Shown here in pieces: positions 1 through 62,043 of a DNA stretch of 62,043 nt. Within the stretch, counting starts at the first letter, position 1. The number at the start of each line of letters is the position of its first letter. The notes beneath the pieces were generated by a model. It had not been told where the DNA came from. It saw only the letters and a program-made list of their open reading frames with translations, and searched no databases. The translations under genes were made by a program, and so were the position numbers. Origin of the DNA: a virus (Duplodnaviria > Caudoviricetes); IMG/VR virus record IMGVR_UViG_3300032322_001602, positions 1-62,043 of that record; one strand, 5' to 3'.

Positions 1-47
1 AGCCCGGTGGACTTGAGAAACTTCGCGCTCAGCTTGGCGGCGGATAA
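1..47 (+). CDS. 3' end of an upstream gene (partial), probably an internal virion/ejection protein
   Basis: Frame 3 reads PGGLEKLRAQLGGG then TAA at 45-47, 5 nt before the ATG at 53. Confidence 0.5.
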   Translation, partial: PGGLEKLRAQLGGG

Positions 48-52
48 CTGCA

Positions 53-3000
53 ATGTCACTTCGCGATCTGGTTTTCGGCCCTGACGCTGGTTCTGGGTCA
101 GTCGGCATCCCGTCAAGCGCTGATCTTGGCCGGACTCGTCGCGCTGCCCTTCCCATGGAAGACCTGCTGCGCCGGCAGGCGGGAGCTGAGAGCGGCAACC
201 GCCACACTGACTCCAGCGGTCAGCTGATCGAGTCCTCAGCCGGCGCACTGGGAGTTTCCCAGTTCATGCCTGCAACTGCTCGTGATCCGGGATTCGGAGT
301 CACGCCCCTGCGCGACCAGAGCGAGGGTGAATACCGCCGCATCCAGCGTGACTACATGAGCGCGCTGCTTAACCGCTACGGCGGCGATCAGGAGAAGGCG
401 CTCGCGGCCTATAACTGGGGGCCGGGGAATGTCGACAAGATCAGCGAGGATATCCACTGGCGTGAACGTCTGCCGACCGAGACCAAGGATTACCTGAGTC
501 GCATCACTGGCGACTATGAGCCCGCAGCACCAACGGCTGCTCCACAGCAGAACAGCCTTCGTGACATGGTCATGGGCGCAACGATGCAGCCTGCAACGCC
601 GGAAGCCGACACCGAGTGGGCGGATCTCCCGAAGGCGATGGCTGTCTCCATTGGCGGCGATGTCGCCAAGGCGGGCGTAGCTCTCGCCGAGAATCTCACT
701 GGGCAGGTTGCTGGGAAAGGCGAGACCCCGCTGGAGCAGGGTGCGACTGATCTGCAGAAGTTCCTCATGCCTGCACGAAAGAACATTCGTGCGTGGCAGG
801 ACTCCGTCATTGGCTCCATGACGCCTGAAGCACTCGACCGTGCTGGCCGGGAAATTTTGACACTCGATCCCCAAAAGACCATCTGGCAGGGGGGACCGAG
901 GGAATTCCTGTCGTCGCTGGGACTGAAGGCTTCGTTCTCGGTTGGTCCTACGATTGGCCCAATGGTTGGTGCGGCCATCGCTAATCGCATCGGGTTGGGG
1001 GCCTCGATGTCGTCGCTGTTCGGCGCGTCGGAAGGTCTCATGTCCGCCGGCCTCACGGCGGCGCAGATCGCCGAGGATATCGACAGCACGCCGACGTCAG
1101 ACCTGATGCAGGTCGCCGCTTTCAAGAAGCTTGCTGACACGTATGGGGAAGATGAAGCCCGTCGCCGCTTCATCAACGACACGCAGAAGATGATCCCGGC
1201 CATCACCGGACTCATGACGGGCGCAATTGCCAAGGCAGTAGGCGTGCCGCTCGACCGGATCTTCGGTGGTGCTGGCGGCACGCTGCTGCAGCGCGTCAGG
1301 ATTGGCGCTGGAGTCGAGGCTGCACAAGAAGTTCCTCAGTCGTTTCAGGAACAGGTGATGCAGAACTACGCCCAGCAGGCGTATGACTCCAACGTCAACC
1401 TGCTGGACGGGGCCTTTGAGCAGGCGGTTCAGGGTGGCTTGCTGGGCGGCCTCATGGGTGGCACCTTTGCCGGCGCGTTCGGGGCGCGGCCCAAGCAGGC
1501 CATCAGCCATGACCCAGTTCCGAGCGACATGCAGGCAGCTATCGGGGCGATCCCCACGACGGCTGCAGCGCCTGCTGCTGGCCCGCCTCCACCTCCGGCA
1601 GGCCCGGGACCGGGAGCCCCGCCAGCGGCTCCGTGGACGCCACCGGAGGCCCCCACGCCCTTCACCCCGGGACCCAACGTGCCACCGCCTGCAGGCGAGT
1701 ATGCGATCCCGCCGGAGCCGGGCAGCCTGTTCACAGGCACGCCTGTGCAGCCGTGGGAGCCCAATGCGCCGCCCGCCGCCGAGCCTGTGCCTGTGCTGCC
1801 GGAATACGCTCCAGACGATCCTCGGGCAATCCGGGAGTATGGTGGGGTGCAGCCCAGCGGTCGCTGGGAGTTCGACCGCGAGGACAAGCTGCCGGGACTG
1901 GGCCGGGTCATCGACCAGCCGTTCGCAGCCCTGCCCAGCCCAAGGCGGGAGAAGCCCGGGCTGTCACTGGCCGAGGGGCCGATCGAGCCCGCTGTCGCCT
2001 CTGCTGTGCCGGCACCCGAAGCGCCGCCCGGCATGGAGACGGTGATGACTCCTCGCGAGGTCAACCAGACTCGCGAGCCCAAGTTCGGCCAGCAGACCCG
2101 TACCGAGCTGCAGGGCTACCGGGTGCGCCGCCGCAACCGGAACGGCGACATCGTTTCCAGCACGCTTGTACAAAGCAGCGAGGGTGCGCGCCGGTTGCAG
2201 AGTCATCTGGTAAACCAGATCAACGCCGAGAAGTCGGACGACTTCGTCGAGGCGTACCCGGCGCGGCGCACGTTCCTCAACGACCGGGCTCCCACTGCCG
2301 AGCCCGTCGGCGACATTCTGGCCCAGACCGAAGACCTGAAGACGTCCGACCGCAAGGCCGTCTACCTGACCCGCGAGACCATCGAGAACCTCAAGGGCGC
2401 TGGTCGGCTCGACGAGGTTCTCCGCGCTGGCGTGCCGATCAACAACTTCGACACCTACGGCGGAGTTCTGGTAGCGAAGGACGAACAGATCGCTCGCGAG
2501 CTGGTCGGCATGCTCGAACATGAAGCCGGCAACATCGACGAGATTCTTGGATACGCTACCGGCGCGGGAGTGTCCAAGCCGTACGGGTCCAACACTGCTG
2601 TGCAGAAACTGGACGAGCATGGAAATGTGATCCGTGAGCGGCTGGTGAAGCCCGAGGAGACACAGGCGACGTTGAAGGAATTCGGCCCGGGCTCCATCGT
2701 CACCACGCTTAAGGAAGCAATGGCGCGGCGCGCACGCCGGGTTGCTCGTGATCGACTCGATCGCAAGATGCGCGCCGAGACTGCGCAGTTCGCCAAGACC
2801 GAACCGACTGCGGTCGAGGAAGCGTTCAACCTGACTGGCCAGACCGCACCGTCTGCGGAAGACGCTCGCGCTCTGGCTGAGCAGGGCGGCTACCCCGCCG
2901 ACATCGGGGGCCGGCTGATCGACTACGCCACCGACGTGCGGCAGGAAGAACTGCAGCGCCGCAAGGTCGACAAGCGTCTGCCCGCACCTCGTGACGTCAC

Positions 3001-6000
3001 CTTCCGTGGTCGCGATGTCGTCGAGAAGCTGAAGGAAGCTGAAGCCAAGGAGCGTGAGGCGAAGGAGCTTGCCAGCAAGTATCCGGCCAAGAGGCCGCTG
3101 AGGAATCCCGAGCGTGCGCTCTACGTCAAGCAGGTGGCTGCGCTCGACGAAGCCATCGCTGGGCTGGAAAAGGAAGTCAAGACGCTGCGCAGGTCTGTCT
3201 GGAGCGGCTCCAAGGTTCGTGAGGACATCGCTGAGTCGTACAAGCAGCTGTACTCCGATCTCACGACCGCCGCTCTGCGCGTGGCCGAGATCAAGGTCAA
3301 GGGCGACGAAGCGACGATTGCTGAACTCGACTCTGCGGAAGGTGAGTACGACCGGCTCCTGAAGCAGGCACAGGACCTGCTCGCTGTCGAAGGCGCGTTC
3401 ACCCGCTCCGAAGCGCTCGTGGAAGCTGCGACTCGCTACTCGCCTGCTGCCAAGCACGAGACCCGGCGCGCACTGGCCCGCGCACGCGACAAGGCAACTG
3501 AAGCAAAGATCGTCCGCGAAGATGAAGCGGCGCGTGGAAGCGGCAAGCCGTTCCCCGACGTCCCCAGCATCAACAAGGTACGCATGGCGGAAGCGGTTTC
3601 GCTGCCTGCCACTGCCAAGAAGCTGAGGCGGCTGCGTCGGTACAAGCGCTCTGAGCGCACCGATGCAATGGCGAACACGCTGCTGCGTTACATCGCGCCC
3701 GTGGACTTCCGTGGTGGCAAGCTGGTAACAGTGCAGGCTGTCCACAAGGACGGCGTGACGACGTACGTCGCAGCGCCGCTGACGGAGCAGACTCCCGCCG
3801 CTGCCAATGCGATCGTCCAGATCAACCAGCTGCTGCGCCAGTGGCTGTCCGACTACCGTGCGGCGGTCCTGAAGCAGACGCGACTCGACAAGGAAGGCAA
3901 CAAGGCGGATCGCAACTGGGCGCTGTCCGCGCATTCGGCGTTGCTGTCCGAAGCGCTTGGCAACATCCGCAGCACGCACGAGCCTGTTCTGCAGTCGTGG
4001 GCTGCGTCTGCCTATGTGGCCGACCGGATCACCGATCTCGTCGTTCATGGCAAGCGGTGGGGCGTCGCCAAGGAGATGAACATCGATGGCTTCTGGGCAG
4101 CGGTCGAGGCTGGCCCGGAGCAGTTTCGCGACTACCTCAGCAGCGCTATCACCGTGCGCAAGGACGCTCCCTTCCCGGTGATCATGACGCGGGAAGACCT
4201 GACTGCGCTGTCGGATGCGGATGTCAACTCACTGTACGTGACGTCGCTCGCATTTCAGGCGGACATGCTCACCGATCCCGTAGTTCAGACGCGGCGTCTC
4301 CCGAGGTCTGGCAAGGTTACGGCCATCCTGCGGGCAATGGGCAGACAGGAAGCGCAGCGGTTCGGCGGACGCTCCAAGAGCGCTGCCATGACCCGCGCTA
4401 CCGAGTCGCTCTCGGATATCAGCGACGAGGAAGACGCTCGCACTGGGGACTACCGTCGCGCCTCGAAGACGTACGATACCAGCGTGCTGACGGCCAGCAG
4501 CCGCCCGCGTGACATGACGACCGAGGCTGCCAAGAAGCACGAAGCGGATCGCCTGCATGCCGTCAATCGGCTGGAGCAGTCGGTTGCTGAGATGGACTGG
4601 TTCATGGAGAACTTCATCAGCAACCCCGCATGGCAGCCGGAGGTTCCTGATTCTGACTACGTCTATGGTCGCGCTTTCGCCCGCTGGATGCAGGACTACG
4701 CGAAGGCGCTCTTGGAAGCTTCCAAGCGTGGCCAGCTGTACAGCCGGGAGGGTATCTCCCAGATGGCGCTGGTGTCCGACGACATCGACGGGGTGGTTGC
4801 GCTCAATCCTGAAAACTTCGCCACTCACATGTCGAAGCTGTTCAAGGCCGAGTCGCGTGAGCAGCTGCTTCGCGCCACTGCGCTTGACCCGCTGAAGCTG
4901 CAGAGCCTGCGCAATCCCAAGATTCGCCGGCAGCTGACCCGGAGCCAGCACAACACGATTCTCAAGGACATCCTGCAGGCCCGCCGCATGGACCTGCTGT
5001 GGTCGCGCAATCCTGACTATCGCAAGGTGATCAGGCCGGTCCTGCACAAGATCGCTGATGCAATGACTCGGCCCGGAAGGCCCAGCGGCGAACTTGAGTG
5101 GCCCAGCTATGCGCCATCGGCCAAGAAGGTCGAGCAGGTTACGGCCATCCTGAACAAGTGGCGTGAGCGTGAGCGGCTGCACATACATGAAGGGCTGGAA
5201 GAGTACTTCAAGCGGTACCCCGGGCGGCGTGGCAATGCGGCGCAAGTCCAGACCCGTGAGTTCGTTGAGCCCATCACCGAGATCCTCACCAATGCAGGCT
5301 TCTGGGATCGCGATATAGCGCTGGAGAAGCAGTTCAAGCAGAAGTTCGGCAAGGAAGGCGTAGAAGATGTGGGCGTCTCTGTCGAGCGCAGCTGGACCAA
5401 GCAGAACGCTGAAGGGGTTGAGGATGAATGGCGCGGCGAAGGTCCGAGATGGGAGCGCGGCGCGATGCCGGCGACCAAGGCGACGGAGCAGGAGATCAAG
5501 GCGGCCATCCAGCTGCGCCAGCTGATCAAGGCGGCTGAGCCACCGACTGCGCACGAAGTTCTCAACGCCATCCGGACTACGCTTGGGCCGAATCACTTCT
5601 ACACTCCTGCGGTGGAGCTGCTGCTGTCCAAGCCGTACGTGCGGCAGCTTCGCATTCTGCGCTCCAAGAAGCTCGCTTCTACTGCCGAGTTCACTTCGGA
5701 GCAGACTGATTTCCTGCGCAGTGGCGAGGTTACGACTCCTGCCGCAGTGCGGATCAATGAAGCGGACCTGCACGACATCTCGCACACCGAGCTGATCCAC
5801 ACCGTAGTCCATGAGTTGTTCCATGGCGCGACGATGGGCGAACTGACCGAGGGCAACCGCGATATCGCTGATGCGTGGGACGCCCTGCGTGAGGCGACCT
5901 ACGATGCGCTGAAGGATGCTCCTGACTTCGCGTCGTATGCCTATGGCCTGACGAACCTCTACGAGTTCGTGTCCGAGTCGCAAACCAACGAAAAGCTGCA

Positions 6001-9000
6001 GGCGGCGATGAAGCGCACGCCTGTGTCGAACACGCCGATGACACTGTGGTCGAAGCTCATCCGGCTGGTCATGCGCATCTTCAAAGCTCCGCCGATGTAC
6101 TACAACCTGTTCGACGTGGCGCTCTCGCTGCGCCCGTTGACGGTTACGGGACGGCCATTCACCGAGGAAGGCTTTGCCAAGTACAAGGGCGATCGTCGTG
6201 GCGGCCCGCCGCGTGGCGCTACTGGCGTTCCCTACTTCAAGGACGCAGCGCTGCAAAAGTATGGAGCGCCGCTCGTCAACAATGCCCTGATGCAGAACAG
6301 GTTCGTAGACGAGGCAGTGAAGCGGGCGCGGGATGTCTCCAGCACGGCTGGCATCAAGGGCACCGGGTTCCTGCTGTCCGCGCTGTCGATGCGGCAGATC
6401 AAGGATTTCTACGCAGGCGCTTTCCAGACGAAGGCAGGTCCAGCTATCGGGCCGCTGGGCAGCTACATGGACGCCTTCTTCGCCCGCAACTCCGACAGTT
6501 CGCAGGCGATGGAAAAGGCGGACGTGTTGTCGCGGCAGTGGTCGAAGCTGGAAGAGACTGGCAAGGGGGCTGAAGCTCTCACCTTGTCAAAGATGATGCG
6601 CGACGCCACCATGCTGGCGATTCATCCCGACGCTGCGTTCACACCCGGAGTGGAGAACACGCCCAACGGCCACCTTACCGAGGCGCAACGTGGCGACTGG
6701 GAAGAGCTGCACACCGAGTGGAATCAGCTCAGCCAGCAGGCGAAGGACCTGTACAACGGAGTGCGCAACTACTACCGCGAGACGACTGATCGCGAAGTGC
6801 AGTTGATGGTTCTGAACGCCCTGCGTGCCAGCTCTCTGTGGAAGGGCAACTTCAACCTCACCGAGAACGATATCGACCTCAAGGGTATCGCTGTCGGCGA
6901 TTGGCTGGAACAGAAGTTGGATCTCAACACCAAGGCTGACAAGGCCCGAATCAAGGCGCTCGAAGACAAGTACGATGCGCAGGTGGCCAGCGGCAAGTTG
7001 TCCAAGAGCGAAGCGAAGGCGCGTCGGGCCGAGATCCGCAGCGCCAGCGCCGATCTGGAAAGCACTGTCGAGGAGCTGAAGCTTATCGCAAGGATGGCTC
7101 GCATACCGCAGATTCATAAGGGTCCGTACTTTCCGCTCATGCGGTTTGGCGACTATGCAGTGACGGCTCAGCGGATCGTCGAGTCGAAGGTGTTCAGCAC
7201 GCGGGCCGAGCGTTCTGCCTATATGGCGCAGAAGAGCGCTGAAGATCCGACGCTGCAGTTCAACTGGCCCAAGTCAGAAGACGGCACTTATCCGTTGACC
7301 GTCAGCGAGAAGGAGTTCCGGCTCGCCGAGTCGCACAGTGCCGCAGTGGAAGCCCGCAAGGAGCTGGTTGAAATCTACGGAGACAACGCCGTTTCGGCTG
7401 TGCAGTTGAAGCAGGACATGATTTCATCCGGCCCAACCATCGAGGGCAACCGTGCGCTTCAGACCCTGCTTGGCAAGCTGGAAGGAAACGCGGCGGCGCA
7501 GAACGCCATCCGCCAGTTCTACATCAAGTCGCTGTCGGATCGTTCATTCCGCAAGCGTGAGGTGAAGCGCAAGAACATCCGGGGCGTTGACCCGACGCTG
7601 CAGCACCGCACGTTCGCCGCCTATTCCAAGTCTGCTTCCTACTACACTGCCCAGCTTCGCTATGGGCATCTGATGGCGGATGCGAAGGCGGACATGAAGG
7701 AAGTCGTGAAGAGGCATCGCGACGAGACCGACATCTCTGCGGTACGGATGGGGCAGGTCGTCAACGAAATCGAGAAGCGCGACGCGATGATGACCGACAT
7801 CACCGACACGAGTGAGGTGGTGCGCAAGACGGTTGAGGCCGGCCAGTTTATGCTGCTCACCAGTCCGTCATATTGGCTGATCAACGCTTCGCAGCCCTAC
7901 ATGGTTACGCTGCCTTGGCTGGCTGGGCATACAACTGCAGCCAAGGCTGCGTCGGCGCTCGCTCGTGCGCAGAAAATGATCATTAGCCCGCTGACTACAA
8001 AGGCGATAAATTCATGGGGCGGCCTTAAGGCGTTGAAGAGCCGTGTGGCCGCCGAGGAAGCTTTCTCCGTAATAGCGGATGTGGAGAAGTCCATCGTTGA
8101 GAAGCTGGGCGCAGAGAAGGCGCAGCCGATTCTGGACATGCTCACGGAACTCAAGCGCGAGTCGATCATCGACCTCAGCTTTGTGGCGGAGCTGCGGGAC
8201 ATCGCACAGGGCGAAGGCAAGAACTGGTGGGACAAGACCATGGATGCGACGCGCATCATGGCGCACCTCACCGAAGTCAACAACCGCATCATGACTGCCA
8301 TCGCTGCGTACGACATCGCGTTGCAGGGCAACCTGAGCAACAAGGATGCGGTCGACTTCGCCAAGCGGGCAGTTGCCGAGACGCAGTTCGACTACTCCAG
8401 CGGCAACAAGCCCCGCCTGTTCTCCGGCAATGATGCATGGTGGAAGCCGATGGTGTTCCAGTTCATGCAGTACGTGCAGCACATGTACGTGATGTTCTTC
8501 CGGCACGCGAAGATGTGGTGGAGTGGCACGGAACAGCAGAAGCGCATCGGTCGTCGCGTCGTACTGGGCATGCTGGCTACGCATCTCGCGGCGGGTGGGC
8601 TCGTCGGCGTGTCGGCGCAGCCGATCAAGTGGGCGCTGGGACTCGCGATGCTGCTGTTCGGTGCAGGCGACGACGAAGATCGTACGTTCAAGAACTTTGC
8701 TTCTGGCGAGTACTACGACCGGCAGATCGCTGCTGCTGTGTCCGGACTCATGGGAACCAACATCGCGTCCGAAGCTGTGCGCGCAGGTCTGCCACGTCTC
8801 GCGGGTATGGACCTGTCGGCTCGCATGGCCTTCCTGCAGATGTACATGATCGACCTCAACCCGAAGAATGCCGAGACCCTGTTCGGATCGCTGGCGCTCA
8901 GCTTCGGTGGCCCGGCATTTGGGCTCGCTGGTAACGCCTACGAGGGGACCAAGCTGCTGCTCGAAGGCGACACTGACAAGGGGGTCGAGAAGCTTCTTCC

Positions 9001-9445
9001 GAAGATGGGTCGCGATGCCATCAAGGCACTTCGCTATTCGCAGGAAGGCATGGTTGACTACTCCGGCAAGACGATCATGAACGCCGACCAGCTCTCGCCG
9101 TGGGACCTGTTCCTGCAGTCGATGGGCTTCACCCCGGGCACCGTCAGTGAGCGGTATGATCGCAATCGCGAGGCCAAGGATCGCTCGACCTACCTGTCGC
9201 AAACGAAAGCTGACATCATGGCCGCCTACCGCAAGGCCGACTCCACCGGGGAAATCGATTCCGTGATGGAGCGGTGGAGCGAATGGAACCAGAAGAACCC
9301 GAGGGATCGTATCACTCGTTCGGAACTGCTTCGCAGCAAGCAGGCGATGCGGAAATCCGAGCGCAACATCCAGCTCTACGGAGCGGATCTGGGTCGTCGC
9401 AGTCGCGAGCTTGACGAAGCTGGCTCTGCCTACAACGTGGAGTGA
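53..9445 (+). CDS. Giant polyvalent internal virion/ejection protein (3130 aa): N-terminal lytic transglycosylase, Pro-rich linker, zincin-like metallopeptidase, PLxRFG domain
   Basis: SLT motifs AESGNR, GALGVSQFMPATA, ALAAYNWGPGN; HTVVHELFH (HExxH) with downstream EFVSE; YFPLMRFGDY; position after the ejection genes. Confidence 0.85.
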   Translation: MSLRDLVFGPDAGSGSVGIPSSADLGRTRRAALPMEDLLRRQAGAESGNRHTDSSGQLIESSAGALGVSQFMPATARDPGFGVTPLRDQSEGEYRRIQRDYMSALLNRYGGDQEKALAAYNWGPGNVDKISEDIHWRERLPTETKDYLSRITGDYEPAAPTAAPQQNSLRDMVMGATMQPATPEADTEWADLPKAMAVSIGGDVAKAGVALAENLTGQVAGKGETPLEQGATDLQKFLMPARKNIRAWQDSVIGSMTPEALDRAGREILTLDPQKTIWQGGPREFLSSLGLKASFSVGPTIGPMVGAAIANRIGLGASMSSLFGASEGLMSAGLTAAQIAEDIDSTPTSDLMQVAAFKKLADTYGEDEARRRFINDTQKMIPAITGLMTGAIAKAVGVPLDRIFGGAGGTLLQRVRIGAGVEAAQEVPQSFQEQVMQNYAQQAYDSNVNLLDGAFEQAVQGGLLGGLMGGTFAGAFGARPKQAISHDPVPSDMQAAIGAIPTTAAAPAAGPPPPPAGPGPGAPPAAPWTPPEAPTPFTPGPNVPPPAGEYAIPPEPGSLFTGTPVQPWEPNAPPAAEPVPVLPEYAPDDPRAIREYGGVQPSGRWEFDREDKLPGLGRVIDQPFAALPSPRREKPGLSLAEGPIEPAVASAVPAPEAPPGMETVMTPREVNQTREPKFGQQTRTELQGYRVRRRNRNGDIVSSTLVQSSEGARRLQSHLVNQINAEKSDDFVEAYPARRTFLNDRAPTAEPVGDILAQTEDLKTSDRKAVYLTRETIENLKGAGRLDEVLRAGVPINNFDTYGGVLVAKDEQIARELVGMLEHEAGNIDEILGYATGAGVSKPYGSNTAVQKLDEHGNVIRERLVKPEETQATLKEFGPGSIVTTLKEAMARRARRVARDRLDRKMRAETAQFAKTEPTAVEEAFNLTGQTAPSAEDARALAEQGGYPADIGGRLIDYATDVRQEELQRRKVDKRLPAPRDVTFRGRDVVEKLKEAEAKEREAKELASKYPAKRPLRNPERALYVKQVAALDEAIAGLEKEVKTLRRSVWSGSKVREDIAESYKQLYSDLTTAALRVAEIKVKGDEATIAELDSAEGEYDRLLKQAQDLLAVEGAFTRSEALVEAATRYSPAAKHETRRALARARDKATEAKIVREDEAARGSGKPFPDVPSINKVRMAEAVSLPATAKKLRRLRRYKRSERTDAMANTLLRYIAPVDFRGGKLVTVQAVHKDGVTTYVAAPLTEQTPAAANAIVQINQLLRQWLSDYRAAVLKQTRLDKEGNKADRNWALSAHSALLSEALGNIRSTHEPVLQSWAASAYVADRITDLVVHGKRWGVAKEMNIDGFWAAVEAGPEQFRDYLSSAITVRKDAPFPVIMTREDLTALSDADVNSLYVTSLAFQADMLTDPVVQTRRLPRSGKVTAILRAMGRQEAQRFGGRSKSAAMTRATESLSDISDEEDARTGDYRRASKTYDTSVLTASSRPRDMTTEAAKKHEADRLHAVNRLEQSVAEMDWFMENFISNPAWQPEVPDSDYVYGRAFARWMQDYAKALLEASKRGQLYSREGISQMALVSDDIDGVVALNPENFATHMSKLFKAESREQLLRATALDPLKLQSLRNPKIRRQLTRSQHNTILKDILQARRMDLLWSRNPDYRKVIRPVLHKIADAMTRPGRPSGELEWPSYAPSAKKVEQVTAILNKWRERERLHIHEGLEEYFKRYPGRRGNAAQVQTREFVEPITEILTNAGFWDRDIALEKQFKQKFGKEGVEDVGVSVERSWTKQNAEGVEDEWRGEGPRWERGAMPATKATEQEIKAAIQLRQLIKAAEPPTAHEVLNAIRTTLGPNHFYTPAVELLLSKPYVRQLRILRSKKLASTAEFTSEQTDFLRSGEVTTPAAVRINEADLHDISHTELIHTVVHELFHGATMGELTEGNRDIADAWDALREATYDALKDAPDFASYAYGLTNLYEFVSESQTNEKLQAAMKRTPVSNTPMTLWSKLIRLVMRIFKAPPMYYNLFDVALSLRPLTVTGRPFTEEGFAKYKGDRRGGPPRGATGVPYFKDAALQKYGAPLVNNALMQNRFVDEAVKRARDVSSTAGIKGTGFLLSALSMRQIKDFYAGAFQTKAGPAIGPLGSYMDAFFARNSDSSQAMEKADVLSRQWSKLEETGKGAEALTLSKMMRDATMLAIHPDAAFTPGVENTPNGHLTEAQRGDWEELHTEWNQLSQQAKDLYNGVRNYYRETTDREVQLMVLNALRASSLWKGNFNLTENDIDLKGIAVGDWLEQKLDLNTKADKARIKALEDKYDAQVASGKLSKSEAKARRAEIRSASADLESTVEELKLIARMARIPQIHKGPYFPLMRFGDYAVTAQRIVESKVFSTRAERSAYMAQKSAEDPTLQFNWPKSEDGTYPLTVSEKEFRLAESHSAAVEARKELVEIYGDNAVSAVQLKQDMISSGPTIEGNRALQTLLGKLEGNAAAQNAIRQFYIKSLSDRSFRKREVKRKNIRGVDPTLQHRTFAAYSKSASYYTAQLRYGHLMADAKADMKEVVKRHRDETDISAVRMGQVVNEIEKRDAMMTDITDTSEVVRKTVEAGQFMLLTSPSYWLINASQPYMVTLPWLAGHTTAAKAASALARAQKMIISPLTTKAINSWGGLKALKSRVAAEEAFSVIADVEKSIVEKLGAEKAQPILDMLTELKRESIIDLSFVAELRDIAQGEGKNWWDKTMDATRIMAHLTEVNNRIMTAIAAYDIALQGNLSNKDAVDFAKRAVAETQFDYSSGNKPRLFSGNDAWWKPMVFQFMQYVQHMYVMFFRHAKMWWSGTEQQKRIGRRVVLGMLATHLAAGGLVGVSAQPIKWALGLAMLLFGAGDDEDRTFKNFASGEYYDRQIAAAVSGLMGTNIASEAVRAGLPRLAGMDLSARMAFLQMYMIDLNPKNAETLFGSLALSFGGPAFGLAGNAYEGTKLLLEGDTDKGVEKLLPKMGRDAIKALRYSQEGMVDYSGKTIMNADQLSPWDLFLQSMGFTPGTVSERYDRNREAKDRSTYLSQTKADIMAAYRKADSTGEIDSVMERWSEWNQKNPRDRITRSELLRSKQAMRKSERNIQLYGADLGRRSRELDEAGSAYNVE

Positions 9446-9447
9446 CC

Positions 9448-9699
9448 ATGGGACGGGACTACAAGGAAGAATACGCACGCTACCACAGCAAGCCGCTGCA
9501 GAAGAAGCACCGGGCTGAGCGCAACGCTGCGCGGCGTGTCATGACTGAGAAGGGGCTCGTCCGCAAGGGCGACGGCATGGACGTTGATCATCGCCGTCCG
9601 CTCGACAGTGGAGGGACGAACGCCGTCTCTAACTTGCGGGTGGAGACGAAGGCGAAGAACCGGGGGTATGCAAGGGATTCGAGAAATCAGCCCAAGTGA
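9448..9699 (+). CDS. Small HNH endonuclease
   Basis: DVDHRRPLDSGGTNAVSNLRV...KNRG HNH signature; ATG at 9448. Confidence 0.85.
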   Translation: MGRDYKEEYARYHSKPLQKKHRAERNAARRVMTEKGLVRKGDGMDVDHRRPLDSGGTNAVSNLRVETKAKNRGYARDSRNQPK

Positions 9700-12496
9700 C
9701 GTCGATCTCCAGCGCCCACACACGCGGCGTTGCGTACTTGGTTCCGTAGCCGAGTACGCAACGGATCTTGCGAGCCCCCAGCTCAGCAACCAGCTTCTCG
9801 ATCATGCCATATGGAGCCAGCTCCCTCGATTCGAGGTAGTTGTGGAAGTCGCGTGTGGAGAACCGCACCCGCCGGCTCTCGCTGGCCATCACCACCGACG
9901 CTTTCTCTGATCGTGGTGAGGTCGAGATGTGCGGCAGGTAGCCGTGTGAAGGGCGTCCCGAGCTGCCTGACTCCGAGTGGAAGTCATCGATCACCAGCAG
10001 CCGGTCGCCCCGCTCGCGCAGATACTCGCTCAGCAGTTCATTCAGCTCGCTTTCCTGCCCAACTGCAGAGGTGCGCTCACGCAGCCGCTTGAGGTTGGCC
10101 AGCAGGAACTTCTTCAGCGAGCGCACATCGATGTTGACCAGCCCCAGCTTGCCCGCGAGGATTGCGCCGATCAGCAGGATCGACACCATGCCGTACCAGA
10201 AGCGTTCCTGCGGCTCCATCGTGTCGGCGAGGTGCAGGTACATCTCCTGAACGGCCTCGCGGATCTTCTCTGCATGCATGGCCAGATATTGGGCGTACTC
10301 GCGGCCAGCTTGCCCATAGTTGTGACTCAGTGTCTCGAACAGCAACGTGATCTCAGCCGAGGGCACGTCGGTCTGTGGGGCCTCATGCATCTCGATCTCG
10401 AAGGTGCGCACCATGCCGGCGTCCGAGCCCGTAGTCCTGCGGGCCATCGCATCGAAGATGGACTCGTTCGATGCCACTACCAGCATGGTCTCCCACTTCT
10501 GCGCGTCCCGCAGATTGGCGCTGCTGTCGAGCCGTGACTTCTCCTTGCCCTGTGTCATCTGAAACGCGAGGTTCGTGAACCCGTCCACCGTCTGCTTTCC
10601 ACGCAGCTCGTCCCAGTATCCGGGCAGGTTGTTGACGAAGCCGAGCTTCTTGGCCACCGACTTGGGCGTGTCGTCGACACTGTTCATGGCATGGATCGGT
10701 GACGCCCATACCGCCTGACTGACCTTGAGCGCGGACGACTTCCCCACTCCACTGGCAGGAGACACCAACGACAGGATGCCACCCTGTATGCCAACGAACT
10801 TGAGCAGTGGAGCGGCAAACGCAGCAGCCAAGATGGCGGTGAGTGCCGGGCTGTTCTGCTTGGCGATGAAGTCGGCTACCTTCTTCCACGCATCCAGTTC
10901 ACCGCAGGGCTCGTACAGTTTGGCCATGGTGGCGAACTCGCGTGCCGGGCGAATGTCGTTCCTGACACGACCGTCGGAGTAGTAGACCGTCGGGCTGCAG
11001 GCGAAACCGACGATCTTGTGGTCGGGGCCAAGAATCCAACCGAGCTGCTCCGAGACGTCGGCGACGCGACGTGCGTTCTGCAACTTTTCAAGCCAGCTTG
11101 CCATGAGATCTCCAAAGGGGGCGACTTCCTTCGCCTTCAACACAACTCCGAAGGACGCGAGATGCTCCACGAGTTTACGAGAATTCCCCAGCATGCTCAT
11201 CGGCGCAATCACTGTCCACGTATCCGTACCCTTGAGCGAGATGTCGATCAGCATGTCGAACTGCCCGCTCGCAACCGATCTGACGGGGCGAAAGTTCGAG
11301 GGGATGTGCCTGAAGACCTTGATCCACTCCTTGGTGTTGTTGGCTGGATCGGTCAGCATCAAGCGCTCGACGCCGCGCCCCTGCTCAGCGATGCGCCACC
11401 CGGGCGGCAGCGCCGAGATGTCTGTGGTGTTCCCCTGTCCCACCTGCAGTGGTGTCTTGACGAACCCTGAGTGCGGGCACTTGGCGCAAATCTCCGGGCG
11501 ATACTGCTCGAAGGTCTTGCAGAGCGTTGGGCCTGCGCTGTTAGCGAGGCGATGCTGCCATTTGGCGTCAGTGGCTGCGGCGTTGTAGGACGGATGTCCA
11601 TCGCTTACCGGATGCACCCACGCCGCGCCGTCTTCGCAGTGCTTCAGCAGCTGCAGCACGGCCATCCACTCGGGCTCCTTGCAGGTCTGCCCGTGATGCT
11701 CGACCATCCACTTCGCAACGCCACAGTGCTTCTGGATTTCATCAAACGTGGAGGGAACTGTTGGACGGGCCGCCACCCCACCAGCCAAATCCGAGTTCAC
11801 TGCTACCTGCTGCACTGCAGCGGGCTTGGCGGTGGGTACCCATGGAAGCAGGGCAGTTTCCAAATCGTCTGGGGAAAACTCTACGTCACTGCTGTACAGA
11901 AGTTTGACGGGCTTCGGGCTTGCAGGGTCCTTGAAGTTCACCGTCCCCGGGGGCCGGAGTATCCGGCAGGAGTCAGCGGTGCAAGCCAGATCAGCTTTCA
12001 GGCCGGTGGACTTGGCGGCCTCTTTAAGGGCGTCTGCGAGTCGCTGCCAGCGTTCAAGAGGCACTGGCTCTGTGAGGGGCCAGTAGACGTGGAGCCCATT
12101 GCCAGACCCCACGAGGATGGCTGGCGCAGGCATCTTGGTGGCTTGGCTAAACGCTCGCAGAGCGAACACAGCGGTCTTTGCATCGGGGTACTCGCCTTTG
12201 AAGTCAATGTCGAACCACAGGGCCTTCAGCTCCTGCACGTTCTCGCGAACGCGCACGACTCGCTTGCCCTTGGTGTTGAGGTGGAATCCCTGCTTGTAGG
12301 ATGCAAGGGCAAAGTAGACATTGTGCCCCCCACCAACCAGTTCCATCGCGGTGGAAGCAGCCTCTTCGTGACTGCTGCACACAACGTGGGCGATCGAGTT
12401 GTAGGGCTCTCCGGACGCACGGGTCCGCTCGACCATCCGTCCAATGATGATCCGCCCGGGCGGCACTACAGCTTGTAGGAAGCGGACCAGATCCAT
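9629..12496 (-). CDS. DNA primase-helicase (AEP/RepB-like primase, PriCT, Zn-binding, DUF927-type P-loop helicase)
   Basis: WFDIDFK and SGNGLHVYW primase motifs; CKTF..CAKCPH; Walker A SGVGKSS; WDEL Walker B; start trimmed to MDLVRF. Confidence 0.85.
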   Translation of the reverse strand: MDLVRFLQAVVPPGRIIIGRMVERTRASGEPYNSIAHVVCSSHEEAASTAMELVGGGHNVYFALASYKQGFHLNTKGKRVVRVRENVQELKALWFDIDFKGEYPDAKTAVFALRAFSQATKMPAPAILVGSGNGLHVYWPLTEPVPLERWQRLADALKEAAKSTGLKADLACTADSCRILRPPGTVNFKDPASPKPVKLLYSSDVEFSPDDLETALLPWVPTAKPAAVQQVAVNSDLAGGVAARPTVPSTFDEIQKHCGVAKWMVEHHGQTCKEPEWMAVLQLLKHCEDGAAWVHPVSDGHPSYNAAATDAKWQHRLANSAGPTLCKTFEQYRPEICAKCPHSGFVKTPLQVGQGNTTDISALPPGWRIAEQGRGVERLMLTDPANNTKEWIKVFRHIPSNFRPVRSVASGQFDMLIDISLKGTDTWTVIAPMSMLGNSRKLVEHLASFGVVLKAKEVAPFGDLMASWLEKLQNARRVADVSEQLGWILGPDHKIVGFACSPTVYYSDGRVRNDIRPAREFATMAKLYEPCGELDAWKKVADFIAKQNSPALTAILAAAFAAPLLKFVGIQGGILSLVSPASGVGKSSALKVSQAVWASPIHAMNSVDDTPKSVAKKLGFVNNLPGYWDELRGKQTVDGFTNLAFQMTQGKEKSRLDSSANLRDAQKWETMLVVASNESIFDAMARRTTGSDAGMVRTFEIEMHEAPQTDVPSAEITLLFETLSHNYGQAGREYAQYLAMHAEKIREAVQEMYLHLADTMEPQERFWYGMVSILLIGAILAGKLGLVNIDVRSLKKFLLANLKRLRERTSAVGQESELNELLSEYLRERGDRLLVIDDFHSESGSSGRPSHGYLPHISTSPRSEKASVVMASESRRVRFSTRDFHNYLESRELAPYGMIEKLVAELGARKIRCVLGYGTKYATPRVWALEIDVTWADFSNPLHTPGSSPSSPPAS

Positions 12497-12508
12497 AGCG
12501 TACCGCCG

Positions 12509-12536
12509 AAAAGGGGGGAGGCACGAGCCCTCCCCC
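12509..12536 (-). terminator. Possible weak intrinsic terminator/attenuator upstream of the primase gene
   Basis: Stem GGGGGAGG/CCTCCCCC followed by a short T4 run on the minus strand. Confidence 0.5.
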
Positions 12537-12549
12537 AAAGCCCTCTCAA

Positions 12550-13614
12550 TCAGCCCAACAGCCCTTTCAGGATGCTGTCGAAGTCCGTCGGCGGCTTGCC
12601 GGCGGGAGCGGCCTTTGCGGTCGGCGGAGGCTCGTCCTCGTCAACTGGAGCTGCCTTCTTGGGCTTGTTCGGCTTCGGCTTGGCAGCAGCTGCCGGCGGC
12701 GGCGGCGCAGCTGCGACCACAGGCGGCGGTGGCGGCTCGTCGTCGACGTCGACCTCCTCTTCCTCGACAGGACGGGCCTTCGGCTTGGCAGCCGAGACGG
12801 GAGCTGCAGGTGCGTTCTGGGGCTGACGTGCCGCTGCCTCCGTCCCCACAGTAGTTCCCGTCTCGGCCAGCTCGGTATCCACGGTCTCCGACAGGATGCG
12901 CGTGACCTCTTCGGTCTCCCGCATGGCGACCGCAGCTTTGTACTCGTCTTCCGTCAGATATCGCGTGGCGCGGAACGTCATCTGCGGATGTTCCTTGGCA
13001 GTGTCGAAGCCGACCCGCGTGGCGACGGCGAAGTACTCGACGCCGGCAGGGCTCAGCACCTTCTCGGCGTAGTCCTTCAGCGGGCTCAACGACGCAGGCG
13101 GAACACGCAGCAGGAACAGATGCGCATCCGTCCCCTTGGCAGTGAGTTCGCCAGTGAACACCACGGCCATACGACGAACGTCGGCGCAGGCGCGGCCCTT
13201 CTTGCCGGTCTCGGACGTCCGGCTGCCCCACGCATTCTGCGGGCATGCAGCGCAGAGCGCAGACACCGGATGCTGAACGCCGACGTCCGGGCGGACACCA
13301 TCGGCGGACCAGCACGTCGGCGGCTCGGTCGAGCCCGACTCGTACTTCTTGGCGTAGTAGGTCTTGGACGGCTGGCTGTTGGAGCGGATGAAGACCAGCT
13401 CGATGCTCGGGATCGGATCGTCGTTGGCGTCGAGGAAGTCGCGCTCTTCGCCAGACTTGCGAATGCGCCAGACCTTGCCACGGAACGAGATGATCGGGAA
13501 GCCAGCAGTGACACCGCCGGCAAGCTCATTGCCCAGTGCGCGAGCTGTAGTGACATCCTTGCGCAGATGCGCAGGGAGCTGCCCTTGCGGCAGAAGTGCG
13601 AGTGCGTTCGACAT
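12550..13614 (-). CDS. Putative ssDNA-binding/replication accessory protein
   Basis: GFPIISFRGKVW, PTCWSADG..CAACPQN, long acidic/Pro-rich tail; position in the replication module. Confidence 0.55.
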   Translation of the reverse strand: MSNALALLPQGQLPAHLRKDVTTARALGNELAGGVTAGFPIISFRGKVWRIRKSGEERDFLDANDDPIPSIELVFIRSNSQPSKTYYAKKYESGSTEPPTCWSADGVRPDVGVQHPVSALCAACPQNAWGSRTSETGKKGRACADVRRMAVVFTGELTAKGTDAHLFLLRVPPASLSPLKDYAEKVLSPAGVEYFAVATRVGFDTAKEHPQMTFRATRYLTEDEYKAAVAMRETEEVTRILSETVDTELAETGTTVGTEAAARQPQNAPAAPVSAAKPKARPVEEEEVDVDDEPPPPPVVAAAPPPPAAAAKPKPNKPKKAAPVDEDEPPPTAKAAPAGKPPTDFDSILKGLLG

Positions 13615-14003
13615 TATGAGGCCCTCCTTACTCCGACAGTGTTGATTGAAGTGAACTTGACGCCGGGGACTTCGATCCCCTGCTTCAGCAGCTCACGAAT
13701 GACAGCCTTGTTGGCCTTGATGTCTATGGCCTCCCAGTTGTCAGTCCGTTCGGCCCACTCCTTGAAGCTGGGTCGATCAGTCACGGTGGCTGAGTGCTGT
13801 GTGTTCTTGTAGACGGTGCCGGCATCACAGGCCAAGCTGTCAGCGCCCAGCTCTTCGAGCTTGGCAAGCAGCATGCCTTCCAGCATCTCCATCCCACGAT
13901 TGACCCGCTCCATTGACGCCTTGAACTGTTCGTCAGCCGCCTTCTTGTGGTCACGGAGCGTGATGTAATCCTCGACCAGCTGCGCTGGTGTCTTTTCGAT
14001 CAT
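13614..14003 (-). CDS. Conserved phage replication-region protein (coiled-coil)
   Basis: MIEKTPAQL start with AGGAG RBS; coupled to the next gene. Confidence 0.65.
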   Translation of the reverse strand: MIEKTPAQLVEDYITLRDHKKAADEQFKASMERVNRGMEMLEGMLLAKLEELGADSLACDAGTVYKNTQHSATVTDRPSFKEWAERTDNWEAIDIKANKAVIRELLKQGIEVPGVKFTSINTVGVRRAS

Positions 14004-14016
14004 GTGTGTCTCCTGC

Positions 14017-15552
14017 TTATTCGAACATTTCCAGCAGCGCACCCTGCAAGGATGCTTTCTGCTGAAGCCGACGATAGAGCCTGCGCTCCACCGCCGTGCC
14101 TGTCAAGTGCATAATCAGCTGCTTTCGCGTTTGCGGCGCACGAGTGATTCGGGCACACGCTTGCTCATAAGTAAGCAGCGATGTCGTCGGGCTGAACCAG
14201 ATAATCGTGTCAGCTGCCGTCAGCGTGAGTCCATGCGACATGCAGCCGGGATGGGCCACAATGATGCGCGGCAGCTCTGCCTGCTGAAACGCAGTAAAGA
14301 TCCGATCCCTCTCCCGCTTGGTAGTCTCACCCGAGACCTGCTCTACAGAGTACCCCAGCTTGTTGAGGTGGTTCGAGATCATAATTGAAGCGTGGACGAA
14401 GTTCACGAAAACTATGACCTTGCCTTCGGCCTCGTCGATCAGCTCGATCAGCGCGTCCATACGTAGGGTGTTATCGAGCGTGACTGGAGGTTTGCCATTG
14501 AGGTATACAAACCCAGCCCCAACCTGCAGCAGCTTGGACATCAGCACGCCTTCGTTGGCAGCGGTCACTTCCCCACTGGCGAATGCAGCCTTCATCCTCT
14601 TGAACAGGTCGTTGTAAACCCTGTTCTGCTCAGCCGTGAGCAAACACTCGCGGCTGTCGAAGATGACGGGTGGCAGCTCCGAGCAGTCGTCCCGCTTGTA
14701 ACGGACGGCTGGTTGCAGCATTTCAAAGACCTTCTCCTTGTGGTCCGACCGGGGTATCCATTTGAAGGTGGACACCTGATGCATGGTGAGGTCTTTGAAC
14801 CCCTTGAAGTACTTCGTTGCCCGCTCAGGCGTCAGGAGTTTCGCCTGCCCCCAAGCATCTGTAGGCTCGTTTGGAGCCGGTGAACCAGTGAGACCCCAAG
14901 CGTAAGCACGCCCTGCAATGACAGCAGACAGAGCTTTCCAGCGATCCGTACGAGCATTACGAAAAGCAGCAAGCTCATCAACAACCACACACCCAATATC
15001 GCTACGCCTGCGCAGGTCGTCGAGAACAGTCTTGATCCCATCGTGGTTGATGACGTAGATCTGATGCGGCTGATTGAGGACTTCGAGCCGCTTATCCTTT
15101 GTTCCATGCAGAACTCCCACGCTGAGGTGGTTGAAGTACCGGAAGACTTCCCGATACCAGACAGTGGTCAGAGTGGAAAGCGGCGCGACGACAAGGCATG
15201 CACCAATGACTCCTTCCTGCAACAGGAAGTCCAGCGCGTAGAGCGTCGAGCGTGTCTTGCCGGTGCCCATCTCCGACAGCACGTAGGCTCGCCTGTTCAT
15301 CGTCAGCATGGCGGCAGTGATCTTCTGCGTCTTCCACGGCACGCCCCCGGCCCAGTCATAGCGAGCCATGATGGGGGCCGGGGCCTTCAGGCCGAGGTTA
15401 CGCGCCAGTCGCACAACCTCGTGCGTGTGCGGCAGCACGATTTTGCCGTTGAGCCGCTCGTGTTCAGGGACGAGGTTAGCCAGCCCTGCGTGGAACGGCA
15501 GGAGAAGAGTGCGCCGAGCGCGGTCTACCGTTACGGGTTGAGGTGTAGCCAT
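14017..15552 (-). CDS. SNF2-family (SF2) DNA helicase
   Basis: SEMGTGKT, VVDELA, LTGSP, HGLTLTAA, QACARITR motifs. Confidence 0.9.
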   Translation of the reverse strand: MATPQPVTVDRARRTLLLPFHAGLANLVPEHERLNGKIVLPHTHEVVRLARNLGLKAPAPIMARYDWAGGVPWKTQKITAAMLTMNRRAYVLSEMGTGKTRSTLYALDFLLQEGVIGACLVVAPLSTLTTVWYREVFRYFNHLSVGVLHGTKDKRLEVLNQPHQIYVINHDGIKTVLDDLRRRSDIGCVVVDELAAFRNARTDRWKALSAVIAGRAYAWGLTGSPAPNEPTDAWGQAKLLTPERATKYFKGFKDLTMHQVSTFKWIPRSDHKEKVFEMLQPAVRYKRDDCSELPPVIFDSRECLLTAEQNRVYNDLFKRMKAAFASGEVTAANEGVLMSKLLQVGAGFVYLNGKPPVTLDNTLRMDALIELIDEAEGKVIVFVNFVHASIMISNHLNKLGYSVEQVSGETTKRERDRIFTAFQQAELPRIIVAHPGCMSHGLTLTAADTIIWFSPTTSLLTYEQACARITRAPQTRKQLIMHLTGTAVERRLYRRLQQKASLQGALLEMFE

Positions 15553-15848
15553 ACATCAAGAGCGAAGAACGTGGAGAAATCCGGGCGCAGACCATCCGTG
15601 CCATCAAGGACAAACACTCTCCCCCCTGCCAGTCGAATGGCCTCGATGGTCGTCTCCTGCCGGGGTGTCGGCGCTTGCCCGGGAGCTTTCGCCTCGATGG
15701 CGAAGAAACGCCCACGCGAGCTGCCAACGAAGTCAAGCGACGGCGCACCCAAGCCGTTCTGCACAGTCATGTGCCACCAGCACTCGGGAGCGCGTTTGAG
15801 GATCTTCTTGATTGCCTCTTTGACCCTGCCTTCAGGCGTCATCGCCAT
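15531..15848 (-). CDS. VRR-NUC domain nuclease (resolvase-like)
   Basis: TPEGRVK, GAPSLDF, FFAIEAKAPG, PTPRQ. Confidence 0.85.
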   Translation of the reverse strand: MAMTPEGRVKEAIKKILKRAPECWWHMTVQNGLGAPSLDFVGSSRGRFFAIEAKAPGQAPTPRQETTIEAIRLAGGRVFVLDGTDGLRPDFSTFFALDVWLHLNP

Positions 15849-16134
15849 CCGACTTCTCCATGTTGCTGTGCGCGCCATAGCACGCTTCCACAATCAGCCG
15901 AGGCAGTTCGGTGAAGGTGCCTTCCACCTCCGTACCACCAACCTCGATCTCCACCTTGCTATCCTTGATCGACAGCTCAACGCTGAAACCATGGTCAGCT
16001 GTCTTCGCCAGCACCACCATGGCGGGACCGGGATCGGAGGTGTACCACTGACTGTCGATGGCCTCTTCAGTCCCTTCGTCATCTTCGCCGATGAAGTCAG
16101 CAGCCCACCTGTTCAACTGTTCGATTGAAGGCAT
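15832..16134 (-). CDS. Acidic hypothetical protein
   Basis: MPSIEQL start with AGGAG RBS; fills the gap between flanking genes. Confidence 0.6.
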   Translation of the reverse strand: MPSIEQLNRWAADFIGEDDEGTEEAIDSQWYTSDPGPAMVVLAKTADHGFSVELSIKDSKVEIEVGGTEVEGTFTELPRLIVEACYGAHSNMEKSDGDDA

Positions 16135-16145
16135 TGTCAGTACTC

Positions 16146-16628
16146 CTATAGATCGTAGATCATTCCACAGGTCGCGAGAAATTCCGTCGATGCCAGCTTG
16201 TCTTCGCTCGTACAGACGGAACGCCCATTCTTGAACATGACGCGCCAAACGCCGTTCTCTTCTGCTGTAACCTTTGCAAGGTGTCTGGGGAACTGCCTGT
16301 GGAGTCGCAGGTGATATAGCTCTGCACGCAGGTTAATCGCCACCAGCTGCTCTTTTATTGCCGTCATCAATCCCCCTTGTTCTCCCTTCATCAGTTCAAC
16401 CACACTGGGGTCGATCTGAAATGCGACGCCCCTGTTGCCGAACCTGACCTGAAAGGCGAGACTCATCGACTCTATTCGGTACTCGACCGTTATCTGAGGA
16501 TTCAGTTCGAGAAGCTCGCCAGCCGTCATCCCGTGCGCTGCTGCGTGTTCATCCAACACCTTATCAGCAAACTTCTGATGGTCGGTGTGCGCGAAAGGCT
16601 TCAATGATCCGAAGCCCCAGCTAGTCAC
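16146..16628 (-). CDS. Hypothetical protein
   Basis: 160-aa ORF overlapping the exonuclease stop. Confidence 0.65.
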   Translation of the reverse strand: MTSWGFGSLKPFAHTDHQKFADKVLDEHAAAHGMTAGELLELNPQITVEYRIESMSLAFQVRFGNRGVAFQIDPSVVELMKGEQGGLMTAIKEQLVAINLRAELYHLRLHRQFPRHLAKVTAEENGVWRVMFKNGRSVCTSEDKLASTEFLATCGMIYDL

Positions 16629-17289
16629 GGCTCTTCCAGTGAGGGCAAGCAGTAACCGGGCAGTAGCTGCAGAGGCCCGACGGCTTCGCCGGGAAGTCGG
16701 TCGTCTTGAGCGCCAGCTCGATGCGGGTTGCTCGTGGAATGAGGTCTGCCCAGACAGCCTTGAGGCTGTGCTTGGTGTGCTTCTCAGGGCTGAGGTTCTT
16801 GTGCTTCAGCCACACGAAGGCAACATCGAACGTCTCAAGTTCAGGCATGAACTGCGACAGCACGGCAGCCGACATCGACAGCTGTGTGAAGTTGGGCTTC
16901 ACCTTGCCCGTCTTCCAGTCGATCACAATTGCATGCGTGCCACGGACAATCAGCAGGTCAATGATCACGCGCACGTACACATCGCTGGCAAAGAAGTCGG
17001 TCGGCTGGAAGTCGCGATTCAGCGCGAGTTTAAGCTCTCCGTGCTTTTCGCCAGCAGTCGCGGCGAACTGTGCAGCGATAGCCTCGAAATGCCGGTATGG
17101 AAGTGGAAGCGGATTACCGCGCACAACACGTTTGAAGAGCGCTGCGTGGATTTCGTTTCCTTCGGCTCCAGCTTCGGAGTCTCCATATTCATCCTTCACC
17201 GACTTTGCGACGTTGATCTCGTAGTACTGCTTGGGGCAGTTCTCGTAGCGGCTCAGTGCCGAGTAGCTCCATGCGAACGGCTTACCCAT
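16621..17289 (-). CDS. PD-(D/E)XK (Cas4/RecB-like) exonuclease
   Basis: WSYSALSRYENCP, GNEIH, IIDL..IDWKTGK, C-terminal CSYCPVTAC. Confidence 0.85.
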   Translation of the reverse strand: MGKPFAWSYSALSRYENCPKQYYEINVAKSVKDEYGDSEAGAEGNEIHAALFKRVVRGNPLPLPYRHFEAIAAQFAATAGEKHGELKLALNRDFQPTDFFASDVYVRVIIDLLIVRGTHAIVIDWKTGKVKPNFTQLSMSAAVLSQFMPELETFDVAFVWLKHKNLSPEKHTKHSLKAVWADLIPRATRIELALKTTDFPAKPSGLCSYCPVTACPHWKSRD

Positions 17290-19139
17290 TACTTGCAGTC
17301 CCCAAAGGTGTGCCCGAACTTCACTTCAACGGCCACGGGCAGATCGAGCGCCCATGCCGGTGGGGTCGACATGATCTTCTCGATCTGTCGCCCAAGGTGT
17401 TGAGCATCGCGCTCCGGCACGATGTAGTCAAGCTCGTCGTGGACCTGCAGGGCCATTTCCAGCCCCAGCTCCTCACGAATCGTGATCATGTTCTGCATCA
17501 CCAGAATTCGTGCCAGCGCCTGCACGATATTCTCGGTCAACTTGCCGCCCCAGATCTGCCGGGTCTCACGCCCGTAGGTGTAAACCCACTCGTTGGTAAG
17601 CGGCTCTTTGCGTAGATCATGATAGTAGATCGGCATCCCATTGGGCAGCAGCACCATGTGCTTGCCCGTCAGGCACGGACCAATTGAGCGCTTGTCCCCA
17701 CTGGCAATTGCGCTAAGCCCGGCATGGGTGAGGAAAGTCCACAGCTTTGGGATCTCTGCGTACAGGTTGCGATAAGTCCCAACCAGCGTTCCCGCCTCGG
17801 CTGCTGAAATCTTCACGTCGTCTTTGCGCAGTGTCCCCTGCAGTTTCTCTGATCCCATGCCAAACCCAAGTCCAAGGATGCAGGTCTTGCCAACGAACCG
17901 CCGGGAGTTGTCCAAAGCCGAACGCCCTTTGACTGTCTCCACACCGTACGCATTGGTGGCGAACGAAGAGTAGACATCCTCACCATTACGGAATCCATTC
18001 AGCAAAAGCTGGCACCCGGCAAGCCACGCCACGATGCGGGCCTCGATCTGCGACAGGTCGGCTGCCAGCACAAGATGCCCCGGTGGAGCCCGCAGGGCGT
18101 AGCGCAGACGGCTCTTGTCGACGCGAGGGGGGTTCTGCAGGTTGATCTTCTCCATGCCCCCATAGCGGCCCGTGTGCGCCCGGTAGTATCCCAGCGGTAC
18201 CCTGAGCAGCTTGCGCCGCTGAGCGATCTTCAGGAGCCTCGCGGTGCGGCTCTCAGCAATGGTTGACTTGACCCCAAGCCGGGCATCGAGGAGGGTGGAG
18301 ACAGTCGGATCGTCTTCGAAGTCTTCCTGCATCTGCTTGAAGCCGGTATCGCCCTTGGCAAATGCCCACGTCAGTTTGCCAGTGGCAGGGGAAAGCTTTC
18401 GAGGAGGTTCGACACCCAAGGCCAGCAGCACATCTGCAAACTTGTCGTTGGACATCAGCTTGGTTTTGTCCGCTATGCTCTGAACCGACGCCAGCAGCTG
18501 GGCCTTCTTGGCCTGCTCTTCCTGCAGCACCTCTGCCAGCAGATGAGCGTCAAGCTCGAACTTCGGATTGAGGTACATCCGCAGGGTCTGATCCATGATG
18601 ATGAACTCTTCCTTGGGGAAGAGCGGGCGCAGACGATTGAACAGCCAATGCGTGGAGTCGGTGTCGTTGCAGCAGTAGCCGGCGTACTCTTCCAGCTCAT
18701 CTCGTGAAAGCGACGCACGGCTCCTGCCAATCATGTTGTGTACCGTGTCGCCCTTCTGGATCGGGCACTCCGTGTACTCAAGACACTTGGCAAGCGAGAC
18801 TCCGTACGTGAAGGGCCGCAGGTGCGCCTGCGCCATGGCCATGGTGTCGCAGGCAACGCCAACGGAGATCCCGAACCTCTCCTTGAGGATCAGCAGATCA
18901 AACATCGCATTGTGTGCGACGACAGCAGACTTGTGCAGGTCGAGCGAACGCAGCCACTCGCCTGTCTGCTTCATGGTGCCCGTGAACCACTGGACAGGCT
19001 GATCATCCGCCTTGACTGAAACGAGGATGACCTCGAAGCGTGGATCGGTGATGTAGTCTTCCATCAGCATCTTCGAGAGTGAGTACTCCTTGTCGTAGTA
19101 CGTCTCGAAATCGATGGTCTGCAGCAGAGGGGCTTTCAT
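17289..19139 (-). CDS. polA: Family A DNA polymerase with 3'-5' exonuclease
   Basis: Exo I DFET, Exo II HNAMFD; motif A ADLSQIEAR, motif B RFVGKTCILGLGFG, motif C VHDEL. Confidence 0.92.
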   Translation of the reverse strand: MKAPLLQTIDFETYYDKEYSLSKMLMEDYITDPRFEVILVSVKADDQPVQWFTGTMKQTGEWLRSLDLHKSAVVAHNAMFDLLILKERFGISVGVACDTMAMAQAHLRPFTYGVSLAKCLEYTECPIQKGDTVHNMIGRSRASLSRDELEEYAGYCCNDTDSTHWLFNRLRPLFPKEEFIIMDQTLRMYLNPKFELDAHLLAEVLQEEQAKKAQLLASVQSIADKTKLMSNDKFADVLLALGVEPPRKLSPATGKLTWAFAKGDTGFKQMQEDFEDDPTVSTLLDARLGVKSTIAESRTARLLKIAQRRKLLRVPLGYYRAHTGRYGGMEKINLQNPPRVDKSRLRYALRAPPGHLVLAADLSQIEARIVAWLAGCQLLLNGFRNGEDVYSSFATNAYGVETVKGRSALDNSRRFVGKTCILGLGFGMGSEKLQGTLRKDDVKISAAEAGTLVGTYRNLYAEIPKLWTFLTHAGLSAIASGDKRSIGPCLTGKHMVLLPNGMPIYYHDLRKEPLTNEWVYTYGRETRQIWGGKLTENIVQALARILVMQNMITIREELGLEMALQVHDELDYIVPERDAQHLGRQIEKIMSTPPAWALDLPVAVEVKFGHTFGDCK

Positions 19140-20002
19140 GGGAGAAACGTCTTGTCTAGTGCCTTGGAGAGCCTACCCAAAAGAGAAGGTTTTTCGTTCG
19201 CAACGGGCGGATGCAACACATGTTGGCTCTTCTGTGCAGCCGCCATCGCAGCGATCTGGGCTTTCTGATGAGCCAATTCAAGTTCCAGCTGCTCTTCAGC
19301 CCTGATCTTGGTCCACACGTCTTCCGCAAGTGCCCGTCCATACTGCATTGGGGGTATCTCGGAACTCCACGGGTACATAGGAGGATTGTCCGAAGGACGC
19401 GGAGGTGGCGGGCCGTTAAGTGCCCCTCCAAAAAAGGGGCGATTGTGGTACTGCTGCAGCGCCTGATTCATCGCCTGCTGTTGCTGCGCCGCTTGCGCCA
19501 GTGCGCTGTTCTGCACAGGAGGACCCAGCATCTGCCGCATGATCTCGTCACTCCACAATTGTGGGATGAACTGGTTGCCCTTCGCTGCCGTCATCCCAGA
19601 CATCTGCGCCTGCCGCCGCGCCTGCATCTTTGCATCCGTCTCTGACGGCGCTACGAACTTGCCAACGGGAATGATCTCTTGCCAGCCGCATCCTTCGCAA
19701 CGCATCGATGCCAGCATCCCGTAATTCTGCAGCGGGTCGGGCTCGTAACTGGCGAACAGCGCACGGGCTTTGATCCGTGCGTGGCGAACTTCGTTCTCCA
19801 TACAGGCAGGGCAAAACATGATGTTTTGCTGGTCCTCAACCTCGCGAAACGACGGCTCGTGAATGTAGTGGTAGCCCAAGTACTTGGTCCTGAACTCCGC
19901 TTCACTCATTATCGTACTTGCCGCCCTCGGCTTGATCTGGACAATCCGCTTGCGACGCTCGGCTCGGGCAGCCTCGGTATCCCACTGTGGCACTTCAGAC
20001 AT
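19136..20002 (-). CDS. Hypothetical Zn-ribbon, Gln/Pro-rich protein
   Basis: CPAC and CEGC pairs; start MSEVPQ with GGGAGG RBS. Confidence 0.7.
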   Translation of the reverse strand: MSEVPQWDTEAARAERRKRIVQIKPRAASTIMSEAEFRTKYLGYHYIHEPSFREVEDQQNIMFCPACMENEVRHARIKARALFASYEPDPLQNYGMLASMRCEGCGWQEIIPVGKFVAPSETDAKMQARRQAQMSGMTAAKGNQFIPQLWSDEIMRQMLGPPVQNSALAQAAQQQQAMNQALQQYHNRPFFGGALNGPPPPRPSDNPPMYPWSSEIPPMQYGRALAEDVWTKIRAEEQLELELAHQKAQIAAMAAAQKSQHVLHPPVANEKPSLLGRLSKALDKTFLP

Positions 20003-20198
20003 TGAGACCTCCCTTGCGTAGCATTGAACGTGCATTCTTAATAGCACGATGATCAGAAGGCGTGTTCCCTGTCGTCACGATAGTCTTCCCATCCGGAGAA
20101 AACCACAGCTTGTGCTGAGACCTGATTGAGGAGCGGATGCGCCATCCTTGCTCCAAGGCGGCGCGTTCTAGTTGCTTGTACTGCGTGCGTAGGTTCAT
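19995..20198 (-). CDS. HicA-like (dsRBD-fold) small protein
   Basis: 67 aa; GWRI..SQHKLWFSPDGKTIVT..TPSD..AIKN pattern; ATGA overlap with the kinase stop. Confidence 0.65.
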   Translation of the reverse strand: MNLRTQYKQLERAALEQGWRIRSSIRSQHKLWFSPDGKTIVTTGNTPSDHRAIKNARSMLRKGGLNV

Positions 20199-20782
20199 GA
20201 GAAGTACCTCTGAATGAGGAACGGCAGCCAGCGCTCGATACGCGCCTCCAGCTCGGGGATGCTGTCGTCGTTGAAGATATTGCCGAAGATCAGGTGGCGC
20301 GAGATTCCGCTTTCGCTGATGTGATCGAGGGCTGTAGTGGTGATGTTTTCGCGCACGACACGCCACACTTGCCCGCCCGCATCGATGATGGCTTGCGCCT
20401 CATTGTCGAAGCGCACGTCCGAGATCACCATGCGAGGGTTGACGCTTTGCTTCTTCTCGTTCCATGCGCGCATGGCGAGCGTAACCCACAGATCGTCGGC
20501 CACGAGATGCCGGCCCCACTCCGTGCCTAGCGTCTGTGCGAGGTAGCGCGGAGACTTGCCCAGCCAGTCGATGGGGGCCTCCTTCGCTTCGCGATCGTCC
20601 CAGATGGACGGCGGCAAGCCGAAGATCGTCTCGATCCCCCGCTTGAGGGGCTGAGCGAATGCGTGCTGCGCGAATCCGCGCTGCCGCAATATGTTGGCGA
20701 TGGTGTCCTTCCCGCTGCCCGCCTTGCCGGTGAGTCCCAGCAGGACGGGCTTGCTGCGCGGCGGATCGATGATAGCGACCAC
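20195..20782 (-). CDS. Deoxynucleoside monophosphate kinase
   Basis: GLTGKAGSGKDT, FAQPLK, RYLAQTLGTEWGR, ISDVRFDNE, HISE. Confidence 0.9.
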   Translation of the reverse strand: MVAIIDPPRSKPVLLGLTGKAGSGKDTIANILRQRGFAQHAFAQPLKRGIETIFGLPPSIWDDREAKEAPIDWLGKSPRYLAQTLGTEWGRHLVADDLWVTLAMRAWNEKKQSVNPRMVISDVRFDNEAQAIIDAGGQVWRVVRENITTTALDHISESGISRHLIFGNIFNDDSIPELEARIERWLPFLIQRYFS

Positions 20783-20783
20783 G

Positions 20784-21071
20784 TTACTTCCGCGTCACCA
20801 TTGCCGCGTGGCTTCCGCCCTCGGCAGCGCAGGCAGCTTCCCATGCGACGTTCCAGCGGGTCGTCTGCCAGAACTTCTTGGGCGAGACAACCTGTGCAGG
20901 GTGCAGGAACACAAACTGGCGTGAGGGCCGTAGCGAATGGTACATGCGGTTGAAGACGGCACGTCCGTGGTTGCTCCACTGACGCCACTGCTTCAGCGGA
21001 ACCTTGTATTTGTTGGAGACCGGGCGTCCCGTGGTGCGAACGTACATGATGGTCGGCTTGCGAGTTGGCAT
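20784..21071 (-). CDS. Basic hypothetical protein
   Basis: MPTRKP start with GGAG RBS; first gene after the terminator and putative promoter. Confidence 0.65.
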   Translation of the reverse strand: MPTRKPTIMYVRTTGRPVSNKYKVPLKQWRQWSNHGRAVFNRMYHSLRPSRQFVFLHPAQVVSPKKFWQTTRWNVAWEAACAAEGGSHAAMVTRK

Positions 21072-21102
21072 GGGTGGATCTCCGTGGGGGTAGATATTGC
21101 TT

Positions 21103-21130
21103 AGTATGCCCACGTTTGAGATCAAGTCAA
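21103..21130 (-). promoter_or_regulatory. Putative sigma70-type promoter for the replication operon
   Basis: Minus strand TTGACT-N16-CATACT just downstream of a terminator. Confidence 0.45.
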
Positions 21131-21140
21131 GAGTGACTAC

Positions 21141-21183
21141 AAACAAAAAAAGGGAGGCCCACCGCCGAAGCGGTGAACCTCCC
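21141..21183 (-). terminator. Rho-independent terminator ending the early operon
   Basis: GGGAGGTTCACCGC-TTCG-GCGGTGGGCCTCCC then T7 on the minus strand. Confidence 0.9.
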
Positions 21184-21190
21184 AAGGGAC

Positions 21191-21205
21191 TTAACAGGCT
21201 GTTAA
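21191..21205. promoter_or_regulatory. Palindromic box 1 (TTAACAGGCTGTTAA)
   Basis: Perfect 7+1+7 palindrome extending to 19 bp; lies between the last early gene and the terminator. Confidence 0.85.
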
Positions 21206-21218
21206 GTGTGTCCGCAAA

Positions 21219-21962
21219 TTACCACCTTGATGTCCTGCGTCCGTTCTCGTTGATGAGCTGCGGTACCTTTCGCCCCCCATCTTCCAGAGTTTCAAGCATG
21301 AGGGCGCTGGCCAGAATCTCGTTGAACGGGACCAGCGCTTCGCGCTGCCATGGCTCAATAAGTTGCTTGTTCAGATCGAGAAGCCCAGTCAGGTGCAGCG
21401 GAGAAGCAGCTTTTCGAGCAATGACTTTATCCTTTGCCCCCGGAGGGAAGAACATCAGCAGCTCGGGCCAGATACGAAACATCTGCCCTCCTGTGCTGGT
21501 GTTCGTATGTAGCTGCCCAAGCTTCTTCAACACAGCAGCCCCTTCGTCGTAGAGTTGTGTTACCGAAGCAGCCCACTGAAGCAGGCCCATCCGCATGTCG
21601 TGGGGTAGTAGCGACATCCCGTACCTGTTCACCTCCATCATGTTCTGTGGACGGGTACCGTCGATAAAGGGTATCTCCAGATACCTCACGGGACTTCCGT
21701 TAAAAGCTATCCGGGTCACATCCCACTGCAGCCTGAAGTTCTCTGTAACCCTGAGAAGCGCTTCCCCCAAACTCTCCATCAGTAGTGCCATAGCCTCGTG
21801 CTGTGCTGGCGTGTGGAACGCAGCATAAACCTCCTCCCCTGAGTAGGGACACGGAGCCAGCGCCCTCATGCGGTTCTGCAGCTTAGCCTCAATCCCTTGA
21901 CGGATTCGCTCATAGATAATTCTATATTCCGTCTCAGCTTTCGTTTCGCCATTTCTAGACAT
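21219..21962 (-). CDS. Hypothetical protein, paralog of 21955-22737
   Basis: Shares P.S.E..Y..(A)FH, LL.W.A.V and (W/F)PEL motifs with its neighbour. Confidence 0.7.
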   Translation of the reverse strand: MSRNGETKAETEYRIIYERIRQGIEAKLQNRMRALAPCPYSGEEVYAAFHTPAQHEAMALLMESLGEALLRVTENFRLQWDVTRIAFNGSPVRYLEIPFIDGTRPQNMMEVNRYGMSLLPHDMRMGLLQWAASVTQLYDEGAAVLKKLGQLHTNTSTGGQMFRIWPELLMFFPPGAKDKVIARKAASPLHLTGLLDLNKQLIEPWQREALVPFNEILASALMLETLEDGGRKVPQLINENGRRTSRW

Positions 21963-22737
21963 CGTCGACCCCCCAGTGTGGTTCGTTGATCCATGCCTTG
22001 ACCCTTGCAGTGGGAGACAGAAGCGTCGCAGAAGTAATCAGCTCTATGAACTGCTTCTTGCTTACCGCCTCTGTGCCGAAGGCTTCGTCAATCCGCTTAC
22101 GCAAAAACGCGATGGTCTTTGCCTGCACCTGATTGGTTTGAGATGAATCCCTTGCGTCCGGAAACGCCGCCGGTACTATGCGCATCAGCTCAGGGAACAC
22201 GTAGGGCACATACCTTGGCCTCGGGAATAGCTCGGCCAGCTGGTAGACGATTCCGACACAGGTTGCCAGCAAGGCATCGTGCTTCTTCACCGCCGCGTAC
22301 CACTCCAGCAGCCTGCTGTCGTTGCGGATGGGATCGCCAAGAACAAAGAAGGCCGGGCCTTTCCCCAACACCGAAGTCTTGGGTATAGGCACTTCTTCGT
22401 CATGCCTGACCCACAGTAGCTTCGTGTCGATGAACTCGACGTCGGGTTGAGGGTGGTGCAGCTGCGTCTGTACCTCGCTGGCACTGAGCATGGAGTAGCA
22501 GACAACAGACCCCTGCCTTGACAGAGCATAGATGTTGAAGGGCAGGGGCTTTAAGAAGATATTGTAGGTCCTTAAGTTGTGCCTATGTGTCATAGCATCA
22601 GCCAGTTGGGTAGAAGGATGGAACGCAGATCGGTACATGTCCTCCGCTGAAAGGGGAAAGGGAATGGACTGCTTGGTCCGGTACAGCAGGTCCACCAGTG
22701 AGATGCGCAGTATCTTCTGCAGGTCCACGCTACTCAT
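21955..22737 (-). CDS. Hypothetical protein, paralog of 21219-21962
   Basis: 260-aa ORF coupled to the VWA gene; shared motifs as above. Confidence 0.7.
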   Translation of the reverse strand: MSSVDLQKILRISLVDLLYRTKQSIPFPLSAEDMYRSAFHPSTQLADAMTHRHNLRTYNIFLKPLPFNIYALSRQGSVVCYSMLSASEVQTQLHHPQPDVEFIDTKLLWVRHDEEVPIPKTSVLGKGPAFFVLGDPIRNDSRLLEWYAAVKKHDALLATCVGIVYQLAELFPRPRYVPYVFPELMRIVPAAFPDARDSSQTNQVQAKTIAFLRKRIDEAFGTEAVSKKQFIELITSATLLSPTARVKAWINEPHWGVDDV

Positions 22738-23986
22738 ACTCTGCCACCTTCACCTTCACCACTTCACCGAACGGCGGCACGACGTCTTGCGTCATCACCC
22801 ACACGACGGGGTAATCGGGAGGCGTCTTGGGAAACGTGCCGTACCCGTCCGTGAAGTAGATCATGACCACCGGCTCGACCCCCATCTCCTCGATCTTCTC
22901 GAACGCCGGCTCAAACGATGTGCCGCCACCGCCACGCAGCGCAGGCTTCATCTGGTAGATGTCAGTGTAGCTTTCCAGCTCATGCACATCGTGTACCCGT
23001 GCATCGCACGACATCAGGAACACCTTCTCCGGCTTGCAGGTTGTCAGGATGTCCGCAACCTCAGCGTATGCGGCATCGAACTCCCGCTCCCCCATGCTGC
23101 CGGACGTGTCAACCACCCACGCGATCGTGCCCGCACCGAACCCGGTGTAGCTCGGGTAGTAGATCTTCTGCGTCACCAGCCGACGCCGATGCGGGGAAGC
23201 CCACGTTGTGGTGTCGCGTTCTGCAGCACGAGTGATCAGGTGCCGAAGCATCTCGCGCCAGTTGACCTGTGGGGTCAGAATGTTCGCGACCCACCTCTCC
23301 AGCGAGCCGGGCATCTTGCCCATCGCCTTGGCCTGATTGACCGCCGAAGCAATGGCCCGCTTCATCTCAGCCTCGGTACACTGCGCCGGTTCGTACACAT
23401 GTGTGTCGAGCGGCTTGCGATTTCCCATCCCTTCGTTGCTGGCGTCACCACCCCCTTCTCCCTCTCCATCCTTGGGCTTGGGATCACCCTCGTCGCCTCC
23501 ACCCCCACCTCCGCCTTGAGGTGGCGGCGGAGGTTTCTTCATCAGCTCCTTGTAGACATCCTCGGCCAGCATTCCTCCGTTGAATGCCGAATCGAGCAGT
23601 CCTCCCTTCGGCATGGTGCCGCACTGCGAAGTCGAGAGCATGTCGTTGATCACAAGGTCGCACGCGACATTCCAGACTCCGGGGTGGAACTTGTCCCCCT
23701 CGAAGCCGACGTCCTTGTATCGCTTGGCTCGATCCATGTGCAGCCACATGCAGTGGGCGATCTCGTGGCAGCAGATGAAGACCGCTTCTGGTAGAGACAG
23801 CGATGCTAGGAACTTCTCGTCGAACCAGATGATCTTGCCGTTCGTGCCGGCAGTAGGGATATGCCCGAACGTCCCGACACGCAGGTCAAGCGTGTCGAGC
23901 ATCAGGCTGGCAAAGAACGGCGTGTGCAGTAGCATCGCCGTCCGCATTTCGGTGAAACGCTTCTTGGCTTCAAAGCTGATGTCCAT
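22730..23986 (-). CDS. DUF2201-type metallopeptidase-VWA domain protein
   Basis: TAGTNG, CHEIAH (HExxH), WNVACDLVIN; MIDAS DTSGSM, GGGGTSF, YFTDGYG; AAGGAGG RBS. Confidence 0.88.
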   Translation of the reverse strand: MDISFEAKKRFTEMRTAMLLHTPFFASLMLDTLDLRVGTFGHIPTAGTNGKIIWFDEKFLASLSLPEAVFICCHEIAHCMWLHMDRAKRYKDVGFEGDKFHPGVWNVACDLVINDMLSTSQCGTMPKGGLLDSAFNGGMLAEDVYKELMKKPPPPPQGGGGGGGDEGDPKPKDGEGEGGGDASNEGMGNRKPLDTHVYEPAQCTEAEMKRAIASAVNQAKAMGKMPGSLERWVANILTPQVNWREMLRHLITRAAERDTTTWASPHRRRLVTQKIYYPSYTGFGAGTIAWVVDTSGSMGEREFDAAYAEVADILTTCKPEKVFLMSCDARVHDVHELESYTDIYQMKPALRGGGGTSFEPAFEKIEEMGVEPVVMIYFTDGYGTFPKTPPDYPVVWVMTQDVVPPFGEVVKVKVAEYE

Positions 23987-24446
23987 TGGTCCTCCTTCTA
24001 AGCCTTCTTGAAAATGTCGCGATGGCACCGGGGAACGCAAACCAGTACTGGCGGGTCTCGATCGCAAGTATCCCCCCGGTGCCGTTCTCGATGTAGCTCA
24101 GGGGTTGAAGCCCAAGCGCCTTCTGCACTGGATAGGTCATTCTACGCACGCCCCCTGCAGGGAAAGGATGTGTGACCCCCAGCATGTGCAGCTTGCCGAT
24201 CAGTTCGTCTTGGTACTCCGGCAGCACAATGAATGCTGCAATGACGAACGCCTTGACGTCTTCCCACACCCCCCTGTCCATGCGGCTGAGGAGAGGAGAA
24301 GACAGGTGCCGATCATCTACAAGCTGCATTGCCAGCTTGTCTGCACGCTCCTTCCCCAGAAACGCATCGAACTCGTCAAGGCTCATCCCCTTGTGGATCC
24401 TTCTCAGTTTGCCAGTCAACTGGAAGTAGTGAAGCGGGTCCGTCAT
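23970..24446 (-). CDS. Hypothetical protein
   Basis: MTDPLH start overlapping the upstream stop (ATGA). Confidence 0.65.
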   Translation of the reverse strand: MTDPLHYFQLTGKLRRIHKGMSLDEFDAFLGKERADKLAMQLVDDRHLSSPLLSRMDRGVWEDVKAFVIAAFIVLPEYQDELIGKLHMLGVTHPFPAGGVRRMTYPVQKALGLQPLSYIENGTGGILAIETRQYWFAFPGAIATFSRRLRRRTNGHQL

Positions 24447-25639
24447 GCGCCCCCCTTCGCGAGCCGGTCCATCATCCTGATGGCCGTGCGCGCATCCTCG
24501 CCCACTTGCGCACGGATACCCGGTGTGTTGCGCAACGCCTCCGTGTCGTGTACGCACAGGTGCTGGGTAATGTACGCCCGGATCTCCTCCACCCGCTGAT
24601 CGTTGGTGACGTTGAGGTGCTTGAGCTGATGTGCCACCGACCGCACGTTGTCCACCAGCGTGTAGTGGAACTGGTTGTCGGGATTGGACAGCCGCTCAGC
24701 CATGCGGCCTACGGCTTCGTGCGCCCGCACCCACAGGTCCTGCATCGCATTCTCCAGCATCTTCTTGGTCTTGTCCTGCAGAGCATCTGCCAGCGCTTGG
24801 CACTGCTGGGCCGGCAGTCCCTTGAAGTCGCTACTGGCCGGCACGGGCTGGAAGTCGAAGGACAGATCGAAGTGCCCTCGAATGCTGTCGACGTTGGGAT
24901 ACTCGGTGATCATGAACCGCTTGCCAAGATTCTTCCGTGCCAGTTCGATCAGCTTCGGGTACTCCGGCACGAACTCGTCGAGCGCTTCGTTCATGCTCGC
25001 CTTGCGCTTGCCCAGCCTGCCGATGAAGTCGAAGAACGACGTGTTGGGCAGCATGCGTGCGCCAGTCCGCCGACCCTGATCGTCGAGCCCCGTCGTTGTC
25101 CACGGGAGTGTCATCTCGTAGAACTCAGCACGGGCCGAGTCGATCTCCCGATGGATCTTCTTGAGCTTCTCGTCGGCTCCCGACAGCAGGTGCTTGCGGG
25201 TCTCGAACGCATCCGCATTGGCGTCGCTCGCACTGGCCGCATCCTTGCTGGCCTGCCGGTCTTTCACCTTCGCGTGCCAACGCTTGGTGTTGAGCGTAAC
25301 CAGCGTGGCGAAGTTGCGGATGTCCAGCGTCTTCGCAATGTCGTCGGTTGCGAATGTCGGCAGGGCAACGGACGGCAGCGCGTACTCCGTTCTGTCCGCT
25401 GTGTCAGTAAACACGCTGTCGCTCGCCTTGTTGATGACACCCGTGGCCGCGTCCGTCGTGCCTTGCGCCTCGGCGGTTAACAGGCTGTTAACCACGTCGG
25501 CGTCGATCGCCTTCAGCATGCCCTCTTTCATTGCGTTGACCACCGGCACCTCGTGGGCCGGGATGATAGCGCTTGGCTTGGGGTCTTCCCCACTCAGGAT
25601 GTCAGCCAGTAGCGCACTGATGTCGTCGAAGTCAGCCAT
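24443..25639 (-). CDS. Helical protein accompanying the AAA/VWA module (DUF3150-like)
   Basis: TLPW..G.RMLP, EYP..IRGHF..FDFQPVP, LNVTND pattern; location between ATPase and VWA genes. Confidence 0.6.
   Translation of the reverse strand: MADFDDISALLADILSGEDPKPSAIIPAHEVPVVNAMKEGMLKAIDADVVNSLLTAEAQGTTDAATGVINKASDSVFTDTADRTEYALPSVALPTFATDDIAKTLDIRNFATLVTLNTKRWHAKVKDRQASKDAASASDANADAFETRKHLLSGADEKLKKIHREIDSARAEFYEMTLPWTTTGLDDQGRRTGARMLPNTSFFDFIGRLGKRKASMNEALDEFVPEYPKLIELARKNLGKRFMITEYPNVDSIRGHFDLSFDFQPVPASSDFKGLPAQQCQALADALQDKTKKMLENAMQDLWVRAHEAVGRMAERLSNPDNQFHYTLVDNVRSVAHQLKHLNVTNDQRVEEIRAYITQHLCVHDTEALRNTPGIRAQVGEDARTAIRMMDRLAKGGA
25477..25491. promoter_or_regulatory. Palindromic box 2 (intragenic)
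   Basis: ggTTAACAGGCTGTTAAcc inside CDS 24443-25639; encodes VNSLLT. Confidence 0.8.
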
Positions 25640-25796
25640 TGTGTGCGTCCTCCATTGTTCGCTTGATGAGCTGCTGCTTCAGAGATTCCTTCAGCAGTTG
25701 AGACTGCTTGAGAACTTTCTGGGTCGCAGCGGTTTTCCGCCTTGCCTCGGCAAGCTGCTGTTCCAGCCGCCACCTCGGCAATGTCGTCAGTTTCAC
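25632..25796 (-). CDS. 54-aa coiled-coil protein, not in the ORF track
   Basis: GTG start overlapping the upstream stop, GAGGAGG RBS; MKLTTLPRWRLEQQLAEARRK... Confidence 0.6.
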   Translation of the reverse strand: MKLTTLPRWRLEQQLAEARRKTAATQKVLKQSQLLKESLKQQLIKRTMEDAHNG

Positions 25797-26191
25797 GGTA
25801 CCTCCTCTGTTTTAGGAAGCTTCAGGATGAACTGCTGGTATGCCTGCGGTTGCAAGACAACATCGCCGAGACCCCACTGCTTGCTGCTGTACTGTACGTC
25901 GATGCAGTTCTTGTGATGGCCGGACAGCGCGATCCGCATATAGATTCCTGCATGCAGGATCTCAATCTTGTCCGTGTCGATGTAGTGCTTGCGGATTGTC
26001 GGGCCTCCGACCGTATCGCAGATGAAGCTAGTCACCCAGACATCCGTCTGCTTCTGCGTGTTCATGAACCTGTTAAGTTCATTGACGGCAGTCTCCCTCT
26101 GCCGTGCCAAGTCAGCGATGTGCAGCTGCGCCCACTGCGGCAGGGCCTCGATCCTCGCGTGGATCGTAAGGTCGGGTATGCGTTTCTTCAT
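25793..26191 (-). CDS. Hypothetical protein
   Basis: MKKRIP start in ATGA overlap with the ATPase stop; LPQWAQLHI motif. Confidence 0.65.
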   Translation of the reverse strand: MKKRIPDLTIHARIEALPQWAQLHIADLARQRETAVNELNRFMNTQKQTDVWVTSFICDTVGGPTIRKHYIDTDKIEILHAGIYMRIALSGHHKNCIDVQYSSKQWGLGDVVLQPQAYQQFILKLPKTEEVP

Positions 26192-27249
26192 GAACGCATC
26201 AGCATGTTGGCAGCCATCACCAGATCCTTGTTCTCGCGCAGCCAACTGGCGAAGTCAGGAGTCTGGATCATCTGCGGGCAGCGACGCAGCACGGCTTTCA
26301 GGCCAGCCACCTGAAACTCCTTGCCCAGCCGCCGCAGGTACGTGAACGCCGGCTTGGCACTCATGCTGTCAACACGATGCGCCACCATCTGCATAACGGC
26401 GTAGGTCGCGTCGGGCTTGGAAGGAACCGACACCTTCTCAGGCGCAGCGATGATGTCTTCCCACTTCGGCAGTTCCTCAGCCACGCGCAGGAACGCCACG
26501 AACTCGGCAGCTGCCCCTTCGCCGATGTAGCCCGCCGCCGCCTCGGTGAACAGCGCCATTGGCAGCTTGCCAATCAGGTGGCTGACCTTGGTGAACGTGC
26601 GCGGCGTGCAGAAGGGACCGGGCTTCTCTGGAACGGTGTCCTGAAAGACGATGCCCGGCTTGACCTTCGCGAATGCAATGGTGAACGGGTTCAGCCCCTG
26701 CCGCTCGGCCCAGTCCACCCACGAGTCGAGACTCGGCTCGATGTTCAGCCGCATCTTGCGATTGTCGATGAACGCCAATCCGCGCCCGACACCAGAGCGA
26801 TCCTTCTCGCGATTGCTCGCGCCGATGACCATGTAGCTGATGGGCAACTGACTGTCGCCCACCCTTCCACTGTGGAGCAGCTCCGCCGCCGGCTTCACCA
26901 CGTCGTGGTTGGCTTGGCCCAGCTCATCCAAGAACACGATGCCGTACTCCGAGTCCCCCAGCCGTGGCATCCACGGAGCCTTGGTGAACGTCATGATCGG
27001 CGTGCCGTCCGTGTCCCGCCCCGGCAGTCCGAAGCCTCGGACGTCCGGCGGCTCGACCGTCGTCAGGAAGAACGGCTTGATCGTCACCGGCTTGCCCAGC
27101 TTCTTCGACAGCTTCTCGCCCGCTTGGTACACAGCGGCGGACTTGCCCAGCCCCGGACCGCTCACCATCTCAATGGCGAAACGCTCGCCGGTCTCCTGCT
27201 GGAGGCAGAACACATCGACGATCAGGTCGATGGCTTGATTCAGGTACAT
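26188..27249 (-). CDS. MoxR-like AAA+ ATPase
   Basis: Walker A SGPGLGKS, Walker B IVFLDEL, sensor GASNR, TPRT; AAGGAG RBS. Confidence 0.88.
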   Translation of the reverse strand: MYLNQAIDLIVDVFCLQQETGERFAIEMVSGPGLGKSAAVYQAGEKLSKKLGKPVTIKPFFLTTVEPPDVRGFGLPGRDTDGTPIMTFTKAPWMPRLGDSEYGIVFLDELGQANHDVVKPAAELLHSGRVGDSQLPISYMVIGASNREKDRSGVGRGLAFIDNRKMRLNIEPSLDSWVDWAERQGLNPFTIAFAKVKPGIVFQDTVPEKPGPFCTPRTFTKVSHLIGKLPMALFTEAAAGYIGEGAAAEFVAFLRVAEELPKWEDIIAAPEKVSVPSKPDATYAVMQMVAHRVDSMSAKPAFTYLRRLGKEFQVAGLKAVLRRCPQMIQTPDFASWLRENKDLVMAANMLMRS

Positions 27250-27264
27250 GCGATCTCCTTGCCC

Positions 27265-27279
27265 TTAACAGGCTGTTAA
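27265..27279. promoter_or_regulatory. Palindromic box 3, between the -10 element and the RBS of the ATPase gene
   Basis: TTAACAGGCTGTTAA; overlaps the -10 hexamer by 2 nt. Confidence 0.85.
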
Positions 27280-27306
27280 TATAACACAATCGTGTGGCGA
27301 AATCAA
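27278..27306 (-). promoter_or_regulatory. Sigma70-type promoter for the ATPase/VWA operon
   Basis: Minus strand TTGATT-N17-TATATT. Confidence 0.7.
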
Positions 27307-27307
27307 A

Positions 27308-27739
27308 TCAACTTTCATCTGGGTCTACGAATCCCTCCCTGAGCTTATGCTCTATTACCGTACCGTCTGTGCAAAACGAGCGTGCCGTCACATGGTTGCC
27401 CGTGGCGTCGAACTTCTCCCAGAATTCCGCAAAGCCGTTGTAATCCGCCAGTGCGGTCTTGATGCGTCCGTCGGGGATGATAGCGAACAGCGTCACCATG
27501 AAGTCGTAGTGCGCGTACCAGCTTGCGTAGGCGCTCTTCTTGCGAGTCCCGAACCCACGTTTCGCCCCCGGGCCGTTCAAGTCTCGCACCCGTAGCATGA
27601 ACGTGAAGCCCTTGCCCTTGGGAAACGGCGGAGTCTCCCTCTGGTGGCTGTTGCCGAAACAGATGTTGCCCTTGTACTTCTTGTTGATCTCGTCAAGGGC
27701 TTGCTGAAGTTGCATGCGGGTCCATCCGTGTGTGATCAC
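27308..27739 (-). CDS. Hypothetical early protein
   Basis: 143-aa ORF, GGAGG RBS, GTGA coupling. Confidence 0.7.
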   Translation of the reverse strand: MITHGWTRMQLQQALDEINKKYKGNICFGNSHQRETPPFPKGKGFTFMLRVRDLNGPGAKRGFGTRKKSAYASWYAHYDFMVTLFAIIPDGRIKTALADYNGFAEFWEKFDATGNHVTARSFCTDGTVIEHKLREGFVDPDES

Positions 27740-28233
27740 AGGTTGACCTCCTTGTAGAGCTTCTCATCTCGGTGGCGAATGCCAACAATCTTATAATTAT
27801 CCGATAGGACTACGGAGCTGCCGCGGCTGCGGGTAGAGCGCAGGAGAATGAAGACAGGCCGCCAACCTGTCGTCATTGCAACCATTCCAGTGTTGTAGTC
27901 CTTGCGTCCGCTCGGATATTCGTATTCCACCTTCAGGTACACACTTCCGAAGGATTTATAGTAAGGGACAAACTTCCGTGCCATGCAGGCAGTGGAAAAG
28001 TTGGGCTCTCTCAGTAGTTTCTGCCCAACCATCGCACGGAAGTGAGTGGAGTACGGCGCGTACAGGAAGTAATCGCAGAACTCCGCCATAGCCTGCACAG
28101 GCTCAGACGCGGACTCAGCGGCAAGTGTCAGCGCAGGGTTTGCCCCTTTGAGGCATTTCCCGTATCTCGTGTTCTGGACAGGCGTCTGGACAAAGTGGTA
28201 GCAATCGAAGCAGCGGCGCTGATTGTCGGTCAC
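27736..28233 (-). CDS. Hypothetical early protein (Cys-rich N-terminus)
   Basis: GTG start in GTGA overlap with GGAGG RBS; CFDCYHF. Confidence 0.6.
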   Translation of the reverse strand: MTDNQRRCFDCYHFVQTPVQNTRYGKCLKGANPALTLAAESASEPVQAMAEFCDYFLYAPYSTHFRAMVGQKLLREPNFSTACMARKFVPYYKSFGSVYLKVEYEYPSGRKDYNTGMVAMTTGWRPVFILLRSTRSRGSSVVLSDNYKIVGIRHRDEKLYKEVNL

Positions 28234-28535
28234 GATGCCTCCACTTTGGTGTAGCGCTCGGCAGTGCCACCGCATTCGCACACACCACTGTGAGTCATGG
28301 GGCGCTCGAAGGATTTCTTGCACCTGCTACAACGCACGCCCACCCTTGTCGCATCGATGATTGCCAGCAGGTTGTCCTCGTCGTCTCTGGCGGCAAGGAT
28401 CCCGCGCACGTCAGCCAGTACGTTCCGCAGGTTCTCGATCGTCTCAATGGCGTGGCCGATGATGTTGCGGCCTACTGGCCGGTCATAGAGAATCATGTCA
28501 AGCTTGTTGAGATGCTCTGTGCTGGATACATTCAC
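28230..28535 (-). CDS. Hypothetical protein with a C-terminal Zn ribbon
   Basis: CSRC..CECGG; GAGGAG RBS. Confidence 0.6.
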   Translation of the reverse strand: MNVSSTEHLNKLDMILYDRPVGRNIIGHAIETIENLRNVLADVRGILAARDDEDNLLAIIDATRVGVRCSRCKKSFERPMTHSGVCECGGTAERYTKVEAS

Positions 28536-28663
28536 GACGGTTCTCCTCTGAGCATGTAGAAGATAAACGCCAGCAGCCCAGCCATGTTGGCCAGCAGGAC
28601 AGCGGCGGCCACGATGATAGCGAGTCGGCCCAGCGGGCCGATGGCAGTGAGGAAGGCGCGCAT
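28532..28663 (-). CDS. 43-aa membrane peptide, not in the ORF track
   Basis: MRAFLTAIGPLGRLAIIVAAAVLLANMAGLLAFIFYMLRGEPS; TGATG and GTGA overlaps on both sides. Confidence 0.6.
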   Translation of the reverse strand: MRAFLTAIGPLGRLAIIVAAAVLLANMAGLLAFIFYMLRGEPS

Positions 28664-28923
28664 CAGCGTGCCTCCACACCAAGCAGCGGCCACACATCAA
28701 AGGTGAATTCTCTCTTGCCGTTTCCAGCGCTCCAGTTTTCCGCGATCCACACATCCGCCTCCATGACGCTGGCAAACGGGCCGTAGTGGCTAGCGGTCTC
28801 ACCAGTGAAGTAGCAGGCTTCGACTATGTAGCACACAGGCGGAGACTGCATCATCATGCCGCAGCCCGAACACACTTCGAGCCGTGGGGCCTGCGTGCCG
28901 CAGCGCTTGCAGAAGAACTTCAT
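28663..28923 (-). CDS. Small Zn-ribbon protein
   Basis: CKRC..CSGC; ATGA coupling. Confidence 0.6.
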   Translation of the reverse strand: MKFFCKRCGTQAPRLEVCSGCGMMMQSPPVCYIVEACYFTGETASHYGPFASVMEADVWIAENWSAGNGKREFTFDVWPLLGVEAR

Positions 28924-29174
28924 AAGATCCTCCCTGTCAGCTCACGCAGCAGTTCCCGAACACACTCGGGAACCTGCGTGTAGTCAAGCTGACGGTAGTA
29001 CTGAAAGCAGCGGTCGATCAGTTCAATCGGCTCGATTGGTGCGCCATCCGACTCTTGATTGTTCAGCGCATTGTTGAGCGCCCGCCTCTCACGTTCGCTG
29101 AACGAATCGAGTTCATTGATGATGTCGTCGATGTCGATGTCGACTTCAACCTCTGTGGTCATGGTGAACGACAC
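28920..29174 (-). CDS. Acidic hypothetical protein
   Basis: EVEVDIDIDD N-terminus; GAGGAG RBS just downstream of box 4. Confidence 0.65.
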   Translation of the reverse strand: MSFTMTTEVEVDIDIDDIINELDSFSERERRALNNALNNQESDGAPIEPIELIDRCFQYYRQLDYTQVPECVRELLRELTGRIL

Positions 29175-29190
29175 GGGAATCTCCTCGGCT

Positions 29191-29205
29191 TTAACAGCCT
29201 GTTAA
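29191..29205. promoter_or_regulatory. Palindromic box 4 (TTAACAGCCTGTTAA)
   Basis: Intergenic, immediately upstream of the RBS of 28920-29174. Confidence 0.85.
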
Positions 29206-29221
29206 TCGATGATGATAGCGA

Positions 29222-29647
29222 TCAGGAGTTGCTGATGCGCGTTGCCTTGCCGATGACCTTGACCTTGCGATAGGTCGCCATGTTCTTATACGACCTCTTG
29301 TTCTCGATGGGGCAGGCCGAATACAGGAAGTCCTTGCGCTCGACCTGCAACCGGATGACCCGAAGATGGCGACGATTGCCGAACTGCTCGATGCCGTACC
29401 GCCTCGCGTGCGCACGGGTCTTGAACACGTAGAGTCCCTCTAATGTCTTGTGGAAAGTGCGGCCAGACTGCGGCTCGGTGAGCGACACGCTCGTCAATGC
29501 GCGTGTGCCAAGCTTGAGTGTCTCACCCGCCTTGTAGCGCTTGGGGTAGATGGGAGCCCACCACGAACCAGTGTGCTTGATCTTCACGACCTTGTAGACG
29601 AAACGATTGCGCCACGGCTTGGCCAGACGGTCGATTACGAAACACAT
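29222..29647 (-). CDS. Basic hypothetical early protein
   Basis: MCFVID start with GGGAGG RBS. Confidence 0.65.
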   Translation of the reverse strand: MCFVIDRLAKPWRNRFVYKVVKIKHTGSWWAPIYPKRYKAGETLKLGTRALTSVSLTEPQSGRTFHKTLEGLYVFKTRAHARRYGIEQFGNRRHLRVIRLQVERKDFLYSACPIENKRSYKNMATYRKVKVIGKATRISNS

Positions 29648-29648
29648 G

Positions 29649-30065
29649 TTACACCTCCCGCTTTTGCAGCTCGATGACCCACCAATCGCATCCATCCTGC
29701 GCGACCTTCGCATACTCGATCGCGTCCTCGGGCGAAGCGAATGGCCCAACATGGTGGAAGCCGTCCGCAGGCGTACCAGCGATGACGATCCAGCTTCCGC
29801 TCTGCTCAGTCGCAGGCTGAGGCTTGAGTCCGCCACCTTCCAGCAACTGAAGGCGGGAGAAGACTTCAGTGAGTTCCCCGACAGTACGTGTGCGGAACTG
29901 CTCCTGATCGACGAGCCTGCTGTTGAACGCCTTGTGCTGGCGTGTTGAAGCCTGCGCCGCCTTGCGCAGGTTCGCGACTTCGTCTTCCAGCACATGGATT
30001 GCCCGCCACAAATTGTCGAACTTGGCTTCCAGTGTTCTCTTGGTTAAGAGACTCATGTAGTTCAC
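29649..30065 (-). CDS. Hypothetical early protein
   Basis: Coiled-coil plus GTPADGFHHVGPF C-terminal motif. Confidence 0.65.
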   Translation of the reverse strand: MNYMSLLTKRTLEAKFDNLWRAIHVLEDEVANLRKAAQASTRQHKAFNSRLVDQEQFRTRTVGELTEVFSRLQLLEGGGLKPQPATEQSGSWIVIAGTPADGFHHVGPFASPEDAIEYAKVAQDGCDWWVIELQKREV

Positions 30066-30532
30066 CCCTTGTTGAGCGAGTTGATGAACCGCAGCAGGGC
30101 CTCGGGCGTGCCAGTTACGGCCAGCGCCTCAGCCTTCGCGATGACGGCCTGCACCTGTTTCTCGATCGAGCGAGGCACGTTGATCGTGAACTTGTCCTCC
30201 CACCGCTTGGTCTTGGGCAGGATGTAGGAGACGATGTCCACATACGACGAGCGAGAGTCGTCGTACTCGATCTCGAACACTCTGACGAGATCCTCGAACG
30301 CCTTGTTGGGCTTGACCTTCAGGATCAGGTAGTCGCGCTCCAGATAGAGCTTGTCGGTGTAGTCCAGTGGATTGGCTGAGACTGCCGCCCGGATGTTCTT
30401 GAGGGCCGTGTTGCGCTCAGCCACCAGTCGCTCTCTGGCTGCGTCGTTCATCTTGCGAAGATGCGCCTCAGTAGCCACGGTCAGCATGGCGAGCTGCCGA
30501 TTGGTGAGGGGCTTGGGGTTCTTGGTGTTCAT
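30062..30532 (-). CDS. Hypothetical early protein
   Basis: 156-aa ORF, AAGGA RBS just downstream of box 5. Confidence 0.7.
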   Translation of the reverse strand: MNTKNPKPLTNRQLAMLTVATEAHLRKMNDAARERLVAERNTALKNIRAAVSANPLDYTDKLYLERDYLILKVKPNKAFEDLVRVFEIEYDDSRSSYVDIVSYILPKTKRWEDKFTINVPRSIEKQVQAVIAKAEALAVTGTPEALLRFINSLNKG

Positions 30533-30550
30533 GGTCGTGTGTCCTTTGGC

Positions 30551-30565
30551 TTAACAGCCTGTTAA
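30551..30565. promoter_or_regulatory. Palindromic box 5
   Basis: TTAACAGCCTGTTAA; supplies the TAA stop of 30562-30783 and precedes the next RBS. Confidence 0.85.
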
Positions 30566-30783
30566 TGCTTCGTGTTGGAAACGTCCGCGCCCAGCAGCGC
30601 GGCATCGATGATAGCGATCACCTTCAGGCAGAGTTCGAGGTTGGCCTCCTTGTTGACGTCAGGGTTGGCGCTCTTGCAGCGGTTGTAGGTCAGGATCCAC
30701 TGCCAGCGCATGAATTCGTAGCTGCTCCGCGCCGCACGCACATCCGTGTCGGGCTGCAAATCGAGATCGGCGCATCCGTCCAT
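30562..30783 (-). CDS. Hypothetical early protein
   Basis: 73-aa ORF, AAGGAG RBS. Confidence 0.6.
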   Translation of the reverse strand: MDGCADLDLQPDTDVRAARSSYEFMRWQWILTYNRCKSANPDVNKEANLELCLKVIAIIDAALLGADVSNTKH

Positions 30784-30788
30784 TGCCG

Positions 30789-31124
30789 TTACTCCTTGGG
30801 TATGAGAAGTTGCTTTTGCAGGTTGTACTCCCGCAGCAGTGCCGCGTCGCGTTGCTGCTCCATGCTGGCCAGCGTGGTCTCCAGCCTGTCGATCACGCCA
30901 GCGTGTTCCGCCAGCGCGGCTTGCTGCTGGCGCACCTGCTCGCGCAGAGTCTGCACGTTGTCACTGATGGGATTGCCTAGCTTGTCTACTTGAGTGGCAA
31001 GATAATCCTCGTAGGTCACGAACGTCCCGTTGGGCACCTCGACGCAGCCATCCTGATACTCACCGGGCTCGTCGGCATCGCGGGGATGCTCGTACACCTT
31101 CCAGCGTTTCACCTGCTCGGTCAT
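30789..31124 (-). CDS. Hypothetical coiled-coil early protein
   Basis: MTEQVKRW start, GAGGAGG RBS; GTFVTYEDY motif. Confidence 0.65.
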   Translation of the reverse strand: MTEQVKRWKVYEHPRDADEPGEYQDGCVEVPNGTFVTYEDYLATQVDKLGNPISDNVQTLREQVRQQQAALAEHAGVIDRLETTLASMEQQRDAALLREYNLQKQLLIPKE

Positions 31125-31645
31125 GGGATTCCCTCCTCCTCTGGGCAACGGCTGTCCCGCTCAGCCAGTGCCTGCTGGTACAGCGCCGCGTCGCTGGGTG
31201 TCAGGGTGCAGGCGTTGGTCATCTGCCAGCAGTTCTCGTAGGCCACGATGCGCTGCTCTAGGACGGCACAGGAAGGGCGTGGCAGGTCGCGCAGTCCGGG
31301 CAGGAAGAACAGCAGGAGCAAGAGCAGGAACGCCGCGAGGAGCAGCAGCGGGCCTACAGCGCTGACGTTCCCTCCCTGCCGCTTGCGGTAGTGCCGCAGC
31401 AGGGTCGAACCCGCTGGCTCCTTCATTCGCACGGCATGCTCGATGCCCATGTAGTCGGTCACTTCGTCCACGAAGTCGAAGCTCTCCACTCCATTGCTGA
31501 GCATGGCTTCGTCGGTCTTGCTCTGGGCTTCCTTGGCGGTTCGGGCCATCACGTAGTGGTCGTAGAAGCAGGTACGGGCTACACGGACTGCCACGGTATA
31601 GACTGCCCACGAGGTGCGCTTGGTCGGCTTAGTGCCCATCGTCAT
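31121..31645 (-). CDS. Hypothetical membrane protein
   Basis: Central Leu-rich transmembrane stretch. Confidence 0.55.
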   Translation of the reverse strand: MTMGTKPTKRTSWAVYTVAVRVARTCFYDHYVMARTAKEAQSKTDEAMLSNGVESFDFVDEVTDYMGIEHAVRMKEPAGSTLLRHYRKRQGGNVSAVGPLLLLAAFLLLLLLFFLPGLRDLPRPSCAVLEQRIVAYENCWQMTNACTLTPSDAALYQQALAERDSRCPEEEGIP

Positions 31646-31806
31646 TCTCCCTTGGTGTGTGGAATCTTGAACTTGCCCTGATCGTCGGTCCAGAGGTCGG
31701 GACGCTTCGACCAGTGCTTCTTGTGAGCGTGCTTGGCATGCTGGTCCATGCGTATTGCACGTTTCAGGGCCTTCGGGCTGGGGATGGTGCGATCGCGGTG
31801 CTTCAT
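31642..31806 (-). CDS. Small basic His/Lys-rich protein
   Basis: MKHRDR start with AGGAG RBS. Confidence 0.55.
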   Translation of the reverse strand: MKHRDRTIPSPKALKRAIRMDQHAKHAHKKHWSKRPDLWTDDQGKFKIPHTKGE

Positions 31807-31877
31807 CGTCGTTCTCCTGAAGGCGGACAGTTGAAACCCACTCGGGGCCTTCGGGCCGAAGGGGTTTTGGGGAGCGG

Positions 31878-31892
31878 TTAACAGCCTGTTCA
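31878..31892. promoter_or_regulatory. Palindromic box 6 (one mismatch)
   Basis: TTAACAGCCTGTTCA, adjacent to the dyad element. Confidence 0.7.
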
Positions 31893-31898
31893 GATAAA

Positions 31899-32203
31899 GT
31901 CCGGGTAATTGTCTGTCCAATTACCGTATGTTTTGGATTTTCCGGCCAATTAATTTGCGTGCAGAATCAAGGACTTAACCTGAAATGTCTTAATGTCCAG
32001 TTGTTTCAAACGAGAGAGCGCGTAGCAGTTTAGTGATTTTGGCTCTAGGCCCTCCAGCTCGGCTCACGCAAATTCTCCCGTGGGGGCCTCGTTTAAAACA
32101 ACTGGACATTTAGACATTTCTTTATATATATATGATTCTATTGGCTTATTAATTGGCCGACCCCCCCTCAAAAAGCTGGACAAGATGCGGCAGAAAGCCG
32201 GAC
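31899..32203. repeat. Nested inverted-repeat AT-rich element, candidate replication origin
   Basis: 33-bp arms 31982-32014/32088-32120 (2 mismatches) plus 12-, 7- and 6-bp arms, all symmetric about 32051. Confidence 0.8.
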
Positions 32204-32318
32204 AGTTCTCGCAAATGGGGTGCATCCGTGCCCAAAATGATAGTGACCCCCCGGGCCGGCGGCCCATCGGCCCGAAACGCCGCATGCGTTGTGCAACGCT
32301 AGGTTTGAAACCTTGCAT
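32064..32318 (-). CDS. Possible small protein (doubtful; runs into the inverted-repeat element)
   Basis: GGGAGG RBS and box 7 upstream of the ATG at 32318. Confidence 0.3.
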   Translation of the reverse strand: MQGFKPSVAQRMRRFGPMGRRPGGSLSFWARMHPICENCPAFCRILSSFLRGGRPINKPIESYIYKEMSKCPVVLNEAPTGEFA

Positions 32319-32332
32319 TGTGGAACCTCCCA

Positions 32333-32347
32333 TTAACAGCCTGTTAA
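32333..32347. promoter_or_regulatory. Palindromic box 7
   Basis: TTAACAGCCTGTTAA directly upstream of a GGGAGG RBS on the minus strand. Confidence 0.85.
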
Positions 32348-32391
32348 CCCTTGGTGTGCCACAAATCAGCGGGCTCGCCCGTTCTGCGGGC

Positions 32392-32428
32392 AAAAAAGGG
32401 GCGCTGCCGGGATAACCCCGGCAGCGCC
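32392..32428 (-). terminator. Rho-independent terminator after the first early gene
   Basis: 12-bp stem GGCGCTGCCGGG/CCCGGCAGCGCC followed by T6 on the minus strand. Confidence 0.85.
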
Positions 32429-32444
32429 AATCGACTGGGGAACT

Positions 32445-33062
32445 TCAGCCGAAGAGCTTCTTCGCCTTCGCCGCGTCACGGTACTCGATCAGGTCATCCG
32501 GCAGGCCGATGTGCAGGTAATCGGCCACGGCCACGAGTGCGGCCTTCGCGTTGCCGTCCATCGGCTTGAACTTGGTCATGCCGATCAGAGCCTTCAGATG
32601 CGCTGCCGCCGACTTCTTGTAGTCGGGCTTCTTTTCGACAGTGAACGCCGCGACCGCATCGGCCACAGACTCGCCGCCATCCAGCGACTTCTGAAGTTGC
32701 GTGCAGAACTTCTTGAGTTTGTCGATGTTGGCCGCGACAAGGGCAAACGGCTTCGCTTCCAGCGCCACGATGACGGGGGCGCAGCGCGCCAACTTCTTGG
32801 CAGCCGACACGAGCGCCGGGATCGAATCCTTGGCAATCGTCGGTCGCTTCGCGTACATCGCCTCACACGCATCGGCAACCCGCTGGGCTTCGGCTTTGTC
32901 GAGGAGCCGGCCCTTCAGAGCCTTTGTGCCGACGTCTTCCAAGATCGCTTCGCGGAACGTCATCACGAGTCCGCCGCGATCTGTCGCCTGCACGATGCTG
33001 GCCGCGAGATGGTTCACCACAGCATCGGTTAACAGGCTGTTAACTTTCGCATTCGCCTTCAT
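32445..33062 (-). CDS. First early gene; Ala/Lys-rich helical protein (205 aa), monocistronic
   Basis: MKANAK start with GGAG RBS; own terminator; start bracketed by boxes 8 and 9. Confidence 0.75.
   Translation of the reverse strand: MKANAKVNSLLTDAVVNHLAASIVQATDRGGLVMTFREAILEDVGTKALKGRLLDKAEAQRVADACEAMYAKRPTIAKDSIPALVSAAKKLARCAPVIVALEAKPFALVAANIDKLKKFCTQLQKSLDGGESVADAVAAFTVEKKPDYKKSAAAHLKALIGMTKFKPMDGNAKAALVAVADYLHIGLPDDLIEYRDAAKAKKLFG
33029..33043. promoter_or_regulatory. Palindromic box 8 (intragenic)
   Basis: gTTAACAGGCTGTTAAc within codons 7-12 of 32445-33062; encodes VNSLLT. Confidence 0.8.
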
Positions 33063-33129
33063 TGCATGTACTCCACTGCACGGCCGGGATGGCCGCTCAC
33101 TAAGCCCTTCGCGGGAGAGGGGCATTCGC

Positions 33130-33144
33130 TTAACAGGCTGTTAA
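33130..33144. promoter_or_regulatory. Palindromic box 9
   Basis: gcTTAACAGGCTGTTAAgc upstream of the first early gene. Confidence 0.85.
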
Positions 33145-33275
33145 GCCCGGCGCGAAGCGGAGAAAGGACACCGGGGTACCGGACCAAGGCCCCCCCACCC
33201 GTACGCCCCTGCTTGGGTACTTCGGCCCCACATCCCGAAAAAAATTAAAACAACACATAAAAGGCCCATCACCTA

Positions 33276-33304
33276 TTGACACCCACAGTTGACCCATCTA
33301 GGAT
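33276..33304 (+). promoter_or_regulatory. Sigma70-type rightward promoter with an A-rich UP-like tract
   Basis: TTGACA-N17-TAGGAT; A-rich 33238-33262. Confidence 0.75.
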
Positions 33305-33312
33305 TCGCTCAC

Positions 33313-33558
33313 ATGACCGACCAAGACGAGACGATCGCCACTACGATGGTCCTGCTGCACGGCAACCCTCCAGCAGGATTGCGCTGGCGGCCCGGCGGCT
33401 TCGAAAAGAGATCGCACGATGCTCGTCAGTACTGCAAGGCTCTGCAGGAATTGATCATTGAAGTGATTCCGGGGATCAAGGGCCAGAGAGCAGGGATTCA
33501 TCGCAACCGAGTGCTACGAATACTTTTCACCCGTCTCGATAGAAAGCAGGTGCCATGA
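33313..33558 (+). CDS. Hypothetical protein, probably leaderless
   Basis: ATG 8 nt after the -10 element, no RBS. Confidence 0.5.
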   Translation: MTDQDETIATTMVLLHGNPPAGLRWRPGGFEKRSHDARQYCKALQELIIEVIPGIKGQRAGIHRNRVLRILFTRLDRKQVP

Positions 33559-33559
33559 A

Positions 33560-33826
33560 ATGAGCGAGTTGCAGATGACATCCTTCAAGGCCGAAAGTCA
33601 GCCTGAAGACGATGATGAAGAATTCGTACCGCCGCCACGCCAGCGGCGCAACCCGCTGACATATCTGTGGCACCTGATCCGCTGCAAGGTCTTTGGTCGC
33701 CATAACAATCACGTTGCTGTCGGCGATTCCGGCGGGATGCTGCTCATCCGGCTGTTCTGCACGGACTGCGACAAGAGTCTGCGCATCATGGTGATGTTCC
33801 CGCCCAACAAGGAGAGAATGCATTGA
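33560..33826 (+). CDS. Small Zn-binding hypothetical protein
   Basis: CKVFGRH..CTDC. Confidence 0.6.
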   Translation: MSELQMTSFKAESQPEDDDEEFVPPPRQRRNPLTYLWHLIRCKVFGRHNNHVAVGDSGGMLLIRLFCTDCDKSLRIMVMFPPNKERMH

Positions 33827-34059
33827 ACGCGAAGCTCTGCAAGCATTTGCGGCGGATGGCACGTTCGGTCCAGAAGGACTGCTTCGATGCCGAGGGAGTG
33901 CCGATCGTATTCCGGAAATTGCTGGTGGACCCGCGTCACGAGCGTCGCCTGAAGACAACTGGTCAAGCCAAGGGCTGTTCAGCAGTGAACGACCCTAATA
34001 CCTTTCGAGGGATTCATCGCTCACTGAAAAGGAAGTACCGTGACGGCCTCCCAATCTGA
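33823..34059 (+). CDS. Basic hypothetical protein
   Basis: MNAKLCKHLRR..RGIHRSLK; AGGAG RBS. Confidence 0.6.
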   Translation: MNAKLCKHLRRMARSVQKDCFDAEGVPIVFRKLLVDPRHERRLKTTGQAKGCSAVNDPNTFRGIHRSLKRKYRDGLPI

Positions 34060-34279
34060 CACTGCTACTCAGGTGATGGAAGCGGCGCGGAAACCCAACG
34101 TAGTTCCGCCCTTCGCGCTCAGCGAGATCGAACTCATCGAAATCGAGGCGTTTGCGCGTGGCTCAGGACTCGACCAGATCGCTCGTATGGCCTCTGAGCT
34201 GCGGGCGTTGCGGGCCGGCTATATGGAACTCAGCAAGCGCGTTGCCGTGCTGCAGGAATTCAACAAGAGGCATCTCTAG
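34040..34279 (+). CDS. Hypothetical protein
   Basis: RMASELRALR coiled-coil; overlaps the upstream gene. Confidence 0.55.
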   Translation: MTASQSDTATQVMEAARKPNVVPPFALSEIELIEIEAFARGSGLDQIARMASELRALRAGYMELSKRVAVLQEFNKRHL

Positions 34280-34459
34280 ATGGTTGAAATTCTCTACCCG
34301 CACGACCCTGACGTTGCGCCGTTCTGGGGGCGTCCAGATGAGCCGGACAACCGCAGCCGGCACCTCTGGTACCTGACACGCGCCTACTGGGAACTGCCGG
34401 TAGAGCAGCGCCGTCATGCAGTACAAAGCGACAAACAGCACTCGGGGACGCAACCATGA
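34280..34459 (+). CDS. 59-aa hypothetical protein, not in the ORF track
   Basis: MVEILYPHDPDVAPFWG...; abuts the upstream TAG and overlaps the downstream ATG (ATGA). Confidence 0.55.
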   Translation: MVEILYPHDPDVAPFWGRPDEPDNRSRHLWYLTRAYWELPVEQRRHAVQSDKQHSGTQP

Positions 34460-34770
34460 CTCATCCTGCACTGGCCCCTATCTACGAGATTCGGCAGACC
34501 ACTCCGAATTCGGTTGACGGCAAGTGGCGGCGGCTGATAACCCACCTCGAAATCCGCCGGGCGCAGAACGGCTTCGTCCTCATGGGGTTCAACGCCGCGC
34601 CATCACCCAACTTCCCCGATAACGACAGTCGTGTTTGCTTCGTTTGTGAGTCAGTAGAGTCGCTCTGCAACACGGTCGCGGCTCTGGCGTCCGACACTGG
34701 TGACTTTGCATGGGGTAGCTGTGTCGATCTGCCGATCACCAATATCTTCAAGGAAAATAGGAGCCTTTGA
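34456..34770 (+). CDS. Hypothetical protein
   Basis: LEIRRAQNGFVL motif. Confidence 0.6.
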   Translation: MTHPALAPIYEIRQTTPNSVDGKWRRLITHLEIRRAQNGFVLMGFNAAPSPNFPDNDSRVCFVCESVESLCNTVAALASDTGDFAWGSCVDLPITNIFKENRSL

Positions 34771-34949
34771 TGCCGCGCCGCTCACTCAACGGCATGCGGA
34801 TGCATGTCATCATCACCAAGCATCAGGACCGGGACCTGCGTGACCTCTCGAAACGCACCGGGCTGACCGCCGCCGAGCATATCCGCCGGGCCATCGATGG
34901 CTACTTGCTCGCGGCCTACAACTCCGGCAAACTCGAATTGAAGCGGTAG
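34770..34949 (+). CDS. Ribbon-helix-helix (CopG/Arc-like) DNA-binding protein
   Basis: RMHVII-TKHQDRDLRDLSKRTGLTAAEHIRRAIDGYL. Confidence 0.8.
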   Translation: MPRRSLNGMRMHVIITKHQDRDLRDLSKRTGLTAAEHIRRAIDGYLLAAYNSGKLELKR

Positions 34950-34971
34950 TCAACCCGCAAAGGAGACCCTC

Positions 34972-35697
34972 ATGAACGACGGAAATCCCAAGTGGACTCC
35001 CAAATCCACCAAGGTCGGCATCGCCATCGTGGCGCTGCTCGCAGTTCTCATCTCTCTCGCATTCTGCACTGCTGCGAAAGCGCAGGTGGCCTGTCCAGCC
35101 GGAGCGGTTTGTGAGATCACAACCGTCACATGGACGGCACCGACGAGCAACACCGATGGCTCCCCCATTCTCGCCACTGGTCCTTCCGCTCTCGTCGGCT
35201 TCCGTGTCGAGTGGGGCACCTGCGGGGCTGGCAACACCTTCAATCCGCCCACTGCAGGCGTTCTGATCGACTTCGCAACGCCGGGGCCGACGGTTCGCAG
35301 CTTTCAGGTGAACCAGCCCAAGCCATCGACGTGGTGCTTCCGGCTTAACGCCAGCAATGCTACGAATGCTTCGGCATGGACGACTCCCGTCAGCAAGACC
35401 ACACTGGCTCCGCCGCCGCCGGTTCCGAATCCGCCGCCGTCGTTCCAGATCACGCAGGTGGTTCCGGGCGTCAACGTGTCGCCGATCTTCAAGGTCCTGC
35501 CTAGTGGTGCGCGGAGTTCGGCTATCTCCGGCTTCGTGGAAGTCGGTACGCCGTGTGATCCAACTCCGGTATTCACCTACCGGGGCCAGACGTACCACCG
35601 GATCGACCCGGCATACGTTGACAATGCGCTCTACGTTCACTGGTGGGCGTCGGAACCGTCGCTCGACGGTTGCGCTGCCTGCGCCAGTAGCGCGTAA
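34972..35697 (+). CDS. Exported protein with a fibronectin type III-like domain
   Basis: Hydrophobic signal ending AKA|Q; VTWTAPTSNTDGS..GFRVEWG..WCFRLNA..SAWT; poly-Pro linker; AAGGAG RBS. Confidence 0.7.
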   Translation: MNDGNPKWTPKSTKVGIAIVALLAVLISLAFCTAAKAQVACPAGAVCEITTVTWTAPTSNTDGSPILATGPSALVGFRVEWGTCGAGNTFNPPTAGVLIDFATPGPTVRSFQVNQPKPSTWCFRLNASNATNASAWTTPVSKTTLAPPPPVPNPPPSFQITQVVPGVNVSPIFKVLPSGARSSAISGFVEVGTPCDPTPVFTYRGQTYHRIDPAYVDNALYVHWWASEPSLDGCAACASSA

Positions 35698-35700
35698 GCG

Positions 35701-35732
35701 AAAAAAAGCCCCGGCGGGTTAAGGCCGGGGCT
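35701..35732 (-). terminator. Intrinsic terminator oriented for minus-strand transcription
   Basis: Stem AGCCCCGGC/GCCGGGGCT with an A-run on its left only. Confidence 0.65.
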
Positions 35733-35754
35733 AAGTGGTGAGGGGGGCTCACCA

Positions 35755-35958
35755 ATGGACACACAAGACAGTAGAGAGCATACCATGAAGCGGGTTTCAG
35801 GCAATAGGACGATTCCCGACGAGAAGATCTACGGGTTCGTGCTGCTCGATCTGCGTCAGAACAGGGGCACACCCGATGCACCCGTGACGGATCGAGTTCT
35901 TGGATGGGTGTGGGGGACCGTACTGAGGGGGATCACATGGAAGACGAAGAGCAGCTGA
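35755..35958 (+). CDS. Hypothetical protein (doubtful)
   Basis: Short ORF with a purine-rich upstream sequence. Confidence 0.35.
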   Translation: MDTQDSREHTMKRVSGNRTIPDEKIYGFVLLDLRQNRGTPDAPVTDRVLGWVWGTVLRGITWKTKSS

Positions 35959-36104
35959 AGGCCAAGATCCTCGACATGTTCGGGCGAGTCAATCCTCAGC
36001 ACAAGCAGGTGGTGCTGGAGAAGCTGCAGCAGCAGCCCGACAACGAGAGACGGGTCAATTACCTGACCGGCTGGCTGAAGATGGACGCGAAACTCAAGTG
36101 CTGA
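35937..36104 (+). CDS. Small helical hypothetical protein
   Basis: MEDEEQLK start, GAGG RBS, overlaps the first glycosyltransferase gene. Confidence 0.6.
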   Translation: MEDEEQLKAKILDMFGRVNPQHKQVVLEKLQQQPDNERRVNYLTGWLKMDAKLKC

Positions 36105-37297
36105 CCTATCCAACAGTTGCAGACGAGTGGGCCACGCTGCGGCAGGTCTGCGCTGGCAAGTCCATCGCCCGCTATGGTGACGGCGAGTTCAATCTCGTGC
36201 AGGGCGGCAAGTGTGTGCCACAGCTGTTCAGCAAGGAGATCCAGCAGGAGCTGCGCACCATTCTCGTCAATCCGCACCCTGAGTGTCTCGTCGGCGTGCC
36301 GCGAGTCTTCAAGGGCATGCCGGAGAGCAAGCGCGGCTCGTGGGAGCCCCGGCTGCCGCAGTACGCAACCTACCTGAGCCCGAAGGTCGACTACTACTCG
36401 GCGTTCATCACGCGCCCCGACAGCGCGCCGCACATCGCCGTCAAGGAGTACTTCGACCTGATGGAGTCCCTGTGGAGCGGGCAGGAAGTGGTGCTGGTCT
36501 ACGGCGGCTACCGCTCGCTGTATCCCGAGTTCCTCAAGTACACGGGCGCGACCAAGGTCCACCCGGTGCTGTGCAGCTACGAGGACACTTACAACCAGAT
36601 CGACTACCTCGAACACGCGGTGATGAGTCTGGGCGTTGAGCGGGTGCTGCTGTGCGCGGGGCCGGCTGCGACCTGTCTGGCGAATCGGCTGTCGGCTGGC
36701 GGGCTGCATGCGATCGACCTCGGGCACATCGGCCTGTTCTGGCGACAGGGAGATCCTGCCTACCAGAAGCTCAGGTTCCTGCCGAGCGTCGTGACGCCGG
36801 ACTCATCGATGACCAAGGCAGCGATCAAGGCGAAAGGACAGGCGTCGTTTCACGCGCCTGTCAACCGCTGGTGGCCAGAAGTGTCAAAGCCCAATGCTGA
36901 AACGCTACTGGCTGTTGAGCAGTTGCATGCCGAGATGCTGGCGTTGACGCTCCCCAGCAAGCAGCAGGGAGCTTGCGTGCTGGTTGGCGGTGGCTCTGGT
37001 GTCATCGCCGACATGCTGGCGGAGCGTTACGAGCGGGTCTACGTGTTCCAGCCTGACCTTGCCTACTTCGGCAGCATGCGGCGCAACGTCAAGCACAAGA
37101 ACATCCTGATCTACAAGGAAGCGCTTGGCAGTCGTGTGGGACACACGGTGCATGACGGCTACACGGTTCTGCAGGTGACTGTCGAAAGCTTGCACATTCC
37201 AGACCTGAAGGCCATCATCATGCCGGCGGGGTACGATGAACAGGTTATTGCTGGTGCTGGTGGCAACCAGTGCCTTGCACGCAGGGTGTGGTTGTGA
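36098..37297 (+). CDS. GT-D fold (DUF1792-like) glycosyltransferase fused to a degenerate methyltransferase-like domain
   Basis: SIARYGDGEF, AFITRP, LLCAGPAATCLA..AIDLGHI; C-terminal VLVGGGSG..VYVFQPD..EALG. Confidence 0.8.
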   Translation: MLTYPTVADEWATLRQVCAGKSIARYGDGEFNLVQGGKCVPQLFSKEIQQELRTILVNPHPECLVGVPRVFKGMPESKRGSWEPRLPQYATYLSPKVDYYSAFITRPDSAPHIAVKEYFDLMESLWSGQEVVLVYGGYRSLYPEFLKYTGATKVHPVLCSYEDTYNQIDYLEHAVMSLGVERVLLCAGPAATCLANRLSAGGLHAIDLGHIGLFWRQGDPAYQKLRFLPSVVTPDSSMTKAAIKAKGQASFHAPVNRWWPEVSKPNAETLLAVEQLHAEMLALTLPSKQQGACVLVGGGSGVIADMLAERYERVYVFQPDLAYFGSMRRNVKHKNILIYKEALGSRVGHTVHDGYTVLQVTVESLHIPDLKAIIMPAGYDEQVIAGAGGNQCLARRVWL

Positions 37298-37905
37298 TCA
37301 TCTCCCCGGCGCACTTCAAGTACCTCTATGTGCAGCGCGGGGAGGTGGCCGATGTCTACCAGAAGCAGGGGTTCGAAGCATGGAAGGCTGCGTATGAAGC
37401 CTCGCTCGCGAGAATCATGCGCAGCATCACCGGCTATCTCCCCGCTGAGTGTGGGGCACTGCTCGACGTCGGAAGCGGGCTGGGAGGTATTGACGTCCTT
37501 CTTTCCCGACGCTACGAACATAAAGTCTTGGTGTGTACGATTGACGGGGCCGACAGCCCGCCAGTAGTAAATGTCCACCGGCTGCCGTTCAACAACCAGC
37601 TGATTCAGGCCGACTTCCTCCACGCCAATGGCGTGCAGCGCCAGCACCATTACTCGCCGGACTTCGACCAGTTCGAAGAGAAATTCGACCTGCTGGTCAG
37701 CTTCGCATCGTGGTGCTTCCACTACCCGCCGGAAGAATATCTCGACCGTATTCGCGTGGCGTTGAACCCCGGCGCGACGGTCATCCTCGACGTTCGCACG
37801 TCGGCAGTCCCGTGGCACGACACGTTGCGCAAGGCTTTCGGCGACTACACGGTTCTCTGCACCACCAATAAGCTCATGAGGCTCGCATGGAAATTGACCT
37901 CGTAG
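37294..37905 (+). CDS. Class I SAM-dependent methyltransferase
   Basis: LLDVGSGLGG motif I, FDLLVSFASWCFHY, LNPGA; GTGA coupling. Confidence 0.8.
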   Translation: MIISPAHFKYLYVQRGEVADVYQKQGFEAWKAAYEASLARIMRSITGYLPAECGALLDVGSGLGGIDVLLSRRYEHKVLVCTIDGADSPPVVNVHRLPFNNQLIQADFLHANGVQRQHHYSPDFDQFEEKFDLLVSFASWCFHYPPEEYLDRIRVALNPGATVILDVRTSAVPWHDTLRKAFGDYTVLCTTNKLMRLAWKLTS

Positions 37906-38564
37906 GTAACGACCCTGCGTTGCTTCCTGACTGCAAGCCGGAAGTTCCGGTCCCCAAGGATGCAATGTACTACGACGGGCTGTATTACCCGCGTTCGGAA
38001 GGCAAGCCGTGGTGGATCCGTGACTACCTGCTGAAGCGCGTGACTGATCTCGATCTCGCCGTCAAGCATGTGACTACCAAGTGCATGGCGCTGCAGGCCG
38101 GCGGGTACGTGGGCTTCTGGCCCATCCGGCTGGCGAAGACGTTCGAGCGGGTCTACACCTTCGAGGCGATTCCACCGCTTGCTGCCTGTCTGGCGAAAAA
38201 CGTCGAGCATCTCCCCGGTGTGATTCCGCATTTGGGGGCGCTTAGCGACAACATGGAGGGCGCGTACATCAAGTATGCCCCGGGCGGGCGCAGCAAGGCA
38301 GATGTGGACGACATGCACTGGTGGCGACCATCAGTCACCATCGACTCGCTGAAGCTCCTGCGGCTCGACTTCCTGATGCTCGACATCGAGGGTGGCGAAC
38401 TGAGAGCGTTGCGTGGCGGCAAGAACACCATCGACAAGTGGCGTCCTGTGATCATGCTGGAGATTCACCCGCCGCAGTTCGATGACATCGCCCAGTGGGT
38501 CATCGAGAATCGCTACGAGATCGTCACTCACATCCATTCCGACTACATTCTCTGCCCACTATGA
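37887..38564 (+). CDS. FkbM-family methyltransferase
   Basis: QAGGYVG, VYTFEA, VTIDSL..DFLMLDIEGGE..ALRG..TI..RPVIMLE. Confidence 0.88.
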   Translation: MEIDLVGNDPALLPDCKPEVPVPKDAMYYDGLYYPRSEGKPWWIRDYLLKRVTDLDLAVKHVTTKCMALQAGGYVGFWPIRLAKTFERVYTFEAIPPLAACLAKNVEHLPGVIPHLGALSDNMEGAYIKYAPGGRSKADVDDMHWWRPSVTIDSLKLLRLDFLMLDIEGGELRALRGGKNTIDKWRPVIMLEIHPPQFDDIAQWVIENRYEIVTHIHSDYILCPL

Positions 38565-39085
38565 AATTGCTTTCCGATGGATATCTCGAAGCGCTGCGTG
38601 AGAAAAACGCACGCAAACCCTTCACTGGTACGCAGGGACGATATGCGGGAGCGGTCGTTCAGCGCGTGTTGAAAGGCGATCGGGTTCTCGACTTCGGCTG
38701 TGCGCATCAGGCGCTCAAGACCCAGCTCGAATTCCTGCAGCCGAGTGTTCGCGTTGTCGGCTATGACCCGGCCATTCCTTCGCTGTCGGAATTCCCCGAC
38801 GGGAAGTTTGACATCATCGTCGCCACCGACGTGCTGGAACATATCGAGCCGGAGTACATCGCCGACACGCTGAAGCTGTTCGACCAGCGCTGCACGCGGG
38901 CGATGTTCTTCGTCATCGGTACCGTCGAGACCGGCAAGAAGCTGTCGAACGGATACGACCACCACCTGATCGTGCAGTCACGGCAGGCGTGGGAAGCGTG
39001 GTTTGCCCAGATGCTGCCGCGCTGGCGTTACGTGTTCGAGGGCGAGAACAAGAAAGACTTCGTCTGCTGGCTGCTGCATGAATGA
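38561..39085 (+). CDS. Class I SAM-dependent methyltransferase
   Basis: VLDFGCA, GYDPA, FDIIVATDVLEHIEP; ATGA coupling. Confidence 0.85.
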   Translation: MKLLSDGYLEALREKNARKPFTGTQGRYAGAVVQRVLKGDRVLDFGCAHQALKTQLEFLQPSVRVVGYDPAIPSLSEFPDGKFDIIVATDVLEHIEPEYIADTLKLFDQRCTRAMFFVIGTVETGKKLSNGYDHHLIVQSRQAWEAWFAQMLPRWRYVFEGENKKDFVCWLLHE

Positions 39086-39632
39086 GCTGATCTCGGACGA
39101 GTACAAGGCGCTGCTGCGTCAGAAGCACGACGCCAAGCCGTGGGGCGGCAAGGGGCATACGTGGTGCTTCCTGATCGCGCCGCTGTTGAACCGCCTGCCG
39201 GCGCAGTTGACGATCCTCGACTTCGGTTGCGGGCGTGGCACGTTCAAGCGCGAGATGCAGATTCTGCTGCCGGATGCGACGATCTACGAGTACGATCCCG
39301 GCGTGGCAGGTAAGGACGTCCTCTCGATGGTTCCGTGCGACTACGTGGTCTGCACAGACGTGATGGAACACGTCGAAGAGGACCGCGTCGAGTACACGCT
39401 CAGGACGCTAAACTTTCTTGCGATTGAAGGTGTCTTCTTCAACATTGACACTGCCCTGTCCAGAAGCTTGCTCCCTGACGGCACGAACACCCACATCACG
39501 GTGAAGCCTGCCAAGTGGTGGATGCACCAGCTGCGGGAGAATTTCCCCGGTATGGTCTGGAAGGATCATCCGACAGGGAAGAACCAGCTGGTGGTGTCTG
39601 GACACAGGGAGTGGGAACGTGACGGGGATTGA
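39078..39632 (+). CDS. Class I SAM-dependent methyltransferase (paralog of the previous gene)
   Basis: ILDFGCGRG, EYDPG, DYVVCTDVMEHVE, NTHITV..WW. Confidence 0.85.
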   Translation: MNELISDEYKALLRQKHDAKPWGGKGHTWCFLIAPLLNRLPAQLTILDFGCGRGTFKREMQILLPDATIYEYDPGVAGKDVLSMVPCDYVVCTDVMEHVEEDRVEYTLRTLNFLAIEGVFFNIDTALSRSLLPDGTNTHITVKPAKWWMHQLRENFPGMVWKDHPTGKNQLVVSGHREWERDGD

Positions 39633-40251
39633 CTTCATTGTGGTGGGTGGCGGGTCGACGATCCGTGATTACGACGTCAGCGAGCTGCATCAGCACGCCT
39701 ATGTCATCGGCGTGAACGACGCCGCGTTGTGGGTCGACGGCACGTCGGAGTGCGTCACGATGGACCGTCTGTGGTTCGAGAATCGCTGGGCGTACCTGAG
39801 AATGAAGCGGATCGCGACGTGGGTTCGCCAGAAATGCGATTGCAACGTGCCGCGTGTCGATAAGCGTGACGACTGGAAGACGTTCGTCCATCTCAACTCG
39901 ACCCTCATGGCCCCGAACCCGGGCGCGCTGAACGGCTCGAACAGCGGAACCTGCGCGATCAACCTTGCTTTCCAGCGCATGCGTCCCAACGACAACCTGT
40001 ACCTGCTGGGCTTCGATATGTGCAAGGGACCTAACGGTGAGCCCTACTGGTATCCGCCCTATCCGTGGGCTTCGCCTGCAGGCGCGACCAAGGACGGCCA
40101 CTTCAAGTCGTGGGCAGCGGAGTTCGACGCCATCTACCGGCAGTTTCGCGCCGAGCAGAAGAACATCTTCAACGTCACGCATCGCAGTGCGATCGAGGCG
40201 TTCCCCAAATTGACCTTCAACGACATGATATGGAAGCTTGCTGGTGAATAA
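39619..40251 (+). CDS. Maf/DUF115/sialyltransferase-like fold protein, putative glycosyltransferase
   Basis: FIVVGGGST, VIGVND, NSGTCAINLA, LYLLGFDM. Confidence 0.65.
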   Translation: MTGIDFIVVGGGSTIRDYDVSELHQHAYVIGVNDAALWVDGTSECVTMDRLWFENRWAYLRMKRIATWVRQKCDCNVPRVDKRDDWKTFVHLNSTLMAPNPGALNGSNSGTCAINLAFQRMRPNDNLYLLGFDMCKGPNGEPYWYPPYPWASPAGATKDGHFKSWAAEFDAIYRQFRAEQKNIFNVTHRSAIEAFPKLTFNDMIWKLAGE

Positions 40252-40972
40252 AGTCAGGATGATCTACCCGTACTACGAGAATCCGCAGATGCTGCAGCGG
40301 CAGGTGGAGAACTGGAACCGCTATGCTGGCGAGCTGCGTGACAACGTGCGCGTGCTGCTGATCGATGACGGCAGCCAGAAGCATCCGGCGGAGCCGATCT
40401 TCAGGCACTGCAAGATTCCGAAGAAGCTCTACCGTGTGAAGGAGGACATTCCGTGGAATCAGCACGGTGCGCGCAACCTCGGCGCGCAGCGGGCCTGCAC
40501 CGTTCCCGAGAACTACTGGCTATACATGTCGGACATGGATGTCATTCTGACGCCGGAGGCCGCCTTCGACCTGTTCAGCCGCGAGCTGGACCCGAGGCAC
40601 TACTACACCTTCGAGCGCACCTACCTGCCCGACTGCACGGTGCGCAAGACCCACTGCAACACGTTCCTCGTGAAGCACAACGTGTTCTGGGCGACGGGGG
40701 GCTACGACGAGGACTACTGCGGCACCTACGGCGGCGATGGTCCGTTCCTGCGCCAGCTGAACGTGTTGGCACCGGAGGAGCATCTCTACGACGTGCTGCT
40801 CTTCGGAGTCGAGCGCGATGTGATTTCGGATGCCAACACCGATCTGCCACGCAAGGAAGGAAAGTTTGGCGATGCCTATCGCAAAAAGTTCGACGAGAAG
40901 CGCCGCACGGGTGACGAGCGTGCGCGGAACCCGATCCGCTTCGAGTGGGAAGAGGTGAAGTTCGATGAGTGA
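40244..40972 (+). CDS. GT-A fold glycosyltransferase (GT2/GT7-like)
   Basis: IYPYYEN, LIDDGS, ARNLG, SDMD (DxD), GGYDEDY..YGGD. Confidence 0.88.
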   Translation: MNKVRMIYPYYENPQMLQRQVENWNRYAGELRDNVRVLLIDDGSQKHPAEPIFRHCKIPKKLYRVKEDIPWNQHGARNLGAQRACTVPENYWLYMSDMDVILTPEAAFDLFSRELDPRHYYTFERTYLPDCTVRKTHCNTFLVKHNVFWATGGYDEDYCGTYGGDGPFLRQLNVLAPEEHLYDVLLFGVERDVISDANTDLPRKEGKFGDAYRKKFDEKRRTGDERARNPIRFEWEEVKFDE

Positions 40973-41684
40973 CCTGAAAGTTGTCTGCTACAAGTGGGAA
41001 GCTCCGCTGGGCTACCGGAGTGCTTTCACCCATGTGCAGGTAAACACCCTCTTCAACATGGTCTCGCGGCATTACCACAAGCCGTTCGAGATGGTCTGCA
41101 TCACGGACAACCCCAAGAAGCTCGACTCGGCGATCCGGGTAATCCCCCTGTGGGATGATCACGGCCATTTGGGGAGTCCCCATGGCGGGCTGAATCCTGC
41201 CTGCTATCGCCGGCTCAAGCACTACTCCGAGGAAGCTCGGGAGTTGATTGGGGAACGGTTCATCACGGTCGACCTTGACGTGGTCCTTGTCGACGACGTC
41301 ACCCCGGTCTGGGATCGCCCCGAGGTCGACTTCATGATCTGGGGGGAGACCCTGCGCAGGACCCCCTACAACGGCTCCATGCAGCTCATGACGGCTGGCG
41401 CTCGCAAGCAGGTGTGGGACCGCTTCAATCCTGACACGTCGCCTCTGGAGGCACGCAGGGCTGGCTTCGACGGGTCAGATCAGGCGTGGATCAGCTACGT
41501 GCTGGGGCCGCACGAGAAGCGCTGGAGCATGAAGGATGGGGTGTTTTCGTTCCGGCTGCACGTCAAGACCAACGAAGGCAAGCTCCCCAAGGGAGCGCGG
41601 ATCGTGTTCTTCGAAGGGCAGGTCGATCCGTGGTCAGGAATCGCCAAGCATGTAAGTCCGTGGATCGAGGACCACTGGGTCTAG
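40965..41684 (+). CDS. GT-A fold phage glycosyltransferase
   Basis: VVCYKW, CITD, DLDVV (DxD), YNGSM, SDQAWI, IVFFEG..DPW. Confidence 0.82.
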   Translation: MSDLKVVCYKWEAPLGYRSAFTHVQVNTLFNMVSRHYHKPFEMVCITDNPKKLDSAIRVIPLWDDHGHLGSPHGGLNPACYRRLKHYSEEARELIGERFITVDLDVVLVDDVTPVWDRPEVDFMIWGETLRRTPYNGSMQLMTAGARKQVWDRFNPDTSPLEARRAGFDGSDQAWISYVLGPHEKRWSMKDGVFSFRLHVKTNEGKLPKGARIVFFEGQVDPWSGIAKHVSPWIEDHWV

Positions 41685-43072
41685 GTCCAGCCAGCCACCG
41701 AGGTGCGCGGCCCGCGCACACGCGGGGTGGTGTCACGGATGAGGGCGTCTGCGTAATTCCCACGGGCTCCTAGCGCAGCGTACTGCACACAGTCGCCCAG
41801 ATCCGACCACGGGTGGTTCTTGTCCGGCTTCTCGTCCAGCGCGCCTGTCTTGGCCCGCTTGTAGCGGTAGTAGGATTTCATCGCCTGCACGAGCAGGGGG
41901 CAATTAGCGCCGTCGATCAGCATCCCGTTGTGGCGGAGCATGATCTGCTCGGCAGCCCGCAGGCGGGGCTCCAGATCGTTCGTAGGGGCACCATACGCCT
42001 TGAACCCAAGCCGCTTCAGGACGTCGAACGGGGATTCCTCGTTAACCTGCGACTTCTGCTTCCCAGCAGGATCTCCGATGACGAAGGCGCGAGAGCCTGC
42101 GTAGTGGGCGTACATTGTCGGCTTGAGCTTCGTGTTGATAAACTGCTCGATCCCCATGCCATCCGAGATCAGTTCGCGAAGGATCAGCAGCCGTCCCATA
42201 GGGTCGACTTGTGTGATCAGGCAGGCGGGCGTACGCCCGAAGTCCTGCGCGAGCATCAGCGGGGTGAGGGTGTTCGGGAACACGGGCTGGTAGGTGACAT
42301 GCCGATCGGGCTGGAACGAGGTGCGGAACACCGCCTGCCCTGAGAGGCTCTTGCCGTAGTGCGCGTGGACGTGAACGTCGACCCAGTCTTCGGTGTTCGA
42401 CTCGATCAGCGATTCGTAGTAGTTGTCACGGAGGTTCTCGCGGTTTTCCGCGAGCGCGTCCATACCCCCGGGCTGCTTGAATACTGCCCAGCTGGCCGGG
42501 CAGTCGATCTCCATCTTGATATACCACTCGCTGTCTTCGTCCGGCGGGTTGGACTCGCCGATGATGCCGTACCAAGCGTTCTTGTTGACGCCCAGTGGCC
42601 GGAAGCGGCCAACACGGCCCAGCAGTGCTTCGACAATCGAGATGGGAATCTCGCGGAACTCTGACACCCAGCCACCCGTGATGTTCAGCGACAGCAGGCG
42701 CTGCTGGTCTTCAGGCTTGTCGAGCGGAATCATCATCCACTCAGATTTGATCTTGCCTGCAGTGGGGTGGGTGAACTCGAACAGGATCGTCGAGTCCGTC
42801 ACTTTGTACTGCATGACGGGGGAGAGCCACTTGCGGATGTCTTCCAGAATCGTCTGCCGAAGCTGCTGCGCGGTGTTGCGCACGATGACGAAGCGGGTGT
42901 GGCGCACTCCCTTGGCGTCGGGGTACTCCTCCAGCATTCGCTTGGCAAACTCCATGATCATGCCCGTCGTCTTGCCAGAGCCGTACGGCCCAAGGATGAG
43001 CCGCACCTCATGGTTGTCGAGCATGAACCTGCTGACTGTGGGGGGAGCCGTATAGGTGACGGCGTTACTCAC
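41681..43072 (-). CDS. terL: Terminase large subunit
   Basis: GPYGSGKT Walker A, VRNT, WVSEFRE, SNPP coupling motif, QDFGRTPA and SDLGDCVQY nuclease motifs. Confidence 0.92.
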   Translation of the reverse strand: MSNAVTYTAPPTVSRFMLDNHEVRLILGPYGSGKTTGMIMEFAKRMLEEYPDAKGVRHTRFVIVRNTAQQLRQTILEDIRKWLSPVMQYKVTDSTILFEFTHPTAGKIKSEWMMIPLDKPEDQQRLLSLNITGGWVSEFREIPISIVEALLGRVGRFRPLGVNKNAWYGIIGESNPPDEDSEWYIKMEIDCPASWAVFKQPGGMDALAENRENLRDNYYESLIESNTEDWVDVHVHAHYGKSLSGQAVFRTSFQPDRHVTYQPVFPNTLTPLMLAQDFGRTPACLITQVDPMGRLLILRELISDGMGIEQFINTKLKPTMYAHYAGSRAFVIGDPAGKQKSQVNEESPFDVLKRLGFKAYGAPTNDLEPRLRAAEQIMLRHNGMLIDGANCPLLVQAMKSYYRYKRAKTGALDEKPDKNHPWSDLGDCVQYAALGARGNYADALIRDTTPRVRGPRTSVAGWT

Positions 43073-43571
43073 CCGTCTGCTCCAAGGCTGGCGCGGTGGG
43101 ACGACCTTCGATCGTTACACCCTGTTTGCTGTCCCCGATCACGATGTTCAGCGAGAAGCCCGCAGTGGCTCCACCGCCGGTACCCTCTTTCGTGTTGCGC
43201 CCCGACAGCGCGGCGAGGGTCTTGACGGCATCGATGCGCGCCTGAGACTGCGCACGTTCGTCGTGAGCGATGCTGTCGAGGACGGGGATGGCGTCTTCCA
43301 GCGCCACTTCGGACTTCATCGTAATGCGGGCTTTGGCATTCATGTCGCCAGCCAGCCGCTCGATGGCTTCCTTGAGCATTTCCCTGAACAATGGGGAGTT
43401 CTTAAGGATCCCCCATTGCGCTACAGAGATGCCGTAGCGCGCACGAACGCCTGCAGCGTCAGTGAGGCCGGCAGCGAGTTCCGCAACGATGTTGGCGTTG
43501 AGGCATTCCAGCGGGAGGGAGACCTCCGAGCCGGGGAAAGTTATTTCGGTATTCGCCGAGGGGCGAGCCAT
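43065..43571 (-). CDS. terS: Putative terminase small subunit
   Basis: Immediately upstream of terL; HTH-like N-terminus, helical core, C-terminal beta strand GFSLNIVI; GGAGG RBS. Confidence 0.7.
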   Translation of the reverse strand: MARPSANTEITFPGSEVSLPLECLNANIVAELAAGLTDAAGVRARYGISVAQWGILKNSPLFREMLKEAIERLAGDMNAKARITMKSEVALEDAIPVLDSIAHDERAQSQARIDAVKTLAALSGRNTKEGTGGGATAGFSLNIVIGDSKQGVTIEGRPTAPALEQTGE

Positions 43572-43630
43572 AGGAGCCTCCAATCAGGGGGACGATACTA
43601 CAGGATTCTGGCACACGCTTCACGAGCTTC

Positions 43631-43659
43631 TTGACACACGTTCCCCATACCATGAGACT
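43631..43659 (+). promoter_or_regulatory. Putative promoter for the structural operon, in the divergent terS/portal spacer
   Basis: TTGACA-N17-GAGACT. Confidence 0.5.
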
Positions 43660-43686
43660 ATTCCCCACGCAACTGAGGAGCGTGCA

Positions 43687-45825
43687 GTGCCTGCAATCCC
43701 ATTCGGGGGGGCCAACGGACCCACTGGTGTGAGTACAGCCGCGCCAAGTCGCGGACTCCTTCGCGTCGTTTCCGGCGCTCAACTCGATCAGCAAGACGCC
43801 GCCGCTGCTCAGCCCGACCCGGCCAACGAAGTGCCGATGTCGCAGCTCGCTGGCCACATCCGCAGTCGCATGACCGAGATGCGCAACTTCCGCAACACCG
43901 AGGGGATTGCGGAGCGCCTCATCGAAGCACTACGGACCTACAAGGGCACCTACAATCAGCAGAAGATCTCCGAGATCCGCAAGTTCGGTGGCAGTGAAGT
44001 CTATGCGCGTGTGACGGCCACCAAGTGCCGTGGCGCGACTGCTCTGCTCCGTGACGTGTTTCTCGGTGCGGATCGCCCGTGGGACGTAGAGCCTACGCCA
44101 GTTCCGACGCTTCCCGACGACATCAATGCAAGCATCGACCAGCTCATAGCGGTCGAAGTGCAGACGATGCAGTCCACAGGGCAGCAGATCGATCCGCAGA
44201 TGATTGCGGACCGCAAGGCAGGGCTGCAGTCGGCAGCTGAGAAAGCGGCGAAGAAGCAGGCCAAGGAAGACGCCGATCGCTCGACCGACAAGCTCGATGA
44301 CGTCTTGTATGAAGGGCAGTTCTACGACGCTCTCGCTGAATTTCTCATTGACCTGCCGATCTTCCCCTTCGCCTGCATCAAAGGACCTGTCGTCCGCCGC
44401 GTGCAGACGCTCAAGTGGGTGAACGGAACGCCGCAGATGCAGTCTGTGCCGCGCATGTTCTGGAATCGGGTGTCCCCCTTCGACCTGTACTTCAGCCCCG
44501 GTGCCAGCGGCCCGCACGAGGCGGAGTTCGTCGAGCGCATTCGCCTGACCCGTGCTGACCTTCTGGCGGTCAAGGGACTTCCGGGCTACAACGACTCCGA
44601 GATCGAGCAGGTGCTGGAACGGTTCTCCGAGACTGGCTTCCGCGAGTGGTGGGATGTCACGGATGCTGAGCGTGCGCGGATGGAAGATCGCGAGCGCTGG
44701 CCCCGCACGCAGAACGGACTCATCGATACCGCCGAGTACAACGGCTCGGTCAGCGGCAAGACGCTACTCGACTGGGGCATGGATGCGTCGATCATCAACG
44801 ATCCGCAGCAGGAGTATCGGGTTTCCGCATGGATGATCGACCGGCACGTCATCAAAGCCCAGATCAATCCGTCGCCCCGGCAGCGGCATCCATACTACAT
44901 GACGTCGTATGAGAAGATCCCCGGTGCCATGATCGGCTACGGCCTGCCGGACATCCTCGACGATGTGCAGCAGGTCGCCAGTGCAACACTGCGCGCCCTC
45001 GTCAACAACCTGTCGATCTCTTCTGGCCCACAGGTCGTGATCAATGACGAAGTGATTCCTCCGGGCGAGACGGATGACATCTACCCGTGGAAGCGCTGGC
45101 ACGTCAGGTTCGATCCGATGCTCGCGGGCACGACGAAACCTATCGACTTCTTCCAGCCGAATTCGAACGCCGACGTGCTGCTTGGGGTGTACGAGAAGTT
45201 CAACGTCATGGCGGACGATGTCAGTTCGATTCCTCGTTACATGACTGGCAACGAGAAGGTGGGCGGCGCGGGTCGGACTGCTTCCGGCCTCGCCATGCTG
45301 ATGGGCAATGCAGCCAAGTCGCTGCAGAATGTCGCCGCCACCATTGATCGTGAAGTCATGGAGCCGCTGCTCACCGACCTCTACGACATGATTATGCTCA
45401 CCAACCCCACCATGTTCCGTGGGGACGAGTGCATCGTCGTGAAGGGCGTGAACTCAGCGGTCAAGCGCGAGCAGGATCGGATGCGGCAGCTGGAATTCCT
45501 GCAGGTCACGGGCGCTAACCCCATCGACATGCAGATCATCGGCCCGCTCGGTCGTGCCAATGTGCTGCGCTCACTCGCCGGCAACCTCGGGCTCGAACAC
45601 GAGCGCGTGGTGCCGACGGACGCTGAAATTCAGGCGCTGCTTGCGCCGCCGCCCGGCGCGGTACCGGGTGCGCCGCCCGGCGCAGCTCCCGGTGCGCAAC
45701 AGGGGCAGACTCCCGCGCCCAAGGAGCAGCGTGCAGGCCCTGAAGCTGCACGGCAGTCGACTGGAGTCGAGGCGCGCTTTGCAGGTAACGGACAGGCGGG
45801 CGGCGGCACGCCGTCAGGAGGCTGA
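43687..45825 (+). CDS. Portal protein
   Basis: ~712 aa from GTG with GAGGAG RBS; KGP, VSPFDLY, GYGLPDIL, RTASGLAML motifs of podoviral portals. Confidence 0.88.
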   Translation: MPAIPFGGANGPTGVSTAAPSRGLLRVVSGAQLDQQDAAAAQPDPANEVPMSQLAGHIRSRMTEMRNFRNTEGIAERLIEALRTYKGTYNQQKISEIRKFGGSEVYARVTATKCRGATALLRDVFLGADRPWDVEPTPVPTLPDDINASIDQLIAVEVQTMQSTGQQIDPQMIADRKAGLQSAAEKAAKKQAKEDADRSTDKLDDVLYEGQFYDALAEFLIDLPIFPFACIKGPVVRRVQTLKWVNGTPQMQSVPRMFWNRVSPFDLYFSPGASGPHEAEFVERIRLTRADLLAVKGLPGYNDSEIEQVLERFSETGFREWWDVTDAERARMEDRERWPRTQNGLIDTAEYNGSVSGKTLLDWGMDASIINDPQQEYRVSAWMIDRHVIKAQINPSPRQRHPYYMTSYEKIPGAMIGYGLPDILDDVQQVASATLRALVNNLSISSGPQVVINDEVIPPGETDDIYPWKRWHVRFDPMLAGTTKPIDFFQPNSNADVLLGVYEKFNVMADDVSSIPRYMTGNEKVGGAGRTASGLAMLMGNAAKSLQNVAATIDREVMEPLLTDLYDMIMLTNPTMFRGDECIVVKGVNSAVKREQDRMRQLEFLQVTGANPIDMQIIGPLGRANVLRSLAGNLGLEHERVVPTDAEIQALLAPPPGAVPGAPPGAAPGAQQGQTPAPKEQRAGPEAARQSTGVEARFAGNGQAGGGTPSGG

Positions 45826-45826
45826 G

Positions 45827-45973
45827 ATGCCAAGCAAGACCAAGAAGCAGGCGCGGCTAATGGCTGCGGTTGCTCATGGATGGAAGCCGCCCGGGGCCAA
45901 GAAGCCGCCCGTGCCGGTCGCTGTCGCGAAGGAATTCAATCAGGCCGACAAAGGCCGGAGGATGAAGAAGTGA
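45827..45973 (+). CDS. 48-aa basic conserved phage protein
   Basis: MPSKTKKQARLMAAVAH..VAKEFNQADKG; AGGAGG RBS. Confidence 0.7.
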   Translation: MPSKTKKQARLMAAVAHGWKPPGAKKPPVPVAVAKEFNQADKGRRMKK

Positions 45974-46446
45974 AGAAGGAAAAGGGTTGCGCTAATGGCG
46001 GACTGGCGGGGTTCGCGAATCAGATTCGCGCACAGCGTCCTCCTGTTGCCCCCGCTGGCCCGTCGCGGTTTGCAGGCAACGTGGCGAACGTGGTCAGGGC
46101 ACGCGCTGCCGGTGCGCCGATTGCGGCAGGGGCAGGGCAGCCGGGTGGTGCTGGTATGCAGGGGCGGCAGATGTTCGCCGATGGCGGGATGGCCGGCAAG
46201 CACGGGCGCAAAATGTCGCCCGGCTGCAAAGGCTACGCCGATGGCGGCTCGGTGAAGTCGTTCGAGTTCGACCCCAACTGGAATACCTACCCTCGGGCGG
46301 TGAAGGATCGTGTCGCACGCGGTGCGAGTGCGGTAGGCCGGGCCATCGTAGGCGCGGCAGTTGAAGGCGTAAAGAAAGCTCCCAAGACGAAGGAAGCACT
46401 CGACGCAGTCTCGGAGTACAACAAGAAGGTTCGGGAAGCCGGCTGA
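45970..46446 (+). CDS. Low-complexity putative internal virion protein with ADGG motifs
   Basis: GTGA coupling; CANGG, FADGG, YADGG. Confidence 0.6.
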   Translation: MKKEKGCANGGLAGFANQIRAQRPPVAPAGPSRFAGNVANVVRARAAGAPIAAGAGQPGGAGMQGRQMFADGGMAGKHGRKMSPGCKGYADGGSVKSFEFDPNWNTYPRAVKDRVARGASAVGRAIVGAAVEGVKKAPKTKEALDAVSEYNKKVREAG

Positions 46447-46508
46447 GATCGATTTGCTAAACTCTGTGGGGAGCGCGTAGACTTCCCTCAACGTGTGAGG
46501 AGACCTCA

Positions 46509-46727
46509 ATGGGAATTCAGGGTAAGTTTCTCGGCGACACGAAGGGCAATCGTGTCCAGAACCACAATCTGACCGATGGCGGTCAGGGCGGTGCCGGCGA
46601 GTCGCATGCCGGTGGCGCTGGCAGTGGCAGCAAGTTCCTTGGCTCCACGAAGGGCAACACAAACCTGCCGCCGAATCGCACCGCTGGCGTGTCTGGCAGT
46701 CGCAGCACGAAGGCTGGTGGCAAGTGA
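46509..46727 (+). CDS. Small Gly-rich basic protein
   Basis: GAGGAG RBS; internal repeat KFLG(D/S)TKGN twice. Confidence 0.65.
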   Translation: MGIQGKFLGDTKGNRVQNHNLTDGGQGGAGESHAGGAGSGSKFLGSTKGNTNLPPNRTAGVSGSRSTKAGGK

Positions 46728-46924
46728 AGCAGTCCAAGGGTTCGAAGCAGCTGAAGGCGGTCAGGCTGTCGTCTCTCGACGGTGTCCGTGATGTGGCGCT
46801 CGGACACCATGCGACGGCAGATCGGCCACAGCGCAACTACGCGAAGAGCAACTACGCTCGGAAGCACGAGGAAGACTCGACCTTCGATGACGTGCGCAAT
46901 CGCAACAAGCGGTGGGGCCTCTGA
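46724..46924 (+). CDS. Small basic protein
   Basis: GTGA coupling. Confidence 0.55.
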   Translation: MKQSKGSKQLKAVRLSSLDGVRDVALGHHATADRPQRNYAKSNYARKHEEDSTFDDVRNRNKRWGL

Positions 46925-47154
46925 ACCCCAGTCGCACACAGTTGGAGGCCATGGTCAGGCTGCGTGGTCAGCCTGACTTCGTGGTGTTCATGGAGGTCGT
47001 TCGGGATTACGAGCGCAATCTCGTCGAGCGGGCAGTGGGTGCGATAGATACCCCACTGATCTACCGCGCACAAGGTGGCATCGCTGCCTTTCGCGGGCTC
47101 TTGGAGAGTGTGGATCTCGCTCCCGAACTGATTCGTAAGATGGCTGGCAAATAG
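46912..47154 (+). CDS. Conserved small protein upstream of the scaffold gene
   Basis: IYRAQG motif typical of pre-scaffold podoviral proteins. Confidence 0.65.
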   Translation: MGPLNPSRTQLEAMVRLRGQPDFVVFMEVVRDYERNLVERAVGAIDTPLIYRAQGGIAAFRGLLESVDLAPELIRKMAGK

Positions 47155-47164
47155 GAGAAGACGC

Positions 47165-48217
47165 ATGAGTGCGCTCCCCAAGGCAGTGCAGAAGCAGATC
47201 GCGGAGGCGAATCGTCTCGCTGAGCAGATCACTCAGGATCGACTCAATGCGCAGGCACCGCCGAAGGAGGTTCCGCCTCCTCCCGATCAGGGTTCCTCGC
47301 CCGATGCAGCCGCTGCCGCCGCTGCCGCCGCCGCCGCTGGAAGTGCGCCTCCGCCTCCAGCGCCTGCTCCCGAAGGCTGGGAGCAGAAGTACAAAGTGCT
47401 GCAGGGCAAGTACAACGCGGAGGTTCCGCGTCTGCAACGCACCGTTGGTGATATGACGTCACGGCTGGAGCAGCTCTCGTCGCAGTTGGTTGCGACACAG
47501 AGCATGCTCGCATCGTTTGCCCAGAACCGGGGGGCTGCGCCCGGGAGTCAGGGTTCCGCGCCTGCGGCCCCGGCCAAGCTGGTCAAGGACGAGGAAGTCC
47601 GTGATTTCGGTCCTGACTTGATCGACGTCATGCGTCGGGTCGCTCGTGAAGAGGTCGGCCCGGCAGTGGAGTCGAGGCTCAAGCCAGTGCAGCAGCAGGT
47701 GGAGCAGGTTCGCAGTGCAGCAACGCAGGCTGCCGCCGCCGCTTCCATGACAGAGCAGGAGCGTGTCTTCACGACCCTCGATCGCGAGGTGCCTGATTGG
47801 CAGGACCAGAACAAGGACGGTGGATTCCTTGACTGGCTCAGTCAGCAGGATGCTTACACGGGCGTGGTACGTGGAGAGCTGCTCAAGCAGGCGTACGAAC
47901 GTCACGACGCACCGCGAGTCGTGGCATTCTTCAAGGGCTATCGGACAGAACACGCAGTCGTTACACCGCCTCCCACCCCTGCTCCCGCCCCTGCGGCTGG
48001 ATCACAGAGGTCGCTGGAGGAGTTCGTGGCACCGGGCACATCAAAGTCCGGAGCGACTGGCGCTCCTAACGTAGCTGGCAAGCGGATTTGGACTCAGGCC
48101 GAGATCAAGCAGTTCTACGACGATGCCGCCGCTGGCAAGTTCCGCCGCGATGTTGAAAAGCGGAATGCCATCGAGAAGGACATCTTCGCAGCGCAGCTGG
48201 AAGGCCGCATTCGCTAA
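47165..48217 (+). CDS. Capsid scaffolding protein
   Basis: WEQKYKVLQGKY, coiled-coil, PDW..FLDWL, C-terminal AQLEGRIR; directly precedes the capsid gene. Confidence 0.8.
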   Translation: MSALPKAVQKQIAEANRLAEQITQDRLNAQAPPKEVPPPPDQGSSPDAAAAAAAAAAAGSAPPPPAPAPEGWEQKYKVLQGKYNAEVPRLQRTVGDMTSRLEQLSSQLVATQSMLASFAQNRGAAPGSQGSAPAAPAKLVKDEEVRDFGPDLIDVMRRVAREEVGPAVESRLKPVQQQVEQVRSAATQAAAAASMTEQERVFTTLDREVPDWQDQNKDGGFLDWLSQQDAYTGVVRGELLKQAYERHDAPRVVAFFKGYRTEHAVVTPPPTPAPAPAAGSQRSLEEFVAPGTSKSGATGAPNVAGKRIWTQAEIKQFYDDAAAGKFRRDVEKRNAIEKDIFAAQLEGRIR

Positions 48218-48245
48218 CCTGTAACGATTCGAAGGAGCATCAGTC

Positions 48246-49226
48246 ATGGCTTATCCATTGGGCTCACCCTACTCGGGCAGCACCCCTAGCCCGGCATACG
48301 CCGGCATTTTCATCCCGACGCTGTGGTCGGGCAAGCTCGTCGAGAAGTTCTACGCGGCCACCGTCCTCGGTGCGATCGCGAATACGGACTACGAAGGCGA
48401 GATCCGCAATCAGGGTGACGTGGTCAAGATCCGCACCCGTCCGACGATCTCGATCTCCGACTACACGGCTGATCAGGCGCTGACCATTCAGCGTCCGTCG
48501 AGCAACCTCGTCGAGCTGAACATCGACAAGGGCAAGTACTTCAACCTCGCGCTCGACGACGTGATGGAAGTGCAGTCGGACCTCGACATGCTCAGCATCT
48601 GGGCGGAGGACGCTGCCGAGCAGATGAAGATCACGATCGACACCGAAGTGCTGCGCTACATGCGGGACGAGACCTTCGCCGCCGGCATGTTCGGCAACAC
48701 GGCGGGCGTGATCTCCGGTGACATCCGGCTGGGTACTCCGGGTTCGCCGCTGTTCATCAACAAGGTGGCGGAAGGTGTCGGTACCGGCGTGTCGAATAGC
48801 ACGGACATGCTGATCACCGACGCGATCGTCAACTTCGGGCAGGTCCTCGACGAGAACAACATCCCCGAGACGGGACGCTGGCTCGTCATTCCGGCGTGGA
48901 TGGCCGCGATGATCAAGAAGTCCGACCTGAAGGACGCTTCGATCGCGGGTGATGGTACCTCCATCCTGCGCAATGGCCGGCTCGGCATGATCGATCGGTT
49001 CACGATCTATCTGTCGAACCTGCTGCCGACGGCGGACCTGTACACCACGCAGACGTACGTGTACTTCGGCACGAACGCGGCCCTCACGTTCGCGGCCCAG
49101 TTCACGAAGATGGAGACCATGCGGTCGGAGTCGAGCTTCTCGACGCTGGTGCGCGGTCTGCAGATTTACGGTCGCAAGGTCGTGAATACTGCTGCCATCG
49201 GGCGTGCAGTCGTCGCCAAGGGCTGA
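48246..49226 (+). CDS. Major capsid protein (HK97 fold)
   Basis: FIPTLWSGKL, NTDYEGEI..GDVVKI, LNIDK, GRLGMIDRF, VRGLQIYGRKV; strong codon bias; followed by a terminator. Confidence 0.92.
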   Translation: MAYPLGSPYSGSTPSPAYAGIFIPTLWSGKLVEKFYAATVLGAIANTDYEGEIRNQGDVVKIRTRPTISISDYTADQALTIQRPSSNLVELNIDKGKYFNLALDDVMEVQSDLDMLSIWAEDAAEQMKITIDTEVLRYMRDETFAAGMFGNTAGVISGDIRLGTPGSPLFINKVAEGVGTGVSNSTDMLITDAIVNFGQVLDENNIPETGRWLVIPAWMAAMIKKSDLKDASIAGDGTSILRNGRLGMIDRFTIYLSNLLPTADLYTTQTYVYFGTNAALTFAAQFTKMETMRSESSFSTLVRGLQIYGRKVVNTAAIGRAVVAKG

Positions 49227-49242
49227 TCCCTAGCGGCATAAG

Positions 49243-49276
49243 GCCCCCCGACGCTACTACGGCGTCGGGGGGCTTT
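49243..49276 (+). terminator. Intrinsic terminator after the capsid gene
   Basis: 12-bp stem GCCCCCCGACGC/GCGTCGGGGGGC then TTT. Confidence 0.75.
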
Positions 49277-49290
49277 CCTCGGGGGCGACC

Positions 49291-49647
49291 ATGGCGAAGA
49301 CCTACCAGACGGCGATTGATGAAGCGCGGGAGATCCTGCAGGACACCGACGCCGACACCTATCGCTATACGACCGCCACGCTTCTCAATATCCTGAACCG
49401 TGCGTTGCAGGAGCTGGGGCGTATCCGCCCTGATGCTTTCTGGGACACCTTCGTGACGGATGACATCGTCATCCCGGAGGTTGAGACGGGCACGCTCGGT
49501 ACGACGTTCCCGATTCCCATGCAGTTCTACGCGCCGATCGTGTCTTTCATCGTCGCGTGGGCTGAAGTTCTCGATGACGAATTCACCACGGATGGTCGTG
49601 CAGCCATGCTGCTGGCGCAGTTCAAGCAGCAGGTACTTGGGCTATGA
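49291..49647 (+). CDS. Head-tail adaptor-like protein
   Basis: AREILQD..LNRALQEL..IRPDA; position after the capsid gene. Confidence 0.65.
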   Translation: MAKTYQTAIDEAREILQDTDADTYRYTTATLLNILNRALQELGRIRPDAFWDTFVTDDIVIPEVETGTLGTTFPIPMQFYAPIVSFIVAWAEVLDDEFTTDGRAAMLLAQFKQQVLGL

Positions 49648-50273
49648 GCCACATTACTCAGTCCGTCTGGTTGAAAGACATCCTGCCACGCACACCCGGA
49701 ATCGTTCGGGCGGTGGCGAAGCGGGAGTTCATTCTCGCCTGCCGTGAATTCTATCGGCGCAGCGCGGTGTGGCGTGGGCTCACCGAAAGCGTGTACTGGG
49801 TTCCCGGTACATTTTCGTACTCGGTTGAGTCGCCCGACTCTGCTGCCGAGATTTCGCAGATCCTGTCGGTCGAAGTCAACGGCCTGCCGTTGGACCCCAT
49901 GGTCGAGCGGCCACAGTCACTTCGCCCCACTGGCACACCGACAATCTGGATTCCCAGCCCACACGATCCGCATGACATCGAGATCTGGCCGACGCCAGAT
50001 CAGTACGATGACACTGTTGTCGTGCGGGTGGCAATGATCCCCCTCGTAGGCTCTACAAGCCTGCCCCACATGGCGCAGGCGCGACACTACGATGCGCTGC
50101 TGGATGGCGCGCTTGGTCGCATCTACGCGCACCCTGCGAAGGCATACAGCAATCCCACCCTCGCTGAGTACCACCTGAAGCGGTTCAATTCGCAGATCAG
50201 TGTGGCTGCTGCTGAAGCCAAGCAGGGGTCGTTCGTCGGTCAGAACTGGACTTACCCCCGGTACGGGAAGTAA
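49644..50273 (+). CDS. Tail adaptor/tubular-A-like protein
   Basis: ACREFYRRSAVW, IWPTPD, GALGRIY..P..YSNP. Confidence 0.65.
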   Translation: MSHITQSVWLKDILPRTPGIVRAVAKREFILACREFYRRSAVWRGLTESVYWVPGTFSYSVESPDSAAEISQILSVEVNGLPLDPMVERPQSLRPTGTPTIWIPSPHDPHDIEIWPTPDQYDDTVVVRVAMIPLVGSTSLPHMAQARHYDALLDGALGRIYAHPAKAYSNPTLAEYHLKRFNSQISVAAAEAKQGSFVGQNWTYPRYGK

Positions 50274-50282
50274 GGAGCAATC

Positions 50283-51746
50283 GTGGCTACGCAGATTTTC
50301 GCCAACAACGCCAGTTCGCTGCTCGCTGCCAGCATAACGAACACCGACCTGCAGATTCAGGTTGCTGGTGGTGAGGGTGCGCTGTACCCGAATCCGGGGG
50401 CCACCGAGTACTTCATCATCACGCTGGAGAACGCTCTCGGCGACATCGAAATCTGCAAATGCACCGCCAGAGCTACTGATCTGCTGACGGTAGTTCGTGG
50501 GCAGGAAGGCACGTCCGCACAGGCGTGGACCAATGGCGTGACGCGGGTTGAGTGCCGCGATACCAAGGGCACCTACGAGAATTTCCTGCAGAGGTCTGGC
50601 GGAGCGATGTCTGGCGACATCGACATGGACGGCAATGACATCGTCGATGCCGTCCTCACTGGTGCGCCGGTCATCGAAGGTGGTCAGACCAAAGGCACTT
50701 CTATTCGCGGTGCGGATGGCGGGACAAGCAACGAACTCGTCGTGCCCTCTGCTGGTGGCCACCCGACCATTGGCGGTTCGGTTATCCTCACTGAAGCGAA
50801 CTTCAATCCCAACTCCGTGTTCCCCGCTGGCTTCATTGCCCTGTGGTGGGGTTCAGTGTTGAGCATCCCCAACGGCTGGGCGTTGTGCGATGGATTGGAT
50901 GGACGTCCGGATCTGAAGGACCGCTTCGTCGTCGGAGTCGGTAGCAGCTACGTTCTTGGCGATCGTGGTGGTAGCGATGACGCCACGCCTGTCGTAGCCA
51001 GTGGGGGGAGTCACACTCACGGCGGTGTTACCGGAAGCACCGTGCTGACCGAGGCTAACCTGCCGGCGCACAACCACTCCGGAACTGCATCGTTCACAGG
51101 TTCGCGAGCCGACAACGGTGGCACTGGCAATTTCATCGTTACCGCCAGCTCGGAGCAGTATTCGGCTACTTCGGCTTCGTTCTCGCTTGCCTCCATAGGC
51201 TCCGGCACCGGCCACACGCACACGGTTGCATCCGATGGCACGCACACGCACACGGTTGCTGCGATCGACAATCGTCCGCCGTACATGGCGATGTACTACA
51301 TCATCAAGGTCGACCCGCTGGGTGCCTATGGTGGTGCGGGCAATCCGGACTACCCGCTGGGCGACCAGTACGACATGTACGACAGCAGCGGCAGCACGAC
51401 TTACATCGGCGGACGCTCGACGCAGATGCAGATGCTGGATCGGCAGGCGGGCACGCCGCAGAAGCTGCAGATCCACTGCACTGCTTCCAACGTCTACAAG
51501 CACACGCTGACGGAAAACGTCGAAGTGCTGCCCCCGAACAACGCGATGAGCGGCCAGACGATCAACATCATCCTCAAGCAGGGCGGTGCAGGTAGCTTCA
51601 CTGTTACATGGGCTTCGGTATTCAAGTTCCCCGGTGGAACTCCGCCGACGCTCAGTACAGCCCCGGGTTCGCGGGACATGCTGACGTGTCAGTATGACTC
51701 GGAAGACCGGGTGTGGATGTGTGTCATGTCCACAAACTTTAGTTGA
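50283..51746 (+). CDS. Tail fiber with collar domain
   Basis: FANNASS N-terminus, VVRGQEGT, IPNGWALCDG..PDLKDRFVVG collar, HTH repeats, NRPPYMAMYYIIK. Confidence 0.85.
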   Translation: MATQIFANNASSLLAASITNTDLQIQVAGGEGALYPNPGATEYFIITLENALGDIEICKCTARATDLLTVVRGQEGTSAQAWTNGVTRVECRDTKGTYENFLQRSGGAMSGDIDMDGNDIVDAVLTGAPVIEGGQTKGTSIRGADGGTSNELVVPSAGGHPTIGGSVILTEANFNPNSVFPAGFIALWWGSVLSIPNGWALCDGLDGRPDLKDRFVVGVGSSYVLGDRGGSDDATPVVASGGSHTHGGVTGSTVLTEANLPAHNHSGTASFTGSRADNGGTGNFIVTASSEQYSATSASFSLASIGSGTGHTHTVASDGTHTHTVAAIDNRPPYMAMYYIIKVDPLGAYGGAGNPDYPLGDQYDMYDSSGSTTYIGGRSTQMQMLDRQAGTPQKLQIHCTASNVYKHTLTENVEVLPPNNAMSGQTINIILKQGGAGSFTVTWASVFKFPGGTPPTLSTAPGSRDMLTCQYDSEDRVWMCVMSTNFS

Positions 51747-51755
51747 GCGTGAGCC

Positions 51756-52190
51756 GTGTTCCCAACCATGTTCGTGCCTCCTGCGACGATTGGGGTTAGT
51801 GGACGGGTCTCGATTGATGATGCTGTCCTGAATTCGTCTGATACGTTTGTCAACGGTCCATTCTGCTCGTATGGACTTGAGCCATCAGACTTCAGTTACG
51901 ACGTGGTGTTCATCGAGAATAACGGATATACGTACTCTGGGCCGTGGCTTTTGTCAGGAGTACAGACGGATTATGAAGGCAGGGCAACATTGCTGTCTGG
52001 GCTGGCCCCTTCTTCTGGATCTCCGCTAAACACATGGGGAACATGGGGTAGTTTTTCAGGGTTGGGCTGGCTATCTGCAGCGCCGGGAGTGGGGACGTAT
52101 CAGACAGTGCTGCTTATTGAGATTCGGGACGCAATATCCTTTGTAGTGCTGGACTCTGCCACGATCACTATGAATATCACGGCGACCTGA
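51756..52190 (+). CDS. Putative tail fiber tip/receptor-binding accessory protein
   Basis: Beta-rich 144 aa; visibly more AT-rich than its flanks. Confidence 0.55.
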   Translation: MFPTMFVPPATIGVSGRVSIDDAVLNSSDTFVNGPFCSYGLEPSDFSYDVVFIENNGYTYSGPWLLSGVQTDYEGRATLLSGLAPSSGSPLNTWGTWGSFSGLGWLSAAPGVGTYQTVLLIEIRDAISFVVLDSATITMNITAT

Positions 52191-52191
52191 A

Positions 52192-54045
52192 ATGGTAGCA
52201 ATCAAACTGGAGGACTTCGGCGGGCTGATCCCACGGATGTCGCCGCGACTTCTTCCCGTCAACATGGCGCGCACGGCGCGCAACACGAAGCTTCTCAATG
52301 GGGAGGCTCGCGGCTTTCGTTCGCCCCGCCAATTGGCGGACCTCACTGCTGCGACTTTTACGGTCAAACGGGCCTACCGCATTGCCTACACGGACGCCTA
52401 CGGCGATCCTGCTGAACACTGGATGACCTTCGATACCCGCGACGTGGACATCGTCCGCTCGCCGATCATCAATGACCAGTTCGACCGCTACTACTGGGCA
52501 GGTGATGGGGTTCCGAAGTACAACACGCGCTCGCGTATCATTCAGGGGCTCGACCCCTACTGGCTTGGCATTCCACGGCCTGTTGCGGCTCCTACCGTTG
52601 CTGGTGACACCTCGGCGTCGGATCTCACCCGCGCCTACGTCTACACCTTTGTGTCCGCTTACGGAGAAGAAGGTCAGCCTTCGAATCCGACAGTCGAGAC
52701 CGGAGGTGCAGGAACGTGGGTTGTCAGCGGTATGGACACGTCAGTGCCTGATGCCGTGGAGCGGAACATCACTGCGAAGCGCATCTACCGCACCATCGCG
52801 GGCAACACGACAAACCTCTATTTCTTTGTGGCCGAAGTCAGCTTGGCGACGGCCAGCTACAACGATTCGATCGCTGATGATGTCGTTGCGCTGAACAACA
52901 TACTGGAGTCGACTTCGTGGGCGGGGCCTCCTGCGGACATGGAAGGGTTCGTGGTGATGCCCAACGGCTATCTCGTCGGCTGGGCCGGGCGTCGTGTCCT
53001 GTTCTCGGAGCCGTATCGTCCACACGCATGGCCGGCGGAATACGAGCTGTCGACGGAGTACGAGATCGTTGGCATGGCGGTGTGGGGTTCGACGCTGATC
53101 ATTGGCACCAGATCACAGCCATATCTTGGTCAGGGCGCTACACCGCAGTCGCTCACGTTGCAGAAGCTCGATGCGGTCGAGCCTTGCCTGTCGCGGCGCG
53201 GCATGGTGGCGACAGTTGTCGGTGCCTACTACCCGTCGATCAACGGGCTCGTGCTGGTGAACTCCAGCGGCGTCAGCGTGATCACGCAGGATATTCTGAC
53301 GAAGGAAGAGTGGGCGTTCTACAACCCCGGGACCATCTATGCGGCCCAGCTGGGGCTGCAATACATTGCGTTCGTCACTTCCAGCTTCGGGTTCATTTTC
53401 AACCCGACGGAGCCGAAGACCAAGCTGGTTGAACTCGATCGCTTTGATGGCGTCAATGGCATCGAGACTGATCGGTATACGGGCAACGTCTACTTGATTC
53501 GCCAAGATCGCGCCATGGATTGGGACCCGGAGGATACAGAGCGGCTGTTCTGGCGCTGGAAGTCCAAGGAATTCCACCTGCCCAAGCCGATCAACTTCGG
53601 TGCGGTGAAGATCAAGTTTGCCACCGCTGACATCGATGTCACTCAGGACGTGTTTTCGTACTACGGCCCGATCAACGATCAGCGGTTTGCCGCAGGCCCG
53701 CTCAACACGATCAACGGGCATCCGGTCGACACGGTGCAGTACGACTACGACATGTACGGTGATCTGGTCGTCTACTCCGAGCCGCAGTTGCGCACGCCCA
53801 TCGGTGGAAGTGCCCTGTTCCCGCTCAACGATCTGGCGCTGCAGGATGCTGCGGTTCGCTTCATCGTCTACACCAATGGGCCTGTCGGGATGGTGAAGGT
53901 ATTCGACAAGGTCGTCAGTAGCGAGGCAATCATTCGCCTCCCCGCTGGCTTCAAGCGTGATGTGTGGCAGTTCGAGCTGGTATCCAATGCCCACGTCTAC
54001 TCTGTCGTCATCGCTGAGACTGGCAAAGAGCTGGCTGCTGCATGA
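52192..54045 (+). CDS. Tail nozzle/head-stabilisation (tubular-B/P22 gp10-like) protein
   Basis: FGGLIPRMSPRLLP, AYVYTFVSAYGEEG, FSEPYRPHAWP, WRWKSKEF. Confidence 0.75.
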   Translation: MVAIKLEDFGGLIPRMSPRLLPVNMARTARNTKLLNGEARGFRSPRQLADLTAATFTVKRAYRIAYTDAYGDPAEHWMTFDTRDVDIVRSPIINDQFDRYYWAGDGVPKYNTRSRIIQGLDPYWLGIPRPVAAPTVAGDTSASDLTRAYVYTFVSAYGEEGQPSNPTVETGGAGTWVVSGMDTSVPDAVERNITAKRIYRTIAGNTTNLYFFVAEVSLATASYNDSIADDVVALNNILESTSWAGPPADMEGFVVMPNGYLVGWAGRRVLFSEPYRPHAWPAEYELSTEYEIVGMAVWGSTLIIGTRSQPYLGQGATPQSLTLQKLDAVEPCLSRRGMVATVVGAYYPSINGLVLVNSSGVSVITQDILTKEEWAFYNPGTIYAAQLGLQYIAFVTSSFGFIFNPTEPKTKLVELDRFDGVNGIETDRYTGNVYLIRQDRAMDWDPEDTERLFWRWKSKEFHLPKPINFGAVKIKFATADIDVTQDVFSYYGPINDQRFAAGPLNTINGHPVDTVQYDYDMYGDLVVYSEPQLRTPIGGSALFPLNDLALQDAAVRFIVYTNGPVGMVKVFDKVVSSEAIIRLPAGFKRDVWQFELVSNAHVYSVVIAETGKELAAA

Positions 54046-54320
54046 CGAAGCTCACGAGTAACCGCAGGTACCCGACAGCGCCGACGGTCAACGATGATCC
54101 GCGCTCGCATACGCTTGCCCTGCAGGCGGTGCTGGAGTCGCTGACCATCCACGAACGGCGGACAAAGGACATAGACGCCAGCTTCGTGCGGGTGGAGGAG
54201 CTGATCGATGTCGGCCTGATCACGATGAACGGTGTCACGATCAGTCTTGGAGATGCAGTGTCGGAGGCGAATGTGAACGCTAATTTCATGAAGCGTTCGC
54301 TCGTAATGTTCCTCACATGA
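54042..54320 (+). CDS. Small tail-associated protein
   Basis: ATGA coupling; FVRVEELIDVGL. Confidence 0.6.
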   Translation: MTKLTSNRRYPTAPTVNDDPRSHTLALQAVLESLTIHERRTKDIDASFVRVEELIDVGLITMNGVTISLGDAVSEANVNANFMKRSLVMFLT

Positions 54321-54640
54321 GCGATCTCTGGGGTCCACTGGGTCAGCAGCTTCCGGCAGCAACAACGCTGACGGACGCCTATACCGTGCCCAGCGGCAAG
54401 CATGCGACGATCAAGGTGATCATCTGCAACCGTGGAGCAGCGGCGGTGGTCAGGTTGGCGCATGCTGTCGGAGGCATTGCCGACGCCAGCAAGCAGTACC
54501 TGCTCTACGATTTTCCTGTCGATGTCGGCGAAACCAAGGTGACTGATCCGTTTATCACAGCTGCAGGAGATGTGATTCGGGTCTACTCGGATACCGGCAA
54601 CGTCGCGTTTCATGTCAATGGACTTGAGGAGTCAAACTAA
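54317..54640 (+). CDS. Small beta-rich virion protein
   Basis: YTVPSG..IICN..GDVIRVYS..FHVNGLE. Confidence 0.65.
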   Translation: MSDLWGPLGQQLPAATTLTDAYTVPSGKHATIKVIICNRGAAAVVRLAHAVGGIADASKQYLLYDFPVDVGETKVTDPFITAAGDVIRVYSDTGNVAFHVNGLEESN

Positions 54641-55062
54641 TGGCCTCGTACAACAAATTCAATCAGTTCGTGAAGGATCTGATTGACGGGGTTCATGACC
54701 TCGATGCCCACACCTTCAAGGTGATGCTGACCAACGTCGCGCCTGTGGCCACCAACTCGATCAGGGGCGACCTGACTGAGCTTGGTGCCGGCAATGGCTA
54801 CACCTCTGGTGGCACGGCGACCACAATGACGACAGGCGTCACCACCGGCACTTCGAAGGCTACTGGTACGGATGTCGTGTTCACTGCGTCGGGCGGCACC
54901 ATCGGCCCGTTCCGTTATGCGGTGCTGTACAACGACACGCCAACGAGTCCAGTAGACCCGCTCATTGCATGGTGGGACTATGGCTCCGCAGTCACCTTGA
55001 ACGACACCGAGACGTTCACGGTCGACTTCAGCGCGGCCAACGGAATCTTCACCGTCACCTGA
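54640..55062 (+). CDS. Virion structural protein (minor tail/decoration type)
   Basis: FKVMLTN, GNGYTSGG, DVVFTASGG.IGPFRYAVLYNDT, WWDYG. Confidence 0.7.
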   Translation: MASYNKFNQFVKDLIDGVHDLDAHTFKVMLTNVAPVATNSIRGDLTELGAGNGYTSGGTATTMTTGVTTGTSKATGTDVVFTASGGTIGPFRYAVLYNDTPTSPVDPLIAWWDYGSAVTLNDTETFTVDFSAANGIFTVT

Positions 55063-55082
55063 GTCGGGTGAGGAGACCCTAG

Positions 55083-57188
55083 ATGGCGACTGCCGAAAAG
55101 ACGGTGATCTACTCGTTCCTGTGCGACACCACAGCGAACGCGGACAACGTGCAGGTATCGAAGGGTACGATCACCGTCGCTTTGCCGGAATCCTCGAAGG
55201 CGTTCAAGTCCGTCTTCTTGGAGGTCGCCTATCAGGACCAGATCACTGCTACGGGTGGAACGCTGGCGAATGCGCATGCCCAGCTGCAGATCGATGCCAC
55301 GGCTATTGCGACCCGCAACGCCACAGCGACGTTGGCTAACTCAGGCGAGAACCTTGCCGGAATCTCGGGTATTTTTGATTTTACCACCACGTTCCAGTCG
55401 TTCTACTCCGGCACCTCGCACTCGATTCTTGTCAACACGCTGCACGACATCAGCACTGGCACGACACTGACGACGACCAACATCTGCGTCCTGCTCTACA
55501 TCACGTACACCTACGACGATACGAGTGCCACTCTAGCGCAGACGGCAATCATTCCGATCAACTCGCTGCTCTCTGGTGCGTCGACGCTGGCAGCAGCATC
55601 GGGGTCTGGATCACGCATAGGAAGCCTTTCGATACCGCAGCTCACCGGAACTGGTGGGCTGTTGGACGGCATGGCGAGCGTGACCATTGACGACTGGTTC
55701 GTCGTGATGGAGGGCTCCAACGGCAGCTCAGCAACTACCACCTATGTGGTCAACTTTGCTGTTGACGATGCGGCTGCGGCATTTACGACAGCCGCTATTA
55801 CTGCGGCGCTCAACGCTTCGCAGTGGAATCGGATCGTCTGGAAGAACACCTCTCCGCCAGCGTCCAATGCTGCGCATCAGCTCAACGTATGGGCCGGCAT
55901 CATTACACGGTTCCAGTCTTGCTCGTTCAAGCTGTATGTCACGTACCGCTGGACGCAGGCGGGCAGCACGCGGTTCCTTAACAGCGTGGTTTATCCGATG
56001 CACCTGCCACAGAATATGGCCACAGGCAATGCGTTGGAAAAAGGTACTGCTGGAACCATTGAGTTCCACATTCCTGAGCCCGGTACGCTTGAACTTGTGC
56101 AGTCAGGCATACAGATTCATGCTAGTTCGAATGCTCAGATGAACGTCAGTGTTGCGGTAGGGCAGCAGGGCATTCCGACTATGGAGCAGTACACTTGTGG
56201 AGGTGGAACCATTGAGTGCGGGCAGCACACTTTCACGCATCGCATCGATCCTAACAGTCCTCGCAAGGCCGCATTCGTCCCGAAGAAGGGCCGGCAGTTG
56301 TTGGAGGTCAACCTTAACATCCAGAACAATCTTGGAACGGTCAACGGAGCGCTGCTGTACCTCAACTACCGCAGTGACATCTCGTCGCTTGGCATTGGCG
56401 CGCATAGCGCCTCGCGGCATTACGCGATTCACGCTAACGGCCCGGGGACGGGTGTAGTCGATGGTATGAGCGGCAGCATGTTCTGGGATACGTCCAATCC
56501 GACAAACGCTGCTGTGATCAATGACCGTGGATCGCGCTTCAAGTTCTGGGAGCCGTCTCGCTGGTTCCTGTCCGGACTTGCCATTCTGGGGCGTTGTTGG
56601 CAGGTCGCAGCAGTTGGCGCTAATAACGCGCAGGCTGCGATTGTGCTGCAGAGCAAGCTGATCACTGGTGGAAACGCGCCGTACCGCGTAGGATCGTTCC
56701 AGCTCGGCTTGAAAGTGTTCATGTGGGACGGTGAGGCAGGGTATCTCGATCTGATTTGGGATGCCGGGCGCATCTGCCAGCAGACCGCTAACGATGTGTA
56801 CCAGTGGAATCAGTACGATTTCTATGGGGCTAATCAGTACGACGATCCAACTGTTCGTAAGTGGGATCCGTTTGAAAGCACGAATGGCCCCGGGTACGCT
56901 TGCCAGTTGACGCAGTTGGGGACCAATTCACTAACTAAAGGCGTCACTGCGATCATCACGACGCACTCGATCTACAACGCCGACACCATTGCAGTGACGG
57001 GCTACAGTGGAGATGGCTCGGGTATCGAGGTCAACATCTGGCGCACCGACAAGGTTGAGATCGTGCGGCGGGTCTACACAGTTGCTGGAGGCACGGCCAG
57101 CTTCGACAATCTCTGGCCGGGCGTGAAGCTCTTTGCTGAAGTGGTACAGGGATCTACTGCAGGACGTTCAGTCAACCGGACGTTGTGA
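55083..57188 (+). CDS. Large Thr/Ser-rich beta-sandwich virion protein
   Basis: 701 aa with apparent tandem ~150-aa modules; GAGGAG RBS. Confidence 0.65.
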   Translation: MATAEKTVIYSFLCDTTANADNVQVSKGTITVALPESSKAFKSVFLEVAYQDQITATGGTLANAHAQLQIDATAIATRNATATLANSGENLAGISGIFDFTTTFQSFYSGTSHSILVNTLHDISTGTTLTTTNICVLLYITYTYDDTSATLAQTAIIPINSLLSGASTLAAASGSGSRIGSLSIPQLTGTGGLLDGMASVTIDDWFVVMEGSNGSSATTTYVVNFAVDDAAAAFTTAAITAALNASQWNRIVWKNTSPPASNAAHQLNVWAGIITRFQSCSFKLYVTYRWTQAGSTRFLNSVVYPMHLPQNMATGNALEKGTAGTIEFHIPEPGTLELVQSGIQIHASSNAQMNVSVAVGQQGIPTMEQYTCGGGTIECGQHTFTHRIDPNSPRKAAFVPKKGRQLLEVNLNIQNNLGTVNGALLYLNYRSDISSLGIGAHSASRHYAIHANGPGTGVVDGMSGSMFWDTSNPTNAAVINDRGSRFKFWEPSRWFLSGLAILGRCWQVAAVGANNAQAAIVLQSKLITGGNAPYRVGSFQLGLKVFMWDGEAGYLDLIWDAGRICQQTANDVYQWNQYDFYGANQYDDPTVRKWDPFESTNGPGYACQLTQLGTNSLTKGVTAIITTHSIYNADTIAVTGYSGDGSGIEVNIWRTDKVEIVRRVYTVAGGTASFDNLWPGVKLFAEVVQGSTAGRSVNRTL

Positions 57189-57191
57189 TCC

Positions 57192-58136
57192 ATGGCTGAT
57201 TTCGACATCCCACTTCGGACTCCCACTGGGGGGTCCAATTTCGTCATCTCGCTCAGCTCGGGATCTCCCTACACGCTTACTGCTGATGCGGGTGCTTATG
57301 CGCTCACAGGAGTCGCTGCGCTCGCCAAGCGCACCATGGCGGCGATCGCAGGTTCGTATCAGGTCACTGGAGTTGCAGCGGGGCTGCAAATTGGCCGCAA
57401 GGTCACTGCCAACGTCGGTACCTACAATGTCACGGGTGTCGCTGCAGGCGCGAAGCGCTCAATGGCCGCGCTTGCGGGGGCCTACAGTGTTACCGGACAG
57501 GTTGCACTGGCGAAACGCTCAATGGCTGCGCTCACGGGGGCCTATGTGGTCAGTGGGCAGGTGGCGATCCTTGCGTACGGGCGCAAGGTTGCTGCTGATG
57601 CCGGGGCCTACAATGTCACGGGTGTTGCTGCACTGGCGAAACGCTCAATGGCTGCGCTCACGGGGGCCTACAATATCAGTGGGCAGGACGCGGGCTTTAT
57701 CTACTCTCGTAAGCTCCCCTGTGCGACAGGGGTGTACCTGCTGAGCGGGCAGGATGCGACTCTGGTCTACACGCCTGCAAGCGGCCCCAAGATATTGGAG
57801 GCGGCTACTGGAACCTACTCACTGACTGGAGTTGATGCAGCTCTTCGAATTGCTCGCATGGTGGCTGCGGAAGTGGGCAGCTACGCCAAGACTGGGGTCG
57901 CTGCGGGTCTGCGGATTGGGCGGCGGATCGTCTGTGATGCTGGGGCATATGTACTCTCTGGGCAGGACGCTGCACTGATTAGGGGGCCTCGTACGCTCGT
58001 TTGCGCGACAGGGACCTACCTGCTGAGTGGGAAAGCCGCCTTCCTCTACAAGATTCCCCCCGAGATCATTACAGGCGACGGCGTGAACGCCCGTCACATC
58101 TTCATGCACGATTTCGCCCGGAATTCAACCGCATGA
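57192..58136 (+). CDS. Repetitive fibre-like virion protein
   Basis: About a dozen 20-23-aa units of the form A..G.Y..(T/S)G..A. Confidence 0.7.
   Translation: MADFDIPLRTPTGGSNFVISLSSGSPYTLTADAGAYALTGVAALAKRTMAAIAGSYQVTGVAAGLQIGRKVTANVGTYNVTGVAAGAKRSMAALAGAYSVTGQVALAKRSMAALTGAYVVSGQVAILAYGRKVAADAGAYNVTGVAALAKRSMAALTGAYNISGQDAGFIYSRKLPCATGVYLLSGQDATLVYTPASGPKILEAATGTYSLTGVDAALRIARMVAAEVGSYAKTGVAAGLRIGRRIVCDAGAYVLSGQDAALIRGPRTLVCATGTYLLSGKAAFLYKIPPEIITGDGVNARHIFMHDFARNSTA
57503..57670 (+). repeat. 42-bp exact direct repeat
   Basis: tgcactggcgaaacgctcaatggctgcgctcacgggggccta at 57503-57544 and 57629-57670. Confidence 0.9.
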
Positions 58137-58184
58137 TTGCTACTCGTTCAGGGAACTGTCAGACTGTACAGAGGAGGGAGAAAC

Positions 58185-58601
58185 ATGCCCACGTTTAGCA
58201 ACCTCTCTGCACAGCGTTTGGCAACATGCGACCCTCGGCTTCAGCTCCTTGTGAACGAGGCTATCAAGTACGTCGACTTCACTGTTCTCTGCGGGCACCG
58301 TACTGAGGAGGAGCAGAACGAAGCCTTCATGAAGGGGGCTTCGAAGAAGCGGTGGCCGGATTCCAAGCACAACAAGTTTCCTTCCGTTGCTGTGGATCTC
58401 GCTCCGTGGTTCCCCGACGTGAAGATCGACTGGAAGGACATCGCAGCCTTCGCACGACTCGCTGGCTACATCCAGCGCATCGCTGACGAGAAGGGCATCA
58501 AGATTCGTTGGGGAGGCGATTGGGACGGAGACTGGCGCACTGCTGGTAACGATCCGGACGAGCGCTTCCTCGACGCCCCGCACATCGAACTGGTGGAGTG
58601 A
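58185..58601 (+). CDS. Endolysin, M15-family L-alanyl-D-glutamate peptidase
   Basis: GHRTEEEQ, SKH..AVD, IRWGGDW, DAPHIEL; GGAGG RBS. Confidence 0.9.
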   Translation: MPTFSNLSAQRLATCDPRLQLLVNEAIKYVDFTVLCGHRTEEEQNEAFMKGASKKRWPDSKHNKFPSVAVDLAPWFPDVKIDWKDIAAFARLAGYIQRIADEKGIKIRWGGDWDGDWRTAGNDPDERFLDAPHIELVE

Positions 58602-59023
58602 CAATCATGCTGCCCCTCATTGGTACGCTGTTGGAAGCTGGGCTCAAGATCATCGACAAGGTGATCCCCGATCCGCAGGCGAAAGCCGCTGCCCAGCTGG
58701 AGATGATGAAGCTGAATCAGGCCGGCGAGTTCAAGCAGCTGGAGTCCGATCTCCAGATTGCACTAGCGCAGGCCAACATCAATGCAGAAGAAGCCAAGTC
58801 GCCCGACTTCTTCAAGAGCGGATGGCGTCCCGGTGCTGGATGGGTTTGTGTTCTTGGGCTGTTCTACACATTCCTTGCGCAGCCTCTTCTGGCATGGGCT
58901 TCCACTGTGTGGGGATGGCCTACTCCCCCAATCCTCGATACCAACGTACTCATGACTCTTCTCACCGGCATGCTTGGCCTTGGTGCCTATCGCACTGTCG
59001 AAAAGGTTAAGGATAAAGCCTGA
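58598..59023 (+). CDS. Holin (3TM/GTA-type)
   Basis: IDKVIPDP, SGWRPGAGW, GMLGLGAYRTVEK. Confidence 0.85.
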   Translation: MTIMLPLIGTLLEAGLKIIDKVIPDPQAKAAAQLEMMKLNQAGEFKQLESDLQIALAQANINAEEAKSPDFFKSGWRPGAGWVCVLGLFYTFLAQPLLAWASTVWGWPTPPILDTNVLMTLLTGMLGLGAYRTVEKVKDKA

Positions 59024-59331
59024 TGCCATGGCATGAACGTCTTGCAGACTGGGGTTGGGGTATTGTCCTGCTGATCATGGGTGGCGTAGGTACGATCATG
59101 ACGAGGTGGGTATCCATGATCCATAAACACGAGCAGCACATCGCCCTGCTTCAGCAGGAGATGGCGTCGCGACAGTCCGCCAATGGCGACGTACTGCGGA
59201 TGGTGGCTGACGTGGGCCACCGTCTTGACTTGCATCGACAGGAGTCAGTGGAGCGTATGGATGCGCTGCGGCGAGATATGAAGGAGGACATCAAGACGCT
59301 CATTGAGCTGGCGACGAAGACGAAGCCGTGA
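59023..59331 (+). CDS. Membrane-anchored coiled-coil protein (lysis accessory?)
   Basis: N-terminal TM helix followed by coiled-coil; TGATG coupling. Confidence 0.6.
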   Translation: MPWHERLADWGWGIVLLIMGGVGTIMTRWVSMIHKHEQHIALLQQEMASRQSANGDVLRMVADVGHRLDLHRQESVERMDALRRDMKEDIKTLIELATKTKP

Positions 59332-59332
59332 T

Positions 59333-59776
59333 ATGAGTTTCCTGACCGACGCGCCTCGGATGGTTCTGTGGAACTTCCTGAAGGAGCGTGTCGGAGTTGC
59401 TTGGAGTGGGGATTTCGTATCGCTCGGGCGTGTAGTGGATGGTGTGCTTGTCGGTGTGGTGGGCTACAACAACTTCACTGGCACTTCCTGTCACATGCAC
59501 ATGGCCGGCGACGGTGGGCGATGGGTAGACCGGGCCTTTCTCTACGAGGCGTTCCGATACCCGTTTGAGACTCTCAACTTGGCGATGGTGTTCGGTGTGG
59601 TCCCCAGTGGAAATACCCGGGCACTAAAAATGGATCTCAAGCTTGGTTTTCGTGAACTGATATACATCCCCGGCGCGCACCCTGATGGAGGCATTCACCT
59701 CCTGCAGATGCACAGGGCAGAGTGCCGGTGGTTGAGGAAGAGCCATGGGAAAGAAGTCCACTCCGTCGCCGCCTGA
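59333..59776 (+). CDS. GNAT-fold virion assembly protein
   Basis: AFRYPF..L..VFGVV..N.RA..KLGF..ECRWL; precedes the ejection proteins as in other podoviruses. Confidence 0.75.
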   Translation: MSFLTDAPRMVLWNFLKERVGVAWSGDFVSLGRVVDGVLVGVVGYNNFTGTSCHMHMAGDGGRWVDRAFLYEAFRYPFETLNLAMVFGVVPSGNTRALKMDLKLGFRELIYIPGAHPDGGIHLLQMHRAECRWLRKSHGKEVHSVAA

Positions 59777-60788
59777 TCTGGGTCCGTACGTCAGGGCTAT
59801 GGATCGACAGGGGAGGGCGGCAGAAGCCGCTTCAGCTGCACAGCTCGCATGGGCGAGAGAGCAGGCGCAACAGAACCAGCAGACGCTCGACCGCGTGCTG
59901 GGTACGCAGCTTCCGATCATGGAAGAGCAGGCGCAGAATGCCCGCACCGACCGCGCTCGCTACGAGCAGGTCTACCAGCCGATCGAGAATCAGCTCATCT
60001 CGGACTTCCAGACGTACGGTACGCCTGAGCGGATGCAGCAGGAACGGGGTCGGGCAGGAGCTGATGTTGCTGGAGCATTTGACGCGCAGCGGCGCAACGC
60101 GCTGCAGCGGCTGGAAGGCTTCGGCATCGATCCTTCTCAGACCCGTAACGCTGCGCTCGACATCGGCATGCGTACCACACAGGCAGCTGCCTCTGCAGGT
60201 GCCCAGACCAATGCGACCCGCATCGCCGAAGACAAGGCGCGTGCGATGCGTGCGGACGCGATCAACATCGGGCGTGGCATGCCATCGCAGGTTGCGCAGT
60301 CGTATGGGCAGGCTGCCGCCGCTGGATCTCAGGGCGTTGGCGGTGCGAACTCGACGCTCGGTGCTTCGTCCGGAGCGATGGGCAATCCAACTTCGTGGGC
60401 TGGCCTTGGTCAGTCGGGCGCACAAGGTGCTGCCAACATCACGAACTCAGGTTTCCAGAACCAGATGAGCGTGGCCAATCTGCAGCAGCAGCAGAACGCA
60501 GCACTCATGAGCGGCCTCGGCAGCGCTGCGGGTATGGCTATGATGATGGCCGATGGTGGCTCGACAGCTATTCCACCGGGGCCGGTCGATCAGGGTCCGA
60601 CCGATGGCTCGGGCATCGACGATCAGGTTCACGCCAAGTTGTCGGTCGGTGAGTACGTGATCCCGGCTGACGTCGTGCAGAAGAAGGGTGTTGAGTTCTT
60701 TGACAAGCTGCTGGAGAAGTACCATACCCCGGCGGCAGAACAGCAGCAGCAGCCGTCGTGGCGGCATGCGGTAAGGGGTGGGACATGA
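59745..60788 (+). CDS. DNA ejection/internal virion protein
   Basis: MGKKSTPSPPD N-terminus, Ala/Gln/Gly-rich, MADGG then DDQVHAKLSVGEYVIPADVV. Confidence 0.75.
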   Translation: MGKKSTPSPPDLGPYVRAMDRQGRAAEAASAAQLAWAREQAQQNQQTLDRVLGTQLPIMEEQAQNARTDRARYEQVYQPIENQLISDFQTYGTPERMQQERGRAGADVAGAFDAQRRNALQRLEGFGIDPSQTRNAALDIGMRTTQAAASAGAQTNATRIAEDKARAMRADAINIGRGMPSQVAQSYGQAAAAGSQGVGGANSTLGASSGAMGNPTSWAGLGQSGAQGAANITNSGFQNQMSVANLQQQQNAALMSGLGSAAGMAMMMADGGSTAIPPGPVDQGPTDGSGIDDQVHAKLSVGEYVIPADVVQKKGVEFFDKLLEKYHTPAAEQQQQPSWRHAVRGGT

Positions 60789-62043
60789 GCATGGGCGGTT
60801 CAGGATTCGGCTCCTTCATGGAGGGCTTGGCGGGTGGCATGGGCACCATGCAGGACATCCGCAGCAAGCGCCAGAAGCAGAAGCTGTACGACTATGCGAT
60901 CGGTGATGCCGAGAATGCGTGGGCCGCGCAGAATCGTAGCCGTGAACTGGCTGGCGGGCTGCCTTCACGCAAGCACCCACTGGATGCGGACCCGTATCTG
61001 TTTCGCGCCATAAACAGGCTCGGCGGTCGCGATACGGGCGGTCTGACCGCCGATGAATTCGTAGTGCCAGAAACGGCGGTCCCGGTATCGCCCGACGTCC
61101 AGCAGATCCCGTTCGATCAGAACGCTCCTGCGCTGGGCATGGAAGAGATTCCGCAGTTCGCTGAGGGCGGCTTTGTCGACGAACTCGGCAACTGGATCGA
61201 TGATGCGCCGGAGAAGGTCCGCGACAAGGACATCAAGGACGCTGCTGCTCGCAATCGTGCGAACAAGCCCGGCGGCGAGCCGACTGCGCGTACCCAGTCT
61301 GTCGAGGGTGATCCCAGCAAATACAAGTCCGTGCGGAAGGGGCAGGTCGGCAACGCGGCTGCGGAGACTGCTGCGCCATCGCGTGCTGCTTCCGCTGTTC
61401 GTAGCGCCCTTCCTTCTATGAACGCTCCCAAAGGTGCAGGCTGGGCGCGTCGTGCGATCAATTCGCAGGCGGGCAAAGCGGGTGCATTGGGCGCGCTCGT
61501 CGGCACTGGCATTACTGCAGCGGGTACGCCGACAGAGCAATACCGCCAGCGGTTCCATCTGGAGACGGACGACCCGTCGTTCCTCGGAGATGTTGGTGTG
61601 CGCGCACTGGGTGCTGCATCCGATCTCGGCAATGCGCTGACCTTCGGCGCAGCTGGCAGGATGGCATACCGTGATGCGGACGCTTCTGCACCCGGTGCCA
61701 TCCCCACACCTGCAGCAGCGCCAGCACCCGCACAAGCCCCCGCTGCGCTGCCAGCAGAGGCTGGCCCGGCTCCTGCGCCCGGTCGTCGCCGTGCCGTGCC
61801 TGCTGCTCCTGTGCCGGACGATCCCGCAACGCAGATCGACTTCACTGGGCTGAAGGCTGAGGATATTCCCCCGTTCCCGACCAAGGATTGGGAGAAGCAC
61901 CGTGAAGACCGTGTCAGGGAGCTGGTGGATCACGGCATGACCTATGCCGAAGCGTGGGACAAGGTCGATCAGGCGACGATCGCCACACAGCAGCGCGGCT
62001 TCCTCAGCTTCGCCAAGCAGGCGGATGCGTTCCTCAAGATCGG
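60785..62043 (+). CDS. Internal virion/ejection protein (3' partial), not in the ORF track
   Basis: ATGA coupling; MSMGGSGFGSFMEGLAGG... open to the window end; FAEGG motif. Confidence 0.75.
   Translation, partial: MSMGGSGFGSFMEGLAGGMGTMQDIRSKRQKQKLYDYAIGDAENAWAAQNRSRELAGGLPSRKHPLDADPYLFRAINRLGGRDTGGLTADEFVVPETAVPVSPDVQQIPFDQNAPALGMEEIPQFAEGGFVDELGNWIDDAPEKVRDKDIKDAAARNRANKPGGEPTARTQSVEGDPSKYKSVRKGQVGNAAAETAAPSRAASAVRSALPSMNAPKGAGWARRAINSQAGKAGALGALVGTGITAAGTPTEQYRQRFHLETDDPSFLGDVGVRALGAASDLGNALTFGAAGRMAYRDADASAPGAIPTPAAAPAPAQAPAALPAEAGPAPAPGRRRAVPAAPVPDDPATQIDFTGLKAEDIPPFPTKDWEKHREDRVRELVDHGMTYAEAWDKVDQATIATQQRGFLSFAKQADAFLKI

Follow-up and report, generated by a model that had tools for sequence, protein, structure and literature searches.

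Operator-like palindromes along one arm of an uncultured phage genome hold their positions while their letters differ among related phages

A 15-bp palindrome occurs nine times within a single 12-kb gene block of an uncultured phage. Sequence comparison indicates that related phages have held these sites in place while each lineage rewrote their letters. We consider it reasonably likely that the nine palindromes are operators for a phage-encoded protein, which would bind them as a symmetric dimer and switch the block as a unit.

Palindrome Copies in the Window

The window analyzed here is the whole virus record of 62,043 bases, in which genes were called from crude ORF calls together with PHROGs and Pfam. 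An exact scan for TTAACAGSCTGTTAA returned eight copies (at 21191, 25477, 27265, 29191, 30551, 32333, 33029 and 33130), and no exact match was found across 100 dinucleotide-preserving shuffles. Allowing up to two mismatches raised the number to nine (0.02 expected), the additional copy being TTAACAGCCTGTTCA at 31878 with one mismatch, and allowing up to three gave the same nine and no more (0.22 expected). No copy was detected at this threshold in the remaining ~50 kb outside the block, which is therefore free of even degenerate copies. The initial annotation had listed the same nine positions, one with a mismatch, and had noticed none elsewhere; the scan confirmed the former and extended the latter to three mismatches, with 8–9 copies observed against a composition-matched expectation of 0 to 0.22. 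The spacings it gave (101, 696, 455, 1327, 1360, 1926, 1788 and 4286 bp) are likewise consistent with the scanned coordinates.

The block extends over 12 kb from the divergent control region (33144) to a terminator at 21152–21183, and contains small genes of unknown function, a MoxR-like ATPase gene and a VWA/metallopeptidase gene. Its terminator end lies upstream of the replication genes, and both the replication operon past the terminator and the structural arm have zero sites. The name “early” for the palindrome-bearing arm is an assumption.

The placements described in the initial annotation were reproduced (Table 1). Four copies (27265, 29191, 30551 and 32333) lie just upstream of a minus-strand ribosome-binding site, which is located between the palindrome and a start codon 14–18 nt away. 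One of these, 27265, shares bases with the -10 hexamer of the promoter predicted at 27306–27278 (TTGATT-17-TATATT). Immediately past the copy at 21191 comes a strong terminator-like hairpin with a T-run (21183–21152), and two copies (25477 and 33029) are intragenic. The peptide encoded at 33029, VNSLLT, recurs as VNSLL(T/S) in two closely related database proteins. Copy 4 is found ~72 nt upstream of a 54-aa gene, the start of which was judged from homologues.

Table 1. Features of the palindrome-bearing block and its surroundings. The last column gives coordinates of corresponding sites in related phage contigs (G numbers).
Feature	Position	Strand	Context	Counterparts in relatives
Palindrome copy 1 (TTAACAGGCTGTTAA)	33130..33144		Divergent control region; ATG of first leftward gene 68 nt downstream	One or two per relative: G002 12807; G003 59439, 59464; G547 14093, 14120; G001 40237
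Palindrome copy 2	33029..33043		Within codons 7–12 of first leftward gene; encodes VNSLLT	
First leftward gene (p205)	32445..33062	-	205 aa, ATG at 33062; candidate regulator	
Terminator-like hairpin	32400..32428	-	13 pairs, then T-run; closes first leftward gene as a separate unit	
Palindrome copy 3	32333..32347		14 nt 5' of ATG of second leftward gene (32064–32317)	Past first-gene terminator: G002 12093; G547 14787; G001 39346
Palindrome copy 4 (one mismatch)	31878..31892		Leader of small basic protein gene (31642–31806)	G002 11640; G003 58165; G547 15248; G546 55915; G548 17647; conserved leader sequence after each
Palindrome copy 5	30551..30565		Supplies the TAA stop codon of the preceding 73-aa gene; next ATG 18 nt away	G002 10939; G003 57443; G547 16478; G546 54238; G548 15566
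Palindrome copy 6	29191..29205		Stop codon 16 nt before, GTG start 16 nt after	
Predicted sigma-70-like promoter	27278..27306	-	TTGATT-17-TATATT; serves MoxR-like ATPase gene (26188–27249)	
Palindrome copy 7	27265..27279		Operator-like; covers predicted transcription start of ATPase promoter; ATG 15 nt downstream	
Palindrome copy 8	25477..25491		Variable linker of 398-aa gene (24443–25639); encodes VNSLLT	
Palindrome copy 9 (last)	21191..21205		Between stop codon of gene 21219–21962 and terminator	
Terminator-like hairpin	21152..21183	-	14 pairs, then T-run; end of palindrome-bearing block	
RHH protein gene	34767..34949	+	Pfam RHH_3, E 1.9e-5	

Sites in Related Phages

A palindrome built in the same way is present in the corresponding arm of eight contigs from related uncultured phages, with 5–14 copies each. 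The motif of the window recurs in G001 (14 sites), G002 (9) and G003 (8), while other lineages use TTAACTG-S-CAGTTAA (G547, 10 sites), TTGCTAG-S-CTAGCAA (11 in G546, 10 in G548), TTACTCA-S-TGAGTAA (G549, 5) or TTACACA-NN-TGTGTAA (G550, 9). For complete or near-complete genomes the sites are confined to one stretch of 10–20 kb (G003 49413–59478, G546 45765–57275, G001 20287–40251). According to the crude ORF calls, 47 of 85 sites are intergenic, although non-coding sequence makes up only ~5–11% of most genomes.

Placements are shared as well: before the first leftward gene, over the start of a conserved sigma-70-like promoter, in the linker of one gene, and in the gap that separates a stop codon from a terminator. 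All eight genomes compared show the order of stop codon, palindrome, hairpin and T-run. The palindrome in the linker of the 398-aa gene occupies the same alignment columns in six genomes, encoding (V/L)NSLLT, VNCQLI or VASLAT depending on the lineage, and a palindrome precedes the VWA gene in five. In five of eight genomes (G000, G002, G003, G547 and G549) the -10 hexamer of the promoter abuts or overlaps the lineage's own palindrome, so that an operator at this place would cover the expected start point.

The letters change in a coordinated manner. G002 and G547 have ATPases that are 88% identical, yet all 10 G547 sites carry the same symmetric pair of changes from the G002 type; such a rapid coordinated change would be explained by a trans factor changing together with its sites. 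In G003, three double changes are symmetric (TTAGCAG...CTGCTAA), and one site is a hybrid. In the more distant relative RHph_TM3_14A, half-sites occur at two spacings (15- and 16-mers) throughout the genome. Conservation among relatives, which the initial annotation had proposed to check, is seen for positions and architecture, which are kept in the eight contigs, but not for the letters, which vary by lineage.

A Candidate Binder

The initial annotation saw neither a cI-type repressor nor an integrase, and we likewise found no integrase and no known repressor family. The best candidate for the palindrome binder is p205, with a putative DNA-binding function. This basic, all-alpha orphan is predicted to pair as a homodimer; its gene lies next to the control region as the first of the leftward arm, is closed by a terminator of its own and has one or two sites upstream. 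Homologues form 31 clusters among 1.84 billion representatives, none of the searches placed p205 in a Pfam or PHROG family, and the pI of p205 proteins is 9.3–9.9. The protein evolves fast: identity among G002, G003 and G547 is 42–44%, where the ATPase is 78–88% identical. The TTGCTAG phages hold a remote homologue (hhalign probability 88.6%, E 2.6e-6).

The AF2 model of p205 reached a pLDDT of 92.8. Homodimer prediction scored 0.56 versus 0.00 for the best control, a mark reached by 20 of 30 pair-solved and 1 of 23 single-chain-solved proteins (approximate counts, own alignment used), and the runs had at least 92% of contacts in common with a partner pLDDT of at least 75. Pfam identified no DNA-binding domain across 35 family members, a PDB profile search returned nothing meaningful, and no hit of the fold searches with the model reached E ≤ 0.001. 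The top structural hits, both under the level at which the tool is stated to be reliable for helical proteins, were the Spo0J HTH region (VIA Z 5.6, 57 residues, rmsd 2.9) and a TetR-family C-domain (VIA Z 5.3, 109 residues, rmsd 5.4). The initial annotation had named the 32445–33062 product among several possible binders; its remote homologue and predicted dimer make it the best one remaining, but its divergence does not simply follow motif type (G000 and G002 share a motif at 32% identity, whereas G002 and G547, at 44%, have different motifs). For G550 and the Rhizobium phage, hhalign showed no significant relation of the first-gene product to p205.

The RHH protein, also named earlier as a possible binder, is disfavored, as it does not track motif type. 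Its beta-strand is identical in one TTAACAG phage and one TTAACTG phage, and no RHH protein was detected in G546 (97% complete, TTGCTAG) or G001.

A Proposed Mechanism

We propose that host RNA polymerase would transcribe the leftward arm via sigma-70-like promoters and that the regulator, most likely p205, would be synthesized early. Bound to the two copies at its own gene it may regulate itself, and bound to the copy over the ATPase promoter start point it would block initiation. On the copies set in the gaps that separate stop codons from ribosome-binding sites it could act as a roadblock or anchor a looped or cooperative complex. The entire 12-kb unit, from 33144 to the terminator, would in this way be turned down together, and the siteless replication operon and structural arm would be left alone. 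In related phages, protein and sites would have co-evolved to different specificities with the sites staying put.

Among the proposals of the initial annotation, this stoperator-like switching of the block by a dimeric protein is the one best backed by the comparative data, while we infer the DNA binding, the identity of the binder and the sign of regulation. Its other proposal, loading sites on first-injected DNA, found no support. Two difficulties accompany the mechanism: a clear promoter is present at one site only, roadblock or looping being assumed for the rest, and the site before the terminator is not obviously of use to a roadblock repressor.

Alternative Explanations

The palindrome could instead be read as a hairpin in RNA (or single-stranded DNA), with a 6-bp stem and a 3-nt loop upstream of the ribosome-binding site, recognized by a phage protein or nuclease. 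Roles in translation, processing, stability or antitermination of a polycistronic transcript would be conceivable for such a hairpin. The majority of sites lie in the short gap between a stop codon and the next ribosome-binding site, the last site adjoins the terminator hairpin in eight of eight genomes, the three central bases vary in a loop-like manner in G001 and the distant relative L247, and arm complementarity is kept through the G003 and between-lineage changes; the two half-site spacings of RHph_TM3_14A would also suit a hairpin better than a rigid dimer. However, 76 of 76 15-mers carry G or C at the center, and both orientations with respect to the transcript occur, as a G:C pair on the dyad axis of duplex DNA predicts. 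Within one genome, it is the stem sequence itself that is identical, not just its pairing, and the loop is the variable part, whereas RNA-binding proteins usually read the opposite pattern. Imperfect sites on the sense strand show A·C (four cases) more often than G·U (two cases). Folding also argues against a hairpin: its energy is only -3.2 kcal/mol, three of four folded sites prefer another small hairpin as minimum-energy fold, and none of the four z-scores is below -2.41. Transcripts from the ATPase promoter would begin within the palindrome and therefore lack the hairpin, and no Rfam family matched. We regard the hairpin as unlikely.

Operators for a dimeric protein also account better for the data than short signals for recombination or insertion on either side of exchangeable early genes, which would not be primarily regulatory, an explanation of slim probability. 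In T4-type phages, promoter-stem-loop repeats have a comparable role. Many genes between adjacent copies (25632–26245, 27308–27739, 28920–29995, 30062–30532 and 30789–31645) have no counterpart in the nearest relatives, with the sites on either side kept, copies fall exactly on gene junctions, and one Hyphomicrobiaceae MAG has four exact solitary copies together with a MITE-like repeat with ends resembling the motif. Yet a length of 15 bases is very small for homologous exchange, searches of the block found neither a transposase nor a recombinase, and sites at orthologous positions altered their letters in place and did not move. The promoter overlap and the in-frame intragenic copy, retained in six to eight genomes, point to a selected cis function, and the MAG contigs and the phages are without protein similarity.

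A slimmer chance still is given to CtrA-box-like host-factor sites (TTAA-N7-TTAA), which would couple these genes to the cell cycle of the host, as described for other alphaproteobacterial phages. All eight instances of TTAA-N7-TTAA in the window are palindrome copies, and the host is probably an alphaproteobacterium; the nearest cultured relatives are Rhizobium phages (capsid 54.6% identical). Localized, EMSA-supported CtrA-box clusters in phages of Alphaproteobacteria are described in PMC9437464, and the exact 15-mer occurs between tandem flagellin genes of Mesorhizobium and Nitratireductor as TTAA-N7-TTAACCAT. Sister phages with ATPases 72–89% identical, however, use TTGCTAG-, TTACTCA- and TTACACA-type palindromes without a TTAA dyad at the same positions. 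These lineage differences disfavor any fixed host factor, CtrA included, and the host factor suggested in the initial annotation is likewise disfavored as a general explanation. Further, G003 has TTAG/CTAA variants, RHph_TM3_14A is without any TTAA-N7-TTAA, and the 7-bp spacer conserved here is no requirement of a CtrA box. The extended S. meliloti motif, as given in PMC4914127, is a direct repeat (GTTAACC-N5-TTWAMCAT), unlike the phage palindrome with its A at position 6 and unconserved base after the second TTAA. The exact 15-mer is also not enriched in host-like genomes (4 of 151 in one Hyphomicrobiaceae-labeled family and 7 of 401 in its order, single copies except in one MAG; a reversed-pattern control matched 1 and 3 genomes, respectively).

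Least probable are hairpin-type promoters for a cryptic RNA polymerase of the phage, which might be a domain of the 3130-aa virion protein, since the motif is fully symmetric with no conserved bases in its flanks and therefore has no direction, its center base is uncorrelated with gene direction, start-codon distances range from 1 to 68 nt with several of 1–6 nt that leave no room for a leader, copies are also intragenic or directly before terminators, PHROGs and Pfam detected no RNA polymerase family, and a sigma-70-like promoter is conserved at one site. N4-like phages offer a precedent, the 6+3+6 geometry and a typical start-codon distance of 11–19 nt would fit, and ~1900 residues of the 3130-aa ORF are without family match. 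Phage-polymerase promoters are also identical within a genome and divergent between lineages, so they could, if present, account for the same pattern seen here at orthologous intergenic positions.

Comparison with Known Systems

The CtrA-box clusters of alphaproteobacterial phages (PMC9437464) are similar in the TTAA-N7-TTAA form concentrated in one region. Here, in contrast, neither the spacer nor the flanking CA/TG varies, the two halves form a true palindrome and not a direct repeat, and sister phages substitute palindromes without TTAA.

In stoperator systems, one regulator binds many intergenic sites, controls an early promoter and stops elongating polymerase, and site and repressor co-evolve into specificity groups. 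They are a feature of Cluster A mycobacteriophages with their immunity repressor (L5 gp71 type), whose stoperators are reported to be asymmetric 13-mers that are co-oriented with transcription, present in both arms and monomer-bound (PMC9283540, PMC6550527 for the system; PMC9283540 for the site properties). The likeness lies in one short site in many copies in short gaps between genes; the phage studied here differs in its perfect 15-bp palindrome, its restriction to one arm, and a binder that is a candidate only, with no integrase or known repressor family found.

In the temperate Streptomyces siphovirus phiC31, repressor c acts at conserved inverted repeats (CIRs), which lie between genes at many places, most of them in the early region, with one at the regulator's own gene. 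The highly conserved inverted repeat at many intergenic sites, one of them at a known or candidate regulator gene, is the shared feature, while host phylum and phage type differ. Pfam gave no match to Phage_Repressor_c, for which there was only a sub-threshold language-model lead (0.78).

The operators of IncP KorB/KorA and the ParB-type centromere sites of phage-plasmids are short palindromes with a central G/C at a dozen places, at promoters, far off or intragenic, where one dimeric protein silences a region. Scattered short palindromes with central G/C are common to both; in this phage, neither a ParB/KorB-family protein nor a partition ATPase was detected, and residues 145–205 of the p205 model are only weakly similar to the Spo0J HTH (57 residues, as above).

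By analogy, a co-evolution of sites and regulator would fit the stoperator and phiC31 CIR precedents. What is new is the comparative evidence, as read from the genomes, of conserved positions with lineage-specific palindrome letters.

Palindromes confined to one stretch of the leftward arm

An exact scan of the window returned eight copies of TTAACAGSCTGTTAA (at 21191, 25477, 27265, 29191, 30551, 32333, 33029 and 33130), and no match appeared in any of 100 shuffles of the window. A ninth copy, at 31878, carries one mismatch, and when up to three mismatches were allowed over the whole 62-kb genome, no palindrome copies were found beyond these nine (0.22 expected). The initial annotation had listed nine copies of a 15-bp palindrome and had noticed none outside the early arm (21191-33144); both statements are confirmed by the exact and mismatch scans. 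From the shuffles and the mismatch scan we conclude that the copies are real, as are their coordinates and their restriction to 12 of the 62 kb, and that they exceed chance by far. No flanking position around the palindromes is conserved in the window or in the related uncultured phage contigs G001, G002 and G003, and a megablast search of the palindrome block against GenBank phages gave no matches.

To place the palindromes in the genome, we used our own ORF calls together with PHROGs (72 ORFs) and Pfam (41 ORFs) assignments. The two arms of the window diverge near 33.2 kb. The leftward arm opens with about 20 small genes of no known function, and beyond the terminator that follows the last palindrome copy it encodes a dNMP kinase, a DNA polymerase, an exonuclease, a helicase and a primase-helicase. 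The rightward arm carries small genes and a glycosyl/methyl-transferase cluster, followed by terminase, portal, capsid, tail and lysis genes. Based on the layout of promoters and terminators, the palindrome-bearing stretch forms a defined block that reaches from the control region to the terminator at its far end.

Features of the window, with coordinates and strand where assigned
Feature	Coordinates	Strand	Position and remarks	Source
Predicted rightward promoter	33276-33304	+		consensus scan
First leftward gene (p205, 205 aa)	32445-33062	-	adjoins control region	
Strong predicted terminator	32428-32400	-	directly after first leftward gene	consensus scan
Predicted leftward promoter TTGATT-17-TATATT	27306-27278	-	-10 element overlaps copy 27265	consensus scan
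MoxR-like ATPase gene	26188-27249		leftward arm	PHROGs/Pfam
398-aa gene, no known function			leftward arm, after MoxR-like ATPase	
DUF2201 metallopeptidase/VWA gene	22730-24067		leftward arm	PHROGs/Pfam
Two paralogues, no known function			leftward arm, after VWA gene	
Strong predicted terminator	21183-21152	-	directly after last palindrome copy	consensus scan
RHH protein gene	34767-34949	+	among small rightward genes	
Glycosyltransferase (GT-D, others) and methyltransferase genes	36098-41684	+	between small rightward and structural genes	
Large terminase gene	41681-43072	-	strand opposite to neighbouring genes	
3130-aa ORF	53-9445	+	after rightward-arm lysis genes	

Neither an RNA polymerase nor an integrase nor a known repressor family was found in the window by PHROGs (72 ORFs) and Pfam (41 ORFs), searches that a divergent member could escape; this agrees with the lack of a visible repressor or integrase noted initially. 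Among cultured phages, Rhizobium phages like RHph_TM3_14A (MN988472) are the closest, with a capsid identity of 54.6%. In the 3130-aa ORF, an SLT transglycosylase domain lies at the N-terminus, an LPD39 "polyvalent protein" domain is located around residue 2100 and the C-terminal portion resembles DarB-type antirestriction proteins; about 1900 middle residues have no family match. G003 has a homologue of this ORF (50%), and the Rhizobium phage a weak one. In relatives, the first rightward place is taken by homing-endonuclease-like genes, either GIY-YIG-like or HNH-like with a zinc ribbon (G001 40478-41023, G002 12833-13396, G547 13519-13998, G546 57396-57878), and the window has no such gene at this position.

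Related phages carry palindromes of other sequence at corresponding places

Scanning 2.9 million viral contigs for the exact 15-mer yielded 73 stretches, 57 of which are single copies; three contigs, bearing 6, 8 and 4 exact copies, account for the other 16. With up to two mismatches, 14, 9 and 8 sites were found in G001, G002 and G003, respectively, and none with a reversed-pattern control. G002 and G003 are collinear with the window (about 70% nucleotide identity), and the likeness of G001 to the window is limited to capsid and portal. The palindromes of G001 vary in the central three bases. Three sites of G003 are the symmetric variant TTAGCAG-S-CTGCTAA (S = G or C) and one site is a hybrid. 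In all three contigs the sites begin at the divergent region and continue along the same arm, and confinement to one stretch was likewise observed in G001, G003 and G546.

A search of the viral contigs with an ATPase alignment (20 loci) revealed close relatives that the exact scan had missed and that bear palindromes of like build but other sequence: TTAACTG-S-CAGTTAA in G547 (10 copies), TTGCTAG-S-CTAGCAA in G546 (97% complete; 11 copies, all inside 45765-57275) and G548 (10 copies), TTACTCA-S-TGAGTAA in G549 (5 copies) and TTACACA-NN-TGTGTAA in G550 (9 copies). The more distant relative L247 has a GC-richer TTACCC-N3-GGGTAA (23 copies in 21 kb), and RHph_TM3_14A has TTACC-N5/6-GGTAA, with about 35 copies genome-wide on both arms. 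The palindromes of these last two also lie at stop-codon/RBS junctions, and palindromes at gene junctions seem to characterise the phage group as a whole.

We compared the sites of eight genomes side by side along the direction of transcription and found corresponding places occupied irrespective of the letters of the sites. At the end of the block (window 21191), the order of stop codon, palindrome and hairpin with T-run is the same in all eight genomes. Upstream of the ATPase gene (window 27265), five of the eight have a predicted TTGATT/TTGAGT-17-TAnnnT promoter, the -10 element of which overlaps or abuts the palindrome. The 398-aa gene contains an internal palindrome in every genome; in the six closer ones the alignment columns of this copy coincide, and the peptide it specifies varies with the motif: (V/L)NSLLT, VNCQLI or VASLAT. 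Since the encoded residues follow the motif of the lineage, the DNA motif dictates the protein here. Copies also precede the VWA gene in five genomes (the window not among them) and a conserved leader (window 31878), and one or two lie upstream of the first leftward gene. By our own gene calls, 47 of 85 sites in nine genomes are intergenic, and in most of these genomes the non-coding share is only about 5-11%.

ATPase identity amounts to 88% between G002 and G547, 80% between G002 and G003, 89% between G546 and G548 and 70-74% between the window and these phages. Such high identity despite different palindromes indicates that the letters changed fast and in all copies together. Conservation among relatives, a point raised in the initial annotation, holds for the positions and the build of the sites, but the letters differ by lineage. 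The existence, placement and co-variation of the sites can be read directly from these genomes. The clade appears to show the rewriting of a many-site regulatory network at single-base resolution: each of the ten sites shows one and the same symmetric pair of changes between G002 and G547, two phages with an ATPase identity of 88%, and one phage of the clade bears intermediate and hybrid sites. As far as sequence comparison can tell, this is unusually clear evidence for network-wide specificity rewriting in an uncultured podophage clade.

Several other short elements accompany the palindromes. The conserved leader, which contains a CACACG..TATGGGCC...GGCCCAT-like hairpin, lies directly downstream of a palindrome and before a 54-65-aa basic gene in five relatives (G002 ~11560-11640, G003 ~58090-58165, G546 ~55840-55915, G548 ~17570-17647, G547 ~15263-15330); it had no match in Rfam. 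A different, GC-rich hairpin takes this place in the window (31806-31878, minus strand), and the CACACG motif recurs in the conserved ATPase promoter, inside its spacer. A second short repeat, GATCGCTATCATCGA-like and including a -10-like TATCAT, is located upstream of two window palindromes (29206-29222 and ~30598-30614), once in the coding end of a 73-aa gene and once in an intergenic gap, and was also seen in G002 (~10990) and G547 (~16440). Beside the first palindromes, the control region has a conserved GGCTTAGTGAGG-like element, after which comes a CCCC..GGGG hairpin; the element lies upstream of the first palindromes in three relatives (G002 ~12830-12860, G003 ~59490-59520, G547 ~14050-14090) and downstream of copy 33130 in the window (33075-33100, minus strand). 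Between 25500 and 37200, G001 has an additional repeat of the hairpin type TAAC(C/T)TCGG(G/A)AGTTA near the palindromes, and five sites are preceded, at a distance of 12-50 nt, by a CGTGACTGTA-like motif.

The sites resemble duplex DNA targets of a symmetric dimer

The central base of the 15-mers is G or C in 76 of 76 cases and in both orientations relative to the mRNA, as expected if a G:C pair lies on the dyad axis of a double-stranded site, and not expected of a loop nucleotide. Within a genome, the stem sequence is conserved and the centre variable (G001, L247). Three of four sites favour a different small hairpin upon RNA folding, the palindrome hairpin reaching only -3.2 kcal/mol, and transcripts from the conserved predicted ATPase promoter would start inside the palindrome. 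Additionally, G.U is not preferred over A.C on the sense strand of imperfect sites (our own count), and Rfam gave no family match for the palindromes. On the strength of these observations, we favour a reading of the sites as duplex DNA by a symmetric dimer. Recognition as RNA or as a single strand would be in line with the position of the sites at gene junctions, the terminator neighbouring the last site and the two half-site spacings in RHph_TM3_14A; however, given the weak hairpin and the G/C centre in either orientation, we consider it improbable.

A host factor had been named among the possible binders. Clusters of CtrA boxes in alphaproteobacterial phages, supported by EMSA, are described in PMC9437464, and the window motif shares the TTAA-N7-TTAA form with the CtrA box: eight of the nine window sites have it, and these are all eight instances in the genome. 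In Mesorhizobium and Nitratireductor, the exact 15-mer also occurs in the gap separating two tandem flagellin genes, where it forms TTAA-N7-TTAACCAT. However, the palindromes of G546, G548, G549 and G550 are without TTAA at corresponding positions, the spacer is fixed in the phage sites, and the base following the second TTAA is unconserved. The extended rhizobial CtrA motif, as given in PMC4914127, is a direct repeat (TTAACC..) with C where the palindromes carry A (position 6). Nor is the exact 15-mer enriched in host-like genomes; it was detected in 4 of 151 and 7 of 401 genomes of the family and order of G008, a Hyphomicrobiaceae-labelled MAG (controls 1 and 3). CtrA or another fixed host factor is therefore unlikely as the general reader of the palindromes and was set aside as the general explanation once the TTAA-less sites of the sister lineages were found, while a secondary role of CtrA at TTAA-type sites is possible. 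A TTAA-N7-TTAA cluster in an alphaproteobacterial phage need not be CtrA, as the sister lineages reveal.

The flagellin 15-mer (L212 and L213, Mesorhizobium; L214, Nitratireductor) is conserved in the two genera with either central base, its TTAA-N7-TTAACCAT box adjoins a second TTAACCAT half-site, and it probably serves the host genus as a CtrA-type site. At least 120 stretches with the exact 15-mer were found in a scan of bacterial genomes, nearly all of those listed being single copies in unrelated phyla, and among the matches listed none resembles these phages in anything but the motif. One outlier, G008, has 4 exact and 30 near copies (control 3), and nothing comparable was seen in 150 other genomes of the family or 400 of the order sampled. 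Most of its near copies form the termini of a MITE-like repeat of ~130 bp that carries long terminal inverted repeats, and the four exact copies are solitary in ordinary intergenic regions, e.g., obg-proB (loci L211, L215-L217, L221-L231). The contigs bearing these copies are ordinary chromosome and unrelated to the phages.

p205 is the best-fitting candidate binder

The RHH protein, put forward as a binder in the initial annotation, was rejected. It is present in the window, G002, G003, G547 and G550. G002 (TTAACAG) and G547 (TTAACTG) share one beta-strand sequence, which differs from that of the window, and no RHH protein was detected in G546 or G001. Other conserved small proteins were also checked (86-aa zinc-ribbon-like, 89-aa, 73-aa and 54-aa basic); their identities follow phylogeny or are too high across motifs, e.g., 81% for the 89-aa protein between a TTAACAG and a TTGCTAG phage, a pattern that neither favours nor eliminates any of them as binder.

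Among the candidate binders, p205 is the best fit to the genetics. Its gene adjoins the control region, has one or two palindromes upstream and a predicted terminator of its own. p205 identity is 42-44% where that of the ATPase is 78-88%, i.e., it diverges far faster than its neighbours, and this divergence does not map simply onto motif type. The TTGCTAG phages have a remote homologue at the corresponding place (hhalign probability 88.6%, E 2.6e-6, 173 columns). Neither RHph_TM3_14A nor G550 has a first-gene product with significant hhalign similarity to p205, the match being limited to a short K-K-S...L motif. The family is basic (pI 9.3-9.9) and comprises 31 clusters among 1.84 billion representatives, all of about 180-240 aa and without a fused domain. 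A word-index search found three proteins, and a metagenome scan only two loci, one of them from the same phage as G003 (99.5%).

The AlphaFold model of p205 (35 sequences) is all-alpha (pLDDT 92.8, pTM 0.81). Using our own alignment, the homodimer prediction passed with a score of 0.56 against 0.00 for the best control; of proteins with solved structures, 20 of 30 pairs and 1 of 23 single chains attain this mark. Runs had at least 92% of contacts in common, with a partner pLDDT of at least 75. The predicted interface consists of the conserved C-terminal residues 146-204 and would leave the variable N-terminal two-thirds free. Pfam gave no hits, to Phage_Repressor_c or any other family, for 35 p205-family members, a PDB profile search returned nothing meaningful, and Foldseek found no matches at E <= 0.001 in PDB and BFVD. 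VIA reached Z 5.6-5.9 at best; its matches to the Spo0J HTH region (Z 5.6, 57 residues, rmsd 2.9) and to TetR-family C-domains (Z 5.3) are both below the reliability range of the tool for helical proteins, and leads from the ESM Atlas (DUF3102 0.79, Phage_Repressor_c 0.78) are all under the 0.9 bar. The product of this gene had been among the binders first suggested, and its genetic fit and predicted homodimer speak for it, but no DNA-binding fold or family was found.

Proposed mechanism

We think it probable that the palindromes are operators of a phage-encoded dimer that switches the whole block. This is close to the block switch by a dimeric protein suggested initially, with which the co-varying sites at kept positions are consistent; binding, its sign and the binder we infer. 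The dimer, probably p205, would bind the palindromes. The site at the ATPase promoter covers the predicted start point, which suggests repression of initiation, and the sites at p205's own gene suggest autoregulation. Sites at gene junctions could be roadblocks or could anchor a higher-order complex. Everything between the first and last copies would be switched as a unit, leaving the replication and structural operons untouched.

It is conceivable, though rather unlikely, that the p205 family constitutes a new class of global regulators that bind DNA sequence-specifically, with the palindromes as specificity groups and an immunity-like exclusion. If so, a regulator with about ten gene-junction palindromes would form interchangeable "specificity groups" in apparently non-temperate podophages, and a resident or first-arriving phage could shut down the early block of a related, co-infecting phage with the same palindrome, an exclusion without lysogeny. 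All sites would then be rewritten again and again under competition between phages. Should p205 be the binder, it would represent a new DNA-binding family with natural orthogonal protein-operator pairs of at least four specificities.

Comparison with known systems

Judged from the genomes compared, the palindromes are conserved and probably form a multi-site operator network of an uncultured podophage clade, with a possibly novel candidate binder. N4-type hairpin promoters are directional, sit at a short, constant distance from where the transcript begins and are read by a virion RNA polymerase. The palindromes are, in contrast, symmetric, with unconserved flanks and 1-68 nt from the start codon, and no polymerase family was found in the 3130-aa ORF by PHROGs/Pfam, which a divergent one could escape. 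CtrA-box clusters share the TTAA-N7-TTAA dyad of eight of the nine window sites, but this dyad is absent from the sites of G546, G548, G549 and G550, the spacer is fixed and there is no direct-repeat extension.

In its logic, the network resembles the KorB/KorA operators of IncP plasmids. As to ParB/KorB-type systems, no ParB-family Pfam hits were found in the window or the control regions of relatives, and p205 has a weak VIA match to the Spo0J HTH region. In phiC31, another system of similar logic, conserved inverted repeats (CIRs) occupy many intergenic positions of the early region, including the regulator's own gene. The palindromes likewise lie at many intergenic positions, and the own-gene match would hold only if the first leftward gene is the regulator; the phiC31 repressor c belongs to the Phage_Repressor_c family, of which Pfam gave no hit among the window ORFs or the 35 p205-family members.

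The network also resembles in logic the stoperators of Cluster A mycobacteriophages, as described in PMC9283540 and PMC6550527. Stoperator sites are asymmetric, co-oriented with transcription and distributed genome-wide on both arms, whereas the sites studied here are perfect palindromes with the centre in both orientations and occur on one arm only. The stoperator binder is the HTH immunity repressor of a temperate phage, and none was detected here among the ORFs searched with PHROGs (72) and Pfam (41). We therefore do not assign the palindromes to the stoperator family; what both have in common is the use of many copies of one short, mostly intergenic site.
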